From: Thalia democratica
Taxonomy: Eukaryota
Length of the DNA: 64,000 bases
NCBI GenBank assembly: GCA_965202585.1
Contig: OZ241831.1
Span: 49,910,001 to 49,974,000 of the forward strand
Direction: 5' to 3'
In this document: positions 1-64,000 of the stretch, one piece after another
Position numbering within the stretch: position 1 is the stretch's first letter
How the letters are laid out: the number at the start of each line of letters is the position of its first letter
Program-made: the position numbers and the translations under genes
The notes under the pieces: model-generated
The model's input: only the letters and a program-made list of their open reading frames with translations
Told to the model about the DNA's origin: nothing
Database searches by the model: none

Positions 1-65
1 TAATAACTAAATTTCATCAATGATAAGCTAAGTAAGTATTTAGATTTTTGCAATAAGAACTTATC

Positions 66-613
66 ATGCGCCAAGGTGGCCAAGTGCGCCAAGTCGCCAA
101 GTCGCATTGTCTATTGATTTTATGTTGCTATAGAAATTCATTAGAACTCATAAGAAATCAATGCGTTTCGACACTGTTTCGAGGTCGTATGTTCATCGTT
201 TTCATAAACGCCTCTTGTTTTCTTATCGAAGTAGCTATGCCGAAGCTAGTATATATACGCGTCAGTTCGGTTGGAAGTGTGAATTTGTGTGCAAAAAGTC
301 CAGAGAAAGAGAGCTCATATATTCGAAAAGAAGAGAATTATGCAAATTTTCGGACACAATTTTTTAATGATTTTGAGTCTACACCTGAAAGAGTTAGTGA
401 AATCGACTGCGCAGAAACGAGTTTCACCGAAGGGAGTTTCTTCGACAAAGCGGCGTCCGGATTGGTTGAAATAGAGCGGGAGTGGGGCAGGCGACGGGCG
501 TTCAAGAGGTACCTCGAGTCGCTGCTGATCCATTGCGAGAAACTGAACAACGTCAGAAAGCACCACGAAAAGTACATCGCCGAGCAGAAGAATTTCAAGC
601 AATTTTGCCGCGG
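66..613 (+). pseudogene. Truncated array unit (U0): leader plus first ~200 bp of the core, broken after ...TTGCCGCGG
   Basis: Near-identical to the array units until 613-616, then unrelated AT-rich sequence. The track ORF 66..635 ends in non-homologous residues (VIVWAI). Confidence 0.9.
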
Positions 614-623
614 TGTAATTGTG

Positions 624-661
624 TGGGCAATATAATATGGGCAATTATTAATATGGGCAAT
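624..661. repeat. Three short direct repeats (TGGGCAAT) at the U0 breakpoint
   Basis: TGGGCAAT at 624, 638 and 654. Confidence 0.8.
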
Positions 662-1588
662 ATAAACTAAAAAACTAAACAAAGTAAGAGAAAAAGAACG
701 TTGTTTAAACTTGAAAAAAATTATTTAGAACAAAGAAAAAAGTGTAAGGGCTTTTATTAAAATATTTAAACTCTATATATAAGTTATAATATTTTAAAAC
801 GCTTAAAACTATATTTTTCTTTACTGAAAGTGTCTAGTTAATAATAACTAATTAATAAAAAAAAGATTGTACAAACCAAACAAATATGATCATAAGTGTT
901 GTTTTCCAAAACCTAGCCATTAGGTCACAATATAGTTTAACCTAACAAAAATTTGTTACCTTAAAAAATACTGTATTAAGTTACTAAAAAAAAATAAAAT
1001 AAAATTCAAAAACACTAACTTGTTACTTAAAAAAGTAATAAATGTACTATGCGAAAAACAAGTATTTAAACTGTAAACTTTTTCTATTTTATTTAATAAT
1101 AATGCAGGCAAAACTTAAAAAGTATTATTAATATCAAATACCAAAGTACAACTGTATGGTTTCAAGATTCATAATTAAAAAGTAAAACTGAACAGCTTTT
1201 AAGAATGAGTAGGCTGAAGCAGTAAGTTTTTTAATTAGTTACTACCAAATGATGAATTTCATTGTTTTGAAAACGAGATAAATCAGTAATAAATCAGTAC
1301 TTCAATAACTTTTGAAACCATAAACCATTTTTCTAATAATTATCAATATTTTACCCAAATAAATACACCTTACCTAAGCGTGTAACAAATAAAGATAAAT
1401 ACAATAATTTAATATTTCAATAGTCAAAATAAACAGTAATTAATATAAAACTAATTAAATATCATTAAAAATGTGTACGTAAGTAAGTACGTATAAATAC
1501 ATAAGTCATATAATTCTTTTAAAACTAAATTATACAAGTTTTATGTATGTACAAACAAGTAATGAAAAAAAATTGAAGGTAAAATATT

Positions 1589-2323
1589 GACTCTCTTGAG
1601 GTAGCCTAGTAAAATATTTTCAAGAGCAACATTTGAGCATCATACGCGTATGCTTGATGTTACACTAGTAAGAGAGACGCTTTTGTGCGTTCGGTCGACT
1701 TGAAGCTTAGGGATTTTATAATGTGAAGGCTTGTATGCATTTAACGAAGAAATCCCTGGACGTCGAGACGGGTAGGCGTCAAGTCGTCGAGGCGGGTTGG
1801 TTGGTGGCAGAGATTCGTTATAGCTTGAGTCGACTGGCCGTCGACTTAAGCTGCCATCGAAAGGCCGTTAAATCGGCCAAAGGTCGTATAGCAGACCTGA
1901 TTGAATGAGTAAGGAGGGAAATTAGAGCGAGAGAAGGCAAGTACCGTCCAAAAGCAGCCATAGAAGCCGGCTCTCGCAAGCAGTAAGCTCTGACATGATT
2001 CAGCCCAGTTAAAAGTACGTTTGAGTGCATATATATGAATGATTGAACCTGTGCATTTGTAAAGGTGAAGCTTCAACCGGGCGACTGAAGCAGGGAAGGC
2101 GAGTTAGAAGAAAGTGCACAGGCGAAAGGCGAAGCACTCAAAATGTGACAGGCAGAGAAGCGGCTGCATCTCACAGTCGCTTTCACGTTCAGAGGTAAAA
2201 TAAAGCAAAGTATTTTGTGAGGGAAGCAGAAGCTTTGAGAAAATAATTTAAAAACATGGGAGGGCCTGTTTTTTCGAAAAGTTGTCGGATGCAATTTTCG
2301 AATGGAAAGTGTAGGAATGGTGG
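1589..2323 (+). ncRNA. Candidate large structured RNA, family unassigned
   Basis: GC-richer than its flanks, with no credible ORF. Many helices: 1591-1597/1670-1676, 1709-1716/1750-1757, 1822-1834/1840-1852, 1863-1867/1874-1878, 1881-1885/1894-1898, 1927-1933/1971-1977, 2020-2028/2134-2142, 2048-2055/2115-2122, 2158-2166/2174-2182. The non-Watson-Crick positions in these stems are G-U on the + strand. Confidence 0.45.
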
Positions 2324-2437
2324 AATATGGAAAGAAAAGATTGAAAAAAAATTCAGCAAAAAAGGCTCCGATTTCGCCCGCGGGCGAAATCGGAGCCTTT
2401 TTTGCTGAATTTTTTTTCAATCTTTTCTTTCCATATT
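2324..2437. repeat. Perfect 114-bp palindrome (57-bp arms, no loop) centred on CCCG|CGGG
   Basis: 2324-2380 is the exact reverse complement of 2381-2437, including homopolymer lengths. Confidence 0.95.
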
Positions 2438-2443
2438 TTTTAT

Positions 2444-2630
2444 AAAGACGCTCGTCGAAAGATGAGCGTCTTTTTTTTTGCTCAATTTTTTTTCAATCTT
2501 TTCTATTCATATTTTTTCAAAGACGCTCGTCGAAAGATGAGCGTCTTTTTTTTTGCTCAATTTTTTTTCAATCTTTTCTTTCCATAATTTTTCAAAGACG
2601 CTCGTCGAAAGATGAGCGTCTTTTTTTTTA
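2444..2630 (+). terminator. Three 75-bp-period repeats, each a 13-bp hairpin with GAAA loop followed by a T-tract (intrinsic-terminator-like)
   Basis: AAAGACGCTCGTC-GAAA-GATGAGCGTCTTT at 2444, 2519 and 2594, each running into a T-tract. The spacers match the right arm of the palindrome. The terminator role is inference. Confidence 0.6.
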
Positions 2631-3178
2631 CCGAAAGTTTTTTTTGGTTCTGGTTGTATTTTTAACAGTCAACTAACTGTATTTATGAAAATAAATTTTT
2701 TCATGTCTTAAGTTTCTAGAGGGTGCCACCGAAGGGTTAGCACCTTTTATTTACCAATTTTTTAACTTTCTTCTTGACTGAACCAATAAAAAATCCCCTA
2801 ACCTAAAACTGATTGATAGTCGCTTAAATATTTTTAATTAATTAGTGTTAAATTTTTATTAAATAAAGCTATAAGCATGATGGTTCAAAGCTTCTTTTTT
2901 AAATCATACAATTAACTAGATATTAATGAACGAACGAATTTGTATAAAGTTAACCCGGGGTTTTAAAATGACAGCCTTTTATTTAGTTTTTTATGTTATA
3001 AATATGGAAATGGTAGTTTATTTAATTATAATAGTTTTTACTAGTATAAAATACAATTAGTACTAAAACGATGATATTTTTGGCAAGGGAAATAAATCGA
3101 AAATTGTTAAAAAAGTTTAACAAATTTCGATACTTGCACTTATCATGTATGTTTTAGTTGATAAATTATTTTAAATTA

Positions 3179-3196
3179 ATATATATATATATATAT
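3179..3196. repeat. (AT)9 microsatellite
   Basis: Direct reading of the sequence. Confidence 0.85.
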
Positions 3197-5724
3197 AAAT
3201 ATTTTCAATTGCATACAATGTGCTATGAAGATCAAAAATTAAGTAACAGACTTTTGGATTTTCACTTAACTATGTCTATTTTTAATTGGTCATTTTAGTA
3301 AGCGTTTCAAATACAAAATATGATTAAATATTACATTTTGAACATTTTTAAATAGAAATAAATAACGTTCTTGTAAACATTCAATTTTCAAGTATTTAAG
3401 TTCTAGTTGTTTATACATAAGTATTTGCATATTAAATAACTTTTTTTAAAGCCCGTGATTTGAATCTTATTTGCATTGAATTATATTTATTTAATTTTAC
3501 ATACTGAATAGCGTTTTGTGGAAAAATATTCAAGTTGTCTTAATTTTTTTATAAAGGTAAATTACAAAATAAAATTCAACTTTTATTACTAAATGTATTA
3601 AACAGACTTCAATCTACTTTCTAAAAATTTTATTAGAAACGATGATGTTTATTAAAGTTTGAACCTCTATTCGGGGTTTCCCCAAATTTGACAACACATC
3701 CCCTCTAAACCATTTTCGCTATCATGGGCGTAATAAGTAGGGGGATGAAAAAAGTTTTGTGATTGGATACATTATAAAAACTAATCATTTATCAAAAACA
3801 GTTCAAGCTATAAATGGTTTTGGTAAAAAATTACGATTTTGAAACGAACCTGACTTTAAATTGTTTTAAACTATTTGATATTACATACTAACTAGCATTT
3901 TGTAGAAATATATACAAATGTTAAATACATTTACTAAAATAGAAAGCTGAGTCACTTAAAAAAGATAATAACTATATATAACGCGAACAAACTTGATATT
4001 TAGTTGATAAAAAATCCGTATATGTCTTATGCAATACAAAACTCAAAAACCATTAAGAAAACTGACCAGCGTATCCTTGATTACAGTTGGAATTATCCGA
4101 TCTTATACCAATAAGGACTGAAGACTTTTTGTACATTTTGTATGCACCCATCGATCTAGAAATTTATTGATTAAATTTATTTTTTTATTTCATATATAAA
4201 TTTATACAAGTATTATCATTTGGAAATTTATTACTTGTTCCTTAACTTTTAATTGTTATGAAATCGATTGAATTTTATTTTATATGAAAATTTTTAGAAA
4301 CAAACTTAGATTTAGAGAAGCAATAACTTGTCAGAATACTATTTAAATACAATAACCTCTCTCAAATCTATCCACTCTCGTTTTAAATAGACTTCTTAAA
4401 ATACGCAAAAAGTATACTTAATTTAAACCTTTTAATGTACCAACAAATTTGTTGTATGTTTTCAATTAACAACAAAATGCTTTAAAATAATATATTTGAT
4501 TGTCAAAATGTACATCTTGCAAATATTCAGTTGTTTTAACTTTGTAATATTGTTACATTCTCACGTTTAACTACAAAATTTTGCTGACAAATGTGCGTAA
4601 ATTCGCGAGAGTTTACTGTAATGTATATACACTAGCTATATTTAATACTTTAAAAACTTTGACATATTTAACAAAAACATTCTAAAATTAATTTCTAAAA
4701 GATTAACACAGTACAGTGCTTTCTCACTTATCCGGTAACGTTGGGTTATTTTGTAAACTTAATCGGATATTTATATTACGCAATGCACACAATAAAACAA
4801 ACACTAAATTTAATACAGAAAGTCATAAAAGCTTGCAAATGAACAATAAAAAACTTGTTAACTTATTGTGCGCCAAAACTATTATTTAACAATATTAAGT
4901 TTGAGAAAAAAATTTAAACAATGAGGTAACTATAAACTTATTGCCTAGTTGTAAAAATTGATTTTATCGTGTATTTGAAGTAAAACACTTTAAATTTTAA
5001 CTTAAATAAACTGTTAGTGACGCATTTGTACAAGATTTATATCAGCCAGAATGAACCCAATAAAATTTGTAATGAATTACATTCACCTCTCACGAATCTA
5101 CGCACTCATTTGGTTACGCACTCTCATTTAGTTACGTATTTTAGAATTCTTAAACAGTTGTAAAAATAAGACATTTCAAAATTTATAGATTGTATATAGA
5201 GTTTTAATTGTGAAAATAGATAAACGTTTTTTGACTTTTATTTAATCCAATATTTAATTCGGGCATTATCAACAAAGTTGAGATGTTCGTGCCATCAACA
5301 ATAAATAATAAACTCCACCACACGACCAACAACAACAGCATCCGAGACAACGTACGACCAGTTTCGTCCTTATTAGTACTCATCAAGCAGGCGTAGCCGC
5401 GAGAAACTGCTGTTGAGATCATTGTTTATTAACATGATTTTACTTGAAATACCTTTTTTTAGAAAAATAAAGCGCCTTATACAACAACTAAGTGCAAAAC
5501 ACAACAAAAAATATTAAAAGACCTAGGCATTATAAAAATTTGTATTTATCTAGCTCTCATATGTATCTAAATGTACGAAATAATCTATTTCTGAAAAAAA
5601 TAACTATTGGCGCGAGTTAAAATACAAATGTACATTAATATGATTTAATGATTAATGTGATGTAATAGTCTTTAAATAAAGTTTGAGTGTAAATTGTACA
5701 CTTAAAAAAGTATCCAGTTTTTTT

Positions 5725-6056
5725 CTGGGTTGTCAAAAGTTTTATGTAAATGCCATCCAGGTTTAAAAAAAATTAGTTTATCGGACCACTTTAAAGTATA
5801 AAATTAAACTTAAGTTTAAAAAAATATCTTAATATTGAGATAAAAAGATACTGTAAAACGTTCAAATAAGTTTTTTTAATGAAGAATAAGTTTAATGATA
5901 TAAACACTTTTTATCCAACTGAAATTTCCTTACTTTTTATATAAAATAGTTTGACATTTCTGATTTTTTAGTGATTTTAGTTAGAAACTCGACGTTTTTT
6001 TGTCTAATTTGTCAAATTCCTGGTTTTTCCTATTTTCCAGGTATTTTGCAACACTG
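5725..6056 (+). mobile_element. Degenerate MITE copy 1 (same family as 9650-10011)
   Basis: Left end CTGGGTTGTCA and right end TTGCAACACTG. The 3' ~55 bp (ttgtcaaattcctggtttttcc...ttccaggta) aligns to 9958-10011. Confidence 0.5.
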
Positions 6057-6637
6057 TTTCTTGATACAATCTTTTTAAAAATGACACAATAATGAATAAC
6101 TCTTGAAAAACGTAATTAAAGTACATAGAGAATAGAAAGCAAAATCACAACGATATAAGTAACATAGTCCTTTGAATAATCATTTAACATCATAACAAAA
6201 AAAATTAAGACAAAACATAACAATAACTACAGTGGATTTCAGACTAATTCACACATAATTTTGTATATAACCTTAAACAAATTTAACTCAAGCTGTCAAC
6301 CCTACAACAAACTATTTAATAACTTTATGCTAATAAGAGTTAATAAAATAATTGAAGAAAAATATAAAACAAAAAACAATCACTTTTAACGATTAATTAA
6401 AGTTTTACATAACTTGAAATGACTCAGATTTTAAAACTGAATAAACAAACGTTTAAGAAAACACTCAACAGTAAATTCATCTAAATAAAGGTACCGGAAT
6501 CAAAAACGAAATTGACAAACAAAAAACATACAAACTACAGCCGTAATCTGTTTTAAAAATTAAATTGAAACATTAGGTACAAACTTAAACTAAAGGCAGA
6601 ACAGTTTTGCTTTTAATAATGAATCATATAAACTTAC

Positions 6638-6661
6638 AATCTGTCTTATTATCTTCTCAAT
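6638..6661 (-). CDS. Possible small exon (IEKIIRQI) of a minus-strand spliced gene
   Basis: Acceptor cttttaaaattAG, donor GTAAGT, phase 0/0, compatible with the exon at 6824-6908. Confidence 0.25.
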
Positions 6662-6823
6662 CTAATTTTAAAGTTAAAAACTATTAGAAGCTTATACCTT
6701 ATTATTTTCTTAGTTACAGCTAAGAAACTGATCTATTTCTTTTTTTAAGTCTACTAATGAACATGAATCTAAACATATTTGTACATTTTTGTCTTGACAG
6801 TTTACTTCTAATACTTAACTCAC

Positions 6824-6908
6824 ATTTTCGAAAAAGACAGTTGCAAAAATCGTCTGGTGCCCATGGATTAGTGAATCTTTCCAGGTTCCATCCAATATCG
6901 TCACTGCT
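6824..6908 (-). CDS. Probable minus-strand exon (AVTILDGTWKDSLIHGHQTIFATVFFEN; weakly MORN-repeat-like)
   Basis: GC-richer 85 nt bounded by the acceptor gttttattttaacAG and the donor GTGAGT. Two frames are open. Confidence 0.4.
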
Positions 6909-8608
6909 CTGTTAAAATAAAACTATATTACTTACTATTGTTACTCAAAGTTAAACTTTTTCAAAGAAGGTAGTTGAAATAAGTATGAATTTTATTTTTA
7001 ACATTATAAAAAAAAAATACATAAGTATAAAGATGACAACAAACAAAAAATTCAGATTTTCTATTAATTAAGCTGTGAGAGATGTTGTGCTAGTTTAATT
7101 ATTATGTAATTTAAACATAATTTTGTTGCTGAATGTTTTATTCTACAATTTTAATTTTGCCGTGAAATTTAATGTGCAAGTTCAGAAATAGATAGGACAC
7201 CAATTTAATTACTTTGCACACTACCAAGTAGTTATATAAAATAAATTGTTTAAACTTTTGATTGCAAGGAAAATACTTAAAAACCTGATGGAAAAGAAAT
7301 CAATAACGTTTTGATACAAAAAAAATAACAGAAATACATAACAAAGTTTGTTAAAGGTTAAGTAAGTGATGAACTAGAGCAGGACTTTAAGTGATAACTT
7401 ATCAGTCAATTACCAACAACTTTAAGCACTAAGGGCAGAAGAAGCAGTTTAGATCATAAGATGTATTGCATGCCAAGACTTAAAAACACTTCTTTATTAA
7501 AAGACCATGGCGTTTGAAACATTCTAACAGACAACTTCGAGGACTTCAGTTAAAAAATAACAAATAGAATAACGCAAACACCATTGAATAAACACCTTAT
7601 CTTACAACATAAATATTTTATTCTAAACTGATTTAATACTTAAACACTTATTGTAATGATAGGATAAGTAATAAAATAAATTGTTTTGCTAGTTTAATAA
7701 ACTAAAAAAAAATCCAAAAACTAAGCAAACGGAGAATTCGGAAGTACTTTGTAGAGCAATGAGTGGCTTGAATAAAAAAATAACTAAAAATATATGTTCC
7801 TTCATTTTAGTTTTAAGTAATTCACTTCAAATTTTCAGGAAACATCCCTTTATAATATTGCGATTAAAGTAAAAGAGGTGGAATTATGAAAAAAATATAG
7901 ACGAAAATAGATAAAGATTTTTTTTTCTAATCAACAGATCAATAGAAAATCCTTTTTTACCAGTTGTTCAAAATTTATTAAATAGTTCTCAGAACAGTTT
8001 CTGAAATGATTGCTCAAAAACTGTAGGATGAGAAATGTTTTAAACGAATTAATCTACTTTTAACTTTTTAATTTGCATCTCCCACTAGGAACCTAGTAAA
8101 CTCTTTAACTTTGATCTTTTTTTTTATCAAAACTACTTAAATTTCTTGAAGTCACTGGTAGCTTAATCATTTATGTAAAAAAAAACATTAATCCAAAGTG
8201 TTTAGCCCCTGTGCCCTTAACATTATATTTAATTGATGAAGTAAAAATACTATTTTGCAGTTTAATATCTAGTAGAATATTACACATATGGTATAATGTT
8301 ATTAAACTTAAAATTCATGATTCTGATTAATTTATATACCATTAAGTCTAGTCAGGTTTATTTGTGTTTATACTAGTTATCTGAAAGATTATAAAATTTT
8401 GTTAAGCTTAAATAAAAGAAAAGTGTTCAAACACTTGTGGCTAATAATAATCTTAAAGCTTCTTTAATAAACACAATAAAAATATTTTCTGTAATTTGTG
8501 TTTAGAAATTAAAAAAGAATTTACTTTATTTTAGAAATTAAACTTTAGATAGACTTTATTAATTAACTAACTAATAATGAAAAGGTTGCAGTCAAAAGCC
8601 ATCTCAAA

Positions 8609-8640
8609 ATGGAGTTAAGATTTTCAATGTCATCACATTT
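8609..8640 (+). CDS. Spliced gene A, exon 1 (MELRFSMSSH); may extend upstream to the acceptor at 8591
   Basis: ATG at 8609, donor GTAAGC at 8641, phase 2 matches the next exon. Confidence 0.45.
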
Positions 8641-8827
8641 GTAAGCTGTTAAAAAATAATTAGTTTGCAATGTAAAAGTGAACTAAAAGGTAATATTTAA
8701 AAATTAAGCATTGCCCTTAAAACATATGAGAACAAAATCTAAAATTATATTCAACAATTTGAAGTGGAGATATACTTCTTATCAGAATGTGATTTGAATG
8801 CAACTTTTGATTTAAACGTTGTTTTAG

Positions 8828-8884
8828 AGCAGTGCCTTCCAAAGAATGGGAAAAATTGTCTTTTGTGAGGATTGGCAATATAAA
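8828..8884 (+). CDS. Spliced gene A, exon 2 (AVPSKEWEKLSFVRIGNI)
   Basis: Acceptor ttgttttAG, donor GTAAGG, phase 2/2, open. Confidence 0.6.
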
Positions 8885-9210
8885 GTAAGGGGGTCAAAAA
8901 AAAGAGATTTAAAAACATTGTTTAAATATCATTGTTAACTCGATTTGCTCAAACAAAATTTAACAACAATATCTTAAATGTCATAATTTATATATAGAAG
9001 AGTCGTTATATTATATTATAACTAAAGATTTTAGTTATAAATATTAAATAATAAATCAGTTTTAATTTTAGAATAAATTTACAAATACTTTTATTCAATA
9101 AAAAATATTAGTATACAGAATTATCGACTATATAAAACTTTCTTATGAGTATATGTCTCTGCCAAACTAATTAATGAAATAATTATTAGTTGAACAAAAA
9201 ACTTAAAAAA

Positions 9211-9587
9211 CAGTTTGGCCACAAGTTTTTTTTTTGAAATTTCTTCAAGGTTCTTAAAAGTACACAATTTTTTGTATATTTTAAGTTTGAAATAAAGTTT
9301 AGGGTAAAGAACTGTCTATCATTATTGAAAAGATGTGTTAAACCTACTTCAAATGTATTTTTTGATGAAAAAAGCTTTTGATGATAAGAAATTTTGTTAT
9401 CTAGACCATAGGTTTTTTTATCAAACTGAAGTTTTACTACTTTACATGTTAACAATTTTTTAATTTCCAGGTTTTTTAGTGATATAAGTTTAAAATTTCC
9501 TTCAAGATTTCTCAACTTTCAGGTTTTTTTAGCCTTAACTGTCACATTCAACATTTTTCTAGGATTCCAGGTTAAGTGGCAACCCTA
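9211..9587 (+). mobile_element. MITE copy 2 (hAT-like terminus)
   Basis: Ends AAGTGGCAACCCTA. The interior aligns with 9650-10011 (e.g. ttcaaggttcttaaaagtacac vs ttccaggtttttaaaagtacat) and has CCAGGTTTT subterminal repeats. Confidence 0.6.
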
Positions 9588-9649
9588 ATTCTTGATGTAG
9601 AAAAAAGTCTGTCCTGAGAATTTTAAAAGTCCTGAAACTATCCTGAGAT

Positions 9650-10011
9650 CAGGATTGCCACTTGTTTTTTTAATTTTTTTTCAGGTTTTCCAAGTTTCTT
9701 CCAGGTTTTTAAAAGTACATATTTTTGGGTCTATTTTTAGTTTTAAGTTAAGTAAGTAAGGTAAGAAAACTGTGTTAAATTGTATAAAAACATCAAAAAG
9801 ATACTGAAAGCTACTTTTATTCCCTTATTTAATATAGAAATTTTTTATGATGACAAAAAATGTTTATCTATGCAAAATATTTTTTGTTTTAAATTAAACA
9901 TGTTAAAACTGTTTAAAATTCCAGGTTTTTTGCTTAATATTCCAGCTTTTTTTTTGCCCAAATTGTCAAATTCCAGGTTTTTCAAGGTTTCCAGGTAAAG
10001 TGGCAACCCTG
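9650..10011 (+). mobile_element. MITE copy 3, 362 bp, 14-bp TIRs (hAT-like)
   Basis: CAGGATTGCCACTT...AAGTGGCAACCCTG (1 mismatch) and multiple CCAGGTTTT repeats. No clean target-site duplication is visible. Confidence 0.7.
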
Positions 10012-11223
10012 TGAGGTTTTCATAAAAAATCATAACTGTCCTCAGTCATCCTGGATTTTAAAAAAGTTAAAATATTCTGAGTTACCATAAGTCATTCTGA
10101 GATTTACTAGGATTATAAAATATCCTGAGTACCCTAAATGTGTGGCCAACCTGTCATTTTCTTGTTCATTAAATGTTTTAGCATAGTGGTTATAAAAAGA
10201 CATAAACTTTTTGACTATTATTGTTTTTACAGAGAAAATATATTTTCTGAATAATTGTGGCATGTAACTTGATTAGTATCAGCCATTAAAATTGATTTAA
10301 ATTTGCAAAACAACTAGGAATTTTTTCTGACCATTTCTAAATTTAAATACGAGGCTAATTAATATTAAAATATAAAACAGTTATGATTAATTTATAAAAA
10401 ATTTTGATAAAATTATTCAAATAAAATTATTTTATCAATTGTGTGTATCAAATAAAGATTTAAAGTACATTATAATGATATTTACTATTAAATTATAGAA
10501 AACATTACCATATCACAATATTTTTGTTATCATTAATATTAAATACAATGATAATACTTACCTTTGTCACAGATATAAAATGGATGGCACCTATTTTAAG
10601 TCTATTTACAATATTTAGACTAGAAAATATGTGGGAAATAACAAATAGTCTCAAAGCAGTCGTGATAAACTAGGTACTTCAAGGATAGAAAATAAATTAT
10701 TTTTATGTTTTAACAAACCATAAACTAAAAATATTAGCTTGTCAATTAGGATAAACCATTTTTTGTACATGTTTAAATTAAAATAATAATTTGAAACAAT
10801 TTTTTACATGCAATTTAAGTTCTTTAATGTTCAACTGATTACTCTAGAATAAGTTACTAAACTGAGTTGTAAAAAATTTACGACCGTATAACAATTGCAT
10901 AAAAGTTAAATGTTTTACGTTTTTTATTTTTACGTTTTTCTAAAATATATTATTAATGATTAGTTTGAAGTTTGAAACACTAGAATTTGAAAACGCTAAA
11001 AACGCAGTACATTTGTTGTATTTTAATTTAAATAAACCATGCTGACTCAAAAAAAATTCAAAAATTTTGTACAGACGACAAAAGCAATAATAATATCCTA
11101 AAAAAATTGAACTTTTTATAAAATTGTTGTCAAATGGCTAGAAAAAAAATAACGCGAAACTTTGTTTTATTTTAGTTTGAAATATTCGGTAAAAAAATGA
11201 AAAAGTCGGTAAAAGTTTTTTAG

Positions 11224-11277
11224 AGCCAAGCCTGTGCCACGAGACAAACTCAAGTTGTTAGTTAGAAGCAAGTTTAA
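11224..11277 (+). CDS. Spliced gene A, exon 3 (AKPVPRDKLKLLVRSKF)
   Basis: Acceptor aagttttttAG, donor GTAAGC. Only one frame is open and it is phase 2/2. Confidence 0.65.
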
Positions 11278-12835
11278 GTAAGCTTTTGGTAAACTGTAAC
11301 TTGGATTTCGTTTTTATTGAATACTGTCAGTCACACCTAAATGTCAGCCAGTTACATCTAAAAACATTTTGTTCGTCAGTCTACAAACAGCTTAATTATA
11401 TTTTATAACATTTTTTAAATACTTAGTGTAGCATTTAAACTGAGTAAAAGAAAGACATCCGTTAAAATTGTTTTCTTGTTGCAACAAACAAACTTTGTAG
11501 AAGTAAATTCAACATTCAACTGTTTTTGTTTATAATTTATAATTATTTCGATGTTAACACTTCTATAAATTTGAAGTTTTATAAAAACTGAACTTGTCTA
11601 CCTACTTATTATTTTTATGATTAAATGTTACAATGTGATATTTATATAAACTCACAAAAATGATTTTTACTTAATTAATTTTATTTTGATTTTTAATTTA
11701 CTTGATTAATGAGTTTTTAACCTACTACATATAAGTAAAACATAATTCAATTTTTATCGTTTTACTTTGGCTTTATATTAATAGAACATGATTTTTAAAC
11801 AAAAGTTTGTTTTAAATAAAGTAAGTTTATTTGAAATAGCTTAAACATTACAAACTAAATTACATCGAAAATAACATACCGCGGCAAATATATTATAAGT
11901 AAGCCCCTTAAATAAGTAAGGTGTAATAAGGTGTAAAATAAAATACTATAATTTTAAATTTCGTTTTTCATTAGGAAATAGTATAATACGTTTTTCATTA
12001 TTGCTTTTATCCTTAATGCTGTAAGATGTTTACATTTTAACTGATTTTATGTCAGCATACAATACATTAATACAGAGGTTGTTTTTGAAATTTAAATTAA
12101 TTGTAAAACTTATTTTAAATATTTACTTTGACATTGCATATTTTTTAGCTGTGGCTTAATTTTTTAAAACATACACTTATTTTAAATAAACATTTAAAAA
12201 TTGATTTATAAATGCTATATCAAACTATAAGTTTTGCTACTTTCTTATACATAGTAATTTACAAAATGTATAATACATTTTCTAGTACAAAATGAATTTC
12301 AGCATAAAGTAAATGTTCTTAATTTTTTAGATATAAAACTATAAAAATGACATTAAGTTTTGATAAAAGCATTTTGCAAATTTAAAACGTTGGAGTTGAC
12401 CTTTAAAATTATCGCACCTTTGGAATTTTGAGATTGTTTTAAAGATTAACTTTCGTTTAAGTACAATTTACACCAGTTTACAAACAATGAAAAGTCTTGT
12501 ATTTGAAAAAATCCTTGACCGAACGCTTACAACATTTGCCAGTTGTTAAAGTAAATTGCTTGAAAGCTTATAGTTAATACTTTGATTAGTATATTTCTAT
12601 TAAGACAATAATTGCAGTATTTATTTAAAATACGAAACTATTTTATACAGCTGGACGGTTTTAAATTAAACTTAAAAACCTCAAAATATCAAGTAATTAG
12701 CTTTGCAAAAAAGTTGTTTAATTTTGTTTCGCTCTTAAAACAACGCTCATAAAAAACTGTTTTTAAGAGTTTAAAGACATAAACAAAGCAAACAAAACTT
12801 GAAAATGATTGTTTTATTTTCTTTATGTTAACCAG

Positions 12836-12950
12836 AATTTTTCAACTCTGTTTGAACCACTTTGCAGTTATCTTATTACCAGATGGTCAAATAAATTTCC
12901 CCTGCACTGATAGAAGAGTTTTCATTAGTAATTTTTCATTTCAAAACACA
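12836..12950 (+). CDS. Spliced gene A, exon 4 (IFQLCLNHFAVILLPDGQINFPCTDRRVFISNFSFQNT)
   Basis: Strong polypyrimidine acceptor tttattttctttatgttaaccAG, donor GTAAGT. Only one frame is open (phase 2/0). Confidence 0.7.
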
Positions 12951-13159
12951 GTAAGTGGTATAAAAACTTTTGCACACAAAATTTACTTTACACATTAAAG
13001 TCTTTCTACGGTTTTGAAAAATATTAATTGTATGATTAATTAATATAAAAATGTATAAACTTAACTTTACCGAAACCGCAAATATTTTTTACTAAGTTAA
13101 CAAGCCACAAATATGTATCAATAGACCATAAACTTGAAATACATATACGTTTTTACTAG

Positions 13160-13194
13160 TTAAAGTTGTCATGGTATAAAAAGCTCTTGTCTAT
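13160..13194 (+). CDS. Spliced gene A, exon 5 (LKLSWYKKLLS)
   Basis: Acceptor gtttttactAG, donor GTAAGG. Only one frame is open (phase 0/2). Confidence 0.65.
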
Positions 13195-13379
13195 GTAAGG
13201 ACAATATGTTTTTTCGATATACTTTCTTTTTGTTAGCTGTTAAAGTTTGTATATAAATAATTGTAAAACTTTGATTTGTTTTGCTTATAACTTGATAAAA
13301 TTAAAGTGAAAAGTTATAAAAGTTTGAATAGTTTTTTCAAACATTTTACTTTGAAAAAATTTAATTTAAATTTTACCAG

Positions 13380-13417
13380 CACTAAGTACTTTGATAGTAA
13401 TAGAAAGAGTTTTAAAC
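13380..13417 (+). CDS. Spliced gene A, exon 6 (TKYFDSNRKSFK)
   Basis: Acceptor tttaaattttaccAG, donor GTAAGT, phase 2/1, open. Confidence 0.6.
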
Positions 13418-14024
13418 GTAAGTTAACTATTATTTGAAACTATTTAGTTAAAAATAATGCTTAATACATAACATTTATGACTAGTATATATATCTAATTA
13501 GTAATTAAAAGTGTTGTTTCAAGAGTATATTGTATGTTTCAATTCAAAAAACACTTATTTACGCAGAAATGTGTGAGTACAAACTAAAATTAAGTGTTAA
13601 AATTTCTTAATTTATATAGCTTTATTTATATTTTTTGAATAACTGAAAAATTATACAAATAACGTTTAATGCAATTTACGATAACACTGATGTTTCCAAT
13701 TACGTTTTATTATTTTTTTCATTAGTGCTTTCTACAAAATTATTAAAAATACTGTAAAGTTTTGTACGTTTTGCGCAACATTTGTACTACAAAGTACAAA
13801 GAAAAACAATATTTTTTAATCGTTCATATTATTTTGAGATTAAAACACTACTTGTGTGATACTATATAAAAATTAAAGTGGTATAAATATGAATATTAAG
13901 TCGTTTTTAGTTAATTTAATGAATAAACGTTGAGAAATAAAACTTATATAGCTAGTATGTTGTAAAATAGAACTAATAGAGTTTATTTTATATAATTTTT
14001 ACGTTCTTTTTAAATGTTACTTAG

Positions 14025-14064
14025 AATTTGAAATCTACAATCTATTAGTATCAATAATACTACT
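14025..14064 (+). CDS. Spliced gene A, candidate exon 7 (FEIYNLLVSIIL); alternative candidate 13726-13753
   Basis: AG/GTTAGT boundaries, phase 1/2. Ambiguous because another interval gives the same phases. Confidence 0.3.
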
Positions 14065-14255
14065 GTTAGTTAATGCTTAAAGCTTTGTTTTTTTAAAAAA
14101 CAGCAAAAACAGATTAACAAGTAAAGTTTCATTCTACTACCTAAATGATCTATAAACTAAATAATTTTTGGTAAATATGTTGCTATACATTAAAAAAAAC
14201 GTAGACAAATATTTTTTCATCTAGTACAGTATTATTTAAAAGAATAAAACTTTAG

Positions 14256-14329
14256 CGTCCTGGACAAGACGTTAGACTGTATCCAAGTAGTGTGCGACTC
14301 GATAACCAAAAGGGTTTTTCGTGCACCAG
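14256..14329 (+). CDS. Spliced gene A, candidate exon 8 (VLDKTLDCIQVVCDSITKRVFRAP)
   Basis: GC-rich island with C-ending codons like the progenitor ORF. Acceptor aaactttAG, weak donor AG/GTCAAA. If unspliced the frame stops at 14431-14433. Confidence 0.5.
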
Positions 14330-14730
14330 GTCAAAAGACCAAATATTTTAAATACATTATTTTTCGTTCAATGAACTATATACATACACATATTAAATAC
14401 TTTTTTTATTTGTTTTTAAAACATGCGTCGTAGTAAAAATAAATATGGACATTTTTGCTAAAAAGTACATATAATTTTAAAGTGTTATTATCTAAAATTT
14501 TGTTAAAAAAAAAAGCTTATTAATTAAAAAAAAAAATTTTGAATAAACACTTATTTCTTAAAGAAGAACAGTAAAAATTACACTAAAGCTGTTTTTGACA
14601 ATTACTGAAGTTTTATAAAAAGCGTACTAATAGCTCTAACTATAGTCAAAAAGAAATATTTTTAGTTTTTTTTTTCTTTTTAATAAAACTCATAAACAAC
14701 GTAGCAAACTCTATACAACAAAAGTGTAAA

Positions 14731-15899
14731 ATGAACGTCAAAGAAAACTGGAAGCTCTTCTCCAAATCGAACGAACGGACACAATCCAAAAAGTCTTCAG
14801 ATCCTTCCACGAACGAGGCATAGAAGAACTGTACGAAACAGTTGCAAAGTACTTCGAACTGGTGCTGAAAATTCACTCCGAAGTGCGAGCCAGCTCCGGA
14901 ACGATGAAATTTTACCTGGAGAAGCAGATGCGCGAAGTCATGTCTTCCCTGCAGGAATACTGCAACAGGATAAAATCTGTGAGGAGTTTCAGCGGGGTCA
15001 GCGTTACATTCGGTTTCGAGCAGTTTCGAGCGGAAGTCGACTTCGACTTCAGCGGCTGCGAGACTCTCATCTCGTCAGAAGATCTTCAAAAGATGCACGA
15101 GCTCAAGAACAGCGTCGACTCAGTTGAAATGAGTTTCACCGAAGGGAGTTTCTTCGACAAAGCGGCGTCCGGATTGGTTGAAATAGAGCGGGAGTGGGGC
15201 AGGCAACGGGCGTTCAAGAGGTACCTCGAGTCGCTGCTGGTTCAGTGCGAGAAACTGAACGACGTCAGAAAGCACCACGAAAAGTACATCGCCGAGCAGA
15301 AGAATTTCAAGCAGTTTTGCCGCGGCGTGGCGCTGAAGGAAGAGCACAATCGAATGCAGAAAGTCGCTTGGGAGTGGGTTTGCAGGAAGGAGGGGGAAGC
15401 CAAGCTGGAGAACGTGTTCATCGGGTACTTTTCGTTTTTTCGAAAAATTTTCTTCGTGCAGAGCAGCTTGAGAGAAGAAGACAGGATTGCGCCAAATGGT
15501 TGTTCTGTGCAGATCAACAACGGATTAAACGCGGCTACGGAAGCGTTCAAAAAGTTCAGTTCGGACAACGAGTTCTTTTTGAACAACGCCGCCATCAAGC
15601 CGAACTTTTTAGTGGACGAGCTGCTAGGTTATGAGATAAACGCCGGCAACGTACGCAACTTTTTCAACCACCGTGTGGCGCACGTGAGGAACTATTCACC
15701 CGACTACGAGTTCGACGTTCGAAACATGGTCCGTTTCGTCAACGGGGAGAGCAGAACGAAGTCCATGGTGCCTGAGGTGCAGCGAGTGAGCAGGAAGCTC
15801 GCTGCAGGTAACCACTGCAAAATTTGCTTGAGTGAAGCAGAACAGGAGTTGAACTTACTGAACAGCAAATACGACTTTGAAAACATTAAGTTGAATTAA
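14731..15899 (+). CDS. Progenitor ORF or terminal exon, unknown protein; needs one -1 frame correction near 14770-14778 for ~389 aa (track ORF 14862..15899, 345 aa)
   Basis: The frame ending at 15899 is open from 14730 with coding-like codon use. The ATG frame at 14731 (MNVKENWKLFSKSNE...) stops at 14821. From 15115 on it is homologous to every array unit. Confidence 0.75.
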
Positions 15900-16006
15900 A
15901 ACAATAACTTTCAAAGTTATTTTTATTTAATTAATAACTAAATTTCATCAATGATAAGCTAAGTAAGTATTTAGATTTTTGCAATAAGAACTTATCATGC
16001 GCCAAG

Positions 16007-17101
16007 GTGGCCAAGTCGCATTGTCTATTGATTTTATGTTGCTATAGAAATTCATTAGAACTCATAAGAAATCAATGCGTTTCGACACTGTTTCGAGGTC
16101 GTATGTTCATCGTTTTCATAAACGCCTCTTGTTTTCTTATCGAAGTAGCTATGCCGAAGCTAGTATATATACGCGTCAGTTCGGTTGGAAGTGTGAATTT
16201 GTGTGCAAAAAGTCCAGAGAAAGAGAGCTCATATATTCGAAAAGAAGAGAATTATGCAAATTTTCGGACACAATTTTTTAATGATTTTGAGTCTACACCT
16301 GAAAGAGTTAGTGAAATCGACTGCGCAGAAACGAGTTTCACCGAAGGGAGTTTCTTCGACAAAGCGGCGTCCGGATTGGTTGAAATAGAGCGGGAGTGGG
16401 GCAGGCGACGGGCGTTCAAGAGGTACCTCGAGTCGCTGCTGATCCAGTGCGAGAAACTGAACAACGTCAGAAAGCACCACGAGAAGTACATTGCCGAGCA
16501 GAAGAATTTCAAGCAGTTTTGCCGCGGCGTGGCGCTGAAGGAAGAGCACAATCGAATGCAGAAAAACGCTTGGGAGTGGGTTTGCAGGAAGGAGGGGGAA
16601 GCCAAGCTGGAGAACGTGTTCATCGGGTACTTTTCGTTTTTTCGAAAAATTTTCTTCGTGCAGAGCAGCTTGAGAGAAGAAGACAGGATCGCGCCCAATG
16701 GTTATTCTGTGCAGATCAACAACGAGTTAGACGCGGCTTCGGAAGCGTTTAAAAAGTTCAGTTCGGAAAACGAGTTCTTTTTAAACGACGCCGCCATCAA
16801 GCCGAACTTTTTAGTGGACGAGCTGCTGGGTTATGAGATAAACGCCGGCAACGTACGCAACTTTTTCAACCACCGTGTGGCGAACGTGAGCAACTATTCA
16901 CCCGACTACGAGTTCGACGTTCGAAACATGGTCCGTTTCGTCAACGGGGAGAGCAGAATGAAGTCCATGGTGCCTGAGGTGCAGCGGGTGAGCAGGAAGC
17001 TCGCTGCAGGTAACCACTGCAAAATTTGCTTGAGTGAAGCAGAACAGGAGTTGAATTTGCTGAACAGCAAATACGACTTTGAAAACATTAAGTTGAATTA
17101 A
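16007..17101 (+). CDS. Array unit U1, open from GTG 16007 / ATG 16103; first ATG out of frame (leader VNTR -17)
   Basis: ORF track 364 aa. Confidence 0.6.
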   Translation: MAKSHCLLILCCYRNSLELIRNQCVSTLFRGRMFIVFINASCFLIEVAMPKLVYIRVSSVGSVNLCAKSPEKESSYIRKEENYANFRTQFFNDFESTPERVSEIDCAETSFTEGSFFDKAASGLVEIEREWGRRRAFKRYLESLLIQCEKLNNVRKHHEKYIAEQKNFKQFCRGVALKEEHNRMQKNAWEWVCRKEGEAKLENVFIGYFSFFRKIFFVQSSLREEDRIAPNGYSVQINNELDAASEAFKKFSSENEFFLNDAAIKPNFLVDELLGYEINAGNVRNFFNHRVANVSNYSPDYEFDVRNMVRFVNGESRMKSMVPEVQRVSRKLAAGNHCKICLSEAEQELNLLNSKYDFENIKLN

Positions 17102-17198
17102 AACAATAACTTTCAAAGTTTTTTTTATTTAATTAATAACTAAATTTCATCAATGATAAGCTAAGTAAGTATTTAGATTTTTGCAATAAGAACTTATC

Positions 17199-18299
17199 AT
17201 GCGCAAAGTCGCCAAGTCGCATTGTCTATTGATTTTATGTTGCTATAGAAATTCATTAGAACTCATAAGAAATCAATGCGTTTCGACACTGTTTCGAGGT
17301 CGTATGTTCATCGTTTTCATAAACGCCTCTTGTTTTCTTATCGAAGTAGCTATGCCGAAGCTCGTATATATACGCGTCAGTTCGGTTGGAAGTGTGAATT
17401 TGTGTGCAAAAAGTCCAGAGAAAGAGAGCTCATATATTTGAAAAGAAGAGAATTATGCAAATTTTCGGACACAATTTTTTAATGATTTTGAGTCTACACC
17501 TGAAAGAGTTAGTGAAATCGACTCCGTTGAAACGAGTTTCATCGAAGGGAGTTTCTTCGACAAAGCGGCGTCCGGATTGGTTGAAATAGAGCGCGAATGG
17601 GGCACCTTCACGTTCAAGAGGCACCTCGAGTCGCTGCTGTTCCAGTGCGAGAAACTGAACAACGTCAGAAAGCACCACGGAAAGTACATCGCCGAGCAGA
17701 AAAAGTTCAAGCAGTTTTGCCGCGGCGTGGCGCTGAAGGGAGAGCACAATCGAATGCAGAAAGTCGCTTGGGAGTGGGTTTACAGGAAGGAGGGGGAAGC
17801 CAGGCTCGAGAACGTGTTCATCGGGTACTTTTCGTTTTTTCGAAAAATTTTCTTCGTGCAGAGCAGCTTGAGAGAAGAAGACAGGATTGCGCCCAATGGT
17901 TATTCTGTGAAGATCAACAACGAGTAGGACGCGGCTTCGGAAGCGTTTAAAAAGTTCAGTTCGGACAACGAGCTCTGTTTAAACGACGCCGCCATCAAGC
18001 CGAACTTTTTAGTGGACGAACTGCTGGGTTATGAGATAAACGCCGGCAACGTACGCAACTTTTTCAACCACCGTGTGGCGAACGTGAGCAACTATTCACC
18101 CGACTACGAGTTCGACGTTCGAAACATGGTCCGTTTCGTCAACGGGGAGAGCAGAATGAAGTCCATGGTGCCTGAGGTGCAGCGGGTGAGCAGGAAGCTC
18201 GCTGCAGGTAACCACTGCAAAATTTGCTTGAGTGAAGCAGAACAGGAGTTGAATTTGCTGAACAGCAAATACGACTTTGAAAACATTAAGTTAAATTAA
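17199..18299 (+). pseudogene. U2, divergent subfamily; TGA 17439, TAG 17925
   Basis: Three same-frame ORF fragments. Confidence 0.85.
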
Positions 18300-18396
18300 A
18301 ACAACAACTTTCAAAGTTTTTTTTATTTAATTATTAACTAATTTTCATCAATGATAAGCTAAGTAAGTATTTAGATTTTTGCAAAAAGAACTTATC

Positions 18397-19497
18397 ATGC
18401 GCAAAGTCGCCAAGTCGCATTGTCTATTGATTTTATGTTGCTATAGAAATTCATTAGAACTCATAAGAAATCAATGCGTTTCGACACTGTTTCGAGGTCG
18501 TATGTTCATCGTTTTCATAAACGCCTCTTATTTTCTTATCGAAGTAGCTATGCCGAAGCTCGTATATATACGCGTCAGTTCGGTTGGAAGTGTGAATTTG
18601 TGTGCAAAAAGTCCAGAGAAAGAGAGCTCATATATTTGAAAAGAAGAGAATTATGCAAATTTTCGGACACAATTTTTTAATGATTTTGAGTCTACACCTG
18701 AAAGAGTTAGTGAAATCGACTCCGTTGAAACGAGTTTCATCGAAGGGAGTTTCTTCGACAAAGCGGCGTCCGGATTGGTTGAAATAGAGCGCGAATGGGG
18801 CACCTTCACGTTCAAGAGGCACCTCGAGTCGCTGCTGTTCCAGTGCGAGAAACTGAACAACCTCAGAAAGCACCACGAAAAGTTTATCGCCGAGCAGAAA
18901 AAGTTCAAGCAGTTTTGCCGCGGCGTGGCGCTGAAGGGAGAGCACAATCGAATGCAGAAAGTCGCTTGGGAGTGGGTTTACAGGAAGGAGGGGGAAGCCA
19001 GGCTCGAGAACGTGTTCATCGGGTACTTTTCGTTTTTTCGAAAAATTTTCTTCGTGCAGAGCAGCTTGAGAGAAGAAGACAGGATTGCGCCCAACGGTTA
19101 TTCTGTGCAGATCAACAACGAGTTGGACGCGGCTTCGGAAGCGTTTAAAAAGTTCAGTTCGGACAACGAGCTCTGTTTAAACGACGCCGCCATCAAGCCG
19201 AACTTTTTAGTGGACGAACTGCTGGGTTATGAGATAAACGCCGGCAACATTTGCAACTTTTTCAACCACCGTGCGGCGCACGTGAGCAACTATTCACCCG
19301 ACTACGAGTTCGACGTTCGAAACATGGTCCGTTTCGTCAACGGGGAGAGCAGAATGAAGTCCATGGTGCCTGAGGTGCAGCGGGTGAGCAGGAAGCTCGC
19401 TGCAGGTAACCACTGCAAAATTTGCTTGAGTGAAGCAGAACGAGAGTTGAATTTACTGAACAGCAAATACGACTTTGAAAACATTAAGTTAAATTAA
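18397..19497 (+). pseudogene. U3, divergent subfamily; TGA 18637 in leader, core open
   Basis: CGA>TGA substitution. Confidence 0.8.
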
Positions 19498-19594
19498 AAC
19501 AACAACTTTCAAAGTTTTTTTTATTTAATTATTAACTAAATTTCATCAATGATAAGCTAAGTAAGTATTTAGATTTTTGCAATAAGAACTTATC

Positions 19595-20695
19595 ATGCGC
19601 AAAGTCGCCAAGTCGCATTGTCTATTGATTTTATGTTGCTATAGAAATTCATTAGAACTCATAAGAAATCAATGCGTTTCGACACTGTTTCGAGGTCGTA
19701 TGTTCATCGTTTTCATAAACGCCTCTTGTTTTCTTATCGAAGTAGCTATGCCGAAGCTCGTATATATACGCGTCAGTTCGGTTGGAAGTGTGAATTTGTG
19801 TGCAAAAAGTCCAGAGAAAGAGAGCTCATATATTTGAAAAGAAGAGAATTATGCAAATTTTCGGACACAATTTTTTAATGATTTTGAGTCTACACCTGAA
19901 AGAGTTAGTGAAATCGACTCCGTTGAAACGAGTTTCATCGAAGGGAGTTTCTTCGACAAAGCGGCGTCCGGATTGGTTGAAATAGAGCGCGAATGGGGCA
20001 CCTTCACGTTCAAGAGGCACCTCGAGTCGCTGCTGTTGCAGTGCGAGAAACTGAACAACCTCAGAAAGCACCACGGAAAGTACATCGCCGAGCAGAAAAA
20101 GTTCAAGCAGTTTTGCCGCGGCGTGGCGCTGAAGGGAGAGCACAATCGAATGCAGAAAGTCGCTTGGGAGTGGGTTTACAGGAAGGAGGGGGAAGCCAGG
20201 CTCGAGAACGTGTTCATCGGGTACTTTTCGTTTTTTCGAAAAATTTTCTTCGTGCAGAGCAGCTTGAGAGAAGAAGACAGGATTGCGCCCAATGGTTATT
20301 CTGTGCAGATCAACAACGAGTTGGACGCGGCTTCGGAAGCGTTTAAAAAGTTCAGTTCGGACAACGAGTTCTTTTTAAACGACGCCGCCATCAAGCCGAA
20401 CTTTTTAGTGGACGAACTGCTGGGTTTCGAGATAAACGCCGGCAACGTACGCAACTTTTTCAACCACCGTGTGGCGAACGTGAGCAACTATTCACCCGAC
20501 TACGAGTTCGACGTTCGAAACATGGTCCGTTTCGTCAACGGGGAGAGCAGAATGAAGTCCATGGTGCCTGAGGTGCAGCGGGTGAGCAGGAAGCTCGCTG
20601 CAGGTAACAACTGCAAAATTTGCTTGAGTGAAGCAGAGCAGGAGTTGAATTTGCTGAACAGCAAATACGACTTTGAAAACATTAAGTTGAATTAA
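19595..20695 (+). pseudogene. U4, divergent subfamily; TGA 19835 in leader, core open
   Basis: CGA>TGA substitution. Confidence 0.8.
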
Positions 20696-20792
20696 AACAA
20701 TAACTTTCAAAGTTTTTTTTATTTAATTAATAACTAAATTTCATCAATGATAAGCTAAGTAAGTATTTAGATTTTTGCAATAAGAACTTATC

Positions 20793-21911
20793 ATGCGCCA
20801 AGGTGGCCAAGTGCGCCAAGTCGCCAAGTCGCATTGTCTATTGATTTTATGTTGCTATAGAAATTCATTAGAACTCATAAGAAATCAATGCGTTTCGACA
20901 CTGTTTCGAGGTCGTATGTTCATCGTTTTCATAAACGCCTCTTGTTTTCTTATCGAAGTAGCTATGCCGAAGCTAGTATATATACGCGTCAGTTCGGTTG
21001 GAAGTGTGAATTTGTTTGCAAAAATTCCAGAGAAAGAGAGCTCATATATTCGAAAAGAAGAGAATTATGCAAATTTTCGGACACAATTTTTTAATGATTT
21101 TGAGTCTACACCTGAAAGAGTTAGTGAAATCGACTGCGCAGAAACGAGTTTCACCGAAGGGAGTTTCTTTGACAAAGCGGCGTCCGGATTGGTTGAAATA
21201 GAGCGGGAGTGGGGCAGGCAACGGGCGTTCAAGAGGTACCTCGAGTCGCTGCTGCTGCAGTGCGAGAGACTGAACAACGTCAGAAAGCACCACGAAAAGT
21301 ACATCGCCGAGCAGAAGAATTTCAAGCAATTTTGCCGCGGCGTGGCGCTGAAGGAAGAGCACAATCGAATGCGGAAAGTCGCTTGGGAGTGGGTTTACAG
21401 GAATGAGTTCTCCAAGCTGGAGAACGTGTTCATCGGGTACTTTTCGTTTTTTCGAAAAATTTTCCTCGTGCAGAGCAGCTTGAGAGAAGAAGACAGGATC
21501 GCGCCCAATGGTTATTCTGCGAAGATCAACAACGAGTTGGACGCGGCTTCGGAAGCGTTCAAAAAGTTCAGTTCGGACAACGAGTTCTTTTTAAACGACG
21601 CCGCCATCAAGTCGAACTTTTTAGTGGACGAACTGCTAGGTTATGAGATAAACGCCGGCAACGTACGCAACTTTTTCAACCACCGTGTGGCGAACGTGAG
21701 CAACTATTCACCCGACTACGAGTTCGACGTTCGAAACATGGTCCGTTTCGTCAACGGGGAGAGCAGAATGAAGTCCATGGTGCCTGAGGTGCAGCGAGTG
21801 AGCAGGAAGCTCGCTGCAGGTAACCACTGCAAAATTTGCTTGAGTGAAGCAGAACAGGAGTTGAACTTACTGAACAGCAAATACGACTTTGAAAACATTA
21901 AGTTGAATTAA
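20793..21911 (+). CDS. U5, intact 372 aa (RNEFSKLE replaces RKEGEAKLE)
   Basis: Open from ATG to stop. Confidence 0.7.
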   Translation: MRQGGQVRQVAKSHCLLILCCYRNSLELIRNQCVSTLFRGRMFIVFINASCFLIEVAMPKLVYIRVSSVGSVNLFAKIPEKESSYIRKEENYANFRTQFFNDFESTPERVSEIDCAETSFTEGSFFDKAASGLVEIEREWGRQRAFKRYLESLLLQCERLNNVRKHHEKYIAEQKNFKQFCRGVALKEEHNRMRKVAWEWVYRNEFSKLENVFIGYFSFFRKIFLVQSSLREEDRIAPNGYSAKINNELDAASEAFKKFSSDNEFFLNDAAIKSNFLVDELLGYEINAGNVRNFFNHRVANVSNYSPDYEFDVRNMVRFVNGESRMKSMVPEVQRVSRKLAAGNHCKICLSEAEQELNLLNSKYDFENIKLN

Positions 21912-22018
21912 AACAATAACTTTCAAAGTTATTTTTATTTAATTAATAACTAAATTTCATCAATGATAAGCTAAGTAAGTATTTAGATTTTCGCAATAAG
22001 AACTTATCATGCGCCAAG

Positions 22019-23113
22019 GTGGCCAAGTCGCATTGTCTATTGATTTTATGTTGCTATAGAAATTCATTAGAACTCATAAGAAATCAATGCGTTTCGACAC
22101 TGTTTCGAGGTCGTATGTTCATCGTTTTCATAAACGCCTCTTGTTTTCTTATCGAAGTAGCTATGCCGAAGCTAGTATATATACGCGTCAGTTCGGTTGG
22201 AAGTGTGAATTTGTGTGCAAAAAGTCCAGAGAAAGAGAGCTCATATATTCGAAAAGAAGAGAATTATGCAAATTTTCGGACACAATTTTTTAATGATTTT
22301 GAGTCTACACCTGAAAGAGTTAGTGAAATCGACTGCGCAGAAACGAGTTTCACCGAAGGGAGTTTCTTCGACAAAGCGGCGTCCGGATTGGTTGAAATAG
22401 AGCGGGAGTGGGGCAGGCGACGGGCGTTCAAGAGGTACCTCGAGTCGCTGCTGATCCAGTGCGAGAAACTGAACAACGTCAGAAAGCACCACGAGAAGTA
22501 CATTGCCGAGCAGAAGAATTTCAAGCAGTTTTGCCGCGGCGTGGCGCTGAAGGAAGAGCACAATCGAATGCAGAAAAACGCTTGGGAGTGGGTTTGCAGG
22601 AAGGAGGGGGAAGCCAAGCTGGAGAACGTGTTCATCGGGTACTTTTCGTTTTTTCGAAAAATTTTCTTCGTGCAGAGCAGCTTGAGAGAAGAAGACAGGA
22701 TCGCGCCCAATGGTTATTCTGTGCAGATCAACAACGAGTTAGACGCGGCTTCGGAAGCGTTTAAAAAGTTCAGTTCGGAAAACGAGTTCTTTTTAAACCA
22801 CGCCGCCATCAAGCCGAACTTTTTAGTGGACGAGCTGCTGGGTTATGAGATAAACGCCGGCAACGTACGCAACTTTTTCAACCACCGTATGGCGAACGTG
22901 AGCAACTATTCACCCGACTACGAGTTCGACGTTCGAAACATGGTCCGTTTCGTCAACGGGGAGAGCAGAATGAAGTCCATGGTGCCTGAGGTGCAGCGGG
23001 TGAGCAGGAAGCTCGCTGCAGGTAACCACTGCAAAATTTGCTTGAGTGAAGCAGAACAGGAGTTGAATTTGCTGAACAGCAAATACGACTTTGAAAACAT
23101 TAAGTTGAATTAA
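22019..23113 (+). CDS. U6, near-copy of U1
   Basis: ORF track 364 aa. Confidence 0.6.
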   Translation: MAKSHCLLILCCYRNSLELIRNQCVSTLFRGRMFIVFINASCFLIEVAMPKLVYIRVSSVGSVNLCAKSPEKESSYIRKEENYANFRTQFFNDFESTPERVSEIDCAETSFTEGSFFDKAASGLVEIEREWGRRRAFKRYLESLLIQCEKLNNVRKHHEKYIAEQKNFKQFCRGVALKEEHNRMQKNAWEWVCRKEGEAKLENVFIGYFSFFRKIFFVQSSLREEDRIAPNGYSVQINNELDAASEAFKKFSSENEFFLNHAAIKPNFLVDELLGYEINAGNVRNFFNHRMANVSNYSPDYEFDVRNMVRFVNGESRMKSMVPEVQRVSRKLAAGNHCKICLSEAEQELNLLNSKYDFENIKLN

Positions 23114-23210
23114 AACAATAACTTTCAAAGTTTTTTTTATTTAATTAATAACTAAATTTCATCAATGATAAGCTAAGTAAGTATTTAGATTTTTGCAATA
23201 AGAACTTATC

Positions 23211-24311
23211 ATGCGCAAAGTCGCCAAGTCGCATTGTCTATTGATTTTATGTTGCTATAGAAATTCATTAGAACTCATAAGAAATCAATGCGTTTCGACA
23301 CTGTTTCGAGGTCGTATGTTCATCGTTTTCATAAACGCCTCTTGTTTTCTTATCGAAGTAGCTATGCCGAAGCTCGTATATATACGCGTCAGTTCGGTTG
23401 GAAGTGTGAATTTGTGTGCAAAAAGTCCAGAGAAAGAGAGCTCATATATTTGAAAAGAAGAGAATTATGCAAATTTTCGGACACAATTTTTTAATGATTT
23501 TGAGTCTACACCTGAAAGAGTTAGTGAAATCGACTCCGTTGAAACGAGTTTCATCGAAGGGAGTTTCTTCGACAAAGCGGCGTCCGGATTGGTTGAAATA
23601 GAGCGCGAATGGGGCACCTTCACGTTCAAGAGGCACCTCGAGTCGCTGCTGTTCCAGTGCGAGAAACTGAACAACGTCAGAAAGCACCACGGAAAGTACA
23701 TCGCCGAGCAGAAAAAGTTCAAGCAGTTTTGCCGCGGCGTGGCGCTGAAGGGAGAGCACAATCGAATGCAGAAAGTCGCTTGGGAGTGGGTTTGCAGGAA
23801 GGAGGGGGAAGCCAGGCTCGAGAACGTGTTCATCGGGTACTTTTCGTTTTTTCGAAAAATTTTCTTCGTGCAGAGCAGCTTGAGAGAAGAAGACAGGATT
23901 GCGCCCAATGGTTATTCTGTGAAGATCAACAACGAGTAGGACGCGGCTTCGGAAGCGTTTAAAAAGTTCAGTTCGGACAACGAGCTCTGTTTAAACGACG
24001 CCGCCATCAAGCCGAACTTTTTAGTGGACGAACTGCTGGGTTATGAGATAAACGCCGGCAACGTACGCAACTTTTTCAACCACCGTGTGGCGAACGTGAG
24101 CAACTATTCACCCGACTACGAGTTCGACGTTCGAAACATGGTCCGTTTCGTCAACGGGGAGAGCAGAATGAAGTCCATGGTGCCTGAGGTGCAGCGAGTG
24201 AGCAGGAAGCTCGCTGCAGGTAACCACTGCAAAATTTGCTTGAGTGAAGCAGAACAGGAGTTGAACTTACTGAACAGCAAATACGACTTTGAAAACATTA
24301 AGTTGAATTAA
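23211..24311 (+). pseudogene. U7, near-copy of U2 (TGA 23451, TAG 23937)
   Basis: Same lesions as U2. Confidence 0.85.
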
Positions 24312-24418
24312 AACAATAACTTTCAAAGTTATTTTTATTTAATTAATAACTAAATTTCATCAATGATAAGCTAAGTAAGTATTTAGATTTTCGCAATAAG
24401 AACTTATCATGCGCCAAG

Positions 24419-25513
24419 GTGGCCAAGTCGCATTGTCTATTGATTTTATGTTGCTATAGAAATTCATTAGAACTCATAAGAAATCAATGCGTTTCGACAC
24501 TGTTTCGAGGTCGTATGTTCATCGTTTTCATAAACGCCTCTTGTTTTCTTATTGAAGCAGCTATGCCGAAGCTAGTATATATACGCGTCAGTTCGGTTGG
24601 AAGTGTGAATTTGTGTGCAAAAAGTCCAGAGAAAGAGAGCTCATATATTCGAAAAGAAGAGAATTTTGCAAATTTTCGGACACAATTTTTTAATGATTTT
24701 GAGTCTACACCTGAAAGAGTTAGTGAAATCGACTGCGCAGAAACGAGTTTCACCGAAGGGAGTTTCTTCGACAAAGCGGCGTCCGGATTGGTTGAAATAG
24801 AGCGGGAGTGGGGCAGGCGACGGGCGTTCAAGAGGTACCTCGAGTCGCTGCTGGTTCAGTGCGAGAAACTGAACAACGTCAGAAAGCACCACGAAAAGTA
24901 CATCGCCGAGCAGAAGAATTTCAAGCATTTTTGCCGCGGCGTGGCGCTGAAGGAAGAGCACAACCGAATGCAGAAAGTCGCTTGGGAGTGGGTTTGCAGG
25001 AAGGAGGGGGAAGCCAAGCTGGAGAACGTGTTCATCGGGTATTTTTCGTTTTTTCGAAAAATTTTCTTCGTGCGAAGCAGCTTGAGAGAAGAAGACAGGA
25101 TCGCGCCCAATGGTTATTCTGTGCAGATCAACAACGAGTTAGACGCGGCTTCGGAAGCGTTCAAAAAGTTCAGTTCGGACAACGAGTTCTTTTTGAACAA
25201 CGCCGCCATCAAGCCGAACTTTTTAGTGGACGAGCTGCTTGGTTATGAGATAAACGCCGGCAACGTACGCAACTTTTTCAACCACCGTGTTGCGCACGTG
25301 AGCAGCTATTCACCCGACTACGAGTTCGACGTTCGAAACATGGTCCGTTTCGTCAACGGGGAGAGCGGAATGAAGTCCATGGTGCCTGAGGTGCAGCGGG
25401 TGAGCAGGAAGCTCGCTGCAGGTAACAACTGCAAAATTTGCTTGAGTGAAGCAGAACGAGATTTGAACTTGCTGAACAACAAATACGACTTTGAAAACAT
25501 TAAGTTGAATTAA
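24419..25513 (+). CDS. U8, open from GTG or internal ATG (VNTR -17)
   Basis: ORF track 364 aa. Confidence 0.6.
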   Translation: MAKSHCLLILCCYRNSLELIRNQCVSTLFRGRMFIVFINASCFLIEAAMPKLVYIRVSSVGSVNLCAKSPEKESSYIRKEENFANFRTQFFNDFESTPERVSEIDCAETSFTEGSFFDKAASGLVEIEREWGRRRAFKRYLESLLVQCEKLNNVRKHHEKYIAEQKNFKHFCRGVALKEEHNRMQKVAWEWVCRKEGEAKLENVFIGYFSFFRKIFFVRSSLREEDRIAPNGYSVQINNELDAASEAFKKFSSDNEFFLNNAAIKPNFLVDELLGYEINAGNVRNFFNHRVAHVSSYSPDYEFDVRNMVRFVNGESGMKSMVPEVQRVSRKLAAGNNCKICLSEAERDLNLLNNKYDFENIKLN

Positions 25514-25611
25514 AACAATAACTTTCAAAGTTTTTTTTTATTTAATTAATAACTAAATTTCATCAATGATAAGCTAAGTAAGTATTTAGATTTTTGCAAT
25601 AAGAACTTATC

Positions 25612-26733
25612 ATGCGCCAAGGTGGCCAAGTGCGCCAAGTCGCCAAGTCGCATTGTCTATTGATTTTATGTTGCTATAGAAATTCATTAGAACTCATAAG
25701 AAATCAATGCGTTTCGACACTGTTTCGAGGTCGTATGTTCATCGTTTTCATAAACGCCTCTTGTTTTCTTATCGAAGCAGCTATGCCGAAGCTAGTATAT
25801 ATACGCGTCAGTTCGGTTGGAAGTGTGAATTTGTGTGCAAAAAGTCCAGAGAAAGAGAGCTCATATATTCGAAAAGAAGAGAATTATGCAAATTTTCGGA
25901 CACAATTTTTTAATGATTTTGAGTCTACACCTGAAAGAGTTAGTGAAATCGACTGCGCAGAAACGAGTTTCACCGAAGGGAGTTTCTTCGACAAAGCGGC
26001 GTCCGGATTGGTTGAAATAGAGCGGGAGTGGGGCAGGCGACGGGCGTTCAAGAGGTACCTCGAGTCGCTGCTGGTTCAGTGCGAGAAACTGAACAACGTC
26101 AGAAAGCACCACGAAAAGTACATCGCCGAGCAGAAGAATTTCAAGCATTTTTGCCGCGGCGTGGCGCTGAAGGAAGAGCACAACCGAATGCAGAAAGTCG
26201 CTTGGGAGTGGGTTTGCAGGAAGGAGGGGGAAGCCAAGCTGGAGAACGTGTTCATCGGGTATTTTTCGTTTTTTCGAAAAATTTTCTTCGTGCGAAGCAG
26301 CTTGAGAGAAGAAGACAGGATCGCGCCCAATGGTAATTCTGTGAAGATTAACAACGAGTTGGACGCGGCTTCGGAAGCGTTCAAAAAGTTCAGTTCGGAC
26401 AACGAGTTCTTTTTGAACAACGCCGCCATCAAGCCGAACTTTTTAGTGGACGAGCTGCTTGGTTATGAGATAAACGCCGGCAACGTACGCAACTTTTTCA
26501 ACCACCGTGTGGCGAACGTGAGCAACTACTCACCCGACTACGAGTTCGACGTTCGAAACATGGTCCGTTTCGTCAACGGGGAGAGCGGAATGAAGTCCAT
26601 GGTGCCTGAGGTGCAGCGGGTGAGCAGGAAGCTCGCTGCAGGTAACAACTGCAAAATTTGCTTGAGTGAAGCAGAACGAGATTTGAACTTGCTGAACAAC
26701 AAATACGACTTTGAAAACATTAAGTTGAATTAA
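25612..26733 (+). CDS. U9, intact 373 aa
   Basis: Open from ATG to stop. Confidence 0.7.
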   Translation: MRQGGQVRQVAKSHCLLILCCYRNSLELIRNQCVSTLFRGRMFIVFINASCFLIEAAMPKLVYIRVSSVGSVNLCAKSPEKESSYIRKEENYANFRTQFFNDFESTPERVSEIDCAETSFTEGSFFDKAASGLVEIEREWGRRRAFKRYLESLLVQCEKLNNVRKHHEKYIAEQKNFKHFCRGVALKEEHNRMQKVAWEWVCRKEGEAKLENVFIGYFSFFRKIFFVRSSLREEDRIAPNGNSVKINNELDAASEAFKKFSSDNEFFLNNAAIKPNFLVDELLGYEINAGNVRNFFNHRVANVSNYSPDYEFDVRNMVRFVNGESGMKSMVPEVQRVSRKLAAGNNCKICLSEAERDLNLLNNKYDFENIKLN

Positions 26734-26830
26734 AACAATAACTTTCAAAGTTTTTTTTATTTAATTAATAACTAAATTTCATCAATGATAAGCTAAGTAA
26801 GTATTTAGATTTTTGCAATAAGAACTTATC

Positions 26831-27952
26831 ATGCGCCAAGGTGGCCAAGTGCGCCAAGTCGCCAAGTCGCATTGTCTATTGATTTTATGTTGCTATAGAA
26901 ATTCATTAGAACTCATAAGAAATCAATGCGTTTCGACACTGTTTCGAGGTCGTATGTTCATCGTTTTCATAAACGCCTCTTGTTTTCTTATCGAAGTAGC
27001 TATGCCGAAGCTAGTATATATACGCGTCAGTTCGGTTGGAAGTGTGAATTTGTGTGCAAAAAGTCCAGAGAAAGAGAGCTCATATATTCGAAAAGAAGAG
27101 AATTATGCAAATTTTCGGACACAATTTTTGAATGATTTTGAGTCTTCACCTGAAAGAGTTAGTGAAATCGACTGCGCAGAAACGAGTTTCACCGAAGGGA
27201 GTTTCTTTGACAAAGCGGCGTCCGGATTGGTTGAAATAGAGCGGGAGTGGGGCAGGCAACGGGCGTTCAAGAGGTACCTCGAGTCGCTGCTGGTGAAGTG
27301 CGAGAAACTGAACAACGTCAGAAAGCACCACGAAAAGTACATCGCCGAGCAGAAGAATTTCAAGCAGTTTTGCCGCGGCGTGGCGCTGAAGGAAGAGCAC
27401 AACCGAATGCAGAAAGTCGCTTGGGAGTGGGTTTGCAGGAAGGAGGGGGAAGCCAAGCTGAAGAACGTGTTCATCGGGTACTTTTCGTTTTTTCGAAAAA
27501 TTTTCTTCGTGCGAAGCAGCTTGAGAGAAGAAGACAGGATCGCGCCCAATGGTTATTCTGTGCAGATCAACAACGAGTTAGACGCGGCTTCGGAAGCGTT
27601 TAAAAAGTTCAGTTCGGACAACGAGTTCTTTTTGAACAACGCCGCCATCAAGCCGAACTTTTTAGTGGACGAACTGCTAGGTTATGAGATAAACGCCAGC
27701 AACGTGCGCAACTTTTTCAACCACCGTGTGGCGTACGTGAGCAACTATTCACCCGACTACGAGTTCGACGTTCGAAACATGGTCCGTTTCGTCAACGGGA
27801 AGAGCGGAATGAAGTCCATGGTGCCTGAGGTGCAGCGGGTGAGCAGGAAGCTCGCTGCAGGTAACAACTGCAAAATTTGCTTGAGTGAAGCAGAACGAGA
27901 GTTGAACTTGCTGAACAGCAAATACGACTTTGAAAACATTAAGTTGAATTAA
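26831..27952 (+). CDS. U10, intact 373 aa
   Basis: Open from ATG to stop. Confidence 0.7.
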   Translation: MRQGGQVRQVAKSHCLLILCCYRNSLELIRNQCVSTLFRGRMFIVFINASCFLIEVAMPKLVYIRVSSVGSVNLCAKSPEKESSYIRKEENYANFRTQFLNDFESSPERVSEIDCAETSFTEGSFFDKAASGLVEIEREWGRQRAFKRYLESLLVKCEKLNNVRKHHEKYIAEQKNFKQFCRGVALKEEHNRMQKVAWEWVCRKEGEAKLKNVFIGYFSFFRKIFFVRSSLREEDRIAPNGYSVQINNELDAASEAFKKFSSDNEFFLNNAAIKPNFLVDELLGYEINASNVRNFFNHRVAYVSNYSPDYEFDVRNMVRFVNGKSGMKSMVPEVQRVSRKLAAGNNCKICLSEAERELNLLNSKYDFENIKLN

Positions 27953-28172
27953 AACAATAACTTTCAAAGTTTTTTTTATTTAATTAATAACTAAATTTCA
28001 TCAATGATAAGCTAAGTAAGTATTTAGATTTTTGCAATAAGAACTTATCATGCGCCAAGGTGGCCAAGTGCGCCAAGTCGCCAAGTCGCATTGTCTATTG
28101 ATTTTATGTTGATATAGAAATTCATTAGAACTCATAAGAAATCAATGCGTTTCGACACTGTTTCGAGGTCGT

Positions 28173-29171
28173 ATGTTCATCGTTTTCATAAACGCCTCTT
28201 GTTTTCTTATCGAAGTAGCTATGCCGAAGCTAGTATATATACGCGTCAGTTCGGTTGGAAGTGTGAATTTGTGTGCAAAAAGTCCAGAGAAAGAGAGCTC
28301 ATATATTCGAAAAGAAGAGAATTATGCAAATTTTCGGACACAATTTTTTAATGATTTTGAGTCTACACCTGAAAGAGTTAGTGAAATCGACTGCGCAGAA
28401 ACGAGTTTCACCGAAGGGAGTTTCTTCGACAAAGCGGCGTCCGGATTGGTTGAAATAGAGCGGGAGTGGGGCAGGCGACGGGCGTTCAAGAGGTACCTCG
28501 AGTTGCTGCTGGTCCATTGCGAGAAACTGAACAACGTCAGAAAGCACCACGAAAAGTACATCGCCAAGCAGAAGAATTTCAAGCAGTTTTGCCGCGGCGT
28601 GGCGCTGAAGGAAGAGCACAATCGAATGCAGAAAGTCGCTTGGAAGTGGGTTTACAGGAAGGAGGGGGAAGCAAAGCTGGAGAACGTGTTCATCGGGCAC
28701 TTTTCGTTTTTTCGAAAATTTTTCTTCGTGCTGAGCAGCTTGAGAGAAGAAGACAGGATCGCGCCAAATGGTTGTTCTGTGCAGATCAACAACGAGTTAG
28801 ACGCGGCTTCGGAAGCGTTTAAAAAGTTCAGTTCGGACAACGAGTTCTTTTTGAACAACGCCGCCATCAAGCCGAACTTTTTAGTGGACGAACTGCTGGG
28901 TTATGAGATAATCGCCGGAAACGTACGCAACTTTTTCAACCACCGTGTGGCGAACGTGAGCAACTATTCACCCGACTACGAGTTCGACGTTCGAAACATG
29001 GTCCGTTTCGTCAACGGGGAGGGCGGAATGAAGTCCATGGTGCCTGAGGTGCAGCGGGTGAGCAGGAAGCTCGCTGCAGGTAACAAATGCAAAATTTGCT
29101 TGAGTGAAGCAGAACGGGAGTTGAATTTGCTGAACAGCAAATACGACTTTGAAAACATTAAGTTGAATTAA
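28173..29171 (+). CDS. U11, open from internal ATG (332 aa); TGC>TGA in the upstream leader
   Basis: gttgatatag variant. Confidence 0.55.
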   Translation: MFIVFINASCFLIEVAMPKLVYIRVSSVGSVNLCAKSPEKESSYIRKEENYANFRTQFFNDFESTPERVSEIDCAETSFTEGSFFDKAASGLVEIEREWGRRRAFKRYLELLLVHCEKLNNVRKHHEKYIAKQKNFKQFCRGVALKEEHNRMQKVAWKWVYRKEGEAKLENVFIGHFSFFRKFFFVLSSLREEDRIAPNGCSVQINNELDAASEAFKKFSSDNEFFLNNAAIKPNFLVDELLGYEIIAGNVRNFFNHRVANVSNYSPDYEFDVRNMVRFVNGEGGMKSMVPEVQRVSRKLAAGNKCKICLSEAERELNLLNSKYDFENIKLN

Positions 29172-29268
29172 AACAATAACTTTCAAAGTTTTTTTTATTT
29201 AATTAATAACTAAATTTCATCAATGATAAGCTAAGTAAGTATTTAGATTTTTGCAATAAGAACTTATC

Positions 29269-30390
29269 ATGCGCCAAGGTGGCCAAGTGCGCCAAGTCGC
29301 CAAGTCGCATTGTCTATTGATTTTATGTTGCTATAGAAATTCATTAGAACTCATAAGAAATCAATGCGTTTCGACACTGTTTCGAGGTCGTATGTTCATC
29401 GTTTTCATAAACGCCTCTTGTTTTCTTATCGAAGTAGCTATGCCGAAGCTCGTATATATACGCGTCAGTTCGGTTGGAAGTGTGAATTTGTGTGCAAAAA
29501 GTCCAGAGAAAGAGAGCTCATATATTCGAAAAGAAGAGAATTATGCAAATTTTCGGACACAATTTTTGAATGATTTTGAGTCTTCACCTGAAAGAGTTAG
29601 TGAAATCGACTGCGCAGAAACGAGTTTCACCGAAGGGAGTTTCTTTGACAAAGCGGCGTCCGGATTGGTTGAAATAGAGCGGGAGTGGGGCAGGCAACGG
29701 GCGTTCAAGAGGTACCTCGAGTCGCTGCTGGTGAAGTGCGAGAAACTGAACAACGTCAGAAAGCACCACGAAAAGTACATCGCCGAGCAGAAGAATTTCA
29801 AGCAGTTTTGCCGCGGCGTGGCGCTGAAGGAAGAGCACAACCGAATGCAGAAAGTCGCTTGGGAGTAGGTTTGCAGGAAGGAGGGGGAAGCCAAGCTGAA
29901 GAACGTGTTCATCGGGTACTTTTCGTTTTTTCGAAAAATTTTCTTCGTGCGAAGCAGCTTGAGAGAAGAAGACAGGATCGCGCCCAATGGTTATTCTGTG
30001 CAGATCAACAACGAGTTAGACGCGGCTTCGGAAGCGTTTAAAAAGTTCAGTTCGGACAACGAGTTCTTTTTGAACAACGCCGCCATCAAGCCGAACTTTT
30101 TAGTGGACGAACTGCTAGGTTATGAGATAAACGCCAGCAACGTGCGCAACTTTTTCAACCACCGTGTGGCGTACGTGAGCAACTATTCACCCGACTACGA
30201 GTTCGACGTTCGAAACATGGTCCGTTTCGTCAACGGGAAGAGCGGAATGAAGTCCATGGTGCCTGAGGTGCAGCGGGTGAGCAGGAAGCTCGCTGCAGGT
30301 AACAACTGCAAAATTTGCTTGAGTGAAGCAGAACGAGAGTTGAACTTGCTGAACAGCAAATACGACTTTGAAAACATTAAGTTGAATTAA
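29269..30390 (+). pseudogene. U12, copy of U10 with TGG>TAG at 29866
   Basis: Split ORFs. Confidence 0.8.
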
Positions 30391-30610
30391 AACAATAACT
30401 TTCAAAGTTTTTTTTATTTAATTAATAACTAAATTTCATCAATGATAAGCTAAGTAAGTATTTAGATTTTTGCAATAAGAACTTATCATGCGCCAAGGTG
30501 GCCAAGTGCGCCAAGTCGCCAAGTCGCATTGTCTATTGATTTTATGTTGATATAGAAATTCATTAGAACTCATAAGAAATCAATGCGTTTCGACACTGTT
30601 TCGAGGTCGT

Positions 30611-31609
30611 ATGTTCATCGTTTTCATAAACGCCTCTTGTTTTCTTATCGAAGTAGCTATGCCGAAGCTAGTATATATACGCGTCAGTTCGGTTGGAAGT
30701 GTGAATTTGTGTGCAAAAAGTCCAGAGAAAGAGAGCTCATATATTCGAAAAGAAGAGAATTATGCAAATTTTCGGACACAATTTTTTAATGATTTTGAGT
30801 CTACACCTGAAAGAGTTAGTGAAATCGACTGCGCAGAAACGAGTTTCACCGAAGGGAGTTTCTTCGACAAAGCGGCGTCCGGATTGGTTGAAATAGAGCG
30901 GGAGTGGGGCAGGCGACGGGCGTTCAAGAGGTACCTCGAGTTGCTGCTGGTCCATTGCGAGAAACTGAACAACGTCAGAAAGCACCACGAAAAGTACATC
31001 GCCAAGCAGAAGAATTTCAAGCAGTTTTGCCGCGGCGTGGCGCTGAAGGAAGAGCACAATCGAATGCAGAAAGTCGCTTGGAAGTGGGTTTACAGGAAGG
31101 AGGGGGAAGCAAAGCTGGAGAACGTGTTCATCGGGCACTTTTCGTTTTTTCGAAAATTTTTCTTCGTGCTGAGCAGCTTGAGAGAAGAAGACAGGATCGC
31201 GCCAAATGGTTGTTCTGTGCAGATCAACAACGAGTTAGACGCGGCTTCGGAAGCGTTTAAAAAGTTCAGTTCGGACAACGAGTTCTTTTTGAACAACGCC
31301 GCCATCAAGCCGAACTTTTTAGTGGACGAACTGCTGGGTTATGAGATAATCGCCGGAAACGTACGCAACTTTTTCAACCACCGTGTGGCGAACGTGAGCA
31401 ACTATTCACCCGACTACGAGTTCGACGTTCGAAACATGGTCCGTTTCGTCAACGGGGAGGGCGGAATGAAGTCCATGGTGCCTGAGGTGCAGCGGGTGAG
31501 CAGGAAGCTCGCTGCAGGTAACAAATGCAAAATTTGCTTGAGTGAAGCAGAACGGGAGTTGAATTTGCTGAACAGCAAATACGACTTTGAAAACATTAAG
31601 TTGAATTAA
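30611..31609 (+). CDS. U13, copy of U11 (332 aa)
   Basis: Same variants as U11. Confidence 0.55.
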   Translation: MFIVFINASCFLIEVAMPKLVYIRVSSVGSVNLCAKSPEKESSYIRKEENYANFRTQFFNDFESTPERVSEIDCAETSFTEGSFFDKAASGLVEIEREWGRRRAFKRYLELLLVHCEKLNNVRKHHEKYIAKQKNFKQFCRGVALKEEHNRMQKVAWKWVYRKEGEAKLENVFIGHFSFFRKFFFVLSSLREEDRIAPNGCSVQINNELDAASEAFKKFSSDNEFFLNNAAIKPNFLVDELLGYEIIAGNVRNFFNHRVANVSNYSPDYEFDVRNMVRFVNGEGGMKSMVPEVQRVSRKLAAGNKCKICLSEAERELNLLNSKYDFENIKLN

Positions 31610-31801
31610 AACAATAACTTTCAAAGTTTTTTTTATTTAATTAATAACTAAATTTCATCAATGATAAGCTAAGTAAGTATTTAGATTTTTGCAATAAGAA
31701 CTTATCATGCGCCAAGGTGGCCAAGTGCGCCAAGTCGCCAAGTCGCATTGTCTATTGATTTTATGTTGCTATAGAAATTCATTAGAACTCATAAGAAATC
31801 A

Positions 31802-32827
31802 ATGCGTTTGACACTGTTTCGAGGTCGTATGTTCATCGTTTTCATAAACGCCTCTTGTTTTCTTATCGAAGTAGCTATGCCGAAGCTCGTATATATACGC
31901 GTCAGTTCGGTTGGAAGTGTGAATTTGTGTGCAAAAAGTCCAGAGAAAGAGAGCTCATATATTCGAAAAGAAGAGAATTATGCAAATTTTCGGACACAAT
32001 TTTTGAATGATTTTGAGTCTTCACCTGAAAGAGTTAGTGAAATCGACTGCGCAGAAACGAGTTTCACCGAAGGGAGTTTCTTCGACAAAGCGGCGTCCGG
32101 ATTGGTTGAAATAGAGCGGGAGTGGGGCAGGCGACGGGCGTTCAAGAGGTACCTCGAGTCGCTGCTGATCCAATGCGAGAATCTGAACAACGTCAGAAAG
32201 CACCACGAAAAGTACATCGCCGAGCAGAAGAAGTTCAAGCAGTTTTGCCGCGGCGTGGCGCTGAAGGAGGAGCACAATCGAATGCAGAAAGTCGCTTGGG
32301 AGTGGGTTTGCAGGAAGGAGGGGGAAGCCAAGCTGGAGAACGTGTTCATCGGGTACTTTTCGTTTTTTCGAAAAATTTTCTTCGTGCTGAGCAGCTTGAG
32401 AGAAGAAGACAGGATCGCGCCCGATGGTTGTTCTGCGAAGATCAACAACGAGTTGGACGCGGCTTCGGAAGCGTTTAAAAAGTTCAGTTCGGACAACGAG
32501 TTCTTTTTGAACAACGCCGCCATCAAGCCGAACTTTTTAGTGGACGAACTGCTGGGTTATGAGATAAACGCCGGAAACGTACGCAACTTTTTCAACCACC
32601 GTGTGGCGAACGTGAGCAACTATTCACCCGACTACGAGTTCGACGTTCGAAACATGGTCCGTTTCGTCAACGGGGAGGGCGGAATGAAGTCCATGGTGCC
32701 TGAGGTGCAGCGGGTGAGCAGGAAGCTCGCTGCAGGTAACAAATGCAAAATTTGCTTGAGTGAAGCAGAACGGGAGTTGAATTTGCTGAACAGCAAATAC
32801 GACTTTGAAAACATTAAGTTGAATTAA
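31802..32827 (+). CDS. U14, 1-nt deletion in leader (gcgtttgac), open downstream
   Basis: ORF track 341 aa. Confidence 0.55.
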   Translation: MRLTLFRGRMFIVFINASCFLIEVAMPKLVYIRVSSVGSVNLCAKSPEKESSYIRKEENYANFRTQFLNDFESSPERVSEIDCAETSFTEGSFFDKAASGLVEIEREWGRRRAFKRYLESLLIQCENLNNVRKHHEKYIAEQKKFKQFCRGVALKEEHNRMQKVAWEWVCRKEGEAKLENVFIGYFSFFRKIFFVLSSLREEDRIAPDGCSAKINNELDAASEAFKKFSSDNEFFLNNAAIKPNFLVDELLGYEINAGNVRNFFNHRVANVSNYSPDYEFDVRNMVRFVNGEGGMKSMVPEVQRVSRKLAAGNKCKICLSEAERELNLLNSKYDFENIKLN

Positions 32828-32924
32828 AACAATAACTTTCAAAGTTTTTTTTATTTAATTAATAACTAAATTTCATCAATGATAAGCTAAGTAAGTATTT
32901 AGATTTTTGCAATAAGAACTTATC

Positions 32925-34046
32925 ATGCGGCAAGGTGGCCAAGTGCGCCAAGTCGCCAAGTCGCATTGTCTATTGATTTTATGTTGCTATAGAAATTCAT
33001 TAGAACTCATAAGAAATCAATGCGTTTCGACACTGTTTCGAGGTCGTATGTTCATCGTTTTCATAAACGCCTCTTGTTTTCTTATCGAAGTAGCTATGCC
33101 GAAGCTCGTATATATACGCGTCAGTTCGGTTGGAAGTGTGAATTTGTGTGCAAAAAGTCCAGAGAAAGAGAGCTCATATATTCGAAAAGAAGAGAATTAT
33201 GCAAATTTTCGGACACAATTTTTGAATGATTTTGAGTCTTCACCTGAAAGAGTTAGTGAAATCGACTGCGCAGAAACGAGTTTCACCGAAGGGAGTTTCT
33301 TCGACAAAGCGGCGTCCGGATTGGTTGAAATAGAGCGGGAGTGGGGCAGGCGACGGGCGTTCAAGAGGTACCTCGAGTCGCTGCTGATCCAATGCGAGAA
33401 TCTGAACAACGTCAGAAAGCACCACGAAAAGTACATCGCCGAGCAGAAGAAGTTCAAGCAGTTTTGCCGCGGCGTGGCGCTGAAGGAGGAGCACAATCGA
33501 ATGCAGAAAGTCGCTTGGGAGTGGGTTTGCAGGAAGGAGGGGGAAGCCAAGCTGGAGAACGTGTTCATCGGGTACTTTTCGTTTTTTCGAAAAATTTTCT
33601 TCGTGCTGAGCAGCTTGAGAGAAGAAGACAGGATCGCGCCCGATGGTTGTTCTGCGAAGATCAACAACGAGTTGGACGCGGCTTCGGAAGCGTTTAAAAA
33701 GTTCAGTTCGGACAACGAGTTCTTTTTGAACAACGCCGCCATCAAGCCGAACTTTTTAGTGGACGAACTGCTGGGTTATGAGATAAACGCCGGAAACGTA
33801 CGCAACTTTTTCAACCACCGTGTGGCGAACGTGAGCAACTATTCACCCGACTACGAGTTCGACGTTCGAAACATGGTCCGTTTCGTCAACGGGGAGGGCG
33901 GAATGAAGTCCATGGTGCCTGAGGTGCAGCGGGTGAGCAGGAAGCTCGCTGCAGGTAACAAATGCAAAATTTGCTTGAGTGAAGCAGAACGGGAGTTGAA
34001 TTTGCTGAACAGCAAATACGACTTTGAAAACATTAAGTTGAATTAA
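32925..34046 (+). CDS. U15, intact 373 aa
   Basis: Open from ATG to stop. Confidence 0.7.
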   Translation: MRQGGQVRQVAKSHCLLILCCYRNSLELIRNQCVSTLFRGRMFIVFINASCFLIEVAMPKLVYIRVSSVGSVNLCAKSPEKESSYIRKEENYANFRTQFLNDFESSPERVSEIDCAETSFTEGSFFDKAASGLVEIEREWGRRRAFKRYLESLLIQCENLNNVRKHHEKYIAEQKKFKQFCRGVALKEEHNRMQKVAWEWVCRKEGEAKLENVFIGYFSFFRKIFFVLSSLREEDRIAPDGCSAKINNELDAASEAFKKFSSDNEFFLNNAAIKPNFLVDELLGYEINAGNVRNFFNHRVANVSNYSPDYEFDVRNMVRFVNGEGGMKSMVPEVQRVSRKLAAGNKCKICLSEAERELNLLNSKYDFENIKLN

Positions 34047-34143
34047 AACAATAACTTTCAAAGTTTTTTTTATTTAATTAATAACTAAATTTCATCAATG
34101 ATAAGCTAAGTAAGTATTTAGATTTTTGCAATAAGAACTTATC

Positions 34144-35265
34144 ATGCGGCAAGGTGGCCAAGTGCGCCAAGTCGCCAAGTCGCATTGTCTATTGATTTTA
34201 TGTTGCTATAGAAATTCATTAGAACTCATAAGAAATCAATGCGTTTCGACACTGTTTCGAGGTCGTATGTTCATCGTTTTCATAAACGCCTCTTGTTTTC
34301 TTATCGAAGTAGCTATGCCGAAGCTCGTATATATACGCGTCAGTTCGGTTGGAAGTGTGAATTTGTGTGCAAAAAGTCCAGAGAAAGAGAGCTCATATAT
34401 TCGAAAAGAAGAGAATTATGCAAATTTTCGGACACAATTTTTGAATGATTTTGAGTCTTCACCTGAAAGAGTTAGTGAAATCGACTGCGCAGAAACGAGT
34501 TTCACCGAAGGGAGTTTCTTCGACAAAGCGGCGTCCGGATTGGTTGAAATAGAGCGCGAGTGGGGCAGGCGACGGGCGTTCAAGAGGTACCTCGAGTCGC
34601 TGCTGATCCAATGCGAGAATCTGAACAACGTCAGAAAGCACCACGAAAAGTACATCGCCGAGCAGAAGAAGTTCAAGCAGTTTTGCCGCGGCGTGGCGCT
34701 GAAGGAGGAGCACAATCGAATGCAGAAAGTCGCTTGGGAGTGGGTTTGCAGGAAGGAGGGGGAAGCCAAGCTGGAGAACGTGTTCATCGGGTACTTTTCG
34801 TTTTTTCGAAAAATTTTCTTTGTGCTGAGCAGCTTGAGAGAAGAAGACAGGATCGCGCCCGATGGTTGTTCTGCGAAGATCAACAACGAGTTGGACGCGG
34901 CTTCGGAAGCGTTTAAAAAGTTCAGTTCGGACAACGAGTTCTTTTTGAACAACGCCGCCATCAAGCCGAACTTTTTAGTGGACGAACTGCTGGGTTATGA
35001 GATAAACGCCGGAAACGTACGCAACTTTTTCAACCACCGTGTGGCGAACGTGAGCAACTATTCACCCGACTACGAGTTCGACGTTCGAAACATGGTCCGT
35101 TTCGTCAACGGGGAGGGCGGAATGAAGTCCATGGTGCCTGAGGTGCAGCGGGTGAGCAGGAAGCTCGCTGCAGGTAACAAATGCAAAATTTGCTTGAGTG
35201 AAGCAGAACGGGAGTTGAATTTGCTGAACAGCAAATACGACTTTGAAAACATTAAGTTGAATTAA
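34144..35265 (+). CDS. U16, intact 373 aa
   Basis: Open from ATG to stop. Confidence 0.7.
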   Translation: MRQGGQVRQVAKSHCLLILCCYRNSLELIRNQCVSTLFRGRMFIVFINASCFLIEVAMPKLVYIRVSSVGSVNLCAKSPEKESSYIRKEENYANFRTQFLNDFESSPERVSEIDCAETSFTEGSFFDKAASGLVEIEREWGRRRAFKRYLESLLIQCENLNNVRKHHEKYIAEQKKFKQFCRGVALKEEHNRMQKVAWEWVCRKEGEAKLENVFIGYFSFFRKIFFVLSSLREEDRIAPDGCSAKINNELDAASEAFKKFSSDNEFFLNNAAIKPNFLVDELLGYEINAGNVRNFFNHRVANVSNYSPDYEFDVRNMVRFVNGEGGMKSMVPEVQRVSRKLAAGNKCKICLSEAERELNLLNSKYDFENIKLN

Positions 35266-35362
35266 AACAATAACTTTCAAAGTTTTTTTTATTTAATTAA
35301 TAACTAAATTTCATCAATGATAAGCTAAGTAAGTATTTAGATTTTTGCAATAAGAACTTATC

Positions 35363-36484
35363 ATGCGGCAAGGTGGCCAAGTGCGCCAAGTCGCCAAGTC
35401 GCATTGTCTATTGATTTTATGTTGCTATAGAAATTCATTAGAACTCATAAGAAATCAATGCGTTTCGACACTGTTTCGAGGTCGTATGTTCATCGTTTTC
35501 ATAAACGCCTCTTGTTTTCTTATCGAAGTAGCTATGCCGAAGCTCGTATATATACGCGTCAGTTCGGTTGGAAGTGTGAATTTGTGTGCAAAAAGTCCAG
35601 AGAAAGAGAGCTCATATATTCGAAAAGAAGAGAATTATGCAAATTTTCGGACACAATTTTTGAATGATTTTGAGTCTTCACCTGAAAGAGTTAGTGAAAT
35701 CGACTGCGCAGAAACGAGTTTCACCGAAGGGAGTTTCTTCGACAAAGCGGCGTCCGGATTGGTTGAAATAGAGCGGGAGTGGGGCAGGCGACGGGCGTTC
35801 AAGAGGTACCTCGAGTCGCTGCTGATCCAATGCGAGAATCTGAACAACGTCAGAAAGCACCACGAAAAGTACATCGCCGAGCAGAAGAATTTCAAGCAGT
35901 TTTGCCGCGGCGTGGCGCTGAAGGAAGAGCACAATCGAATGCAGAAAGTCGCTTGGGAGTGGGTTTGCAGGAAGGAGGGGGAAGCCAAGCTGGAGAACGT
36001 GTTCATCGGGTACTTTTCGTTTTTTCGAAAAATTTTCTTCGTGCTGAGCAGCTTGAGAGAAGAAGACAGTATCGCGCCCAATGGTTATTTTGCAAAGATC
36101 AACAACGAGTTGGACGCGGCTTCGGAAGCGTTTAAAAAGTTCAGTTCGGACAACGAGTTCTTTTTAAACGACGCCGCCATCAAGCCGAACTTTTTAGTGG
36201 ACGAACTGCTGGGTTATGAGATAAACGCCGGCAACGTACGCAATTTTTTCAACCACCGTGCGGCGAACGTGAGCAACTATTCACCCGACTACAAGTTCGA
36301 CGTTCGAAACATGGTCCGTTTCGTCAACGGGGAGAGCAGAATGAAGTCCATGGTGCCTGAGGTGCAGTGGGTGAGCAGGAAGCTCGCTGCAGGTAACAAC
36401 TGCAAAATTTGCTTGAGTGAAGCAGAACGGGAGTTGAATTTGCTGAACAGCAAATACGACTTTGAAAACATTAAGTTGAATTAA
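35363..36484 (+). CDS. U17, intact 373 aa
   Basis: Open from ATG to stop. Confidence 0.7.
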   Translation: MRQGGQVRQVAKSHCLLILCCYRNSLELIRNQCVSTLFRGRMFIVFINASCFLIEVAMPKLVYIRVSSVGSVNLCAKSPEKESSYIRKEENYANFRTQFLNDFESSPERVSEIDCAETSFTEGSFFDKAASGLVEIEREWGRRRAFKRYLESLLIQCENLNNVRKHHEKYIAEQKNFKQFCRGVALKEEHNRMQKVAWEWVCRKEGEAKLENVFIGYFSFFRKIFFVLSSLREEDSIAPNGYFAKINNELDAASEAFKKFSSDNEFFLNDAAIKPNFLVDELLGYEINAGNVRNFFNHRAANVSNYSPDYKFDVRNMVRFVNGESRMKSMVPEVQWVSRKLAAGNNCKICLSEAERELNLLNSKYDFENIKLN

Positions 36485-36581
36485 AACAATAACTTTCAAA
36501 GTTTTTTTTATTTAATTAATAACTAAATTTCATCAATGATAAGCTAAGTAAGTATTTAGATTTTTGCAATAAGAACTTATC

Positions 36582-37703
36582 ATGCGGCAAGGTGGCCAAG
36601 TGCGCCAAGTCGCCAAGTCGCATTGTCTATTGATTTTATGTTGCTATAGAAATTCATTAGAACTCATAAGAAATCAATGCGTTTCGACACTGTTTCGAGG
36701 TCGTATGTTCATCGTTTTCATAAACGCCTCTTGTTTTCTTATCGAAGTAGCTATGCCGAAGCTCGTATATATACGCGTCAGTTCGGTTGGAAGTGTGAAT
36801 TTGTGTGCAAAAAGTCCAGAGAAAGAGAGCTCATATATTCGAAAAGAAGAGAATTATGCAAATTTTCGGACACAATTTTTGAATGATTTTGAGTCTTCAC
36901 CTGAAAGAGTTAGTGAAATCGACTGCGCAGAAACGAGTTTCACCGAAGGGAGTTTCTTCGACAAAGCGGCGTCCGGATTGGTTGAAATAGAGCGGGAGTG
37001 GGGCAGGCGACGGGCGTTCAAGAGGTACCTCGAGTCGCTGCTGATCCAATGCGAGAATCTGAACAACGTCAGAAAGCACCACGAAAAGTACATCGCCGAG
37101 CAGAAGAAGTTCAAGCAGTTTTGCCGCGGCGTGGCGCTGAAGGAGGAGCACAATCGAATGCAGAAAGTCGCTTGGGAGTGGGTTTGCAGGAAGGAGGGGG
37201 AAGCCAAGCTGGAGAACGTGTTCATCGGGTTTTTTTCGTTTTTTCGAAAAATTTTCTTCGTGCTGAGCAGCTTGAGAGAAGAAGACAGGATCGCGCCCGA
37301 TGGTTGTTCTGCGAAGATCAACAACGAGTTGGACGCGGCTTCGGAAGCGTTTAAAAAGTTCAGTTCGGACAACGAGTTCTTTTTGAACAACGCCGCCATC
37401 AAGCCGAACTTTTTAGTGGACGAACTGCTGGGTTATGAGATAAAAGCCGGAAACGTACGCAACTTTTTCAACCACCGTGTGGCGAACGTGAGCAACTATT
37501 CACCCGACTACGAGTTCGACGTTCGAAACATGGTCCGTTTCGTCAACGGGGAGGGCGGAATGAAGTCCATGGTGCCTGAGGTGCAGCGGGTGAGCAGGAA
37601 GCTCGCTGCAGGTAACAAATGCAAAATTTGCTTGAGTGAAGCAGAACGGGAGTTGAATTTGCTGAACAGCAAATACGACTTTGAAAACATTAAGTTGAAT
37701 TAA
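36582..37703 (+). CDS. U18, intact 373 aa
   Basis: Open from ATG to stop. Confidence 0.7.
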   Translation: MRQGGQVRQVAKSHCLLILCCYRNSLELIRNQCVSTLFRGRMFIVFINASCFLIEVAMPKLVYIRVSSVGSVNLCAKSPEKESSYIRKEENYANFRTQFLNDFESSPERVSEIDCAETSFTEGSFFDKAASGLVEIEREWGRRRAFKRYLESLLIQCENLNNVRKHHEKYIAEQKKFKQFCRGVALKEEHNRMQKVAWEWVCRKEGEAKLENVFIGFFSFFRKIFFVLSSLREEDRIAPDGCSAKINNELDAASEAFKKFSSDNEFFLNNAAIKPNFLVDELLGYEIKAGNVRNFFNHRVANVSNYSPDYEFDVRNMVRFVNGEGGMKSMVPEVQRVSRKLAAGNKCKICLSEAERELNLLNSKYDFENIKLN

Positions 37704-37800
37704 AACAATAACTTTCAAAGTTTTTTTTATTTAATTAATAACTAAATTTCATCAATGATAAGCTAAGTAAGTATTTAGATTTTTGCAATAAGAACTTATC

Positions 37801-38922
37801 ATGCGGCAAGGTGGCCAAGTGCGCCAAGTCGCCAAGTCGCATTGTCTATTGATTTTATGTTGCTATAGAAATTCATTAGAACTCATAAGAAATCAATGCG
37901 TTTCGACACTGTTTCGAGGTCGTATGTTCATCGTTTTCATAAACGCCTCTTGTTTTCTTATCGAAGTAGCTATGCCGAAGCTCGTATATATACGCGTCAG
38001 TTCGGTTGGAAGTGTGAATTTGTGTGCAAAAAGTCCAGAGAAAGAGAGCTCATATATTCGAAAAGAAGAGAATTATGCAAATTTTCGGACACAATTTTTG
38101 AATGATTTTGAGTCTTCACCTGAAAGAGTTAGTGAAATCGACTGCGCAGAAACGAGTTTCACCGAAGGGAGTTTCTTCGACAAAGCGGCGTCCGGATTGG
38201 TTGAAATAGAGCGGGAGTGGGGCAGGCGACGGGCGTTCAAGAGGTACCTCGAGTCGCTGCTGATCCAATGCGAGAATCTGAACAACGTCAGAAAGCACCA
38301 CGAAAAGTACATCGCCGAGCAGAAGAAGTTCAAGCAGTTTTGCCGCGGCGTGGCGCTGAAGGAGGAGCACAATCGAATGCAGAAAGTCGCTTGGGAGTGG
38401 GTTTGCAGGAAGGAGGGGGAAGCCAAGCTGGAGAACGTGTTCATCGGGTACTTTTCGTTTTTTCGAAAAATTTTCTTCGTGCTGAGCAGCTTGAGAGAAG
38501 AAGACAGGATCGCGCCCGATGGTTGTTCTGCGAAGATCAACAACGAGTTGGACGCGGCTTCGGAAGCGTTTAAAAAGTTCAGTTCGGACAACGAGTTCTT
38601 TTTGAACAACGCCGCCATCAAGCCGAACTTTTTAGTGGACGAACTGCTGGGTTATGAGATAAAAGCCGGAAACGTACGCAACTTTTTCAACCACCGTGTG
38701 GCGAACGTGAGCAACTATTCACCCGACTACGAGTTCGACGTTCGAAACATGGTCCGTTTCGTCAACGGGGAGGGCGGAATGAAGTCCATGGTGCCTGAGG
38801 TGCAGCGGGTGAGCAGGAAGCTCGCTGCAGGTAACAAATGCAAAATTTGCTTGAGTGAAGCAGAACGGGAGTTGAATTTGCTGAACAGCAAATACGACTT
38901 TGAAAACATTAAGTTGAATTAA
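37801..38922 (+). CDS. U19, intact 373 aa
   Basis: Open from ATG to stop. Confidence 0.7.
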   Translation: MRQGGQVRQVAKSHCLLILCCYRNSLELIRNQCVSTLFRGRMFIVFINASCFLIEVAMPKLVYIRVSSVGSVNLCAKSPEKESSYIRKEENYANFRTQFLNDFESSPERVSEIDCAETSFTEGSFFDKAASGLVEIEREWGRRRAFKRYLESLLIQCENLNNVRKHHEKYIAEQKKFKQFCRGVALKEEHNRMQKVAWEWVCRKEGEAKLENVFIGYFSFFRKIFFVLSSLREEDRIAPDGCSAKINNELDAASEAFKKFSSDNEFFLNNAAIKPNFLVDELLGYEIKAGNVRNFFNHRVANVSNYSPDYEFDVRNMVRFVNGEGGMKSMVPEVQRVSRKLAAGNKCKICLSEAERELNLLNSKYDFENIKLN

Positions 38923-39019
38923 AACAATAACTTTCAAAGTTTTTTTTATTTAATTAATAACTAAATTTCATCAATGATAAGCTAAGTAAGTATTTAGATT
39001 TTTGCAATAAGAACTTATC

Positions 39020-40140
39020 ATGCGGCAAGGTGGCCAAGTGCGCCAAGTCGCCAAGTCGCATTGTCTATTGATTTTATGTTGCTATAGAAATTCATTAGAA
39101 CTCATAAGAAATCAATGCGTTTCGACACTGTTTCGAGGTCGTATGTTCATCGTTTTCATAAACGCCTCTTGTTTTCTTATCGAAGTAGCTATGCCGAAGC
39201 TCGTATATATACGCGTCAGTTCGGTTGGAAGTGTGAATTTGTGTGCAAAAAGTCCAGAGAAAGAGAGCTCATATATTCGAAAAGAAGAGAATTATGCAAA
39301 TTTTCGGACACAATTTTTGAATGATTTTGAGTCTTCACCTGAAAGAGTTAGTGAAATCGACTGCGCAGAAACGAGTTTCACCGAAGGGAGTTTCTTCGAC
39401 AAAGCGGCGTCCGGATTGGTTGAAATAGAGCGGGAGTGGGGCAGGCGACGGGCGTTCAAGAGGTACCTCGAGTCGCTGCTGATCCAATGCGAGAATCTGA
39501 ACAACGTCAGAAAGCACCACGAAAAGTACATCGCCGAGCAGAAGAATTTCAAGCAGTTTTGCCGCGGCGTGGCGCTGAAGGAAGAGCACAATCGAATGCA
39601 GAAAGTCGCTTGGGAGTGGGTTTGCAGGAAGGAGGGGGAAGCCAAGCTGGAGAACGTGTTCATCGGGTACTTTTCGTTTTTTCGAAAAATTTTCTTCGTG
39701 CTGAGCAGCTTGAGAGAAGAAGACAGTATCGCGCCCAATGGTTATTTTGCGAAGATCAACAACGAGTTGGACGCGGCTTCGGAAGCGTTTAAAAAGTTCA
39801 GTTCGGACAACGAGTTCTTTTTAAACGACGCCGCCATCAAGCCGAACTTTTTAGTGGACGAACTGCTGGGTTATGAGATAAACGCCGGCAACGTACGCAA
39901 CTTTTTCAACCACCGTGCGGCGAACGTGAGCAACTATTCACCCGACTACAAGTTCGACGTTCGAAACATGGTCCGTTTCGTCATGGGGAGAGCAGAATGA
40001 AGTCCATGGTGCCTGAGGTGCAGCGGGTGAGCAGGAAGCTCGCTGCAGGTAACCACTGCAAAATTTGCTTGAGTGAAGCAGAACAGGAGTTGAACTTGCT
40101 GAACAGCAAATACGACTTTGAAAACATTAAGTTGAATTAA
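39020..40140 (+). pseudogene. U20, -1 frameshift near 39982 (gtcatgggg); C-terminus replaced by MGRAE*
   Basis: ORF ends at 40000. Confidence 0.75.
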
Positions 40141-40237
40141 AACAATAACTTTCAAAGTTTTTTTTATTTAATTAATAACTAAATTTCATCAATGATAAGC
40201 TAAGTAAGTATTTAGATTTTTGCAATAAGAACTTATC

Positions 40238-41358
40238 ATGCGCCAAGGTGGCCAAGTGCGCCAAGTCGCCAAGTCGCATTGTCTATTGATTTTATGTTGC
40301 TATAGAAATTCATTAGAACTCATAAGAAATCAATGCGTTTCGACACTGTTTCGAGGTCGTATGTTCATCGTTTTCATAAACGCCTCTTGTTTTCTTATCG
40401 AAGTAGCTATGCCGAAGCTCGTATATATACGCGTCAGTTCGGTTGGAAGTGTGAATTTGTGTGCAAAAAGTCCAGAGAAAGAGAGCTCATATATTCGAAA
40501 AGAAGAGAATTATGCAAATTTTCGGACACAATTTTTGAATGATTTTGAGTCTTCACCTGAAAGAGTTAGTGAAATCGACTGCGCAGAAACGAGTTTCACC
40601 GAAGGGAGTTTCTTCGACAAAGCGGCGTCCGGATTGGTTGAAATAGAGCGGGAGTGGGGCAGGCGACGGGCGTTCAAGAGGTACCTCGAGTCGCTGCTGA
40701 TCCAATGCGAGAATCTGAACAACGTCAGAAAGCACCACGAAAAGTACATCGCCGAGCAGAAGAATTTCAAGCAGTTTTGCCGCGGCGTGGCGCTGAAGGA
40801 AGAGCACAATCGAATGCAGAAAGTCGCTTGGGAGTGGGTTTGCAGGAAGGAGGGGGAAGCCAAGCTGGAGAACGTGTTCATCGGGTACTTTTCGTTTTTT
40901 CGAAAAATTTTCTTCGTGCTGAGCAGCTTGAGAGAAGAAGACAGTATCGCGCCCAATGGTTATTTTGCGAAGATCAACAACGAGTTGGACGCGGCTTCGG
41001 AAGCGTTTAAAAAGTTCAGTTCGGACAACGAGTTCTTTTTAAACGACGCCGCCATCAAGCCGAACTTTTTAGTGGACGAACTGCTGGGTTATGAGATAAA
41101 CGCCGGCAACGTACGCAACTTTTTCAACCACCGTGCGGCGAACGTGAGCAACTATTCACCCGACTACAAGTTCGACGTTCGAAACATGGTCCGTTTCGTC
41201 ATGGGGAGAGCAGAATGAAGTCCATGGTGCCTGAGGTGCAGCGGGTGAGCAGGAAGCTCGCTGCAGGTAACCACTGCAAAATTTGCTTGAGTGAAGCAGA
41301 ACAGGAGTTGAACTTGCTGAACAGCAAATACGACTTTGAAAACATTAAGTTGAATTAA
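40238..41358 (+). pseudogene. U21, copy of U20
   Basis: Same frameshift. Confidence 0.75.
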
Positions 41359-41455
41359 AACAATAACTTTCAAAGTTTTTTTTATTTAATTAATAACTAA
41401 ATTTCATCAATGATAAGCTAAGTAAGTATTTAGATTTTTGCAATAAGAACTTATC

Positions 41456-42577
41456 ATGCGCCAAGGTGGCCAAGTGCGCCAAGTCGCCAAGTCGCATTGT
41501 CTATTGATTTTATGTTGCTATAGAAATTCATTAGAACTCATAAGAAATCAATGCGTTTCGACACTGTTTCGAGGTCGTATGTTCATCGTTTTCATAAACG
41601 CCTCTTGTTTTCTTATCGAAGTAGCTATGCCGAAGCTCGTATATATACGCGTCAGTTCGGTTAGAAGTGTGAATTTGTGTGCAAAAATTCCAGAGAAAGA
41701 GAGCTCATATATTCGAAAAGAAGAGAATTATGCAAATTTTCGGACACAATTTTTGAATGATTTTGAGTCTTCACCTGAAAGAGTTAGTGAAATCGACTGC
41801 GCAGAAACGAGTTTCACCGAAGGGAGTTTCTTCGACAAAGCGGCGTCCGGATTGGTTGAAATAGAGCGGGAGTGGGGCAGGCGACGGGCGTTCAAGAGGC
41901 ACCTCGAGTCGCTGCTGGTTCAGTGCGAGAATCTGAACAACGTCAGAAAGCACCACGAAAAGTACATTGCTGAGCAAAAGAATTTCAAGCAGTTTTGCCG
42001 CGGCGTGGCGCTGAAGGAAGAGCACAATCGAATGCAGAAAGTCGCTTGGGAGTGGGTTTGCAGGAAGGAGGGGGAAGCAAAGTTGGAAAACGTGTTCATC
42101 GGGTACTTTTCGTTTTTTCGAAAAATTTTCCTCGTGCAAAGCAGCTTGAGAGAAGAAGACAGGATCGCGCCAAATGGTTGTTCTGCGAAGATCAACAACG
42201 AGTTGGACGCGGCTTCGGAAGCGTTTAAAAAGTTCAGTTCGGACAACGAGTTCTTTTTGAACAACGCCGCCATCAAGCCGAACTTTTTAGTGGACGAGCT
42301 GCTGGGTTATGAGATAAACGCCGGCAACGTACGCAACTTTTTCAACCACCGTGTGGCGTACGTGAGCAACTATTCACCCGACTACGAGTTCGACGTTCGA
42401 AACATGGTCCGTTTCGTCAACGGGGAGAGCGGAATGAAGTCCATGGTGCCTGAGGTGCAGCGGGTGAGCAGGAAGCTCACTGCAGGTAACCACTGCAAAA
42501 TTTGCTTGAGTGAAGCAGAACGGGAGTTGAACTTGCTGAACAGCAAATACGACTTTGAAAACTTTAAGTTGAATTAA
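41456..42577 (+). CDS. U22, intact 373 aa
   Basis: Open from ATG to stop. Confidence 0.7.
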   Translation: MRQGGQVRQVAKSHCLLILCCYRNSLELIRNQCVSTLFRGRMFIVFINASCFLIEVAMPKLVYIRVSSVRSVNLCAKIPEKESSYIRKEENYANFRTQFLNDFESSPERVSEIDCAETSFTEGSFFDKAASGLVEIEREWGRRRAFKRHLESLLVQCENLNNVRKHHEKYIAEQKNFKQFCRGVALKEEHNRMQKVAWEWVCRKEGEAKLENVFIGYFSFFRKIFLVQSSLREEDRIAPNGCSAKINNELDAASEAFKKFSSDNEFFLNNAAIKPNFLVDELLGYEINAGNVRNFFNHRVAYVSNYSPDYEFDVRNMVRFVNGESGMKSMVPEVQRVSRKLTAGNHCKICLSEAERELNLLNSKYDFENFKLN

Positions 42578-42675
42578 AACAATAACTTTCAAAGTTTTTT
42601 TTTATTTAATTAATAACTAAATTTCATCAATGATAAGCTAAGTAAGTATTTAGATTTTTGCAATAAGAACTTATC

Positions 42676-43793
42676 ATGCGCCAAGGTGGCCAAGTGCGCC
42701 AAGTCGCCAAGTCGCATTGTCTATTGATTTTATGTTGCTATAGAAATTCATTAGAACTCATAAGAAATCAATGCGTTTCGACACTGTTTCGAGGTCGTAT
42801 GTTCATCGTTTTCATAAACGCCTCTTGTTTTCTTATCGAAGTAGCTATGCCGAAGCTCGTATATATACGCGTCAGTTCGGTTGGAAGTGTGAATTTGTGT
42901 GCAAAAAGTCCAGAGAAAGAGAGCTCATATATTCGAAAAGAAGAGAATTATGCAAATTTTCGGACACAATTTTTTAATGATTTTGAGTCTTCACCTGAAA
43001 GAGTTAGTGAAATCGACTGAAAACGAGTTTCACCGAAGGGAGTTTCTTCGACAAAGCGGCGTCCGGATTGGTTGAAATAGAGCAGGAGTGGGGCAGGCGA
43101 CGGGCGTTCAAAAGGTACCTCGAGTCGCTGCTGATCCGGTGCGAGAAACTGAACAACGTCAGAAAGCACCACGAAAAATACATTGCCGAGCAGAAGAATT
43201 TCAAGCAATTTTGCCGCGGCGTGGCGCTGAAGAAAGAGCACAATCGAATGCAGAAAGTCGCTTGGGAGTGGGTTTACAGGAAGGAGGGGGAAGCCAAGCT
43301 GGAGAACGTGTTCATCGGGTACTTTTCGTTTTTTCGAAAAATTTTCTTCGTGCACAGCAGCTTGAGAGAAGAAGACAGGATCGCGCCAAATGGTTATTCT
43401 GTGCAGATCAACAACGAGTTGGACGCGGCTTCGGAAGCGTTCAAAAAGTTCAGTTCGGACAACGAGTTCTTTTTGAACAACGCCGCCATCAAGCCGAACT
43501 TTTTAGTGGACGAACTGCTGGGTTATGAGATAAACGCCGGCAACGTACGCAATTTTTTCAACCACCGTGCGGCGAACGTGAGCAACTATTCACCCGACTA
43601 CGAGTTCGACGTTCGAAACATGGTCCGTTTCGTCAACGGGGAGAGCGGAATGAAGTCCATGGTGCCTGAGGTGCAGCGGGTGAGCAGGAAGCTCACTGCA
43701 GGTAACCACTGCAAAATTTGCTTGAGTGAAGCAGAACGGGAGTTGAACTTGCTGAACAGCAAATACGACTTTGAAAACATTAAGTTGAATTAA
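42676..43793 (+). pseudogene. U23, net 4-nt deletion at the leader/core junction (gactgaaaacg)
   Basis: ORF stops at 43020. Confidence 0.8.
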
Positions 43794-43890
43794 AACAATA
43801 ACTTTCAAAGTTTTTTTTATTTAATTAATAACTAAATTTCATCAATGATAAGCTAAGTAAGTATTTAGATTTTTGCAATAAGAACTTATC

Positions 43891-45011
43891 ATGCGCCAAG
43901 GTGGCCAAGTGCGCCAAGTCGCCAAGTCGCATTGTCTATTGATTTTATGTTGCTATAGAAATTCATTAGAACTCATAAGAAATCAATGCGTTTCGACACT
44001 GTTTTGAGGTCGTATGTTCATCGTTTTCATAAACGCCTCTTGTTTTCTTATCGAAGTAGCTATGCCGAAGCTCGTATATATACGCGTCAGTTCGGTTGGA
44101 AGTGTGAATTTGTGTGCAAAAATTCCAGAGAAAGAGAGCTCATATATTCGAAAAGAAGAGAATTATGCAAATTTTCGGACACAATTTTTGAATGATTTTG
44201 AGTCTTCACCTGAAAGAGTTAGTGAAATCGACTGCGCAGAAACGAGTTTCACCGAAGGGAGTTTCTTCGACAAAGCGGCGTCCGGATTGGTTGAAATAGA
44301 GCGGGAGTGGGGCAGGCGACGGGCGTTCAAGAGGCACCTCGAGTCGCTGCTGGTTCAGTGCGAGAATCTGAACAACGTCAGAAAGCACCACGAAAAGTAC
44401 ATTGCTGAGCAAAAGAATTTCAAGCAGTTTTGCCGCGGCGTGGCGCTGAAGGAAGAGCACAATCGAATGCAGAAAGTCGCTTGGGAGTGGGTTTGCAGGA
44501 AGGAGGGGGAAGCAAAGTTGGAAAACGTGTTCATCGGGTACTTTTCGTTTTTCGAAAAATTTTCTTTGTGCAGAGCAGCTTGAGAGAAGAAGACAGGATC
44601 GCGCCCAATGGTTATTCTGTGCAGATCAACAACGAGTTAGACGCGGCTTCGGAAGCGTTCAAAAAGTTCAGTTCGGACAACGAGTTCTTTTTAAACGACG
44701 CCGCCATCAAGCCGAACTTTTTAGTGGACGAGCTGCTAGGTTACGAGATAAACGCCGGCAACATCTGCAATTTTTTCAACCACCGTGTGGCGAACGTGAG
44801 CAACTATTCGCCCGACTACGAGTTCGACGTTCGGAACATGGTCCGTTTCGTCAACGGGGAGAGCGGAATGAAGTCCATGGTGCCTGAGGTGCAGCGGGTG
44901 AGCAGGAAGCTCACTGCAGGTAACCACTGCAAAATTTGCTTGAGTGAAGCAGAACGGGAGTTGAACTTGCTGAACAGCAAATACGACTTTGAAAACATTA
45001 AGTTGAATTAA
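43891..45011 (+). pseudogene. U24, type P: CGA>TGA in leader plus -1 in the T-run near 44550
   Basis: Split 189 + 193 aa ORFs. Confidence 0.85.
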
Positions 45012-45109
45012 AACAATAACTTTCAAAGTTTTTTTTTATTTAATTAATAACTAAATTTCATCAATGATAAGCTAAGTAAGTATTTAGATTTTTGCAATAA
45101 GAACTTATC

Positions 45110-46231
45110 ATGCGCCAAGGTGGCCAAGTGCGCCAAGTCGCCAAGTCGCATTGTCTATTGATTTTATGTTGCTATAGAAATTCATTAGAACTCATAAGAA
45201 ATCAATGCGTTTCGACACTGTTTCGAGGTCGTATGTTCATCGTTTTCATAAACGCCTCTTGTTTTCTTATCGAAGTAGCTATGCCGAAGCTCGTATATAT
45301 ACGCGTCAGTTCGGTTGGAAGTGTGAATTTGTGTGCAAAAATTCCAGAGAAAGAGAGCTCATAAATTCGAAAAGAAGAGAATTATGCAAATTTTCGGACA
45401 CAATTTTTTAATGATTTTGAGTCTACACCTGAAAGAGTTAGTGAAATCGACTGCGCAGAAACGAGTTTCACCGAAGGGAGTTTCTTTGACAAAGCGGCGT
45501 CCGAATTGGTTGAAATAGAGCGGGAATGGGGCAGGCGACGGGCGTTCAAGAGGTACCTCGAGTCGCTGCTGGTGCAGTGCGAGAAACTGAACAACGTCAG
45601 AAAGCACCACGAAAAGTACATCGCCGAGCAGAAGAATTTCAAGCAATTTTGCCGCGGCGTGGCGCTGAAGGAAGAGCACAATCGAATGCAGAAAGTCGCT
45701 TGGGAGTGGGCTTGCAGGAAGGAGGGGGAAGCCAAGCTGGAGAACGTGTTCATCGGGTACTTTTCGTTTTTTCGAAAAATTTTCTTCGTGCGAAGCAGCT
45801 TGAGAGAAGAAGACAGGATTGCGCCAAATGGTTATTCTGTGCAGATCAACAACGAGTTAGACGCGGCTTCGGAAGCGTTCAAAAAGTTCAGTTCGGACAA
45901 CGAGTTCTTTTTAAACGACGCCGCCATCAAGCCGAACTTTTTAGTGGACGAGCTGCTGGGTTATGAGATAAACGCCGGCAACGTACGCAACTTTTTCAAC
46001 CACCGTGTGGCGCACAGGAGCAACTATTCACCCGACTACGAGTTCGACGTTCGAAACATGGTCCGTTTCGTCAACGGGGAGAGCGGAATGAAGTCCATGG
46101 TGCCTGAGGTGCAGCGGGTGAGCAGGAAGCTCACTGCAGGTAACCACTGCAAAATTTGCTTGAGTGAAGCAGAACGGGAGTTGAACTTGCTGAACAGCAA
46201 ATACGACTTTGAAAACATTAAGTTGAATTAA
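45110..46231 (+). pseudogene. U25, type Q: TAT>TAA at 45362
   Basis: Split ORFs. Confidence 0.8.
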
Positions 46232-46329
46232 AACAACAACTTTCAAAGTTTTTTTTTATTTAATTAATAACTAAATTTCATCAATGATAAGCTAAGTAAG
46301 TATTTAGATTTTTGCAATAAGAACTTATC

Positions 46330-47450
46330 ATGCGCCAAGGTGGCCAAGTGCGCCAAGTCGCCAAGTCGCATTGTCTATTGATTTTATGTTGCTATAGAAA
46401 TTCATTAGAACTCATAAGAAATCAATGCGTTTCGACACTGTTTTGAGGTCGTATGTTCATCGTTTTCATAAACGCCTCTTGTTTTCTTATCGAAGTAGCT
46501 ATGCCGAAGCTCGTATATATACGCGTCAGTTCGGTTGGAAGTGTGAATTTGTGTGCAAAAATTCCAGAGAAAGAGAGCTCATATATTCGAAAAGAAGAGA
46601 ATTATGCAAATTTTCGGACACAATTTTTGAATGATTTTGAGTCTTCACCTGAAAGAGTTAGTGAAATCGACTGCGCAGAAACGAGTTTCACCGAAGGGAG
46701 TTTCTTCGACAAAGCGGCGTCCGGATTGGTTGAAATAGAGCGGGAGTGGGGCAGGCGACGGGCGTTCAAGAGGCACCTCGAGTCGCTGCTGGTTCAGTGC
46801 GAGAATCTGAACAACGTCAGAAAGCACCACGAAAAGTACATTGCTGAGCAAAAGAATTTCAAGCAGTTTTGCCGCGGCGTGGCGCTGAAGGAAGAGCACA
46901 ATCGAATGCAGAAAGTCGCTTGGGAGTGGGTTTGCAGGAAGGAGGGGGAAGCAAAGTTGGAAAACGTGTTCATCGGGTACTTTTCGTTTTTCGAAAAATT
47001 TTCTTTGTGCAGAGCAGCTTGAGAGAAGAAGACAGGATCGCGCCCAATGGTTATTCTGTGCAGATCAACAACGAGTTAGACGCGGCTTCGGAAGCGTTCA
47101 AAAAGTTCAGTTCGGACAACGAGTTCTTTTTAAACGACGCCGCCATCAAGCCGAACTTTTTAGTGGACGAGCTGCTAGGTTACGAGATAAACGCCGGCAA
47201 CATCTGCAATTTTTTCAACCACCGTGTGGCGAACGTGAGCAACTATTCGCCCGACTACGAGTTCGACGTTCGGAACATGGTCCGTTTCGTCAACGGGGAG
47301 AGCGGAATGAAGTCCATGGTGCCTGAGGTGCAGCGGGTGAGCAGGAAGCTCACTGCAGGTAACCACTGCAAAATTTGCTTGAGTGAAGCAGAACGGGAGT
47401 TGAACTTGCTGAACAGCAAATACGACTTTGAAAACATTAAGTTGAATTAA
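46330..47450 (+). pseudogene. U26, type P
   Basis: Same lesions as U24. Confidence 0.85.
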
Positions 47451-47548
47451 AACAATAACTTTCAAAGTTTTTTTTTATTTAATTAATAACTAAATTTCAT
47501 CAATGATAAGCTAAGTAAGTATTTAGATTTTTGCAATAAGAACTTATC

Positions 47549-48670
47549 ATGCGCCAAGGTGGCCAAGTGCGCCAAGTCGCCAAGTCGCATTGTCTATTGA
47601 TTTTATGTTGCTATAGAAATTCATTAGAACTCATAAGAAATCAATGCGTTTCGACACTGTTTCGAGGTCGTATGTTCATCGTTTTCATAAACGCCTCTTG
47701 TTTTCTTATCGAAGTAGCTATGCCGAAGCTCGTATATATACGCGTCAGTTCGGTTGGAAGTGTGAATTTGTGTGCAAAAATTCCAGAGAAAGAGAGCTCA
47801 TAAATTCGAAAAGAAGAGAATTATGCAAATTTTCGGACACAATTTTTTAATGATTTTGAGTCTACACCTGAAAGAGTTAGTGAAATCGACTGCGCAGAAA
47901 CGAGTTTCACCGAAGGGAGTTTCTTTGACAAAGCGGCGTCCGAATTGGTTGAAATAGAGCGGGAATGGGGCAGGCGACGGGCGTTCAAGAGGTACCTCGA
48001 GTCGCTGCTGGTGCAGTGCGAGAAACTGAACAACGTCAGAAAGCACCACGAAAAGTACATCGCCGAGCAGAAGAATTTCAAGCAATTTTGCCGCGGCGTG
48101 GCGCTGAAGGAAGAGCACAATCGAATGCAGAAAGTCGCTTGGGAGTGGGCTTGCAGGAAGGAGGGGGAAGCCAAGCTGGAGAACGTGTTCATCGGGTACT
48201 TTTCGTTTTTTCGAAAAATTTTCTTCGTGCGAAGCAGCTTGAGAGAAGAAGACAGGATTGCGCCAAATGGTTATTCTGTGCAGATCAACAACGAGTTAGA
48301 CGCGGCTTCGGAAGCGTTCAAAAAGTTCAGTTCGGACAACGAGTTCTTTTTAAACGACGCCGCCATCAAGCCGAACTTTTTAGTGGACGAGCTGCTGGGT
48401 TATGAGATAAACGCCGGCAACGTACGCAACTTTTTCAACCACCGTGTGGCGCACAGGAGCAACTATTCACCCGACTACGAGTTCGACGTTCGAAACATGG
48501 TCCGTTTCGTCAACGGGGAGAGCGGAATGAAGTCCATGGTGCCTGAGGTGCAGCGGGTGAGCAGGAAGCTCACTGCAGGTAACCACTGCAAAATTTGCTT
48601 GAGTGAAGCAGAACGGGAGTTGAACTTGCTGAACAGCAAATACGACTTTGAAAACATTAAGTTGAATTAA
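47549..48670 (+). pseudogene. U27, type Q
   Basis: Same lesion as U25. Confidence 0.8.
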
Positions 48671-48768
48671 AACAACAACTTTCAAAGTTTTTTTTTATTT
48701 AATTAATAACTAAATTTCATCAATGATAAGCTAAGTAAGTATTTAGATTTTTGCAATAAGAACTTATC

Positions 48769-49889
48769 ATGCGCCAAGGTGGCCAAGTGCGCCAAGTCGC
48801 CAAGTCGCATTGTCTATTGATTTTATGTTGCTATAGAAATTCATTAGAACTCATAAGAAATCAATGCGTTTCGACACTGTTTTGAGGTCGTATGTTCATC
48901 GTTTTCATAAACGCCTCTTGTTTTCTTATCGAAGTAGCTATGCCGAAGCTCGTATATATACGCGTCAGTTCGGTTGGAAGTGTGAATTTGTGTGCAAAAA
49001 TTCCAGAGAAAGAGAGCTCATATATTCGAAAAGAAGAGAATTATGCAAATTTTCGGACACAATTTTTGAATGATTTTGAGTCTTCACCTGAAAGAGTTAG
49101 TGAAATCGACTGCGCAGAAACGAGTTTCACCGAAGGGAGTTTCTTCGACAAAGCGGCGTCCGGATTGGTTGAAATAGAGCGGGAGTGGGGCAGGCGACGG
49201 GCGTTCAAGAGGCACCTCGAGTCGCTGCTGGTTCAGTGCGAGAATCTGAACAACGTCAGAAAGCACCACGAAAAGTACATTGCTGAGCAAAAGAATTTCA
49301 AGCAGTTTTGCCGCGGCGTGGCGCTGAAGGAAGAGCACAATCGAATGCAGAAAGTCGCTTGGGAGTGGGTTTGCAGGAAGGAGGGGGAAGCAAAGTTGGA
49401 AAACGTGTTCATCGGGTACTTTTCGTTTTTCGAAAAATTTTCTTTGTGCAGAGCAGCTTGAGAGAAGAAGACAGGATCGCGCCCAATGGTTATTCTGTGC
49501 AGATCAACAACGAGTTAGACGCGGCTTCGGAAGCGTTCAAAAAGTTCAGTTCGGACAACGAGTTCTTTTTAAACGACGCCGCCATCAAGCCGAACTTTTT
49601 AGTGGACGAGCTGCTAGGTTACGAGATAAACGCCGGCAACATCTGCAATTTTTTCAACCACCGTGTGGCGAACGTGAGCAACTATTCGCCCGACTACGAG
49701 TTCGACGTTCGGAACATGGTCCGTTTCGTCAACGGGGAGAGCGGAATGAAGTCCATGGTGCCTGAGGTGCAGCGGGTGAGCAGGAAGCTCACTGCAGGTA
49801 ACCACTGCAAAATTTGCTTGAGTGAAGCAGAACGGGAGTTGAACTTGCTGAACAGCAAATACGACTTTGAAAACATTAAGTTGAATTAA
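48769..49889 (+). pseudogene. U28, type P
   Basis: Same lesions as U24. Confidence 0.85.
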
Positions 49890-49987
49890 AACAATAACTT
49901 TCAAAGTTTTTTTTTATTTAATTAATAACTAAATTTCATCAATGATAAGCTAAGTAAGTATTTAGATTTTTGCAATAAGAACTTATC

Positions 49988-51109
49988 ATGCGCCAAGGTG
50001 GCCAAGTGCGCCAAGTCGCCAAGTCGCATTGTCTATTGATTTTATGTTGCTATAGAAATTCATTAGAACTCATAAGAAATCAATGCGTTTCGACACTGTT
50101 TCGAGGTCGTATGTTCATCGTTTTCATAAACGCCTCTTGTTTTCTTATCGAAGTAGCTATGCCGAAGCTCGTATATATACGCGTCAGTTCGGTTGGAAGT
50201 GTGAATTTGTGTGCAAAAATTCCAGAGAAAGAGAGCTCATAAATTCGAAAAGAAGAGAATTATGCAAATTTTCGGACACAATTTTTTAATGATTTTGAGT
50301 CTACACCTGAAAGAGTTAGTGAAATCGACTGCGCAGAAACGAGTTTCACCGAAGGGAGTTTCTTTGACAAAGCGGCGTCCGAATTGGTTGAAATAGAGCG
50401 GGAATGGGGCAGGCGACGGGCGTTCAAGAGGTACCTCGAGTCGCTGCTGGTGCAGTGCGAGAAACTGAACAACGTCAGAAAGCACCACGAAAAGTACATC
50501 GCCGAGCAGAAGAATTTCAAGCAATTTTGCCGCGGCGTGGCGCTGAAGGAAGAGCACAATCGAATGCAGAAAGTCGCTTGGGAGTGGGCTTGCAGGAAGG
50601 AGGGGGAAGCCAAGCTGGAGAACGTGTTCATCGGGTACTTTTCGTTTTTTCGAAAAATTTTCTTCGTGCGAAGCAGCTTGAGAGAAGAAGACAGGATTGC
50701 GCCAAATGGTTATTCTGTGCAGATCAACAACGAGTTAGACGCGGCTTCGGAAGCGTTCAAAAAGTTCAGTTCGGACAACGAGTTCTTTTTAAACGACGCC
50801 GCCATCAAGCCGAACTTTTTAGTGGACGAGCTGCTGGGTTATGAGATAAACGCCGGCAACGTACGCAACTTTTTCAACCACCGTGTGGCGCACAGGAGCA
50901 ACTATTCACCCGACTACGAGTTCGACGTTCGAAACATGGTCCGTTTCGTCAACGGGGAGAGCGGAATGAAGTCCATGGTGCCTGAGGTGCAGCGGGTGAG
51001 CAGGAAGCTCACTGCAGGTAACCACTGCAAAATTTGCTTGAGTGAAGCAGAACGGGAGTTGAACTTGCTGAACAGCAAATACGACTTTGAAAACATTAAG
51101 TTGAATTAA
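49988..51109 (+). pseudogene. U29, type Q
   Basis: Same lesion as U25. Confidence 0.8.
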
Positions 51110-51207
51110 AACAACAACTTTCAAAGTTTTTTTTTATTTAATTAATAACTAAATTTCATCAATGATAAGCTAAGTAAGTATTTAGATTTTTGCAATAAGA
51201 ACTTATC

Positions 51208-52328
51208 ATGCGCCAAGGTGGCCAAGTGCGCCAAGTCGCCAAGTCGCATTGTCTATTGATTTTATGTTGCTATAGAAATTCATTAGAACTCATAAGAAAT
51301 CAATGCGTTTCGACACTGTTTTGAGGTCGTATGTTCATCGTTTTCATAAACGCCTCTTGTTTTCTTATCGAAGTAGCTATGCCGAAGCTCGTATATATAC
51401 GCGTCAGTTCGGTTGGAAGTGTGAATTTGTGTGCAAAAATTCCAGAGAAAGAGAGCTCATATATTCGAAAAGAAGAGAATTATGCAAATTTTCGGACACA
51501 ATTTTTGAATGATTTTGAGTCTTCACCTGAAAGAGTTAGTGAAATCGACTGCGCAGAAACGAGTTTCACCGAAGGGAGTTTCTTCGACAAAGCGGCGTCC
51601 GGATTGGTTGAAATAGAGCGGGAGTGGGGCAGGCGACGGGCGTTCAAGAGGTACCTCGAGTCGCTGCTGGTTCAGTGCGAGAATCTGAACAACGTCAGAA
51701 AGCACCACGAAAAGTACATTGCTGAGCAAAAGAATTTCAAGCAGTTTTGCCGCGGCGTGGCGCTGAAGGAAGAGCACAATCGAATGCAGAAAGTCGCTTG
51801 GGAGTGGGTTTGCAGGAAGGAGGGGGAAGCAAAGTTGGAAAACGTGTTCATCGGGTACTTTTCGTTTTTCGAAAAATTTTCTTTGTGCAGAGCAGCTTGA
51901 GAGAAGAAGACAGGATCGCGCCCAATGGTTATTCTGTGCAGATCAACAACGAGTTAGACGCGGCTTCGGAAGCGTTCAAAAAGTTCAGTTCGGACAACGA
52001 GTTCTTTTTAAACGACGCCGCCATCAAGCCGAACTTTTTAGTGGACGAACTGCTAGGTTACGAGATAAACGCCGGCAACATCTGCAATTTTCTCAACCAC
52101 CGTGTGGCGAACGTGAGCAACTATTCGCCCGACTACGAGTTCGACGTTCGAAACATGGTCCGTTTCGTCAACGGGGAGAGCGGAATGAAGTCCATGGTGC
52201 CTGAGGTGCAGCGGGTGAGCAGGAAGCTCACTGCAGGTAACCACTGCAAAATTTGCTTGAGTGAAGCAGAACGGGAGTTGAACTTGCTGAACAGCAAATA
52301 CGACTTTGAAAACATTAAGTTGAATTAA
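51208..52328 (+). pseudogene. U30, type P
   Basis: Same lesions as U24. Confidence 0.85.
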
Positions 52329-52426
52329 AACAACAACTTTCAAAGTTTTTTTTTATTTAATTAATAACTAAATTTCATCAATGATAAGCTAAGTAAGTAT
52401 TTAGATTTTTGCAATAAGAACTTATC

Positions 52427-53547
52427 ATGCGCCAAGGTGGCCAAGTGCGCCAAGTCGCCAAGTCGCATTGTCTATTGATTTTATGTTGCTATAGAAATTC
52501 ATTAGAACTCATAAGAAATCAATGCGTTTCGACACTGTTTTGAGGTCGTATGTTCATCGTTTTCATAAACGCCTCTTGTTTTCTTATCGAAGTAGCTATG
52601 CCGAAGCTCGTATATATACGCGTCAGTTCGGTTGGAAGTGTGAATTTGTGTGCAAAAATTCCAGAGAAAGAGAGCTCATATATTCGAAAAGAAGAGAATT
52701 ATGCAAATTTTCGGACACAATTTTTGAATGATTTTGAGTCTTCACCTGAAAGAGTTAGTGAAATCGACTGCGCAGAAACGAGTTTCACCGAAGGGAGTTT
52801 CTTCGACAAAGCGGCGTCCGGATTGGTTGAAATAGAGCGGGAGTGGGGCAGGCGACGGGCGTTCAAGAGGTACCTCGAGTCGCTGCTGGTTCAGTGCGAG
52901 AATCTGAACAACGTCAGAAAGCACCACGAAAAGTACATTGCTGAGCAAAAGAATTTCAAGCAGTTTTGCCGCGGCGTGGCGCTGAAGGAAGAGCACAATC
53001 GAATGCAGAAAGTCGCTTGGGAGTGGGTTTGCAGGAAGGAGGGGGAAGCAAAGTTGGAAAACGTGTTCATCGGGTACTTTTCGTTTTTCGAAAAATTTTC
53101 TTTGTGCAGAGCAGCTTGAGAGAAGAAGACAGGATCGCGCCCAATGGTTATTCTGTGCAGATCAACAACGAGTTAGACGCGGCTTCGGAAGCGTTCAAAA
53201 AGTTCAGTTCGGACAACGAGTTCTTTTTAAACGACGCCGCCATCAAGCCGAACTTTTTAGTGGACGAACTGCTAGGTTACGAGATAAACGCCGGCAACAT
53301 CTGCAATTTTCTCAACCACCGTGTGGCGAACGTGAGCAACTATTCGCCCGACTACGAGTTCGACGTTCGAAACATGGTCCGTTTCGTCAACGGGGAGAGC
53401 GGAATGAAGTCCATGGTGCCTGAGGTGCAGCGGGTGAGCAGGAAGCTCACTGCAGGTAACCACTGCAAAATTTGCTTGAGTGAAGCAGAACGGGAGTTGA
53501 ACTTGCTGAACAGCAAATACGACTTTGAAAACATTAAGTTGAATTAA
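52427..53547 (+). pseudogene. U31, type P
   Basis: Same lesions as U24. Confidence 0.85.
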
Positions 53548-53645
53548 AACAACAACTTTCAAAGTTTTTTTTTATTTAATTAATAACTAAATTTCATCAA
53601 TGATAAGCTAAGTAAGTATTTAGATTTTTGCAATAAGAACTTATC

Positions 53646-54766
53646 ATGCGCCAAGGTGGCCAAGTGCGCCAAGTCGCCAAGTCGCATTGTCTATTGATTT
53701 TATGTTGCTATAGAAATTCATTAGAACTCATAAGAAATCAATGCGTTTCGACACTGTTTTGAGGTCGTATGTTCATCGTTTTCATAAACGCCTCTTGTTT
53801 TCTTATCGAAGTAGCTATGCCGAAGCTCGTATATATACGCGTCAGTTCGGTTGGAAGTGTGAATTTGTGTGCAAAAATTCCAGAGAAAGAGAGCTCATAT
53901 ATTCGAAAAGAAGAGAATTATGCAAATTTTCGGACACAATTTTTGAATGATTTTGAGTCTACACCTGAAAGAGTTAGTGAAATCGACTGCGCAGAAACGA
54001 GTTTCACCGAAGGGAGTTTCTTCGACAAAGCGGCGTCCGGATTGGTTGAAATAGAGCGGGAGTGGGGCAGGCGACGGGCGTTCAAGAGGTACCTCGAGTC
54101 GCTGCTGGTTCAGTGCGAGAATCTGAACAACGTCAGAAAGCACCACGAAAAGTACATTGCTGAGCAAAAGAATTTCAAGCAGTTTTGCCGCGGCGTGGCG
54201 CTGAAGGAAGAGCACAATCGAATGCAGAAAGTCGCTTGGGAGTGGGTTTGCAGGAAGGAGGGGGAAGCAAAGTTGGAAAACGTGTTCATCGGGTACTTTT
54301 CGTTTTTCGAAAAATTTTCTTTGTGCAGAGCAGCTTGAGAGAAAAAGACAGGATCGCGCCCAATGGTTATTCTGTGCAGATCAACAACGAGTTAGACGCG
54401 GCTTCGGAAGCGTTCAAAAAGTTCAGTTCGGACAACGAGTTCTTTTTAAACGACGCCGCCATCAAGCCGAACTTTTTAGTGGACGAACTGCTAGGTTACG
54501 AGATAAACGCCGGCAACATCTGCAATTTTCTCAACCACCGTGTGGCGAACGTGAGCAACTATTCGCCCGACTACGAGTTCGACGTTCGGAACATGGTCCG
54601 TTTCGTCAACGGGGAGAGCGGAATGAAGTCCATGGTGCCTGAGGTGCAGCGGGTGAGCAGGAAGCTCACTGCAGGTAACCACTGCAAAATTTGCTTGAGT
54701 GAAGCAGAACGGGAGTTGAACTTGCTGAACAGCAAATACGACTTTGAAAACATTAAGTTGAATTAA
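53646..54766 (+). pseudogene. U32, type P
   Basis: Same lesions as U24. Confidence 0.85.
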
Positions 54767-54864
54767 AACAACAACTTTCAAAGTTTTTTTTTATTTAATT
54801 AATAACTAAATTTCATCAATGATAAGCTAAGTAAGTATTTAGATTTTTGCAATAAGAACTTATC

Positions 54865-55985
54865 ATGCGCCAAGGTGGCCAAGTGCGCCAAGTCGCCAAG
54901 TCGCATTGTCTATTGATTTTATGTTGCTATAGAAATTCATTAGAACTCATAAGAAATCAATGCGTTTCGACACTGTTTTGAGGTCGTATGTTCATCGTTT
55001 TCATAAACGCCTCTTGTTTTCTTATCGAAGTAGCTATGCCGAAGCTCGTATATATACGCGTCAGTTCGGTTGGAAGTGTGAATTTGTGTGCAAAAATTCC
55101 AGAGAAAGAGAGCTCATATATTCGAAAAGAAGAGAATTATGCAAATTTTCGGACACAATTTTTGAATGATTTTGAGTCTACACCTGAAAGAGTTAGTGAA
55201 ATCGACTGCGCAGAAACGAGTTTCACCGAAGGGAGTTTCTTCGACAAAGCGGCGTCCGGATTGGTTGAAATAGAGCGGGAGTGGGGCAGGCGACGGGCGT
55301 TCAAGAGGTACCTCGAGTCGCTGCTGGTTCAGTGCGAGAATCTGAACAACGTCAGAAAGCACCACGAAAAGTACATTGCTGAGCAAAAGAATTTCAAGCA
55401 GTTTTGCCGCGGCGTGGCGCTGAAGGAAGAGCACAATCGAATGCAGAAAGTCGCTTGGGAGTGGGTTTGCAGGAAGGAGGGGGAAGCAAAGTTGGAAAAC
55501 GTGTTCATCGGGTACTTTTCGTTTTTCGAAAAATTTTCTTTGTGCAGAGCAGCTTGAGAGAAAAAGACAGGATCGCGCCCAATGGTTATTCTGTGCAGAT
55601 CAACAACGAGTTAGACGCGGCTTCGGAAGCGTTCAAAAAGTTCAGTTCGGACAACGAGTTCTTTTTAAACGACGCCGCCATCAAGCCGAACTTTTTAGTG
55701 GACGAACTGCTAGGTTACGAGATAAACGCCGGCAACATCTGCAATTTTCTCAACCACCGTGTGGCGAACGTGAGCAACTATTCGCCCGACTACGAGTTCG
55801 ACGTTCGGAACATGGTCCGTTTCGTCAACGGGGAGAGCGGAATGAAGTCCATGGTGCCTGAGGTGCAGCGGGTGAGCAGGAAGCTCACTGCAGGTAACCA
55901 CTGCAAAATTTGCTTGAGTGAAGCAGAACAGGAGTTGAACTTGCTGAACAGCAAATACGACTTTGAAAACATTAAGTTGAATTAA
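54865..55985 (+). pseudogene. U33, type P
   Basis: Same lesions as U24. Confidence 0.85.
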
Positions 55986-56082
55986 AACAATAACTTTCAA
56001 AGTTTTTTTTATTTAATTAATAACTAAATTTCATCAATGATAAGCTAAGTAAGTATTTAGATTTTTGCAATAAGAACTTATC

Positions 56083-57204
56083 ATGCGCCAAGGTGGCCAA
56101 GTGCGCCAAGTCGCCAAGTCGCATTGTCTATTGATTTTATGTTGCTATAGAAATTCATTAGAACTCATAAGAAATCAATGCGTTTCGACACTGTTTCGAG
56201 GTCGTATGTTCATCGTTTTCATAAACGCCTCTTGTTTTCTTATCGAAGTAGCTATGCCGAAGCTCGTATATATACGCGTCAGTTCGGTTAGAAGTGTGAA
56301 TTTGTGTGCAAAAATTCCAGAGAAAGAGAGCTCATATATTCGAAAAGAAGAGAATTATGCAAATTTTCGGACACAATTTTTGAATGATTTTGAGTCTTCA
56401 CCTGAAAGAGTTAGTGAAATCGACTGCGCAGAAACGAGTTTCACCGAAGGGAGTTTCTTCGACAAAGCGGCGTCCGGATTGGTTGAAATAGAGCGGGAGT
56501 GGGGCAGGCGACGGGCGTTCAAGAGGCACCTCGAGTCGCTGCTGGTTCAGTGCGAGAATCTGAACAACGTCAGAAAGCACCACGAAAAGTACATTGCTGA
56601 GCAAAAGAATTTCAAGCAGTTTTGCCGCGGCGTGGCGCTGAAGGAAGAGCACAATCGAATGCAGAAAGTCGCTTGGGAGTGGGTTTGCAGGAAGGAGGGG
56701 GAAGCAAAGTTGGAAAACGTGTTCATCGGGTACTTTTCGTTTTTTCGAAAAATTTTCCTCGTGCAAAGCAGCTTGAGAGAAGAAGACAGGATCGCGCCAA
56801 ATGGTTGTTCTGCGAAGATCAACAACGAGTTGGACGCGGCTTCGGAAGCGTTTAAAAAGTTCAGTTCGGACAACGAGTTCTTTTTGAACAACGCCGCCAT
56901 CAAGCCGAACTTTTTAGTGGACGAGCTGCTGGGTTATGAGATAAACGCCGGCAACGTACGCAACTTTTTCAACCACCGTGTGGCGTACGTGAGCAACTAT
57001 TCACCCGACTACGAGTTCGACGTTCGAAACATGGTCCGTTTCGTCAACGGGGAGAGCGGAACGAAGTCCATGGTGCCTGAGGTGCAGCGGGTGAGCAGGA
57101 AGCTCACTGCAGGTAACCACTGCAAAATTTGCTTGAGTGAAGCAGAACGGGAGTTGAACTTGCTGAACAGCAAATACGACTTTGAAAACTTTAAGTTGAA
57201 TTAA
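56083..57204 (+). CDS. U34, intact 373 aa, near-copy of U22
   Basis: Shares RSV, ENFKLN and other diagnostic variants with U22. Confidence 0.7.
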   Translation: MRQGGQVRQVAKSHCLLILCCYRNSLELIRNQCVSTLFRGRMFIVFINASCFLIEVAMPKLVYIRVSSVRSVNLCAKIPEKESSYIRKEENYANFRTQFLNDFESSPERVSEIDCAETSFTEGSFFDKAASGLVEIEREWGRRRAFKRHLESLLVQCENLNNVRKHHEKYIAEQKNFKQFCRGVALKEEHNRMQKVAWEWVCRKEGEAKLENVFIGYFSFFRKIFLVQSSLREEDRIAPNGCSAKINNELDAASEAFKKFSSDNEFFLNNAAIKPNFLVDELLGYEINAGNVRNFFNHRVAYVSNYSPDYEFDVRNMVRFVNGESGTKSMVPEVQRVSRKLTAGNHCKICLSEAERELNLLNSKYDFENFKLN

Positions 57205-57302
57205 AACAATAACTTTCAAAGTTTTTTTTTATTTAATTAATAACTAAATTTCATCAATGATAAGCTAAGTAAGTATTTAGATTTTTGCAATAAGAACTTA
57301 TC

Positions 57303-58420
57303 ATGCGCCAAGGTGGCCAAGTGCGCCAAGTCGCCAAGTCGCATTGTCTATTGATTTTATGTTGCTATAGAAATTCATTAGAACTCATAAGAAATCAATG
57401 CGTTTCGACACTGTTTCGAGGTCGTATGTTCATCGTTTTCATAAACGCCTCTTGTTTTCTTATCGAAGTAGCTATGCCGAAGCTAGTATATATACGCGTC
57501 AGTTCGGTTGGAAGTGTGAATTTGTGTGCAAAAAGTCCAGAGAAAGAGAGCTCATATATTCGAAAAGAAGAGAATTATGCAAATTTTCGGACACAATTTT
57601 TTAATGATTTTGAGTCTACACCTGAAAGAGTTAGTGAAATCGACTGAAAACGAGTTTCACCGAAGGGAGTTTCTTCGACAAAGCGGCGTCCGGATTGGTT
57701 GAAATAGAGCGGGAGTGGGGCAGGCGACGGGCGTTCAAAAGGTACCTCGAGTCGCTGCTGATCCGGTGCGAGAAACTGAACAACGTCAGAAAGCACCACG
57801 AAAAGTACATTGCCGAGCAGAAGAATTTCAAGCAGTTTTGCCGCGGCGTGGCGCTGAAGGAAGAGCACAATCGAATGCAGAAAGTCGCTTGGGAGTGGGT
57901 TTACAGGAAGGAGGGGGAAGCCAAGCTGGAGAACGTGTTCATCGGGTACTTTTCGTTTTTTCGAAAAATTTTCTTCGTGCACAGCAGCTTGAGAGAAGAA
58001 GACAGGATCGCGCCAAATGGTTATTCTGTGCAGATCAACAACGAGTTAGACGCGGCTTCGGAAGCGTTTAAAAAGTTCAGTTCGGACAACGACTTCTTTT
58101 TAAACAACGCCGCCATCAAGCCGAACTTTTTAGTGGACGAACTGCTAGGTTATGAGATAAACGCCGGCAACGTACGCAACTTTTTCAACCACCGTGTGGC
58201 GAACGTGAGCAACTATTCACCCGACTACGAGTTCGACGTTCGAAACATGGTCCGTTTCGTCAACGGGGAGAGCGGAATGAAACTCATGGTGCCTGAGGTG
58301 CAGCGAGTGAGCAGGAAGCTCGCTGCAGGTAACAACTGCAAAATTTGCTTGAGTGAAGCAGAACGGGAGTTGAACTTGCTGAACAGCAAATACGACTTTG
58401 AAAACATTAAGTTGAATTAA
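57303..58420 (+). pseudogene. U35, same 4-nt junction deletion as U23
   Basis: ORF stops at 57647. Confidence 0.8.
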
Positions 58421-58527
58421 AACAATAACTTTCAAAGTTTTTTTTATTTAATTAATAACTAAATTTCATCAATGATAAGCTAAGTAAGTATTTAGATTTT
58501 TGCAATAAGAACTTATCATGCGCCAAG

Positions 58528-59631
58528 GTGGCCAAGTGCGCCAAGTCGCATTGTCTATTGATTTTATGTTGCTATAGAAATTCATTAGAACTCATAAGAA
58601 ATCAATGCGTTTCGACACTGTTTCGAGGTCGTATGTTCATCGTTTTCATAAACGCCTCTTGTTTTCTTATCGAAGTAGCTATGCCGAAGCTCGTATATAT
58701 ACGCGTCAGTTCGGTTGGAAGTGTGAATTTGTGTGCAAAAAGTCCAGAGAAAGAGAGCTCATATATTCGAAAAGAAGAGAATTATGCAAATTTTCGGACA
58801 CAATTTTTTAATGATTTTGAGTCTACACCTGAAAGAGTTAGTGAAATCGACTGCGCAGAAATGAGTTTCACCGAAGGGAGTTTCTTCGACAAAGCGGCGT
58901 CCGGATTGGTTGAAATAGAGCGCGAGTGGGGCAGGCGACGGGCGTTCAAGAGGTACCTCGAGTCGCTGCTGGACCAGTGCAAGAAACTGAGCAACGTCAG
59001 AAAGCACCACGAAAAGTACGTTGCCGAGCAGAAAAAGTTCAAGCAATTTTGCCGCGGCGTGGCGCTGAAGGAAGAGCACAATCGAATGCAGAAAGTCGCT
59101 TGGGAGTGGGTTTACAGGAAGGAGGGGGAAGCCAAGCTGGAGAACGTGTTCATCGGGAACTTTTCGTTTTTTCGAAAAATTTTCTTCGTGCACAGCAGCT
59201 TGAGAGAAGAAGACAGGATCGCGCCAAATGGTTGTTCTGCGAAGATCAACAACGAGTTAGACGCGGCTTCGGAAGCGTTTAAAAAGTTCAGTTCGGACAA
59301 CGAGTTCTTTTTAAACAACGCCGCCATCAAGCCGAACTTTTTAGTGGACGACCTGCTAGGTTATGAGATAAACGCCGGCAACGTACGCAACTTTTTCAAC
59401 CACCGTGTGGCGAACGTGAGCAACTATTCGCCCGACTACGAGTTCGACGTTCGAAACATGGTCCGTTTCGTCAACGGGGAGAGCAGAATGAAGTCCATGG
59501 TGCCTGAGGTGCAGCGGGTGAGCAGGAAGCTCGCTGCAGGTAACAACTGCAAAATTTGCTTGAGTGAAGCAGAACGAGAGTTGAATTTGCTGAACAACAA
59601 ATACGACTTTGAAAACATTAAGTTGAATTAA
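58528..59631 (+). CDS. U36, unique variant, open from GTG or internal ATG; first ATG 58518 out of frame (VNTR -8)
   Basis: ORF track 367 aa. Confidence 0.55.
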   Translation: MAKCAKSHCLLILCCYRNSLELIRNQCVSTLFRGRMFIVFINASCFLIEVAMPKLVYIRVSSVGSVNLCAKSPEKESSYIRKEENYANFRTQFFNDFESTPERVSEIDCAEMSFTEGSFFDKAASGLVEIEREWGRRRAFKRYLESLLDQCKKLSNVRKHHEKYVAEQKKFKQFCRGVALKEEHNRMQKVAWEWVYRKEGEAKLENVFIGNFSFFRKIFFVHSSLREEDRIAPNGCSAKINNELDAASEAFKKFSSDNEFFLNNAAIKPNFLVDDLLGYEINAGNVRNFFNHRVANVSNYSPDYEFDVRNMVRFVNGESRMKSMVPEVQRVSRKLAAGNNCKICLSEAERELNLLNNKYDFENIKLN

Positions 59632-59728
59632 AACAATAACTTTCAAAGTTTTTTTTATTTAATTAATAACTAAATTTCATCAATGATAAGCTAAGTAAGT
59701 ATTTAGATTTTTGCAATAAGAACTTATC

Positions 59729-60849
59729 ATGCGCCAAGGTGGCCAAGTGCGCCAAGTCGCCAAGTCGCATTGTCTATTGATTTTATGTTGCTATAGAAAT
59801 TCATTAGAACTCATAAGAAATCAATGCGTTTCGACACTGTTTCGAGGTCGTATGTTCATCGTTTTCATAAACGCCTCTTGTTTTCTTATCGAAGTAGCTA
59901 TGCCGAAGCTAGTATATATACGCGTCAGTTCGGTTGGAAGTGTGAATTTGTGTGCAAAAAGTCCAGAGGAAGAGAGCCCATATATTCGAAAAGAAGAGAA
60001 TTATGCAAATTTTCGGACACAATTTTTGAATGATTTTGAGTCTTCACCTGAAAGAGTTAGTGAAATCGACTGCGCAGAAACGAGTTTCACCGAAGGGAGT
60101 TTCTTCGACAAAGCGGCGTCCGGATTGGTTGAAATAGAGCGGGAGTGGGGCAGGCGACGGGCGTTCAAGAGGTACCTCGAGTCGCTGCTGATCCGGTGCG
60201 AGAAACTGAACAACGTCAGAAAGCACCACGAAAAGTACATCGCCGAGCAGAAGAATTTCAAGCAATTTTGCCGCGGCGTGGCGCTGAAGGAAGAGCACAA
60301 TCGAATGCAGAAAGTCGCTTGGGAGTGGGTTTACAGGAAGGAGGGGAAGAAAAGCTGGAGAACGTGTTCATCGGGTACTTTTCGTTTTTTCGAAAAATTT
60401 TCTTCGTGCAGAGCAGCTTGAGAGAAGAAGACAGGATCGCGCCCAATGGTTATTCTGTGCAGATCAACAACGAGTTGGACGCGGCTTCGGAAGCGTTCAA
60501 AAAGTTCAGTTCGGACAACGAGTTCTTTTTGAACAACGCCGCCATCAAGCCGAACTTTTTAGTGGACGACCTGCTAGGTTATGAGATAAACGCCGGCAAC
60601 GTACGCAACTTTTTCAACCACCGTGTGGCGAACGTGAGCAACTATTCGCCCGACTACGAGTTCGACGTTCGAAACATGGTCCGTTTCGTCAACGGGGAGA
60701 GCAGAATGAAGTCCATGGTGCCTGAGGTGCAGCGGGTGAGCAGGAAGCTCGCTGCAGGTAACAACTGCAAAATTTGCTTGAGTGAAGCAGAACGAGAGTT
60801 GAATTTGCTGAACAACAAATACGACTTTGAAAACATTAAGTTGAATTAA
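59729..60849 (+). pseudogene. U37, -1 frameshift near 60347 (ggggaagaaaag)
   Basis: Split 230 + 234 aa ORFs. Confidence 0.8.
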
Positions 60850-60946
60850 AACAATAACTTTCAAAGTTTTTTTTATTTAATTAATAACTAAATTTCATCA
60901 ATGATAAGCTAAGTAAGTATTTAGATTTTTGCAATAAGAACTTATC

Positions 60947-62067
60947 ATGCGCCAAGGTGGCCAAGTGCGCCAAGTCGCCAAGTCGCATTGTCTATTGATT
61001 TTATGTTGCTATAGAAATTCATTAGAACTCATAAGAAATCAATGCGTTTCGACACTGTTTCGAGGTCGTATGTTCATCGTTTTCATAAACGCCTCTTGTT
61101 TTCTTATCGAAGTAGCTATGCCGAAGCTAGTATATATACGCGTCAGTTCGGTTGGAAGTGTGAATTTGTGTGCAAAAAGTCCAGAGGAAGAGAGCCCATA
61201 TATTCGAAAAGAAGAGAATTATGCAAATTTTCGGACACAATTTTTGAATGATTTTGAGTCTTCACCTGAAAGAGTTAGTGAAATCGACTGCGCAGAAACG
61301 AGTTTCACCGAAGGGAGTTTCTTCGACAAAGCGGCGTCCGGATTGGTTGAAATAGAGCGGGAGTGGGGCAGGCGACGGGCGTTCAAGAGGTACCTCGAGT
61401 CGCTGCTGATCCGGTGCGAGAAACTGAACAACGTCAGAAAGCACCACGAAAAGTACATCGCCGAGCAGAAGAATTTCAAGCAATTTTGCCGCGGCGTGGC
61501 GCTGAAGGAAGAGCACAATCGAATGCAGAAAGTCGCTTGGGAGTGGGTTTACAGGAAGGAGGGGAAGAAAAGCTGGAGAACGTGTTCATCGGGTACTTTT
61601 CGTTTTTTCGAAAAATTTTCTTCGTGCAGAGCAGCTTGAGAGAAGAAGACAGGATCGCGCCCAATGGTTATTCTGTGCAGATCAACAACGAGTTGGACGC
61701 GGCTTCGGAAGCGTTCAAAAAGTTCAGTTCGGACAACGAGTTCTTTTTGAACAACGCCGCCATCAAGCCGAACTTTTTAGTGGACGACCTGCTAGGTTAT
61801 GAGATAAACGCCGGCAACGTACGCAACTTTTTCAACCACCGTGTGGCGAACGTGAGCAACTATTCGCCCGACTACGAGTTCGACGTTCGAAACATGGTCC
61901 GTTTCGTCAACGGGGAGAGCAGAATGAAGTCCATGGTGCCTGAGGTGCAGCGGGTGAGCAGGAAGCTCGCTGCAGGTAACAACTGCAAAATTTGCTTGAG
62001 TGAAGCAGAACGAGAGTTGAATTTGCTGAACAACAAATACGACTTTGAAAACATTAAGTTGAATTAA
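60947..62067 (+). pseudogene. U38, copy of U37
   Basis: Same lesion. Confidence 0.8.
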
Positions 62068-62164
62068 AACAATAACTTTCAAAGTTTTTTTTATTTAATT
62101 AATAACTAAATTTCATCAATGATAAGCTAAGTAAGTATTTAGATTTTTGCAATAAGAACTTATC

Positions 62165-63285
62165 ATGCGCCAAGGTGGCCAAGTGCGCCAAGTCGCCAAG
62201 TCGCATTGTCTATTGATTTTATGTTGCTATAGAAATTCATTAGAACTCATAAGAAATCAATGCGTTTCGACACTGTTTCGAGGTCGTATGTTCATCGTTT
62301 TCATAAACGCCTCTTGTTTTCTTATCGAAGTAGCTATGCCGAAGCTAGTATATATACGCGTCAGTTCGGTTGGAAGTGTGAATTTGTGTGCAAAAAGTCC
62401 AGAGGAAGAGAGCCCATATATTCGAAAAGAAGAGAATTATGCAAATTTTCGGACACAATTTTTGAATGATTTTGAGTCTTCACCTGAAAGAGTTAGTGAA
62501 ATCGACTGCGCAGAAACGAGTTTCACCGAAGGGAGTTTCTTCGACAAAGCGGCGTCCGGATTGGTTGAAATAGAGCGGGAGTGGGGCAGGCGACGGGCGT
62601 TCAAGAGGTACCTCGAGTCGCTGCTGATCCGGTGCGAGAAACTGAACAACGTCAGAAAGCACCACGAAAAGTACATCGCCGAGCAGAAGAATTTCAAGCA
62701 ATTTTGCCGCGGCGTGGCGCTGAAGGAAGAGCACAATCGAATGCAGAAAGTCGCTTGGGAGTGGGTTTACAGGAAGGAGGGGAAGAAAAGCTGGAGAACG
62801 TGTTCATCGGGTACTTTTCGTTTTTTCGAAAAATTTTCTTCGTGCAGAGCAGCTTGAGAGAAGAAGACAGGATCGCGCCCAATGGTTATTCTGTGCAGAT
62901 CAACAACGAGTTGGACGCGGCTTCGGAAGCGTTCAAAAAGTTCAGTTCGGACAACGAGTTCTTTTTGAACAACGCCGCCATCAAGCCGAACTTTTTAGTG
63001 GACGACCTGCTAGGTTATGAGATAAACGCCGGCAACGTACGCAACTTTTTCAACCACCGTGTGGCGAACGTGAGCAACTATTCGCCCGACTACGAGTTCG
63101 ACGTTCGAAACATGGTCCGTTTCGTCAACGGGGAGAGCAGAATGAAGTCCATGGTGCCTGAGGTGCAGCGGGTGAGCAGGAAGCTCGCTGCAGGTAACAA
63201 CTGCAAAATTTGCTTGAGTGAAGCAGAACGAGAGTTGAATTTGCTGAACAACAAATACGACTTTGAAAACATTAAGTTGAATTAA
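62165..63285 (+). pseudogene. U39, copy of U37
   Basis: Same lesion. Confidence 0.8.
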
Positions 63286-63382
63286 AACAATAACTTTCAA
63301 AGTTTTTTTTATTTAATTAATAACTAAATTTCATCAATGATAAGCTAAGTAAGTATTTAGATTTTTGCAATAAGAACTTATC

Positions 63383-64000
63383 ATGCGCCAAGGTGGCCAA
63401 GTGCGCCAAGTCGCCAAGTCGCATTGTCTATTGATTTTATGTTGCTATAGAAATTCATTAGAACTCATAAGAAATCAATGCGTTTCGACACTGTTTCGAG
63501 GTCGTATGTTCATCGTTTTCATAAACGCCTCTTGTTTTCTTATCGAAGTAGCTATGCCGAAGCTAGTATATATACGCGTCAGTTCGGTTGGAAGTGTGAA
63601 TTTGTGTGCAAAAAGTCCAGAGGAAGAGAGCCCATATATTCGAAAAGAAGAGAATTATGCAAATTTTCGGACACAATTTTTGAATGATTTTGAGTCTTCA
63701 CCTGAAAGAGTTAGTGAAATCGACTGCGCAGAAACGAGTTTCACCGAAGGGAGTTTCTTCGACAAAGCGGCGTCCGGATTGGTTGAAATAGAGCGGGAGT
63801 GGGGCAGGCGACGGGCGTTCAAGAGGTACCTCGAGTCGCTGCTGATCCGGTGCGAGAAACTGAACAACGTCAGAAAGCACCACGAAAAGTACATCGCCGA
63901 GCAGAAGAATTTTAAGCAGTTTTGCCGCGGCGTGGCGCTGAAGGAAGAGCACAATCGAATGCAGAAAGTCGCTTGGGAGTGGGTTTACAGGAAGGAGGGG
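63383..64000 (+). other. U40, partial unit cut by the window end (U37-like)
   Basis: Open as far as visible. The window ends just before the U37 lesion site. Confidence 0.85.

Follow-up and report, generated by a model that had tools for sequence, protein, structure and literature searches.

What is the GC-richer island that stands amid AT-rich DNA in this part of an 800-Mb eukaryotic genome, and does it code for anything? We address this question for the window, meaning the whole stretch of 64,000 nt that was analysed (C7:49,910,001-49,974,000), and for related copies elsewhere in the genome. A prior reading of the letters, hereafter the sequence-only reading, had noted no credible open reading frame (ORF) in the island, and the GC profile and ORF listing bear this out. 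The longest ORF wholly inside the island is 76 aa, and one 115-aa ORF on the minus strand extends into the adjoining palindrome. Alignment of family members of the cassette described below shows gaps of 1, 2, 5, 7, 8, 10, and 14 nt, indicating that no reading frame is preserved in the family. Rfam searches at gathering score returned zero matches in the 64-kb window or in six family loci, and rRNA genes are absent in these sequences between the start-like and stop-like signals of the cassette. Rfam hits in E-value mode within 1400-2800 were confined to the palindrome and terminators, where they represent generic hairpin look-alikes, with none in 1589-2290.

The island had also been called an orphan, which proved wrong. 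A 15-mer that discriminates the cassette from true rDNA has 235 exact matches genome-wide, which form clusters on C1, C2, C4, C5, C6, and C7 with neighbors standing 18-70 kb apart. Island copies 100% identical to that of the window are found on C7 and on C253 (with a period of 18,374 bp on C253), and copies 97-99% identical on C6. Diverged subfamilies are 85, 83, 80-81, and 74% identical to the window copy, with further ones at ~69-73% recovered in a second search, and some of the other subfamilies are arrayed at 22.5-25 kb spacing. Whole units from three arrays each contain a single GC island, the remainder being AT-rich. A unit of the window's subfamily runs from the cassette through ~12 kb of AT-rich DNA into 1,219-bp repeats whose number varies (about three on C253, as opposed to about 40 in the window). 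The cassette is present once per 18-70 kb macrosatellite unit, in at least 235 copies on at least six chromosomes. This copy number, together with the host rDNA sequence that the copies share, excludes both the laterally acquired insert suggested by the sequence-only reading and a bacterial-type sRNA gene. An exact two-block pattern built from invariant body segments retrieved nothing from metagenome contigs.

Several other features of these repeats were recorded. The 1,219-bp unit forms a ~40-copy tandem array at 14800-64000 and 1-640 of the window, with GC ~0.44 and positive GC skew. Many copies hold an intact 373-aa ORF that occupies 92% of the unit, others being frameshifted (189+193, 241, or 230+234 aa), and a Pfam search with this ORF gave no match. 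At 5000-5400 of the window, contig depth reaches ~200,000 relative to ~2,000 around it in two DNA runs, an excess of ~100 times, so this stretch is part of a repeat family of very high abundance. In two subfamilies, one shared by C135, C282, C701, and C4 and the other at C6:13.1 Mb, two to four additional tandem copies of a ~90-nt segment (positions 168-256 of the island, 1756-1844 of the window) are present, as seen at L012:7882-8757 and L013:8443-9467.

The island was compared with a true rDNA unit from C79, which has a period of ~15.5 kb and was annotated with Rfam for 18S, 5.8S, and 28S. Read on the + strand, the cassette carries a 28S patch, then a promoter-like block and a body of ~620 nt, next a perfect palindrome, and after it a stack of hairpin/T-tract units (Table 1).

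Table 1 Parts of the cassette and associated features, with positions in the window unless a locus is named; identity is the mean pairwise value among ten subfamily representatives.
Feature	Position	Strand	Description or basis	Identity
GC-richer island	~1590-2320	+	GC 0.45-0.49 at 1650-2250 vs ~0.22-0.25 in AT-rich surroundings	
AT-rich upstream lead-in	1514-1588	+	Inter-subfamily BLAST homology starts at 1514-1587	0.52
28S patch, 18 nt	1589-1606	+	Exact match to host 28S (L016:4224-4241), R2 insertion site	0.93
Promoter-like block	1611-1703	+	87% over 93 nt to rDNA 444-536 nt upstream of 18S (BLAST)	0.75
Hairpin-rich non-coding body, ~620 nt	1704-2323	+		0.66-0.77
Hairpin, 13 bp, GTCGAC-containing arms	1822-1852	+	Best-conserved local hairpin; 98% of cells paired in 15 copies	
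Helix, 7 bp	2052-2118	+	Closing pair is the only covarying candidate in the body	
T6 run inside body	2268-2273	+	Conserved in subfamilies; columns 733-740 of alignment A2	
Loop-less palindrome, 114 bp	2324-2437	.	GC-rich hairpin between A-run and T-run	0.78
Three tandem GAAA-loop hairpins, each followed by T9-10 (terminator repeats, copy number variable)	2444-2630	+	TRF: period 75, 3.1 copies, 2398-2629	0.44
Extra hairpin and T-rich run	2722-2752	+	Seen in sequence; counterparts in L010, L011, and L021	
Sequence past terminators				0.22
R2-like element	L040:6229-9859	-	In 28S gene	
R2-like element	L039 (C26:52500-60500)		In 28S gene	

The 28S patch has a sole copy in the window and is the best-conserved segment of the cassette. 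The promoter-like block was matched to rDNA by nhmmer with a profile of 18 cassettes (E 7e-20), and a core of ~50-60 nt (~1628-1678) is common to rDNA and all subfamilies. Its rDNA counterpart sits exactly where the AT-rich spacer gives way to the GC-richer leader, and from this rDNA position alone we presume that the block is likely the promoter/start region for RNA polymerase I (Pol I). A profile search of the true intergenic spacer (IGS) found no second copy of the block. The terminator module resembles the first hairpin after 28S, located 44 nt past the 28S end (nhmmer E 2.4e-4 to L016:5401-5535); the profile homology is weak but significant, and the two have in common the build of a GAAA-loop hairpin plus T-run and the motif 'tcaatttttt..caat'. 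By sequence match, the 5' block and the 28S patch are of rDNA origin and so, weakly, are the terminators. The body appears to be another matter. When it was compared with the 5'ETS, ITS1, ITS2, post-28S, and upstream IGS sequences, the sole outcome was an 18-nt motif of marginal similarity in the 5'ETS, whose score was matched by 7 of 300 shuffles, and the body seems neither clearly related to the present 5'ETS nor demonstrably rDNA-derived. The whole window has nothing in common with the rDNA unit besides the shared block.

Pairing of the U3 snoRNA hinge with the island or with the true ETS was also considered and was rejected, as it was no better than shuffles (14/60 and 30/60, respectively) and the best site in the island is unconserved. 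In the rDNA unit (L015-L017, C79:1500-27500), genes for U2 and U5 snRNA lie in the IGS together with two for 5S rRNA, all on the strand of 18S-5.8S-28S.

We propose that the island is probably the body of a host rDNA-derived, gene-less 'mini-rDNA' cassette, most plausibly a non-coding unit of Pol I type. RNA polymerase I would initiate on the + strand, either within the promoter-like block or a short way past it, and would produce a non-coding RNA of ~0.7-1.0 kb, stopping at the palindrome and the hairpin/T-tract stack. The cassette would thereby act as a spacer promoter plus terminator module sited outside rDNA. The sequence-only reading had assigned the island to the + strand and had noted terminator-like hairpin/T-tract units directly after it. 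Both points are supported: the promoter-like block is oriented like its rDNA counterpart, T-tracts lie 3' of the hairpins on the + strand, and the units following the island are the palindrome and a 75-bp array of 3.1 copies.

The sequence-only reading favored a large non-coding RNA or ribozyme, in which case function would reside in a conserved fold and the rDNA-like signals would serve only for expression. The helices it listed are present where it placed them: 2020-2028/2134-2142 forms 9 of 9 pairs, 2048-2058/2112-2122 forms 10 of 11, and 2081-2087/2174-2180 forms 7 of 7. The hairpin 1822-1834/1840-1852 forms 12 of 13, and the G-U pairs at 1827, 1804, and 2163 are legible in the sequence. 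The + strand has a minimum free energy of -229.5 kcal/mol, clearly beating its shuffles (z -4.69), but the minus strand is nearly as good (z -4.16, 20 shuffles each). For copy L011, 74% identical to that of the window, z is -7.07, whereas the true 5'ETS of the same genome gives -0.93 (20 shuffles for the 735-755-nt stretches, 100 for the 5'ETS). Hairpin richness is therefore specific to the cassette rather than a general trait of rDNA spacers. Strong folding in two diverged copies speaks for a structured RNA, as do invariant blocks of 15-25 nt set between variable, indel-rich linkers and the retention of several local hairpins in all subfamilies.

Evolution of the helices argues the other way. 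Among 15 diverged copies from many subfamilies (alignment A2), no covariation was detected in the body helices. The RNAalifold consensus contains 107 pairs, none of which (0/107) shows two-sided changes, and has a covariation term of -0.86 kcal/mol. When 3' partners were re-dealt among the sequences, 276 of 300 shuffles reached the observed percentage of pairing, and the covariation score was 0.069 vs 0.068. Slid controls were 34-42% paired, as expected for any structure derived from the same sequences. All changes in the 1822-1852 hairpin are one-sided, four of them wobble-compatible and three disruptive; each of the six changes in the long-range helix 2020-2028/2134-2142 breaks a pair; most subfamilies have lost the outer half (2048-2051/2119-2122) of the helix 2048-2055/2115-2122 by deletion; and 2081-2087/2174-2180 shows a mixture of wobble-compatible and disruptive changes. 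The single candidate in favor of the fold is the pair 2052/2118, which occurs as UA in 4 copies, CG in 4, AU in 3, UG in 2, and AG in 2, that is, in three Watson-Crick types. The helices of the body persist because the sequence is conserved. No ribozyme or non-coding RNA family was matched in Rfam 15, and what was found in its place is essentially a match to rDNA spacer sequence without covariation. We regard a functional fold of the body, as a structured RNA or ribozyme, as quite unlikely to be the reason for the island.

The palindrome, unlike the body helices, is maintained by two-sided changes. In other subfamilies its arms differ from those of the window at 6-20 positions, yet within each copy the arms mismatch each other at only 0-2 positions (4 in one copy). 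The changes are always strict Watson-Crick complements with no G-T pair, which suggests that the process acts on DNA or else that the palindrome has to function on either strand, as a two-way hairpin/T-tract stop would. The palindrome does resemble a hairpin/T-tract terminator read from either direction. A module acting in DNA, whether by stopping transcription from both sides, by blocking replication forks, or as a recombination hotspot, and thereby protecting or driving amplification of the macrosatellite, would make use of such a two-way palindromic hairpin/T-tract together with the stacked one-way set. The terminator/barrier region of rDNA protects or drives tandem amplification, and one cassette per repeat unit was found in every array seen. 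Consistent with an exchange breakpoint, the recent pair formed by the window and C6:2.42 Mb differs by 7.3% substitutions in the upstream 940 nt (650-1588), by 1.1% in the island, and by 0.7-0.8% in the downstream flank; this drop from 7.3% to ~1% at the first base of the cassette may mark the 28S patch as a breakpoint of recombination or conversion. A purely DNA-level role is nonetheless drawn entirely by inference and leaves conservation of the 620-nt body unexplained, and we consider it decidedly improbable.

Is the cassette maintained at all? It could be inert, a relic of rearranged rDNA that merely traveled with the amplification of the DNA around it and is untranscribed, with palindromes kept by DNA-level processes, e.g., arm-to-arm conversion. 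A DNA-level process of this kind predicts the strictly Watson-Crick, G-T-free arms of the palindrome. The inert relic would also be compatible with the RNA data, as no RNA run was found containing the cassette, although this is not proof of silence. Contigs from one marine metatranscriptome fall only on 134-415, in the 1.2-kb repeat (~94-99% identity), with none on the island. In two runs, coverage extends over all of the 6 kb, the AT-rich flanks too, indicating that they represent genomic DNA. Substitution rates in the recent pair are similar in the island and the downstream flank, so added constraint is absent between recent copies and becomes visible only over deeper comparisons, and homology between subfamilies extends into the flanks.

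Those deeper comparisons weigh against an inert relic. Across subfamilies diverged by 25-35%, the 28S patch, promoter block, and body are far better kept than the flanks, with identities of 0.66-0.93 for cassette segments (0.44 for the terminator repeats) relative to 0.17-0.52 for flanks overall, a contrast that is inflated in deeper comparisons because AT-rich flanks also align less well. BLAST between subfamilies gives 82-83% for the island and 68-70% for the downstream flank. The complete order of parts is intact in every subfamily examined. We therefore view an inert relic as possible, if on the unlikely side.

The 28S patches raise a further question, that of mobility. Most other subfamilies have a second 28S patch 12-20 nt after the terminator T-run, usually inverted, so that inverted 18-mers bracket the cassette. 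It is seen at the 3' ends of L010, L011, L019, L021, L009, and L023, and its variants include a direct copy in L023, a back-to-back pair in L009, and a copy within the repeated terminator unit in L011. The window's own subfamily has the upstream patch only. At some Pol I terminators, a bound protein brings transcription to a stop immediately downstream of a T-rich release element, and the fixed geometry of T-rich run, short gap, and 18-mer in the cassette may be speculated to be alike. The true rDNA terminators of this animal carry no patch, so the likeness remains speculation. Strict upkeep of the 18-nt 28S sequence at the borders of the cassette points to a sequence-specific binding factor.

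The patch sequence is also exactly where R2-like elements interrupt true 28S genes in this genome. In some 28S genes the insertion site reads CTCTTGA / CAAATGCC, with GGTAGC lost (a 6-bp target deletion). A 981-aa ORF that encodes a reverse-transcriptase domain (Pfam RVT_1, 5e-34) is present in one R2-like copy, and another is a 1.48-kb 5'-truncated copy. The R2-like 3' end occurs in nine copies genome-wide, 81-100% identical; the rDNA contigs and a single unrelated C6 site account for all of them. A link between R2 and the cassette was considered and rejected, as the sequences of the R2-like element and the cassette are not similar, and none of the nine 3'-end copies (0/9) lies beside a cassette. 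In this assembly, R2 does not use the patches as landing sites.

Could the cassette itself be a non-autonomous mobile element whose 28S patches would serve as target mimics or terminal inverted repeats, either dependent on R2 or similar to mPok of Pokey? The sequence-only reading had suggested the RNA part of a mobile element; nothing was found in support of this, and it survives as a slight chance. The bracketing by inverted 18-mers and the residence of R2-like elements at exactly that 28S site would fit. R2 reportedly has internally deleted derivatives (SIDEs) and an HDV-like 5' ribozyme. The cassette resembles R2 and its SIDEs in the 28S site concerned, R2-like elements being present in the rDNA of this genome, but it has no R2-like similarity, ribozyme match, or neighboring R2-like copy. 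The Pokey/mPok system of Daphnia offers a second parallel: Pokey is a piggyBac-type transposon specific to a 28S site that carries IGS- and ITS2-derived repeats (PMC3849761). The likeness extends to the same 28S region, to captured non-coding rDNA sequence, and to copies outside rDNA (PMC3849761). The cassette differs from Pokey/mPok in lacking transposase, TTAA junctions, and independent insertions, and its 18-mer is intact rather than a split target. More generally, no transposase or reverse-transcriptase ORF was found in or near the cassette, the patch represents an uninterrupted target rather than an insertion junction, and the second patch is missing in the window's subfamily. Homology among all copies continues on the far side of each patch, and independent insertions are therefore not seen. 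A mobile element is very improbable on this evidence.

The rDNA-derived, Pol I-type unit that we favor has relatives of two kinds among known systems. Spacer promoters with proximal terminators, as in the IGS of Xenopus, Drosophila, and mouse, are the source of pRNA and other IGS RNAs. In these modules a second copy of the rRNA gene promoter gives rise to a short non-coding RNA, whose synthesis stops at Pol I terminators, and the cassette may be analogous. Spacer-promoter modules sit inside the rDNA spacer, however, whereas the cassettes occupy at least 235 places outside rDNA and have 28S patches and a 620-nt body not found in rDNA. The second kind comprises rDNA orphons, which are dispersed fragments of a tandem family, and IGS-derived satellites, which arise from IGS subrepeats in plants and flies. 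These share with the cassette the presence of rDNA-derived regulatory sequence away from the nucleolar organiser and its tandem amplification. The cassette is no short IGS subrepeat satellite: here a whole promoter-to-terminator cassette is present, single in each 18-70 kb unit, with its order of parts kept across subfamilies diverged by 25-35%. The literature searched contained no description of such cassettes, the nearest systems being spacer promoters, rDNA orphons/IGS satellites, and Pokey (PMC3849761).

If the cassettes are silent, they are an ordinary rDNA-derived relic within repeats. We tentatively raise a further hypothesis, which we think doubtful: that the genome harbors hundreds of gene-less, extranucleolar Pol I units, bracketed by 28S patches and making a hairpin-rich RNA of ~0.7-1 kb, which may recruit nucleolar, Pol I, or patch-binding factors to macrosatellites and might thereby control array silencing, nucleolar tethering, or copy-number expansion in the manner of rDNA. 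If the cassettes are active, Pol I-type promoter/terminator units would exist at hundreds of places outside rDNA, one per macrosatellite unit, and would provide a natural system for studying rDNA signals out of context, the tethering of repeats to the nucleolus, and the expansion of tandem arrays.

What the first reader, a model, noticed from the sequence alone, without database searches (positions are those of the whole stretch)
15240..63900. Hypervariable codons in otherwise homogenised copies: a cassette-like repertoire
Seen: the two codons after ESLL (15240-15245 in the progenitor) occur as at least 12 haplotypes: gtt-cag, atc-cat, atc-cag, ttc-cag, ttg-cag, ctg-cag, gtg-aag, gtc-cat, atc-caa, atc-cgg, gtg-cag, gac-cag. 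Long flanking stretches are invariant. Other multi-allelic sites: 15459 (Q/R/L/H), 15501-15512 (C/Y/N, S/F, V/A, Q/K), 15675-15689 (V/A/M; H/N/Y), 15813 (H/N/K). These alleles recur in shuffled combinations between units, and the leader looks less variable than the core. Inference: diversifying selection plus gene conversion, as in antigen-variation cassettes, allorecognition or effector genes, or drive/suppressor arrays. This is my best candidate for an undescribed system in this window.
Basis: partly seen in the sequence, partly recalled or inferred. Interest (0 to 1): 0.8.

Follow-up and report, generated by a model that had tools for sequence, protein, structure and literature searches.

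The report
Decaying array of RING-less gene fragments
About forty head-to-tail 1.2-kb copies of the middle of a ubiquitin-ligase-type (RING) gene fill this window; their shuffled variants are real and two adjacent codons are unusually variable, but the copies change like unconstrained DNA, so this is a gene-derived satellite and not a diversity-generating cassette system.

Summary
The two codons after ESLL show 12 six-base haplotypes in the window and 18 among 119 units over 264 kb. They are the two most variable codons of the repeat (scan P about 0.002-0.004). The other multi-allelic sites, the shuffling and the quieter leader are also real.

Each unit is a 446-nt non-homologous leader plus residues about 131-391 of an intronless, lineage-restricted family of about 490 aa with a C-terminal RING-H2. 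The units lack that RING. Recombination or conversion is strongly indicated: at least 43-61 events, and linkage is gone beyond about 10-30 nt.

Diversifying selection is not indicated:
- Rare variants are neutral: pN/pS about 1.1, with stop codons at the expected rate.
- Common variants carry a purifying signature (pN/pS 0.29), and 38 of 44 are shared with full-length paralogs.
- 51 of 119 cores are broken.
- Outside the one hotspot, site variability fits a uniform neutral model.
- The core's extra variation is old and transition-rich. Recent differences hit leader and core equally.

The hotspot is specific to the array and unexplained. I favour a local mutational cause. Expression is unresolved. 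Two earlier follow-ups of this scan, on neighbouring windows of the same locus, reached the same "decaying array" verdict.

The parts
1..613 (+). Tail of an upstream array of the same units, ending at unit position 646. It carries the atc-cat haplotype at 528-533.
   Evidence: 99.2% identity to unit positions 34-646. The same truncation point, about 646-649, ends the other arrays.
614..14294 (.). AT-rich spacer (23-33% GC) between two arrays.
   Evidence: Composition profile. No homology to the unit. Spacers of 13-14 kb recur between arrays.
14731..15899 (+). It holds the family's own ATG, the N-terminal part and the core. It ends in IKLN-stop where the family continues to the RING. A 1-nt deletion in codon 5 breaks its frame.
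   Evidence: 90.7% identity to the marine metagenome contig L002 from 436 nt upstream of the ATG to family residue about 387. Frameshift shown in the alignment. Frames shown.
15240..15245 (+). The two hypervariable codons (core codons 39-40, gtt-cag here). They correspond to residues 171-172 of the full-length paralog L003.
15900..63285 (+). 39 complete 1198-1220-nt units, head to tail, with two-unit higher-order repeats and runs of near-identical units.
   Evidence: 93-98% identity to the reference unit. Variant matrix.
63286..64000 (+). Start of unit 40. The array runs on to contig position 49,978,802, which is 4.8 kb past the window end.
25514..25959 (+). Leader of the reference unit: 97 nt of AT-rich sequence, then 349 nt with a TATA-like tatatata at about unit position 270. 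Homology with the family begins about 20 nt before the core. The leader's open frame is not constrained.
   Evidence: No match in paralog flanks or spacers. DNA alignment. Leader-frame variants are 54 nonsynonymous, 15 synonymous and 9 stop, against an expected 56.6, 17.7 and 3.7.
25960..26733 (+). Core of the reference unit: 257 codons plus a stop, homologous to family residues about 131-391. No RING.
26074..26079 (+). Hotspot codons in the reference unit (gtt-cag).
   Evidence: anchor at 26062, plus 12.

Best explanation
The region is a gene-derived macrosatellite.

Origin (inferred from anatomy). An intronless gene for a protein of about 490 aa with a C-terminal RING-H2 finger suffered an internal tandem duplication of its middle part (residues about 131-391), with 446 nt of unrelated filler, the 'leader', at the junction. 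Unequal crossing-over then expanded leader+core units. The result is arrays of the form N-terminus+core, then (leader+core) many times, then leader+core+RING. Larger segmental duplications copied whole arrays together with their 13-14 kb spacers.

Present state (shown). The units evolve as unconstrained DNA. New mutations hit leader and core equally. They are nonsynonymous, synonymous and nonsense in neutral proportions, and over 40% of cores are broken.

Source of the shuffled alleles (inferred). The recurrent, shuffled alleles are older, transition-rich variation that was already filtered by selection. The cores share it with full-length paralogs, either inherited from them or exchanged with them. 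Many short conversion or recombination events have reassorted it until linkage is almost gone.

The hotspot (inferred). The two hypervariable codons are a real hotspot specific to the array. I think it most likely reflects local hypermutability, at about 55% of the weight given to hotspot explanations. The six bases lie directly after a (CTG)2 repeat. Codon 39 would be the 3-nt loop, and codon 40 part of the stem, of a short CTG/CAG quasi-palindrome. Codon 39 is an NTN codon, where first- and third-position changes only swap hydrophobic residues.
For: Anatomy:
- Unit map.
- The family has a C-terminal RING-H2: zf-RING_2 at 4.8e-11 in P0001.
- Intact full-length paralogs L003 and L004 lie 40-100 kb upstream.
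- The terminal copy L011 reads leader+core+RING, open for 470 aa.

Neutral evolution of the units:
- Core variants are 229 nonsynonymous, 106 synonymous and 11 stop, against 246, 86.6 and 13.3 expected.
- Variants in 4 or fewer units are 162, 53 and 9, giving pN/pS about 1.08 with stops as expected.
- Only 68 of 119 cores are open and 47 of 119 whole ORFs are intact.
- Deletion events are as dense in the core as in the leader.

Old variation in the core:
- Variants in 15 or more units are 20 nonsynonymous, 24 synonymous and 0 stop, with 36 transitions to 8 transversions. 38 of 44 are shared with paralogs.
- Paralog omega is 0.16-0.48.
- Singleton density is 9.6 per 100 nt in the leader and 11.2 in the core.
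- Differences between nearest-neighbour units fall on core and leader at a per-site ratio of 0.92.

Reassortment: Rm is 43-61 and r2 falls to about 0.04 beyond 10 nt.

Hotspot:
- P = 0.002-0.004.
- It is not exceptional among non-array paralogs.
- The third position of codon 39 has three alleles, including synonymous ones.
- The fold places codon 39 in the loop.
Against: - The hairpin is weak: dG -3.7 kcal/mol, z -0.6, no better than shuffles. The hypermutability mechanism is therefore conjecture.
- Among near-identical unit pairs only one pair differs in the hotspot, by three changes at once. There is no sign of a fast ongoing process.
- No conversion tracts matching any named paralog were found. 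Import from paralogs is inferred from allele sharing and spectra only.
- A pN/pS of about 1 could hide a mixture of positive and negative selection.
- Singletons and 1-nt indels may include assembly errors, a caveat raised for long-read assemblies in PMC8794474. However, the class found in 2-4 units gives the same neutral picture.
- 68 open cores, a TATA-like element and two small metatranscriptome contigs leave room for some expressed copies.
Confidence: 0.7

Rival explanations
1. The units encode expressed RING-less proteins that act as decoys or dominant negatives of the parental E3 ligase. Codons 39, 40 and 43 would be a contact patch under diversifying selection in an arms race, with conversion spreading new alleles.
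For: - The hotspot is statistically real and specific to the array.
- Positions 39, 40 and 43 have i, i+1, i+4 spacing on a predicted long helix.
- 68 of 119 cores are open.
- Rare variants in open units have pN/pS 1.3.
- Each unit carries a TATA-like element.
Against: - The pN/pS of 1.3 is not significant (P = 0.35).
- Stops and frameshifts accumulate at neutral rates.
- Hotspot alleles are in neutral nonsynonymous-to-synonymous proportion, with a tri-allelic synonymous position.
- Most amino-acid diversity there is conservative: I/V in 106 of 119 units and Q/R in 114 of 119.
- After the TATA-like element no in-frame ATG occurs before core codon 76 (read). The upstream ATG frame shows no constraint.
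- RNA evidence is two contigs at depth about 2 in metatranscriptomes that may hold DNA.
- The model is of low confidence at the site (pLDDT about 50).
Confidence: 0.1
2. The array is a silent donor reservoir. Short-tract conversion from the RING-less units into the flanking intact RING genes (the terminal leader+core+RING copies and L003/L004) diversifies the functional ligases in the germline. This is the closest workable version of the reader's cassette idea.
For: - The architecture puts many promoter-doubtful, partly broken copies next to intact genes.
- Conversion appears pervasive and short-tract.
- 19-20 of the 24 differences between L003 or L004 and the array consensus are alleles that segregate in the array. 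I estimate about 5 expected by chance.
Against: - Variation is not organised into variable regions between conserved blocks.
- Common variants are selection-filtered, not diversified (pN/pS 0.29).
- The direction of exchange cannot be told from the data, and no tracts were detected.
- The intact paralogs evolve under purifying selection (omega 0.3-0.4).
- The hotspot window is unremarkable among the paralogs.
Confidence: 0.08
3. The array works at the RNA level as a source of small RNAs that silence the parental RING genes, like a Su(Ste)-type suppressor. Protein coding would then be irrelevant and the hotspot incidental.
For: - Neutral protein evolution with high copy number.
- The intact paralogs L003 and L004 lie nearby on the opposite strand.
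- The precedent of Ste/Su(Ste), as summarised in PMC8794474.
Against: - All units in 264 kb lie on one strand, with no inverted copies or hairpin arrangement.
- No small-RNA data could be examined.
- RNA contigs are negligible.
Confidence: 0.07
4. The shuffling and the hotspot are assembly or polishing artefacts of a collapsed repeat.
For: - Repeats that are 97% identical are hard to assemble.
- Singletons and 1-nt indels are typical long-read errors (caveat in PMC8794474).
Against: - Haplotypes recur in orderly two-unit higher-order repeats.
- The rare GAC (Asp) haplotype also occurs in an independent metagenome scaffold (P0002/L001).
- Many marine metagenomes hold the unit.
- Variants shared by 2-4 units, and by more, give the same picture as singletons.
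Confidence: 0.05

Closest known systems
ORF-bearing macrosatellites: human RS447/USP17, D4Z4/DUX4, TAF11-like (PMC5687341)
   Same: Kilobase-sized units sit head to tail in tens to hundreds of copies. Each unit carries an ORF derived from a gene and its own putative promoter. RS447 is also a ubiquitin-system gene.
   Different: The units here hold only an internal fragment of the parent gene, without its catalytic RING. Over 40% of them are broken, and no expression was shown. RS447 units encode a complete, functional enzyme.
Ampliconic multi-copy families with concerted evolution: Drosophila Stellate/Su(Ste), CK2-beta-tes-Y, Lhk (PMC8794474)
   Same: Lineage-restricted amplification of a chimeric gene copy, many pseudogenised members, and frequent gene conversion inferred from four-gamete tests.
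   Different: Those families show positive selection and testis expression, and in D. melanogaster a small-RNA suppressor role. Here the tests give neutrality, sex linkage is unknown and expression is unresolved.
Segmental gene-conversion cassette systems: Borrelia vlsE with silent vls cassettes, trypanosome VSG pseudogene arrays, chicken Ig pseudo-V genes (from general knowledge, not checked in papers here)
   Same: A contiguous array of truncated, partly defective copies lies next to intact genes. Short-tract exchange produces mosaics.
   Different: Those systems have discrete variable regions with an excess of amino-acid change, and one expression site that is rewritten. Here variation is spread uniformly and neutrally apart from one 6-nt spot, and nothing shows directed transfer.
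RING-H2 E3 ubiquitin ligases (Pfam zf-RING_2, PF13639)
   Same: The parental family (P0001, L003, L004, L006, L010, L011) has a C-terminal RING-H2 domain.
   Different: The array units stop about 100 residues before the RING. The helical N-terminal and core region has no Pfam family, and only three non-RING relatives were found among 1.84 billion representatives.

Membership tests
Gene-derived macrosatellite / decaying ampliconic array | Head-to-tail units of 1 kb or more in tens to hundreds of copies | tested here: met
   39 full units in the window and 119 in 264 kb. 160 exact matches of the anchor pattern in the genome.
Gene-derived macrosatellite / decaying ampliconic array | The unit derives from a recognisable parent gene | tested here: met
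   The core equals residues about 131-391 of the RING-H2 family, about 97% identical at DNA level to L003 and L004.
Gene-derived macrosatellite / decaying ampliconic array | Copies evolve without protein-level constraint | tested here: met
   Rare variants have pN/pS about 1.08 with stops at the expected rate. 51 of 119 cores are broken. Core deletions are as dense as leader deletions.
Gene-derived macrosatellite / decaying ampliconic array | Unequal crossing-over or conversion signatures: higher-order repeats and mosaics | tested here: met
   Two-unit higher-order repeats and identical runs. Rm 43-61.
Antigenic-variation-type cassette repertoire | Variation concentrated in discrete variable regions between conserved blocks | tested here: not met
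   Only one 6-nt window exceeds the neutral model (P = 0.002). The counts of codons with at least 4 or at least 5 amino acids fit it (P = 0.15 and 0.08).
Antigenic-variation-type cassette repertoire | Excess of amino-acid-changing over silent variation in the variable parts | tested here: not met
   pN/pS is 0.76 overall and 0.29 for common variants. The hotspot holds about 8-9 nonsynonymous and 2-3 synonymous alleles, the neutral proportion.
Antigenic-variation-type cassette repertoire | Segmental (short-tract) gene conversion among copies | tested here: met
   Four-gamete failures between sites 2-3 nt apart, also for transversions. r2 is about 0.04 beyond 10 nt. Conversion is inferred from these data, not observed directly.
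Antigenic-variation-type cassette repertoire | One expression site rewritten from silent donors, with expressed mosaics absent from the germline | not testable with these tools
   Only two metatranscriptome contigs at depth about 2 touch the unit. No species-specific cDNA was available.
RING-H2 E3 ubiquitin ligase | Presence of the RING-H2 zinc finger | tested here: not met
   No Pfam hit in the unit ORF or the first copy. The alignment shows the units end at IKLN-stop before the RING. The RING is present only in full-length paralogs and in the terminal copies.
Stellate/Su(Ste)-like drive or suppressor array | Germline transcripts or small RNAs from the array that target a homologous gene | not testable with these tools
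   No small-RNA or gonad RNA data could be reached. All units lie on one strand.

The most novel reading that the evidence does not exclude
The hotspot would mark a site-specific process acting on the array DNA itself. One possibility is a hairpin-loop-directed deaminase, or slippage at the (CTG)2-NNN-CAG quasi-palindrome. Another is escape from a sequence-specific factor. At the same time, pervasive short-tract conversion would let the RING-less units serve as a germline donor pool that feeds variation into the flanking intact RING-H2 ligase genes. That would be an animal germline analogue of pseudogene-templated diversification.
Probability: 0.08. Interest if true: 0.65.

Novelty: new member of a known kind. 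Interest (0 to 1): 0.3.

Why it matters
The main value is negative. A striking "hypervariable codons in homogenised copies" pattern turns out to be neutral decay plus reassortment, so it should not be promoted as a new immune-type or drive-type system.

Three points keep some interest:
- Linkage between variants is erased within about 10-30 nt across more than 100 copies. This makes the locus a natural record of very short-tract ectopic exchange in a marine animal.
- The contrast between a single-origin leader and a core that shares old variation with paralogs gives an internal clock. It separates new mutation from inherited or imported variation.
- One 6-nt spot is several times more allele-rich than any other, only inside the array. 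This is a candidate local mutational hotspot that population long-read data could test.

Tried and rejected
Searches that gave nothing useful:
- Pfam on the unit ORF and the first copy: no significant family.
- Rfam on the whole window: no match.
- Tandem Repeats Finder cannot see the 1.2-kb period. It found only a 75-nt repeat at 2398-2629.

Structure:
- AlphaFold2 of the full-length paralog with an 11-sequence alignment reached only pLDDT 61.7 and pTM 0.48.
- Foldseek against the AlphaFold clusters found only RING proteins at TM of 0.24 or less, apart from the RING itself.
- Variable sites therefore could not be mapped to a surface. I can only say that the hotspot lies near the start of a long predicted helix.

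The leader:
- Its origin was not found in paralog flanks, spacers or other fetched loci.
- A weak peptide similarity to the parental N-terminus (E = 0.009) did not hold at DNA level beyond about 20 nt.
- Its ORF was considered as real coding sequence and rejected: variants in its frame are neutral, with 9 stop variants.

Other hypotheses tested and rejected:
- CpG hypermutability as the cause of the core's excess variation: transitions are in excess at all site classes.
- Leader constraint as the cause of its low diversity: singleton density and recent pairwise differences are equal in leader and core.
- Long conversion tracts from named paralogs: none are longer than in shuffled data, except a marginal one for the first copy (P about 0.02).

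Expression: two RNA-library contigs at depth about 2 are not evidence of transcription, because DNA of a repeat with over 100 copies can contaminate such libraries.

Limits:
The arrays beyond contig position 50,174,000 and the region of L003 and L004 were seen only through short loci.
- HyPhy (GARD, MEME, FUBAR) and GENECONV are not installed. I used variant counts by frequency class, a neutral simulation, four-gamete and r2 statistics, and a run-length test instead.


Full report
WHAT IS IN THE WINDOW

The window is contig C7:49,910,001-49,974,000 of an 802-Mb eukaryotic assembly. Spacers have 23-33% GC and the repeated part about 44%.

BLAST of one unit against the window finds 39 complete units of 1198-1220 nt lying head to tail from 15900 to 63285, and a partial 40th to the window end. 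A "first copy" has its last 774 nt (15126-15899) matching unit positions 447-1220. Window 1-613 is the tail of another array that stops at unit position 646.

I added the next 200 kb of the contig. The window's array then ends 4.8 kb past the window, again at unit position 646. A 13.3-kb spacer follows, then a second array of about 72 units. Smaller arrays with the same ends lie further on. This gives 119 full units in 264 kb. A pattern search finds 160 exact copies of the anchor motif in the whole genome.

WHAT THE UNIT IS

The first copy's product finds four relatives among 5.8 billion proteins. The full-length ones (P0001, P0003, P0004) end in a RING-H2 finger, with zf-RING_2 at E = 4.8e-11 to 1e-9. 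P0001 is encoded without introns on a Tara Oceans metagenome scaffold. That scaffold matches the window at 90.7% from 436 nt upstream of the ATG to family residue about 387 and no further.

The genome itself holds intact full-length paralogs of 489-491 aa. L003 and L004 lie 40-100 kb upstream on the minus strand. L006 lies 18 Mb away. Terminal array copies read leader+core+RING with open frames of 470-476 aa (L011 and L010).

Each unit is therefore a 446-nt leader with no homology to the family, except about the last 20 nt, followed by family residues about 131-391. It ends in IKLN-stop about 100 residues before the RING. The arrangement is N-terminus+core, then (leader+core) repeated, then leader+core+RING. 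This is what an internal tandem duplication with filler DNA at the junction, followed by unequal crossing-over, would leave. That origin is an inference.

The window's own first copy has a 1-nt deletion in codon 5, so the "progenitor" is itself frameshifted. Its counterpart before the upstream array (L005) is intact.

The non-RING part is lineage-restricted. An exhaustive HMMER search of 1.84 billion representatives finds only P0004, P0005 (27% identity) and P0006 outside the RING.

All 12 haplotypes of the two codons after ESLL are present. With 119 units there are 18, and one more in the genome-wide pattern search.

These are the two most variable codons of the 257-codon core:
- Codon 39 has 11 codons and 5 amino acids: I 61, V 45, L 7, F 5, D 1.
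- Codon 40 has 6 codons and 5 amino acids: Q 75, R 39, K 2, H 2, P 1.
- Codon 43, one helical turn on, also has 5 amino acids.

Eleven of the 18 possible variant alleles occur in the six bases. The permutation scan gives P = 0.004. A simulation using observed site-class rates gives P = 0.002. The rare Asp haplotype also occurs in an independent metagenome scaffold, so it is not an assembly error.

The other multi-allelic sites are as described. The leader is three times less diverse than the core, 0.014 against 0.043.

Alleles are strongly reassorted. The Hudson-Kaplan minimum is 61 events, or 43 on the 103 unique units. Four-gamete failures occur between sites 2-3 nt apart and among transversion-only sites. 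Mean r2 is 0.14 within 10 nt and about 0.04 beyond.

THE SELECTION READING FAILS

I counted each variant allele once, which is robust to recombination, against a neutral expectation from the consensus with the observed transition bias.

| Variant class | Nonsynonymous | Synonymous | Stop | pN/pS |
|---|---|---|---|---|
| All core variants, observed | 229 | 106 | 11 | 0.76 |
| All core variants, neutral expectation | 246 | 86.6 | 13.3 | 1 (by definition) |
| In 4 or fewer units | 162 | 53 | 9 (8.6 expected) | about 1.08 |
| In 15 or more units | 20 | 24 | 0 | 0.29 |

The value of 0.29 for common variants matches the omega of 0.16-0.48 between functional paralogs. 38 of these 44 common variants are alleles also found in paralogs.

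Further points:
- 61 of 119 cores are unaltered in length and open, and 7 more are open with in-frame deletions. The other 51 have frameshifts or premature stops.
- Only 47 whole 373-aa ORFs survive.
- Deletion events are as dense in the core as in the leader.
- Rare variants confined to open units give pN/pS 1.3, not different from 1 (P = 0.35). This does not differ from the value in broken units (Fisher P = 0.11).
- The numbers of codons with at least 4 or at least 5 amino acids fit the uniform neutral simulation (P = 0.15 and 0.08).

WHY THE CORE IS MORE VARIABLE THAN THE LEADER

It is not leader constraint. Singleton density is 9.6 per 100 nt in the leader and 11.2 in the core. Differences between nearest-neighbour units fall on core and leader at a per-site ratio of 0.92. 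Variants in the leader's open frame are neutral, with 9 stop variants against 3.7 expected.

It is not CpG decay alone either. Transitions are in excess in the core at CpG, non-CpG G/C and A/T sites alike.

The excess lies entirely in intermediate- and high-frequency variants: 2.1, 2.8 and 6.3 times the leader's density, rising with frequency class. These are transition-rich, 36 to 8 in the top class.

The leader arose once, with the first junction. Variation older than that can sit only in the core. The simplest reading is that the cores carry variation inherited from, or exchanged with, family members that were under purifying selection. L003 and L004 differ from the array consensus at 24 sites each, and 19-20 of those alleles segregate in the array.

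This is inference. A run-length test found no tracts matching any named paralog beyond chance, apart from a marginal case for the first copy.

THE HOTSPOT

It is specific to the array. Among the non-array paralogs the same window is unremarkable; 180-252 of 766 windows are at least as variable.

Its alleles are in neutral nonsynonymous-to-synonymous proportion. The third position of codon 39 has three alleles (GTT, GTG and GTC all encode V). First and third positions of this NTN codon occur in nearly all combinations, which needs recurrent change within 3 nt. At the protein level 106 of 119 units have I or V and 114 of 119 have Q or R.

The six bases follow a (CTG)2 repeat. With the downstream CAG they form a short quasi-palindrome whose 3-nt loop is codon 39. 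The fold is weak, at -3.7 kcal/mol and z -0.6. The GTTCAG haplotype also forms a perfect 7-bp inverted repeat with ACTGAAC 7 nt downstream, at -5.1 kcal/mol and z -1.0.

Only one near-identical unit pair differs at the hotspot, by three changes within four bases. This looks like a multi-nucleotide event or a micro-conversion.

I therefore favour a local mutational cause (slippage or hairpin context, multi-nucleotide events) at a position that tolerates change. I cannot show it. Selection on a contact patch of an expressed decoy protein remains possible at about 10%.

STRUCTURE AND EXPRESSION

The AlphaFold2 model of full-length L003 is mostly helical and of low confidence (pLDDT 61.7). Residues 171-172, which are codons 39-40, lie near the start of helix 159-217 at pLDDT about 50. 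Fold search recognises only the RING. Burial or exposure of variable sites cannot be judged.

The unit is present in many marine metagenomes and in runs of three coded organisms. Only two short contigs at depth about 2 in metatranscriptome libraries touch it. For a repeat with over 100 copies this can be carried-over DNA.

After the TATA-like element at about unit position 270 there is no in-frame ATG until core codon 76. This is read from the translation.

COMPARISON AND VERDICT

The locus behaves like an ORF-bearing macrosatellite (RS447/USP17, D4Z4/DUX4; PMC5687341). It also resembles ampliconic families that include many pseudogenes and show frequent conversion (PMC8794474). It differs in that its units are RING-less internal fragments evolving neutrally.

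It shares with cassette systems only the short-tract exchange and the neighbourhood of intact genes. It fails the tests for variable-region architecture and for an excess of amino-acid change.

Two earlier follow-ups of this scan on neighbouring windows (s1-271225, s1-271238) reached the same "decaying array of truncated RING gene" verdict. My tests were made independently on this window plus 200 kb, and they agree.

Noticed in passing
window 1589-2640: A GC-richer island lies in the AT-rich spacer. It ends in a perfect palindrome of about 114 nt (2324-2437) and three 75-nt repeats, each a GC hairpin followed by a T-run (2398-2629, TRF score 420). No Rfam family matches and there is no long conserved ORF. 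Other first-stage notes flag similar 'bacterial-style' cassettes elsewhere in this genome.
   Followed up: partly
window 14300-14350: A short stretch just upstream of the first copy has contig depth of about 58,000-83,000 in two organism runs, against about 220-400 for the neighbouring single-copy sequence. Many contigs run on from it into T-rich sequence. It is probably a very abundant short interspersed repeat.
   Followed up: no
window 14745 (codon 5 of the first copy): A 1-nt deletion relative to L005, L003 and the Tara contig frameshifts the window's first copy. The equivalent copy before the upstream array (L005, C7:49906361) has an intact 391-aa ORF for N-terminus+core without a RING.
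   Followed up: yes
window 1-613 and 14295-15899; contig C7 49.90-50.23 Mb: Whole arrays are themselves duplicated. Several arrays end at the same unit position (about 646-649). Each is followed by a 13-34 kb gap and then a new N-terminus+core copy, which points to segmental duplication of array-plus-spacer blocks.
   Followed up: partly
core codons 231 and 234 (window 15816-15827 in the first copy); L003 residues C363 and C366: A CxxC pair is invariant across the whole family, including the 27-33% identical relatives P0005 and P0006. It lies far from the RING and may be an extra zinc-binding or structural motif of the orphan helical domain.
   Followed up: no
units at window 43794-55985 and 59632-64000: Two different 1-nt deletions are each shared by a run of seven or more units. 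Disabled units have therefore been re-amplified after they broke.
   Followed up: yes

Follow-up and report, generated by a model that had tools for sequence, protein, structure and literature searches.

When a tandem duplication joins part of a gene to unrelated DNA and the joint remains an open reading frame, does a family of new genes result, or an array of fragments that only look like genes? The question is raised by a stretch of 64,000 nucleotides from Thalia democratica (the window, located on C7), in which a tandem array with a period of 1198–1220 bp begins at 16317 and runs to the window end. The array comprises 39 complete head-to-tail units on the forward strand (16317..63719), each made up of a core, a stop and an insert, followed on the same strand by the start of a 40th unit (63720..64000), and pattern hits show that it continues past the window. 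Units are 95–100% identical to one another, the GC content rises from ~24% in the flanking spacer to ~44% in the array, and the arrangement has the kilobase-sized head-to-tail units in tens to hundreds of copies that are expected of a coding macrosatellite. Upstream of the first unit lies a head copy (14731..15899, forward strand), which an earlier reading of this DNA, made without database searches (the sequence-only reading), took to be the progenitor of the units. The abrupt start of homology that it described is real, the identity of the head copy to unit 1 being 17–27%, a random level, across the 120 bp preceding 15115/16317 and 83–100% from these positions onward. From this joint it proposed that the duplication had created a chimeric ORF and, with it, a young gene family. 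The window itself opens with a partial unit (1..616, forward strand) that closes a preceding short array and consists of the leader and the first 214 bp of the core before breaking off into AT-rich spacer.

The gene from which the array derives was identified by a six-frame search of the 800-Mb genome which found full-length relatives. Three of these are uninterrupted ORFs of 489–491 aa, two of them (L004 and L005) 40–100 kb upstream on the opposite strand and the third (L009) at 31.8 Mb, and all three consist of the N-terminus and core of the head followed by 102 more residues that lead into a RING-H2 finger. The ancestor was of this type, an intronless gene for a RING-H2 protein of 489–491 aa. 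Pfam zf-RING_2 (PF13639) matches the C-terminus of L004 (E 4.5e-10) and L009 (E 1.1e-9), in both cases above cutoff, and the C3H2C3 ligands and RING fold of a RING-H2 E3 ubiquitin ligase are found in the full-length paralogues as well as in the distal units of the arrays. The parent family is under purifying selection, with dN/dS values of 0.19–0.31 for the full-length paralogues. Structure prediction and fold searching, which the sequence-only reading had recommended for the core, were carried out on the whole protein. An AlphaFold model built from an 11-sequence family alignment (mean pLDDT 80) predicts two helical domains, at residues 3–192 and 193–419, plus the RING, and model residues 414–489 superpose on RNF38 with a Z score of 9.5 and an rmsd of 1.7 Å over 68 residues. 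The C-terminal domain thus resembles RING-H2 E3 ligases of the RNF38/Arkadia/RNF12 type in both sequence and predicted fold, whereas the 420-residue helical body has no specific relative; fold searches with it returned generic helical-bundle matches only, and the ESM Atlas gave no usable match. The family as a whole is narrow, with 4 clusters in a word search of 5.8 billion proteins, 4 core-related representatives in an exhaustive search of 1.84 billion, or ~8 related clusters across 1.8–5.8 billion proteins. Relatives outside this genome were found in marine metagenome and metatranscriptome data only.

Measured against these paralogues, the array is located inside the RING gene, in the order N-terminus, core, [insert, core] repeated, and RING tail. 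The N-terminal 128 codons stand at the proximal end (14731) and are frameshifted in this window. The core that is present in every unit (15115..15886, forward strand) corresponds to RING-gene residues 129–387 of 489, and the head and all units cease to be homologous to the RING-bearing paralogues at 15886, where a K-L-N-stop replaces the tail. Neither the head copy nor the units contain a RING domain, as both end at the equivalent of residue 387; a Pfam scan of the head and unit ORFs gave no match reaching cutoff, and an Rfam scan of 14000–17600 at a permissive threshold gave no match. The core is not the terminal exon that the sequence-only reading took it for, but an internal piece (residues 129–387, without the catalytic RING) of a gene that was intronless, and a complete functional ORF is not retained in the units. 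The left edge of the core (residue 129) falls in a linker, the sole stretch of the model with pLDDT below 50, and its right edge (residue 387) coincides with the beginning of a long helix, so the fragment cuts both predicted helical domains.

The frameshift in the head copy is due to a 1-nt deletion at 14744 relative to seven paralogues, and codons past the fourth are out of frame. The deletion state is also present on a duplicate contig, and one DNA run contains contigs both with and without the extra base at 14744. Three other head copies, each starting another array, were noted at C7:50141356 (L006), C7:50160876 (L007) and C7:50192214 (L008); all three are interrupted by in-frame TAG stops, to which L007 and L008 add a 1-nt deletion. 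Only one of the five heads is intact (L003, C7:49906361).

Within the arrays, the missing RING tail survives at the distal ends alone, which lie outside the window. The sequence-only reading had pointed to the distal end as the place to see what the leader continues into, and two such ends were read (L013 and L014). In both, the last unit lacks the K-L-N-stop and extends through the RING tail; the resulting open frames, 470 and 476 aa long, join leader, core and RING and keep all RING ligands. For the array of the window, pattern hits place a last unit with RING at C7:50079570-50080688; pattern hits alone also serve to locate the middle of the C7 array and the C1 and C8 loci described below. 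The spacing of these hits shows a ~14-kb gap without unit motifs (C7:49978.6-49992.9 kb) that interrupts the array, and this gap near C7:49.979-49.993 Mb is about as long as the AT-rich spacer that occupies window positions 617-14730. About 1.5 kb past the distal RING gene, a 205-codon open frame (L013:5167-5781, C7:50082167-50082781) contains a GIY-YIG-like motif (…KIYIGSTAGSFKDRY…) and is possibly the remnant of a mobile-element endonuclease beside the array end.

The DNA that follows the stop of the head (417 bp, 15900-16316) is the leader of the units. As the sequence-only reading had stated, it is AT-rich and open in frame; ~115 open codons lead through it and on into the core, with ATGs at 15997, 16103 and 16151. 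The 430 bp between core copies proved to be a mosaic of three parts. The first, 73 bp at 15885-15957 (forward strand), is the source of the K-L-N-stop. It has 88% identity to an AT-rich intergenic stretch that lies ~6 kb upstream of L004, and shorter stretches upstream of L003 and L005 match it too; in these places the DNA is non-coding. Few-base microhomology is present at the break, 15885-15890. The second part, a filler of about 40 bp (15958-15999, forward strand), has 164 forward and no reverse matches in the genome, all of them in the C7 arrays or their duplicate contigs. The third, which supplies most of the leader codons, is a captured copy of a dispersed module (16000-16315, forward strand) with ~230 further genomic copies. 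It contains two strongly conserved blocks, TATATATA at 16164-16171 and ATGCAAAT at 16254-16261; a 31-mer around the former has 398 genomic matches, with exact copies on C1, C2, C4 and elsewhere on C7, and a 34-mer around the latter has 234, including a second tandem array at C1:91.38-91.45 Mb, where they recur about every 1203 bp. The 27-nt joint between leader and core has 167 genomic matches, duplicate contigs included, all on a single strand and all at C7:49.9-50.2 Mb or on the duplicate contigs, indicating that the joint arose once.

Several conceivable origins of the leader were rejected. The old 3′ flank of the gene, which the sequence-only reading had proposed, is ruled out, as paralogue homology ends at 15886 and the mosaic begins there, and a lost RING-coding region read in another frame is likewise ruled out, there being no DNA homology past 15886. 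The ancestral N-terminus of a conventional paralogue, which the same reading had named as a finding that would overturn its proposal, was also looked for with a negative result, since all conventional relatives start with a sequence like MNVKDKLEALLQ or with an equivalent helix. The idea that the leader codes for part of a conventional protein was rejected on both protein searches: a word search with leader residues 1-113 returned only the array's own ORF, and an exhaustive search returned only short ORFs of 59-100 aa with unrelated tails.

Natively, the module is non-coding DNA upstream of the start codons of other genes, on other chromosomes. A first metagenome scan found nothing, and a second yielded one contig (L051) with an 84%-identical, intergenic copy. 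The two blocks in L051 are almost invariant relative to the array module; the leader reading frame is interrupted there by a stop and changed by an indel between the blocks, and 30 nt past the module a GC-rich ORF opens in a different frame. The genome has 57 occurrences of the L051-type continuation downstream of the module, ATG included, all within the C1:91.38-91.45 Mb array; the continuation also turned up as a loose end of sequence in one DNA run. This second tandem array (G000:C1:91381604-91449899, minus strand) repeats every 1188-1211 bp, with no fewer than 57 units, and its module is followed by an ATG 24 nt later, and at C8:60253548 the module is colinear into yet another sequence. 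A further suggestion of the sequence-only reading, that the leader came from the 5′ end of a neighboring gene, comes close, in that the module lies upstream of start codons elsewhere, although these are on other chromosomes. Given its position and conservation, the element is most likely a promoter/5′-UTR module. The TATA-like run in the array copy (16164-16171) lies downstream of all three in-frame leader ATGs, and if it is a working promoter, the 332–373-aa product would not arise: in transcripts starting there, an out-of-frame AUG (16255) would come first, and the in-frame AUG that follows it would give 181 aa.

Open frames of 332-373 aa are present in 17 of the 39 units (ten of 372/373 aa, one of 341 and six of 332), an example of the longest chimeric ORF being 25612..26733 on the forward strand (373 aa, MRQGGQ... 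to ...IKLN). Only these have the product lengths given by the sequence-only reading; the other 22 units are cut by stops or frameshifts. Fourteen distinct disabling lesions were counted (7 stop-gains and 7 frameshifts), several of them common to 2-7 units, indicating that broken units were copied on.

Selection on the units was assessed conditional on the observed mutation spectrum, including CpG context, with variants stratified by unit frequency. Among core variants found in a single unit, 11 were synonymous against a neutral expectation of 11.4, and among those in 2-5 units, 18 against 18.5; rare core variants follow the neutral pattern. Variants in more than 5 units include 29 synonymous changes where 16.1 are expected, a significant excess that was reached in none of 5000 simulations. 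Of these common variants, however, 66% match the state of a full-length paralogue, compared with 9% by chance, and the excess is accordingly inherited or imported rather than the product of selection on units. Core stop-gain variants are somewhat fewer than expected (3 against 6.5), though not significantly so. The leader variants comprise 3 synonymous, 11 non-synonymous and 4 stop-gain changes, with 4.4 synonymous changes and 1.7 stops expected under neutrality, and no coding signature was found among them. Selection on the new coding part, of the kind that marks chimeras of the Sdic/jingwei type, was thus not detected, and the frame is also lost in L051. With rare variants neutral, the leader devoid of a coding signature and broken units re-amplified, the proposal of a young gene family is not supported.

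The insert is 3-4 times less variable than the core (π 0.005-0.02 versus 0.03-0.07), with 4 singletons in its 345 bp and 45 in the 780 bp of the core. Its low diversity may mean that the module is constrained as DNA, or that this part of the unit is a homogenisation hot spot. The higher core diversity is not explained by CpG decay, and conversion by paralogues accounts for only part of the difference between core and insert. A valley in π (0.005-0.01) was observed at unit offsets 780-1020, for instance at window positions 15900-16135, in the non-genic part of the unit.

From these results we consider it probable that the locus is a gene-derived macrosatellite, a decaying array of truncated RING-gene fragments joined to non-coding DNA. 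What survives of the chimeric-ORF proposal is that an open frame was created at the duplication joint from two unrelated sources; the progenitor that it assumed is incomplete, consisting of the N-terminus and core without the RING tail. One replication-type template-switch event would have duplicated the core (codons 129-387) and stitched 430 bp of foreign DNA into the joint, a proposal that fits the few-base microhomology at the break. The inserted DNA would have been assembled from 73 bp of nearby intergenic sequence, ~40 bp of filler and ~315 bp of the dispersed module. Unequal crossing-over between the middle parts would then have expanded the [middle part + insert] to ~165 units, and segmental duplication of the whole locus would have produced the several head-array blocks. 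We infer that the insert is open in frame by chance, and that most of the units yield nothing useful as protein. Weighing against this account are the 17 units that are still open, the slight shortfall of core stop-gains, the low variability of the insert, which could mean that the module is in use, and, as set out below, a metatranscriptome contig across the joint, gene calls in public contigs and distal RING tails that look constrained.

The alternative that survives best, though we regard it as unlikely, is that the units are working transcription units with the module as promoter or 5′ UTR, the RING-less products of intact units, 332-373 aa or, from the internal AUG, 181 aa, acting as a dosage-amplified decoy or regulator of the parental ligase under birth-and-death turnover. 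Such units would be consistent with the sense orientation of the module just upstream of start codons elsewhere, with its being the least variable part of the unit and with the 17 open frames, and the chimeric ORF was predicted by gene callers in seven public contigs (the P0003 cluster of public assemblies). They are harder to reconcile with the neutrality of recent core mutations, the unconstrained leader frame, the re-amplification of broken units and a fragment that cuts both helical domains. The RNA libraries, which are marine metatranscriptomes in the form of assembled contigs, speak on both sides. One 81-nt contig touches the joint, covering 16249-16329 with 68 nt of leader and 13 nt of core, and three other contigs from the same library tile the module and continue into C8-type sequence. 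The same library, however, has no core contigs, a single one being found in another library, and it holds other high-copy DNA, a 75-bp repeat that is very abundant; the joint contig may thus stem from DNA carry-over.

A second alternative confines function to the last unit of each array, which would be a new RING ligase with its first 128 residues replaced by the module or with its mRNA starting in the module, the inner units being by-products of crossing-over. Besides the open distal frames of 470 and 476 aa with all their RING ligands, this would agree with dN/dS values for the distal RING tails of 0.14-0.18 versus L004 and 0.27 between the two distal copies; the tails look constrained, but the values rest on few changes (8-13), and conversion from intact paralogues could mimic constraint. 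As an account of the whole locus we find this quite doubtful, yet it is compatible with the macrosatellite explanation rather than opposed to it, and the last unit of each array, retaining the RING tail, looks like the sole candidate working gene. A combination of both alternatives, in which the captured module drives, from the last unit, a new RING ligase with a replaced N-terminus, together with up to ~100 RING-less inner-unit products that titrate the partners of the parental ligase, strikes us as similarly improbable. If true, it would amount to a dosage-tunable decoy system built by unequal crossing-over, and the low diversity of the module would reflect selection on promoter function. 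That the array is an assembly artefact, a collapsed or mis-joined repeat, is extremely improbable: long identical arrays are hard to assemble, and the number of units and the 14-kb gap may not be exact, but core and leader words occur at 10-60 times the depth of single-copy flank in two DNA-type runs from two studies, the six-frame genome search found the same structure on three contigs, and the unit variants form ordered higher-order patterns.

A gene-derived macrosatellite of this kind can be compared with four known systems. Each unit of human D4Z4 holds a complete DUX4 ORF. The array resembles D4Z4 in its kilobase-sized head-to-tail units, each with an intronless ORF, and in a last unit that would be functionally distinct because of its flank, but its units are an internal gene fragment, the catalytic domain appearing only after the last one. 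Units of the human RS447/USP17 megasatellite are complete, promoter-bearing genes with demonstrated activity; they too derive from an intronless ubiquitin-system gene, whereas the units described here lack the RING and evolve neutrally. Drosophila Sdic likewise has a chimera at the duplication joint, a new 5′ end from non-coding DNA and tandem amplification. Sdic has transcriptional, functional and selective support, whereas the leader here is without coding constraint and half of the units are broken. The Drosophila Stellate and Su(Ste) arrays are also gene-derived tandem repeats, with an altered gene copy and a foreign insert. They are engaged in a protein/piRNA conflict on the sex chromosomes, whereas the present array gives no indication of small RNAs or drive.

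The locus is a clean, datable case of a tandem array arising inside a gene. Of this gene, a head remains at one end, a tail that may still work at the other, and between them a long series of dead middle pieces; the same event turned non-coding upstream DNA into more than 100 apparent codons. The analysis contributes the head/array/RING-tail layout, the three-part composition of the insert, the location of the module upstream of genes in its native setting and the frequency-stratified selection test. The result also calls for caution in annotation, as ~70 long 'orphan' ORFs would be predicted at the locus. If the module is an active promoter, the array would represent a natural promoter-capture experiment with ~165 repeats.

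Two short repeats were observed in the spacer upstream of the head copy. An element of ~75 bp at window positions 14257-14332 has an extreme copy number, with a summed word depth of 1.6-2.0e5 in two DNA-type runs against ~300 for its flanks, and it is also present in marine metatranscriptome library contigs; it is probably a very abundant short interspersed repeat. At 2398-2629, a 75-bp unit with a hairpin and a T-run is repeated 3.1 times (Tandem Repeats Finder score 420).
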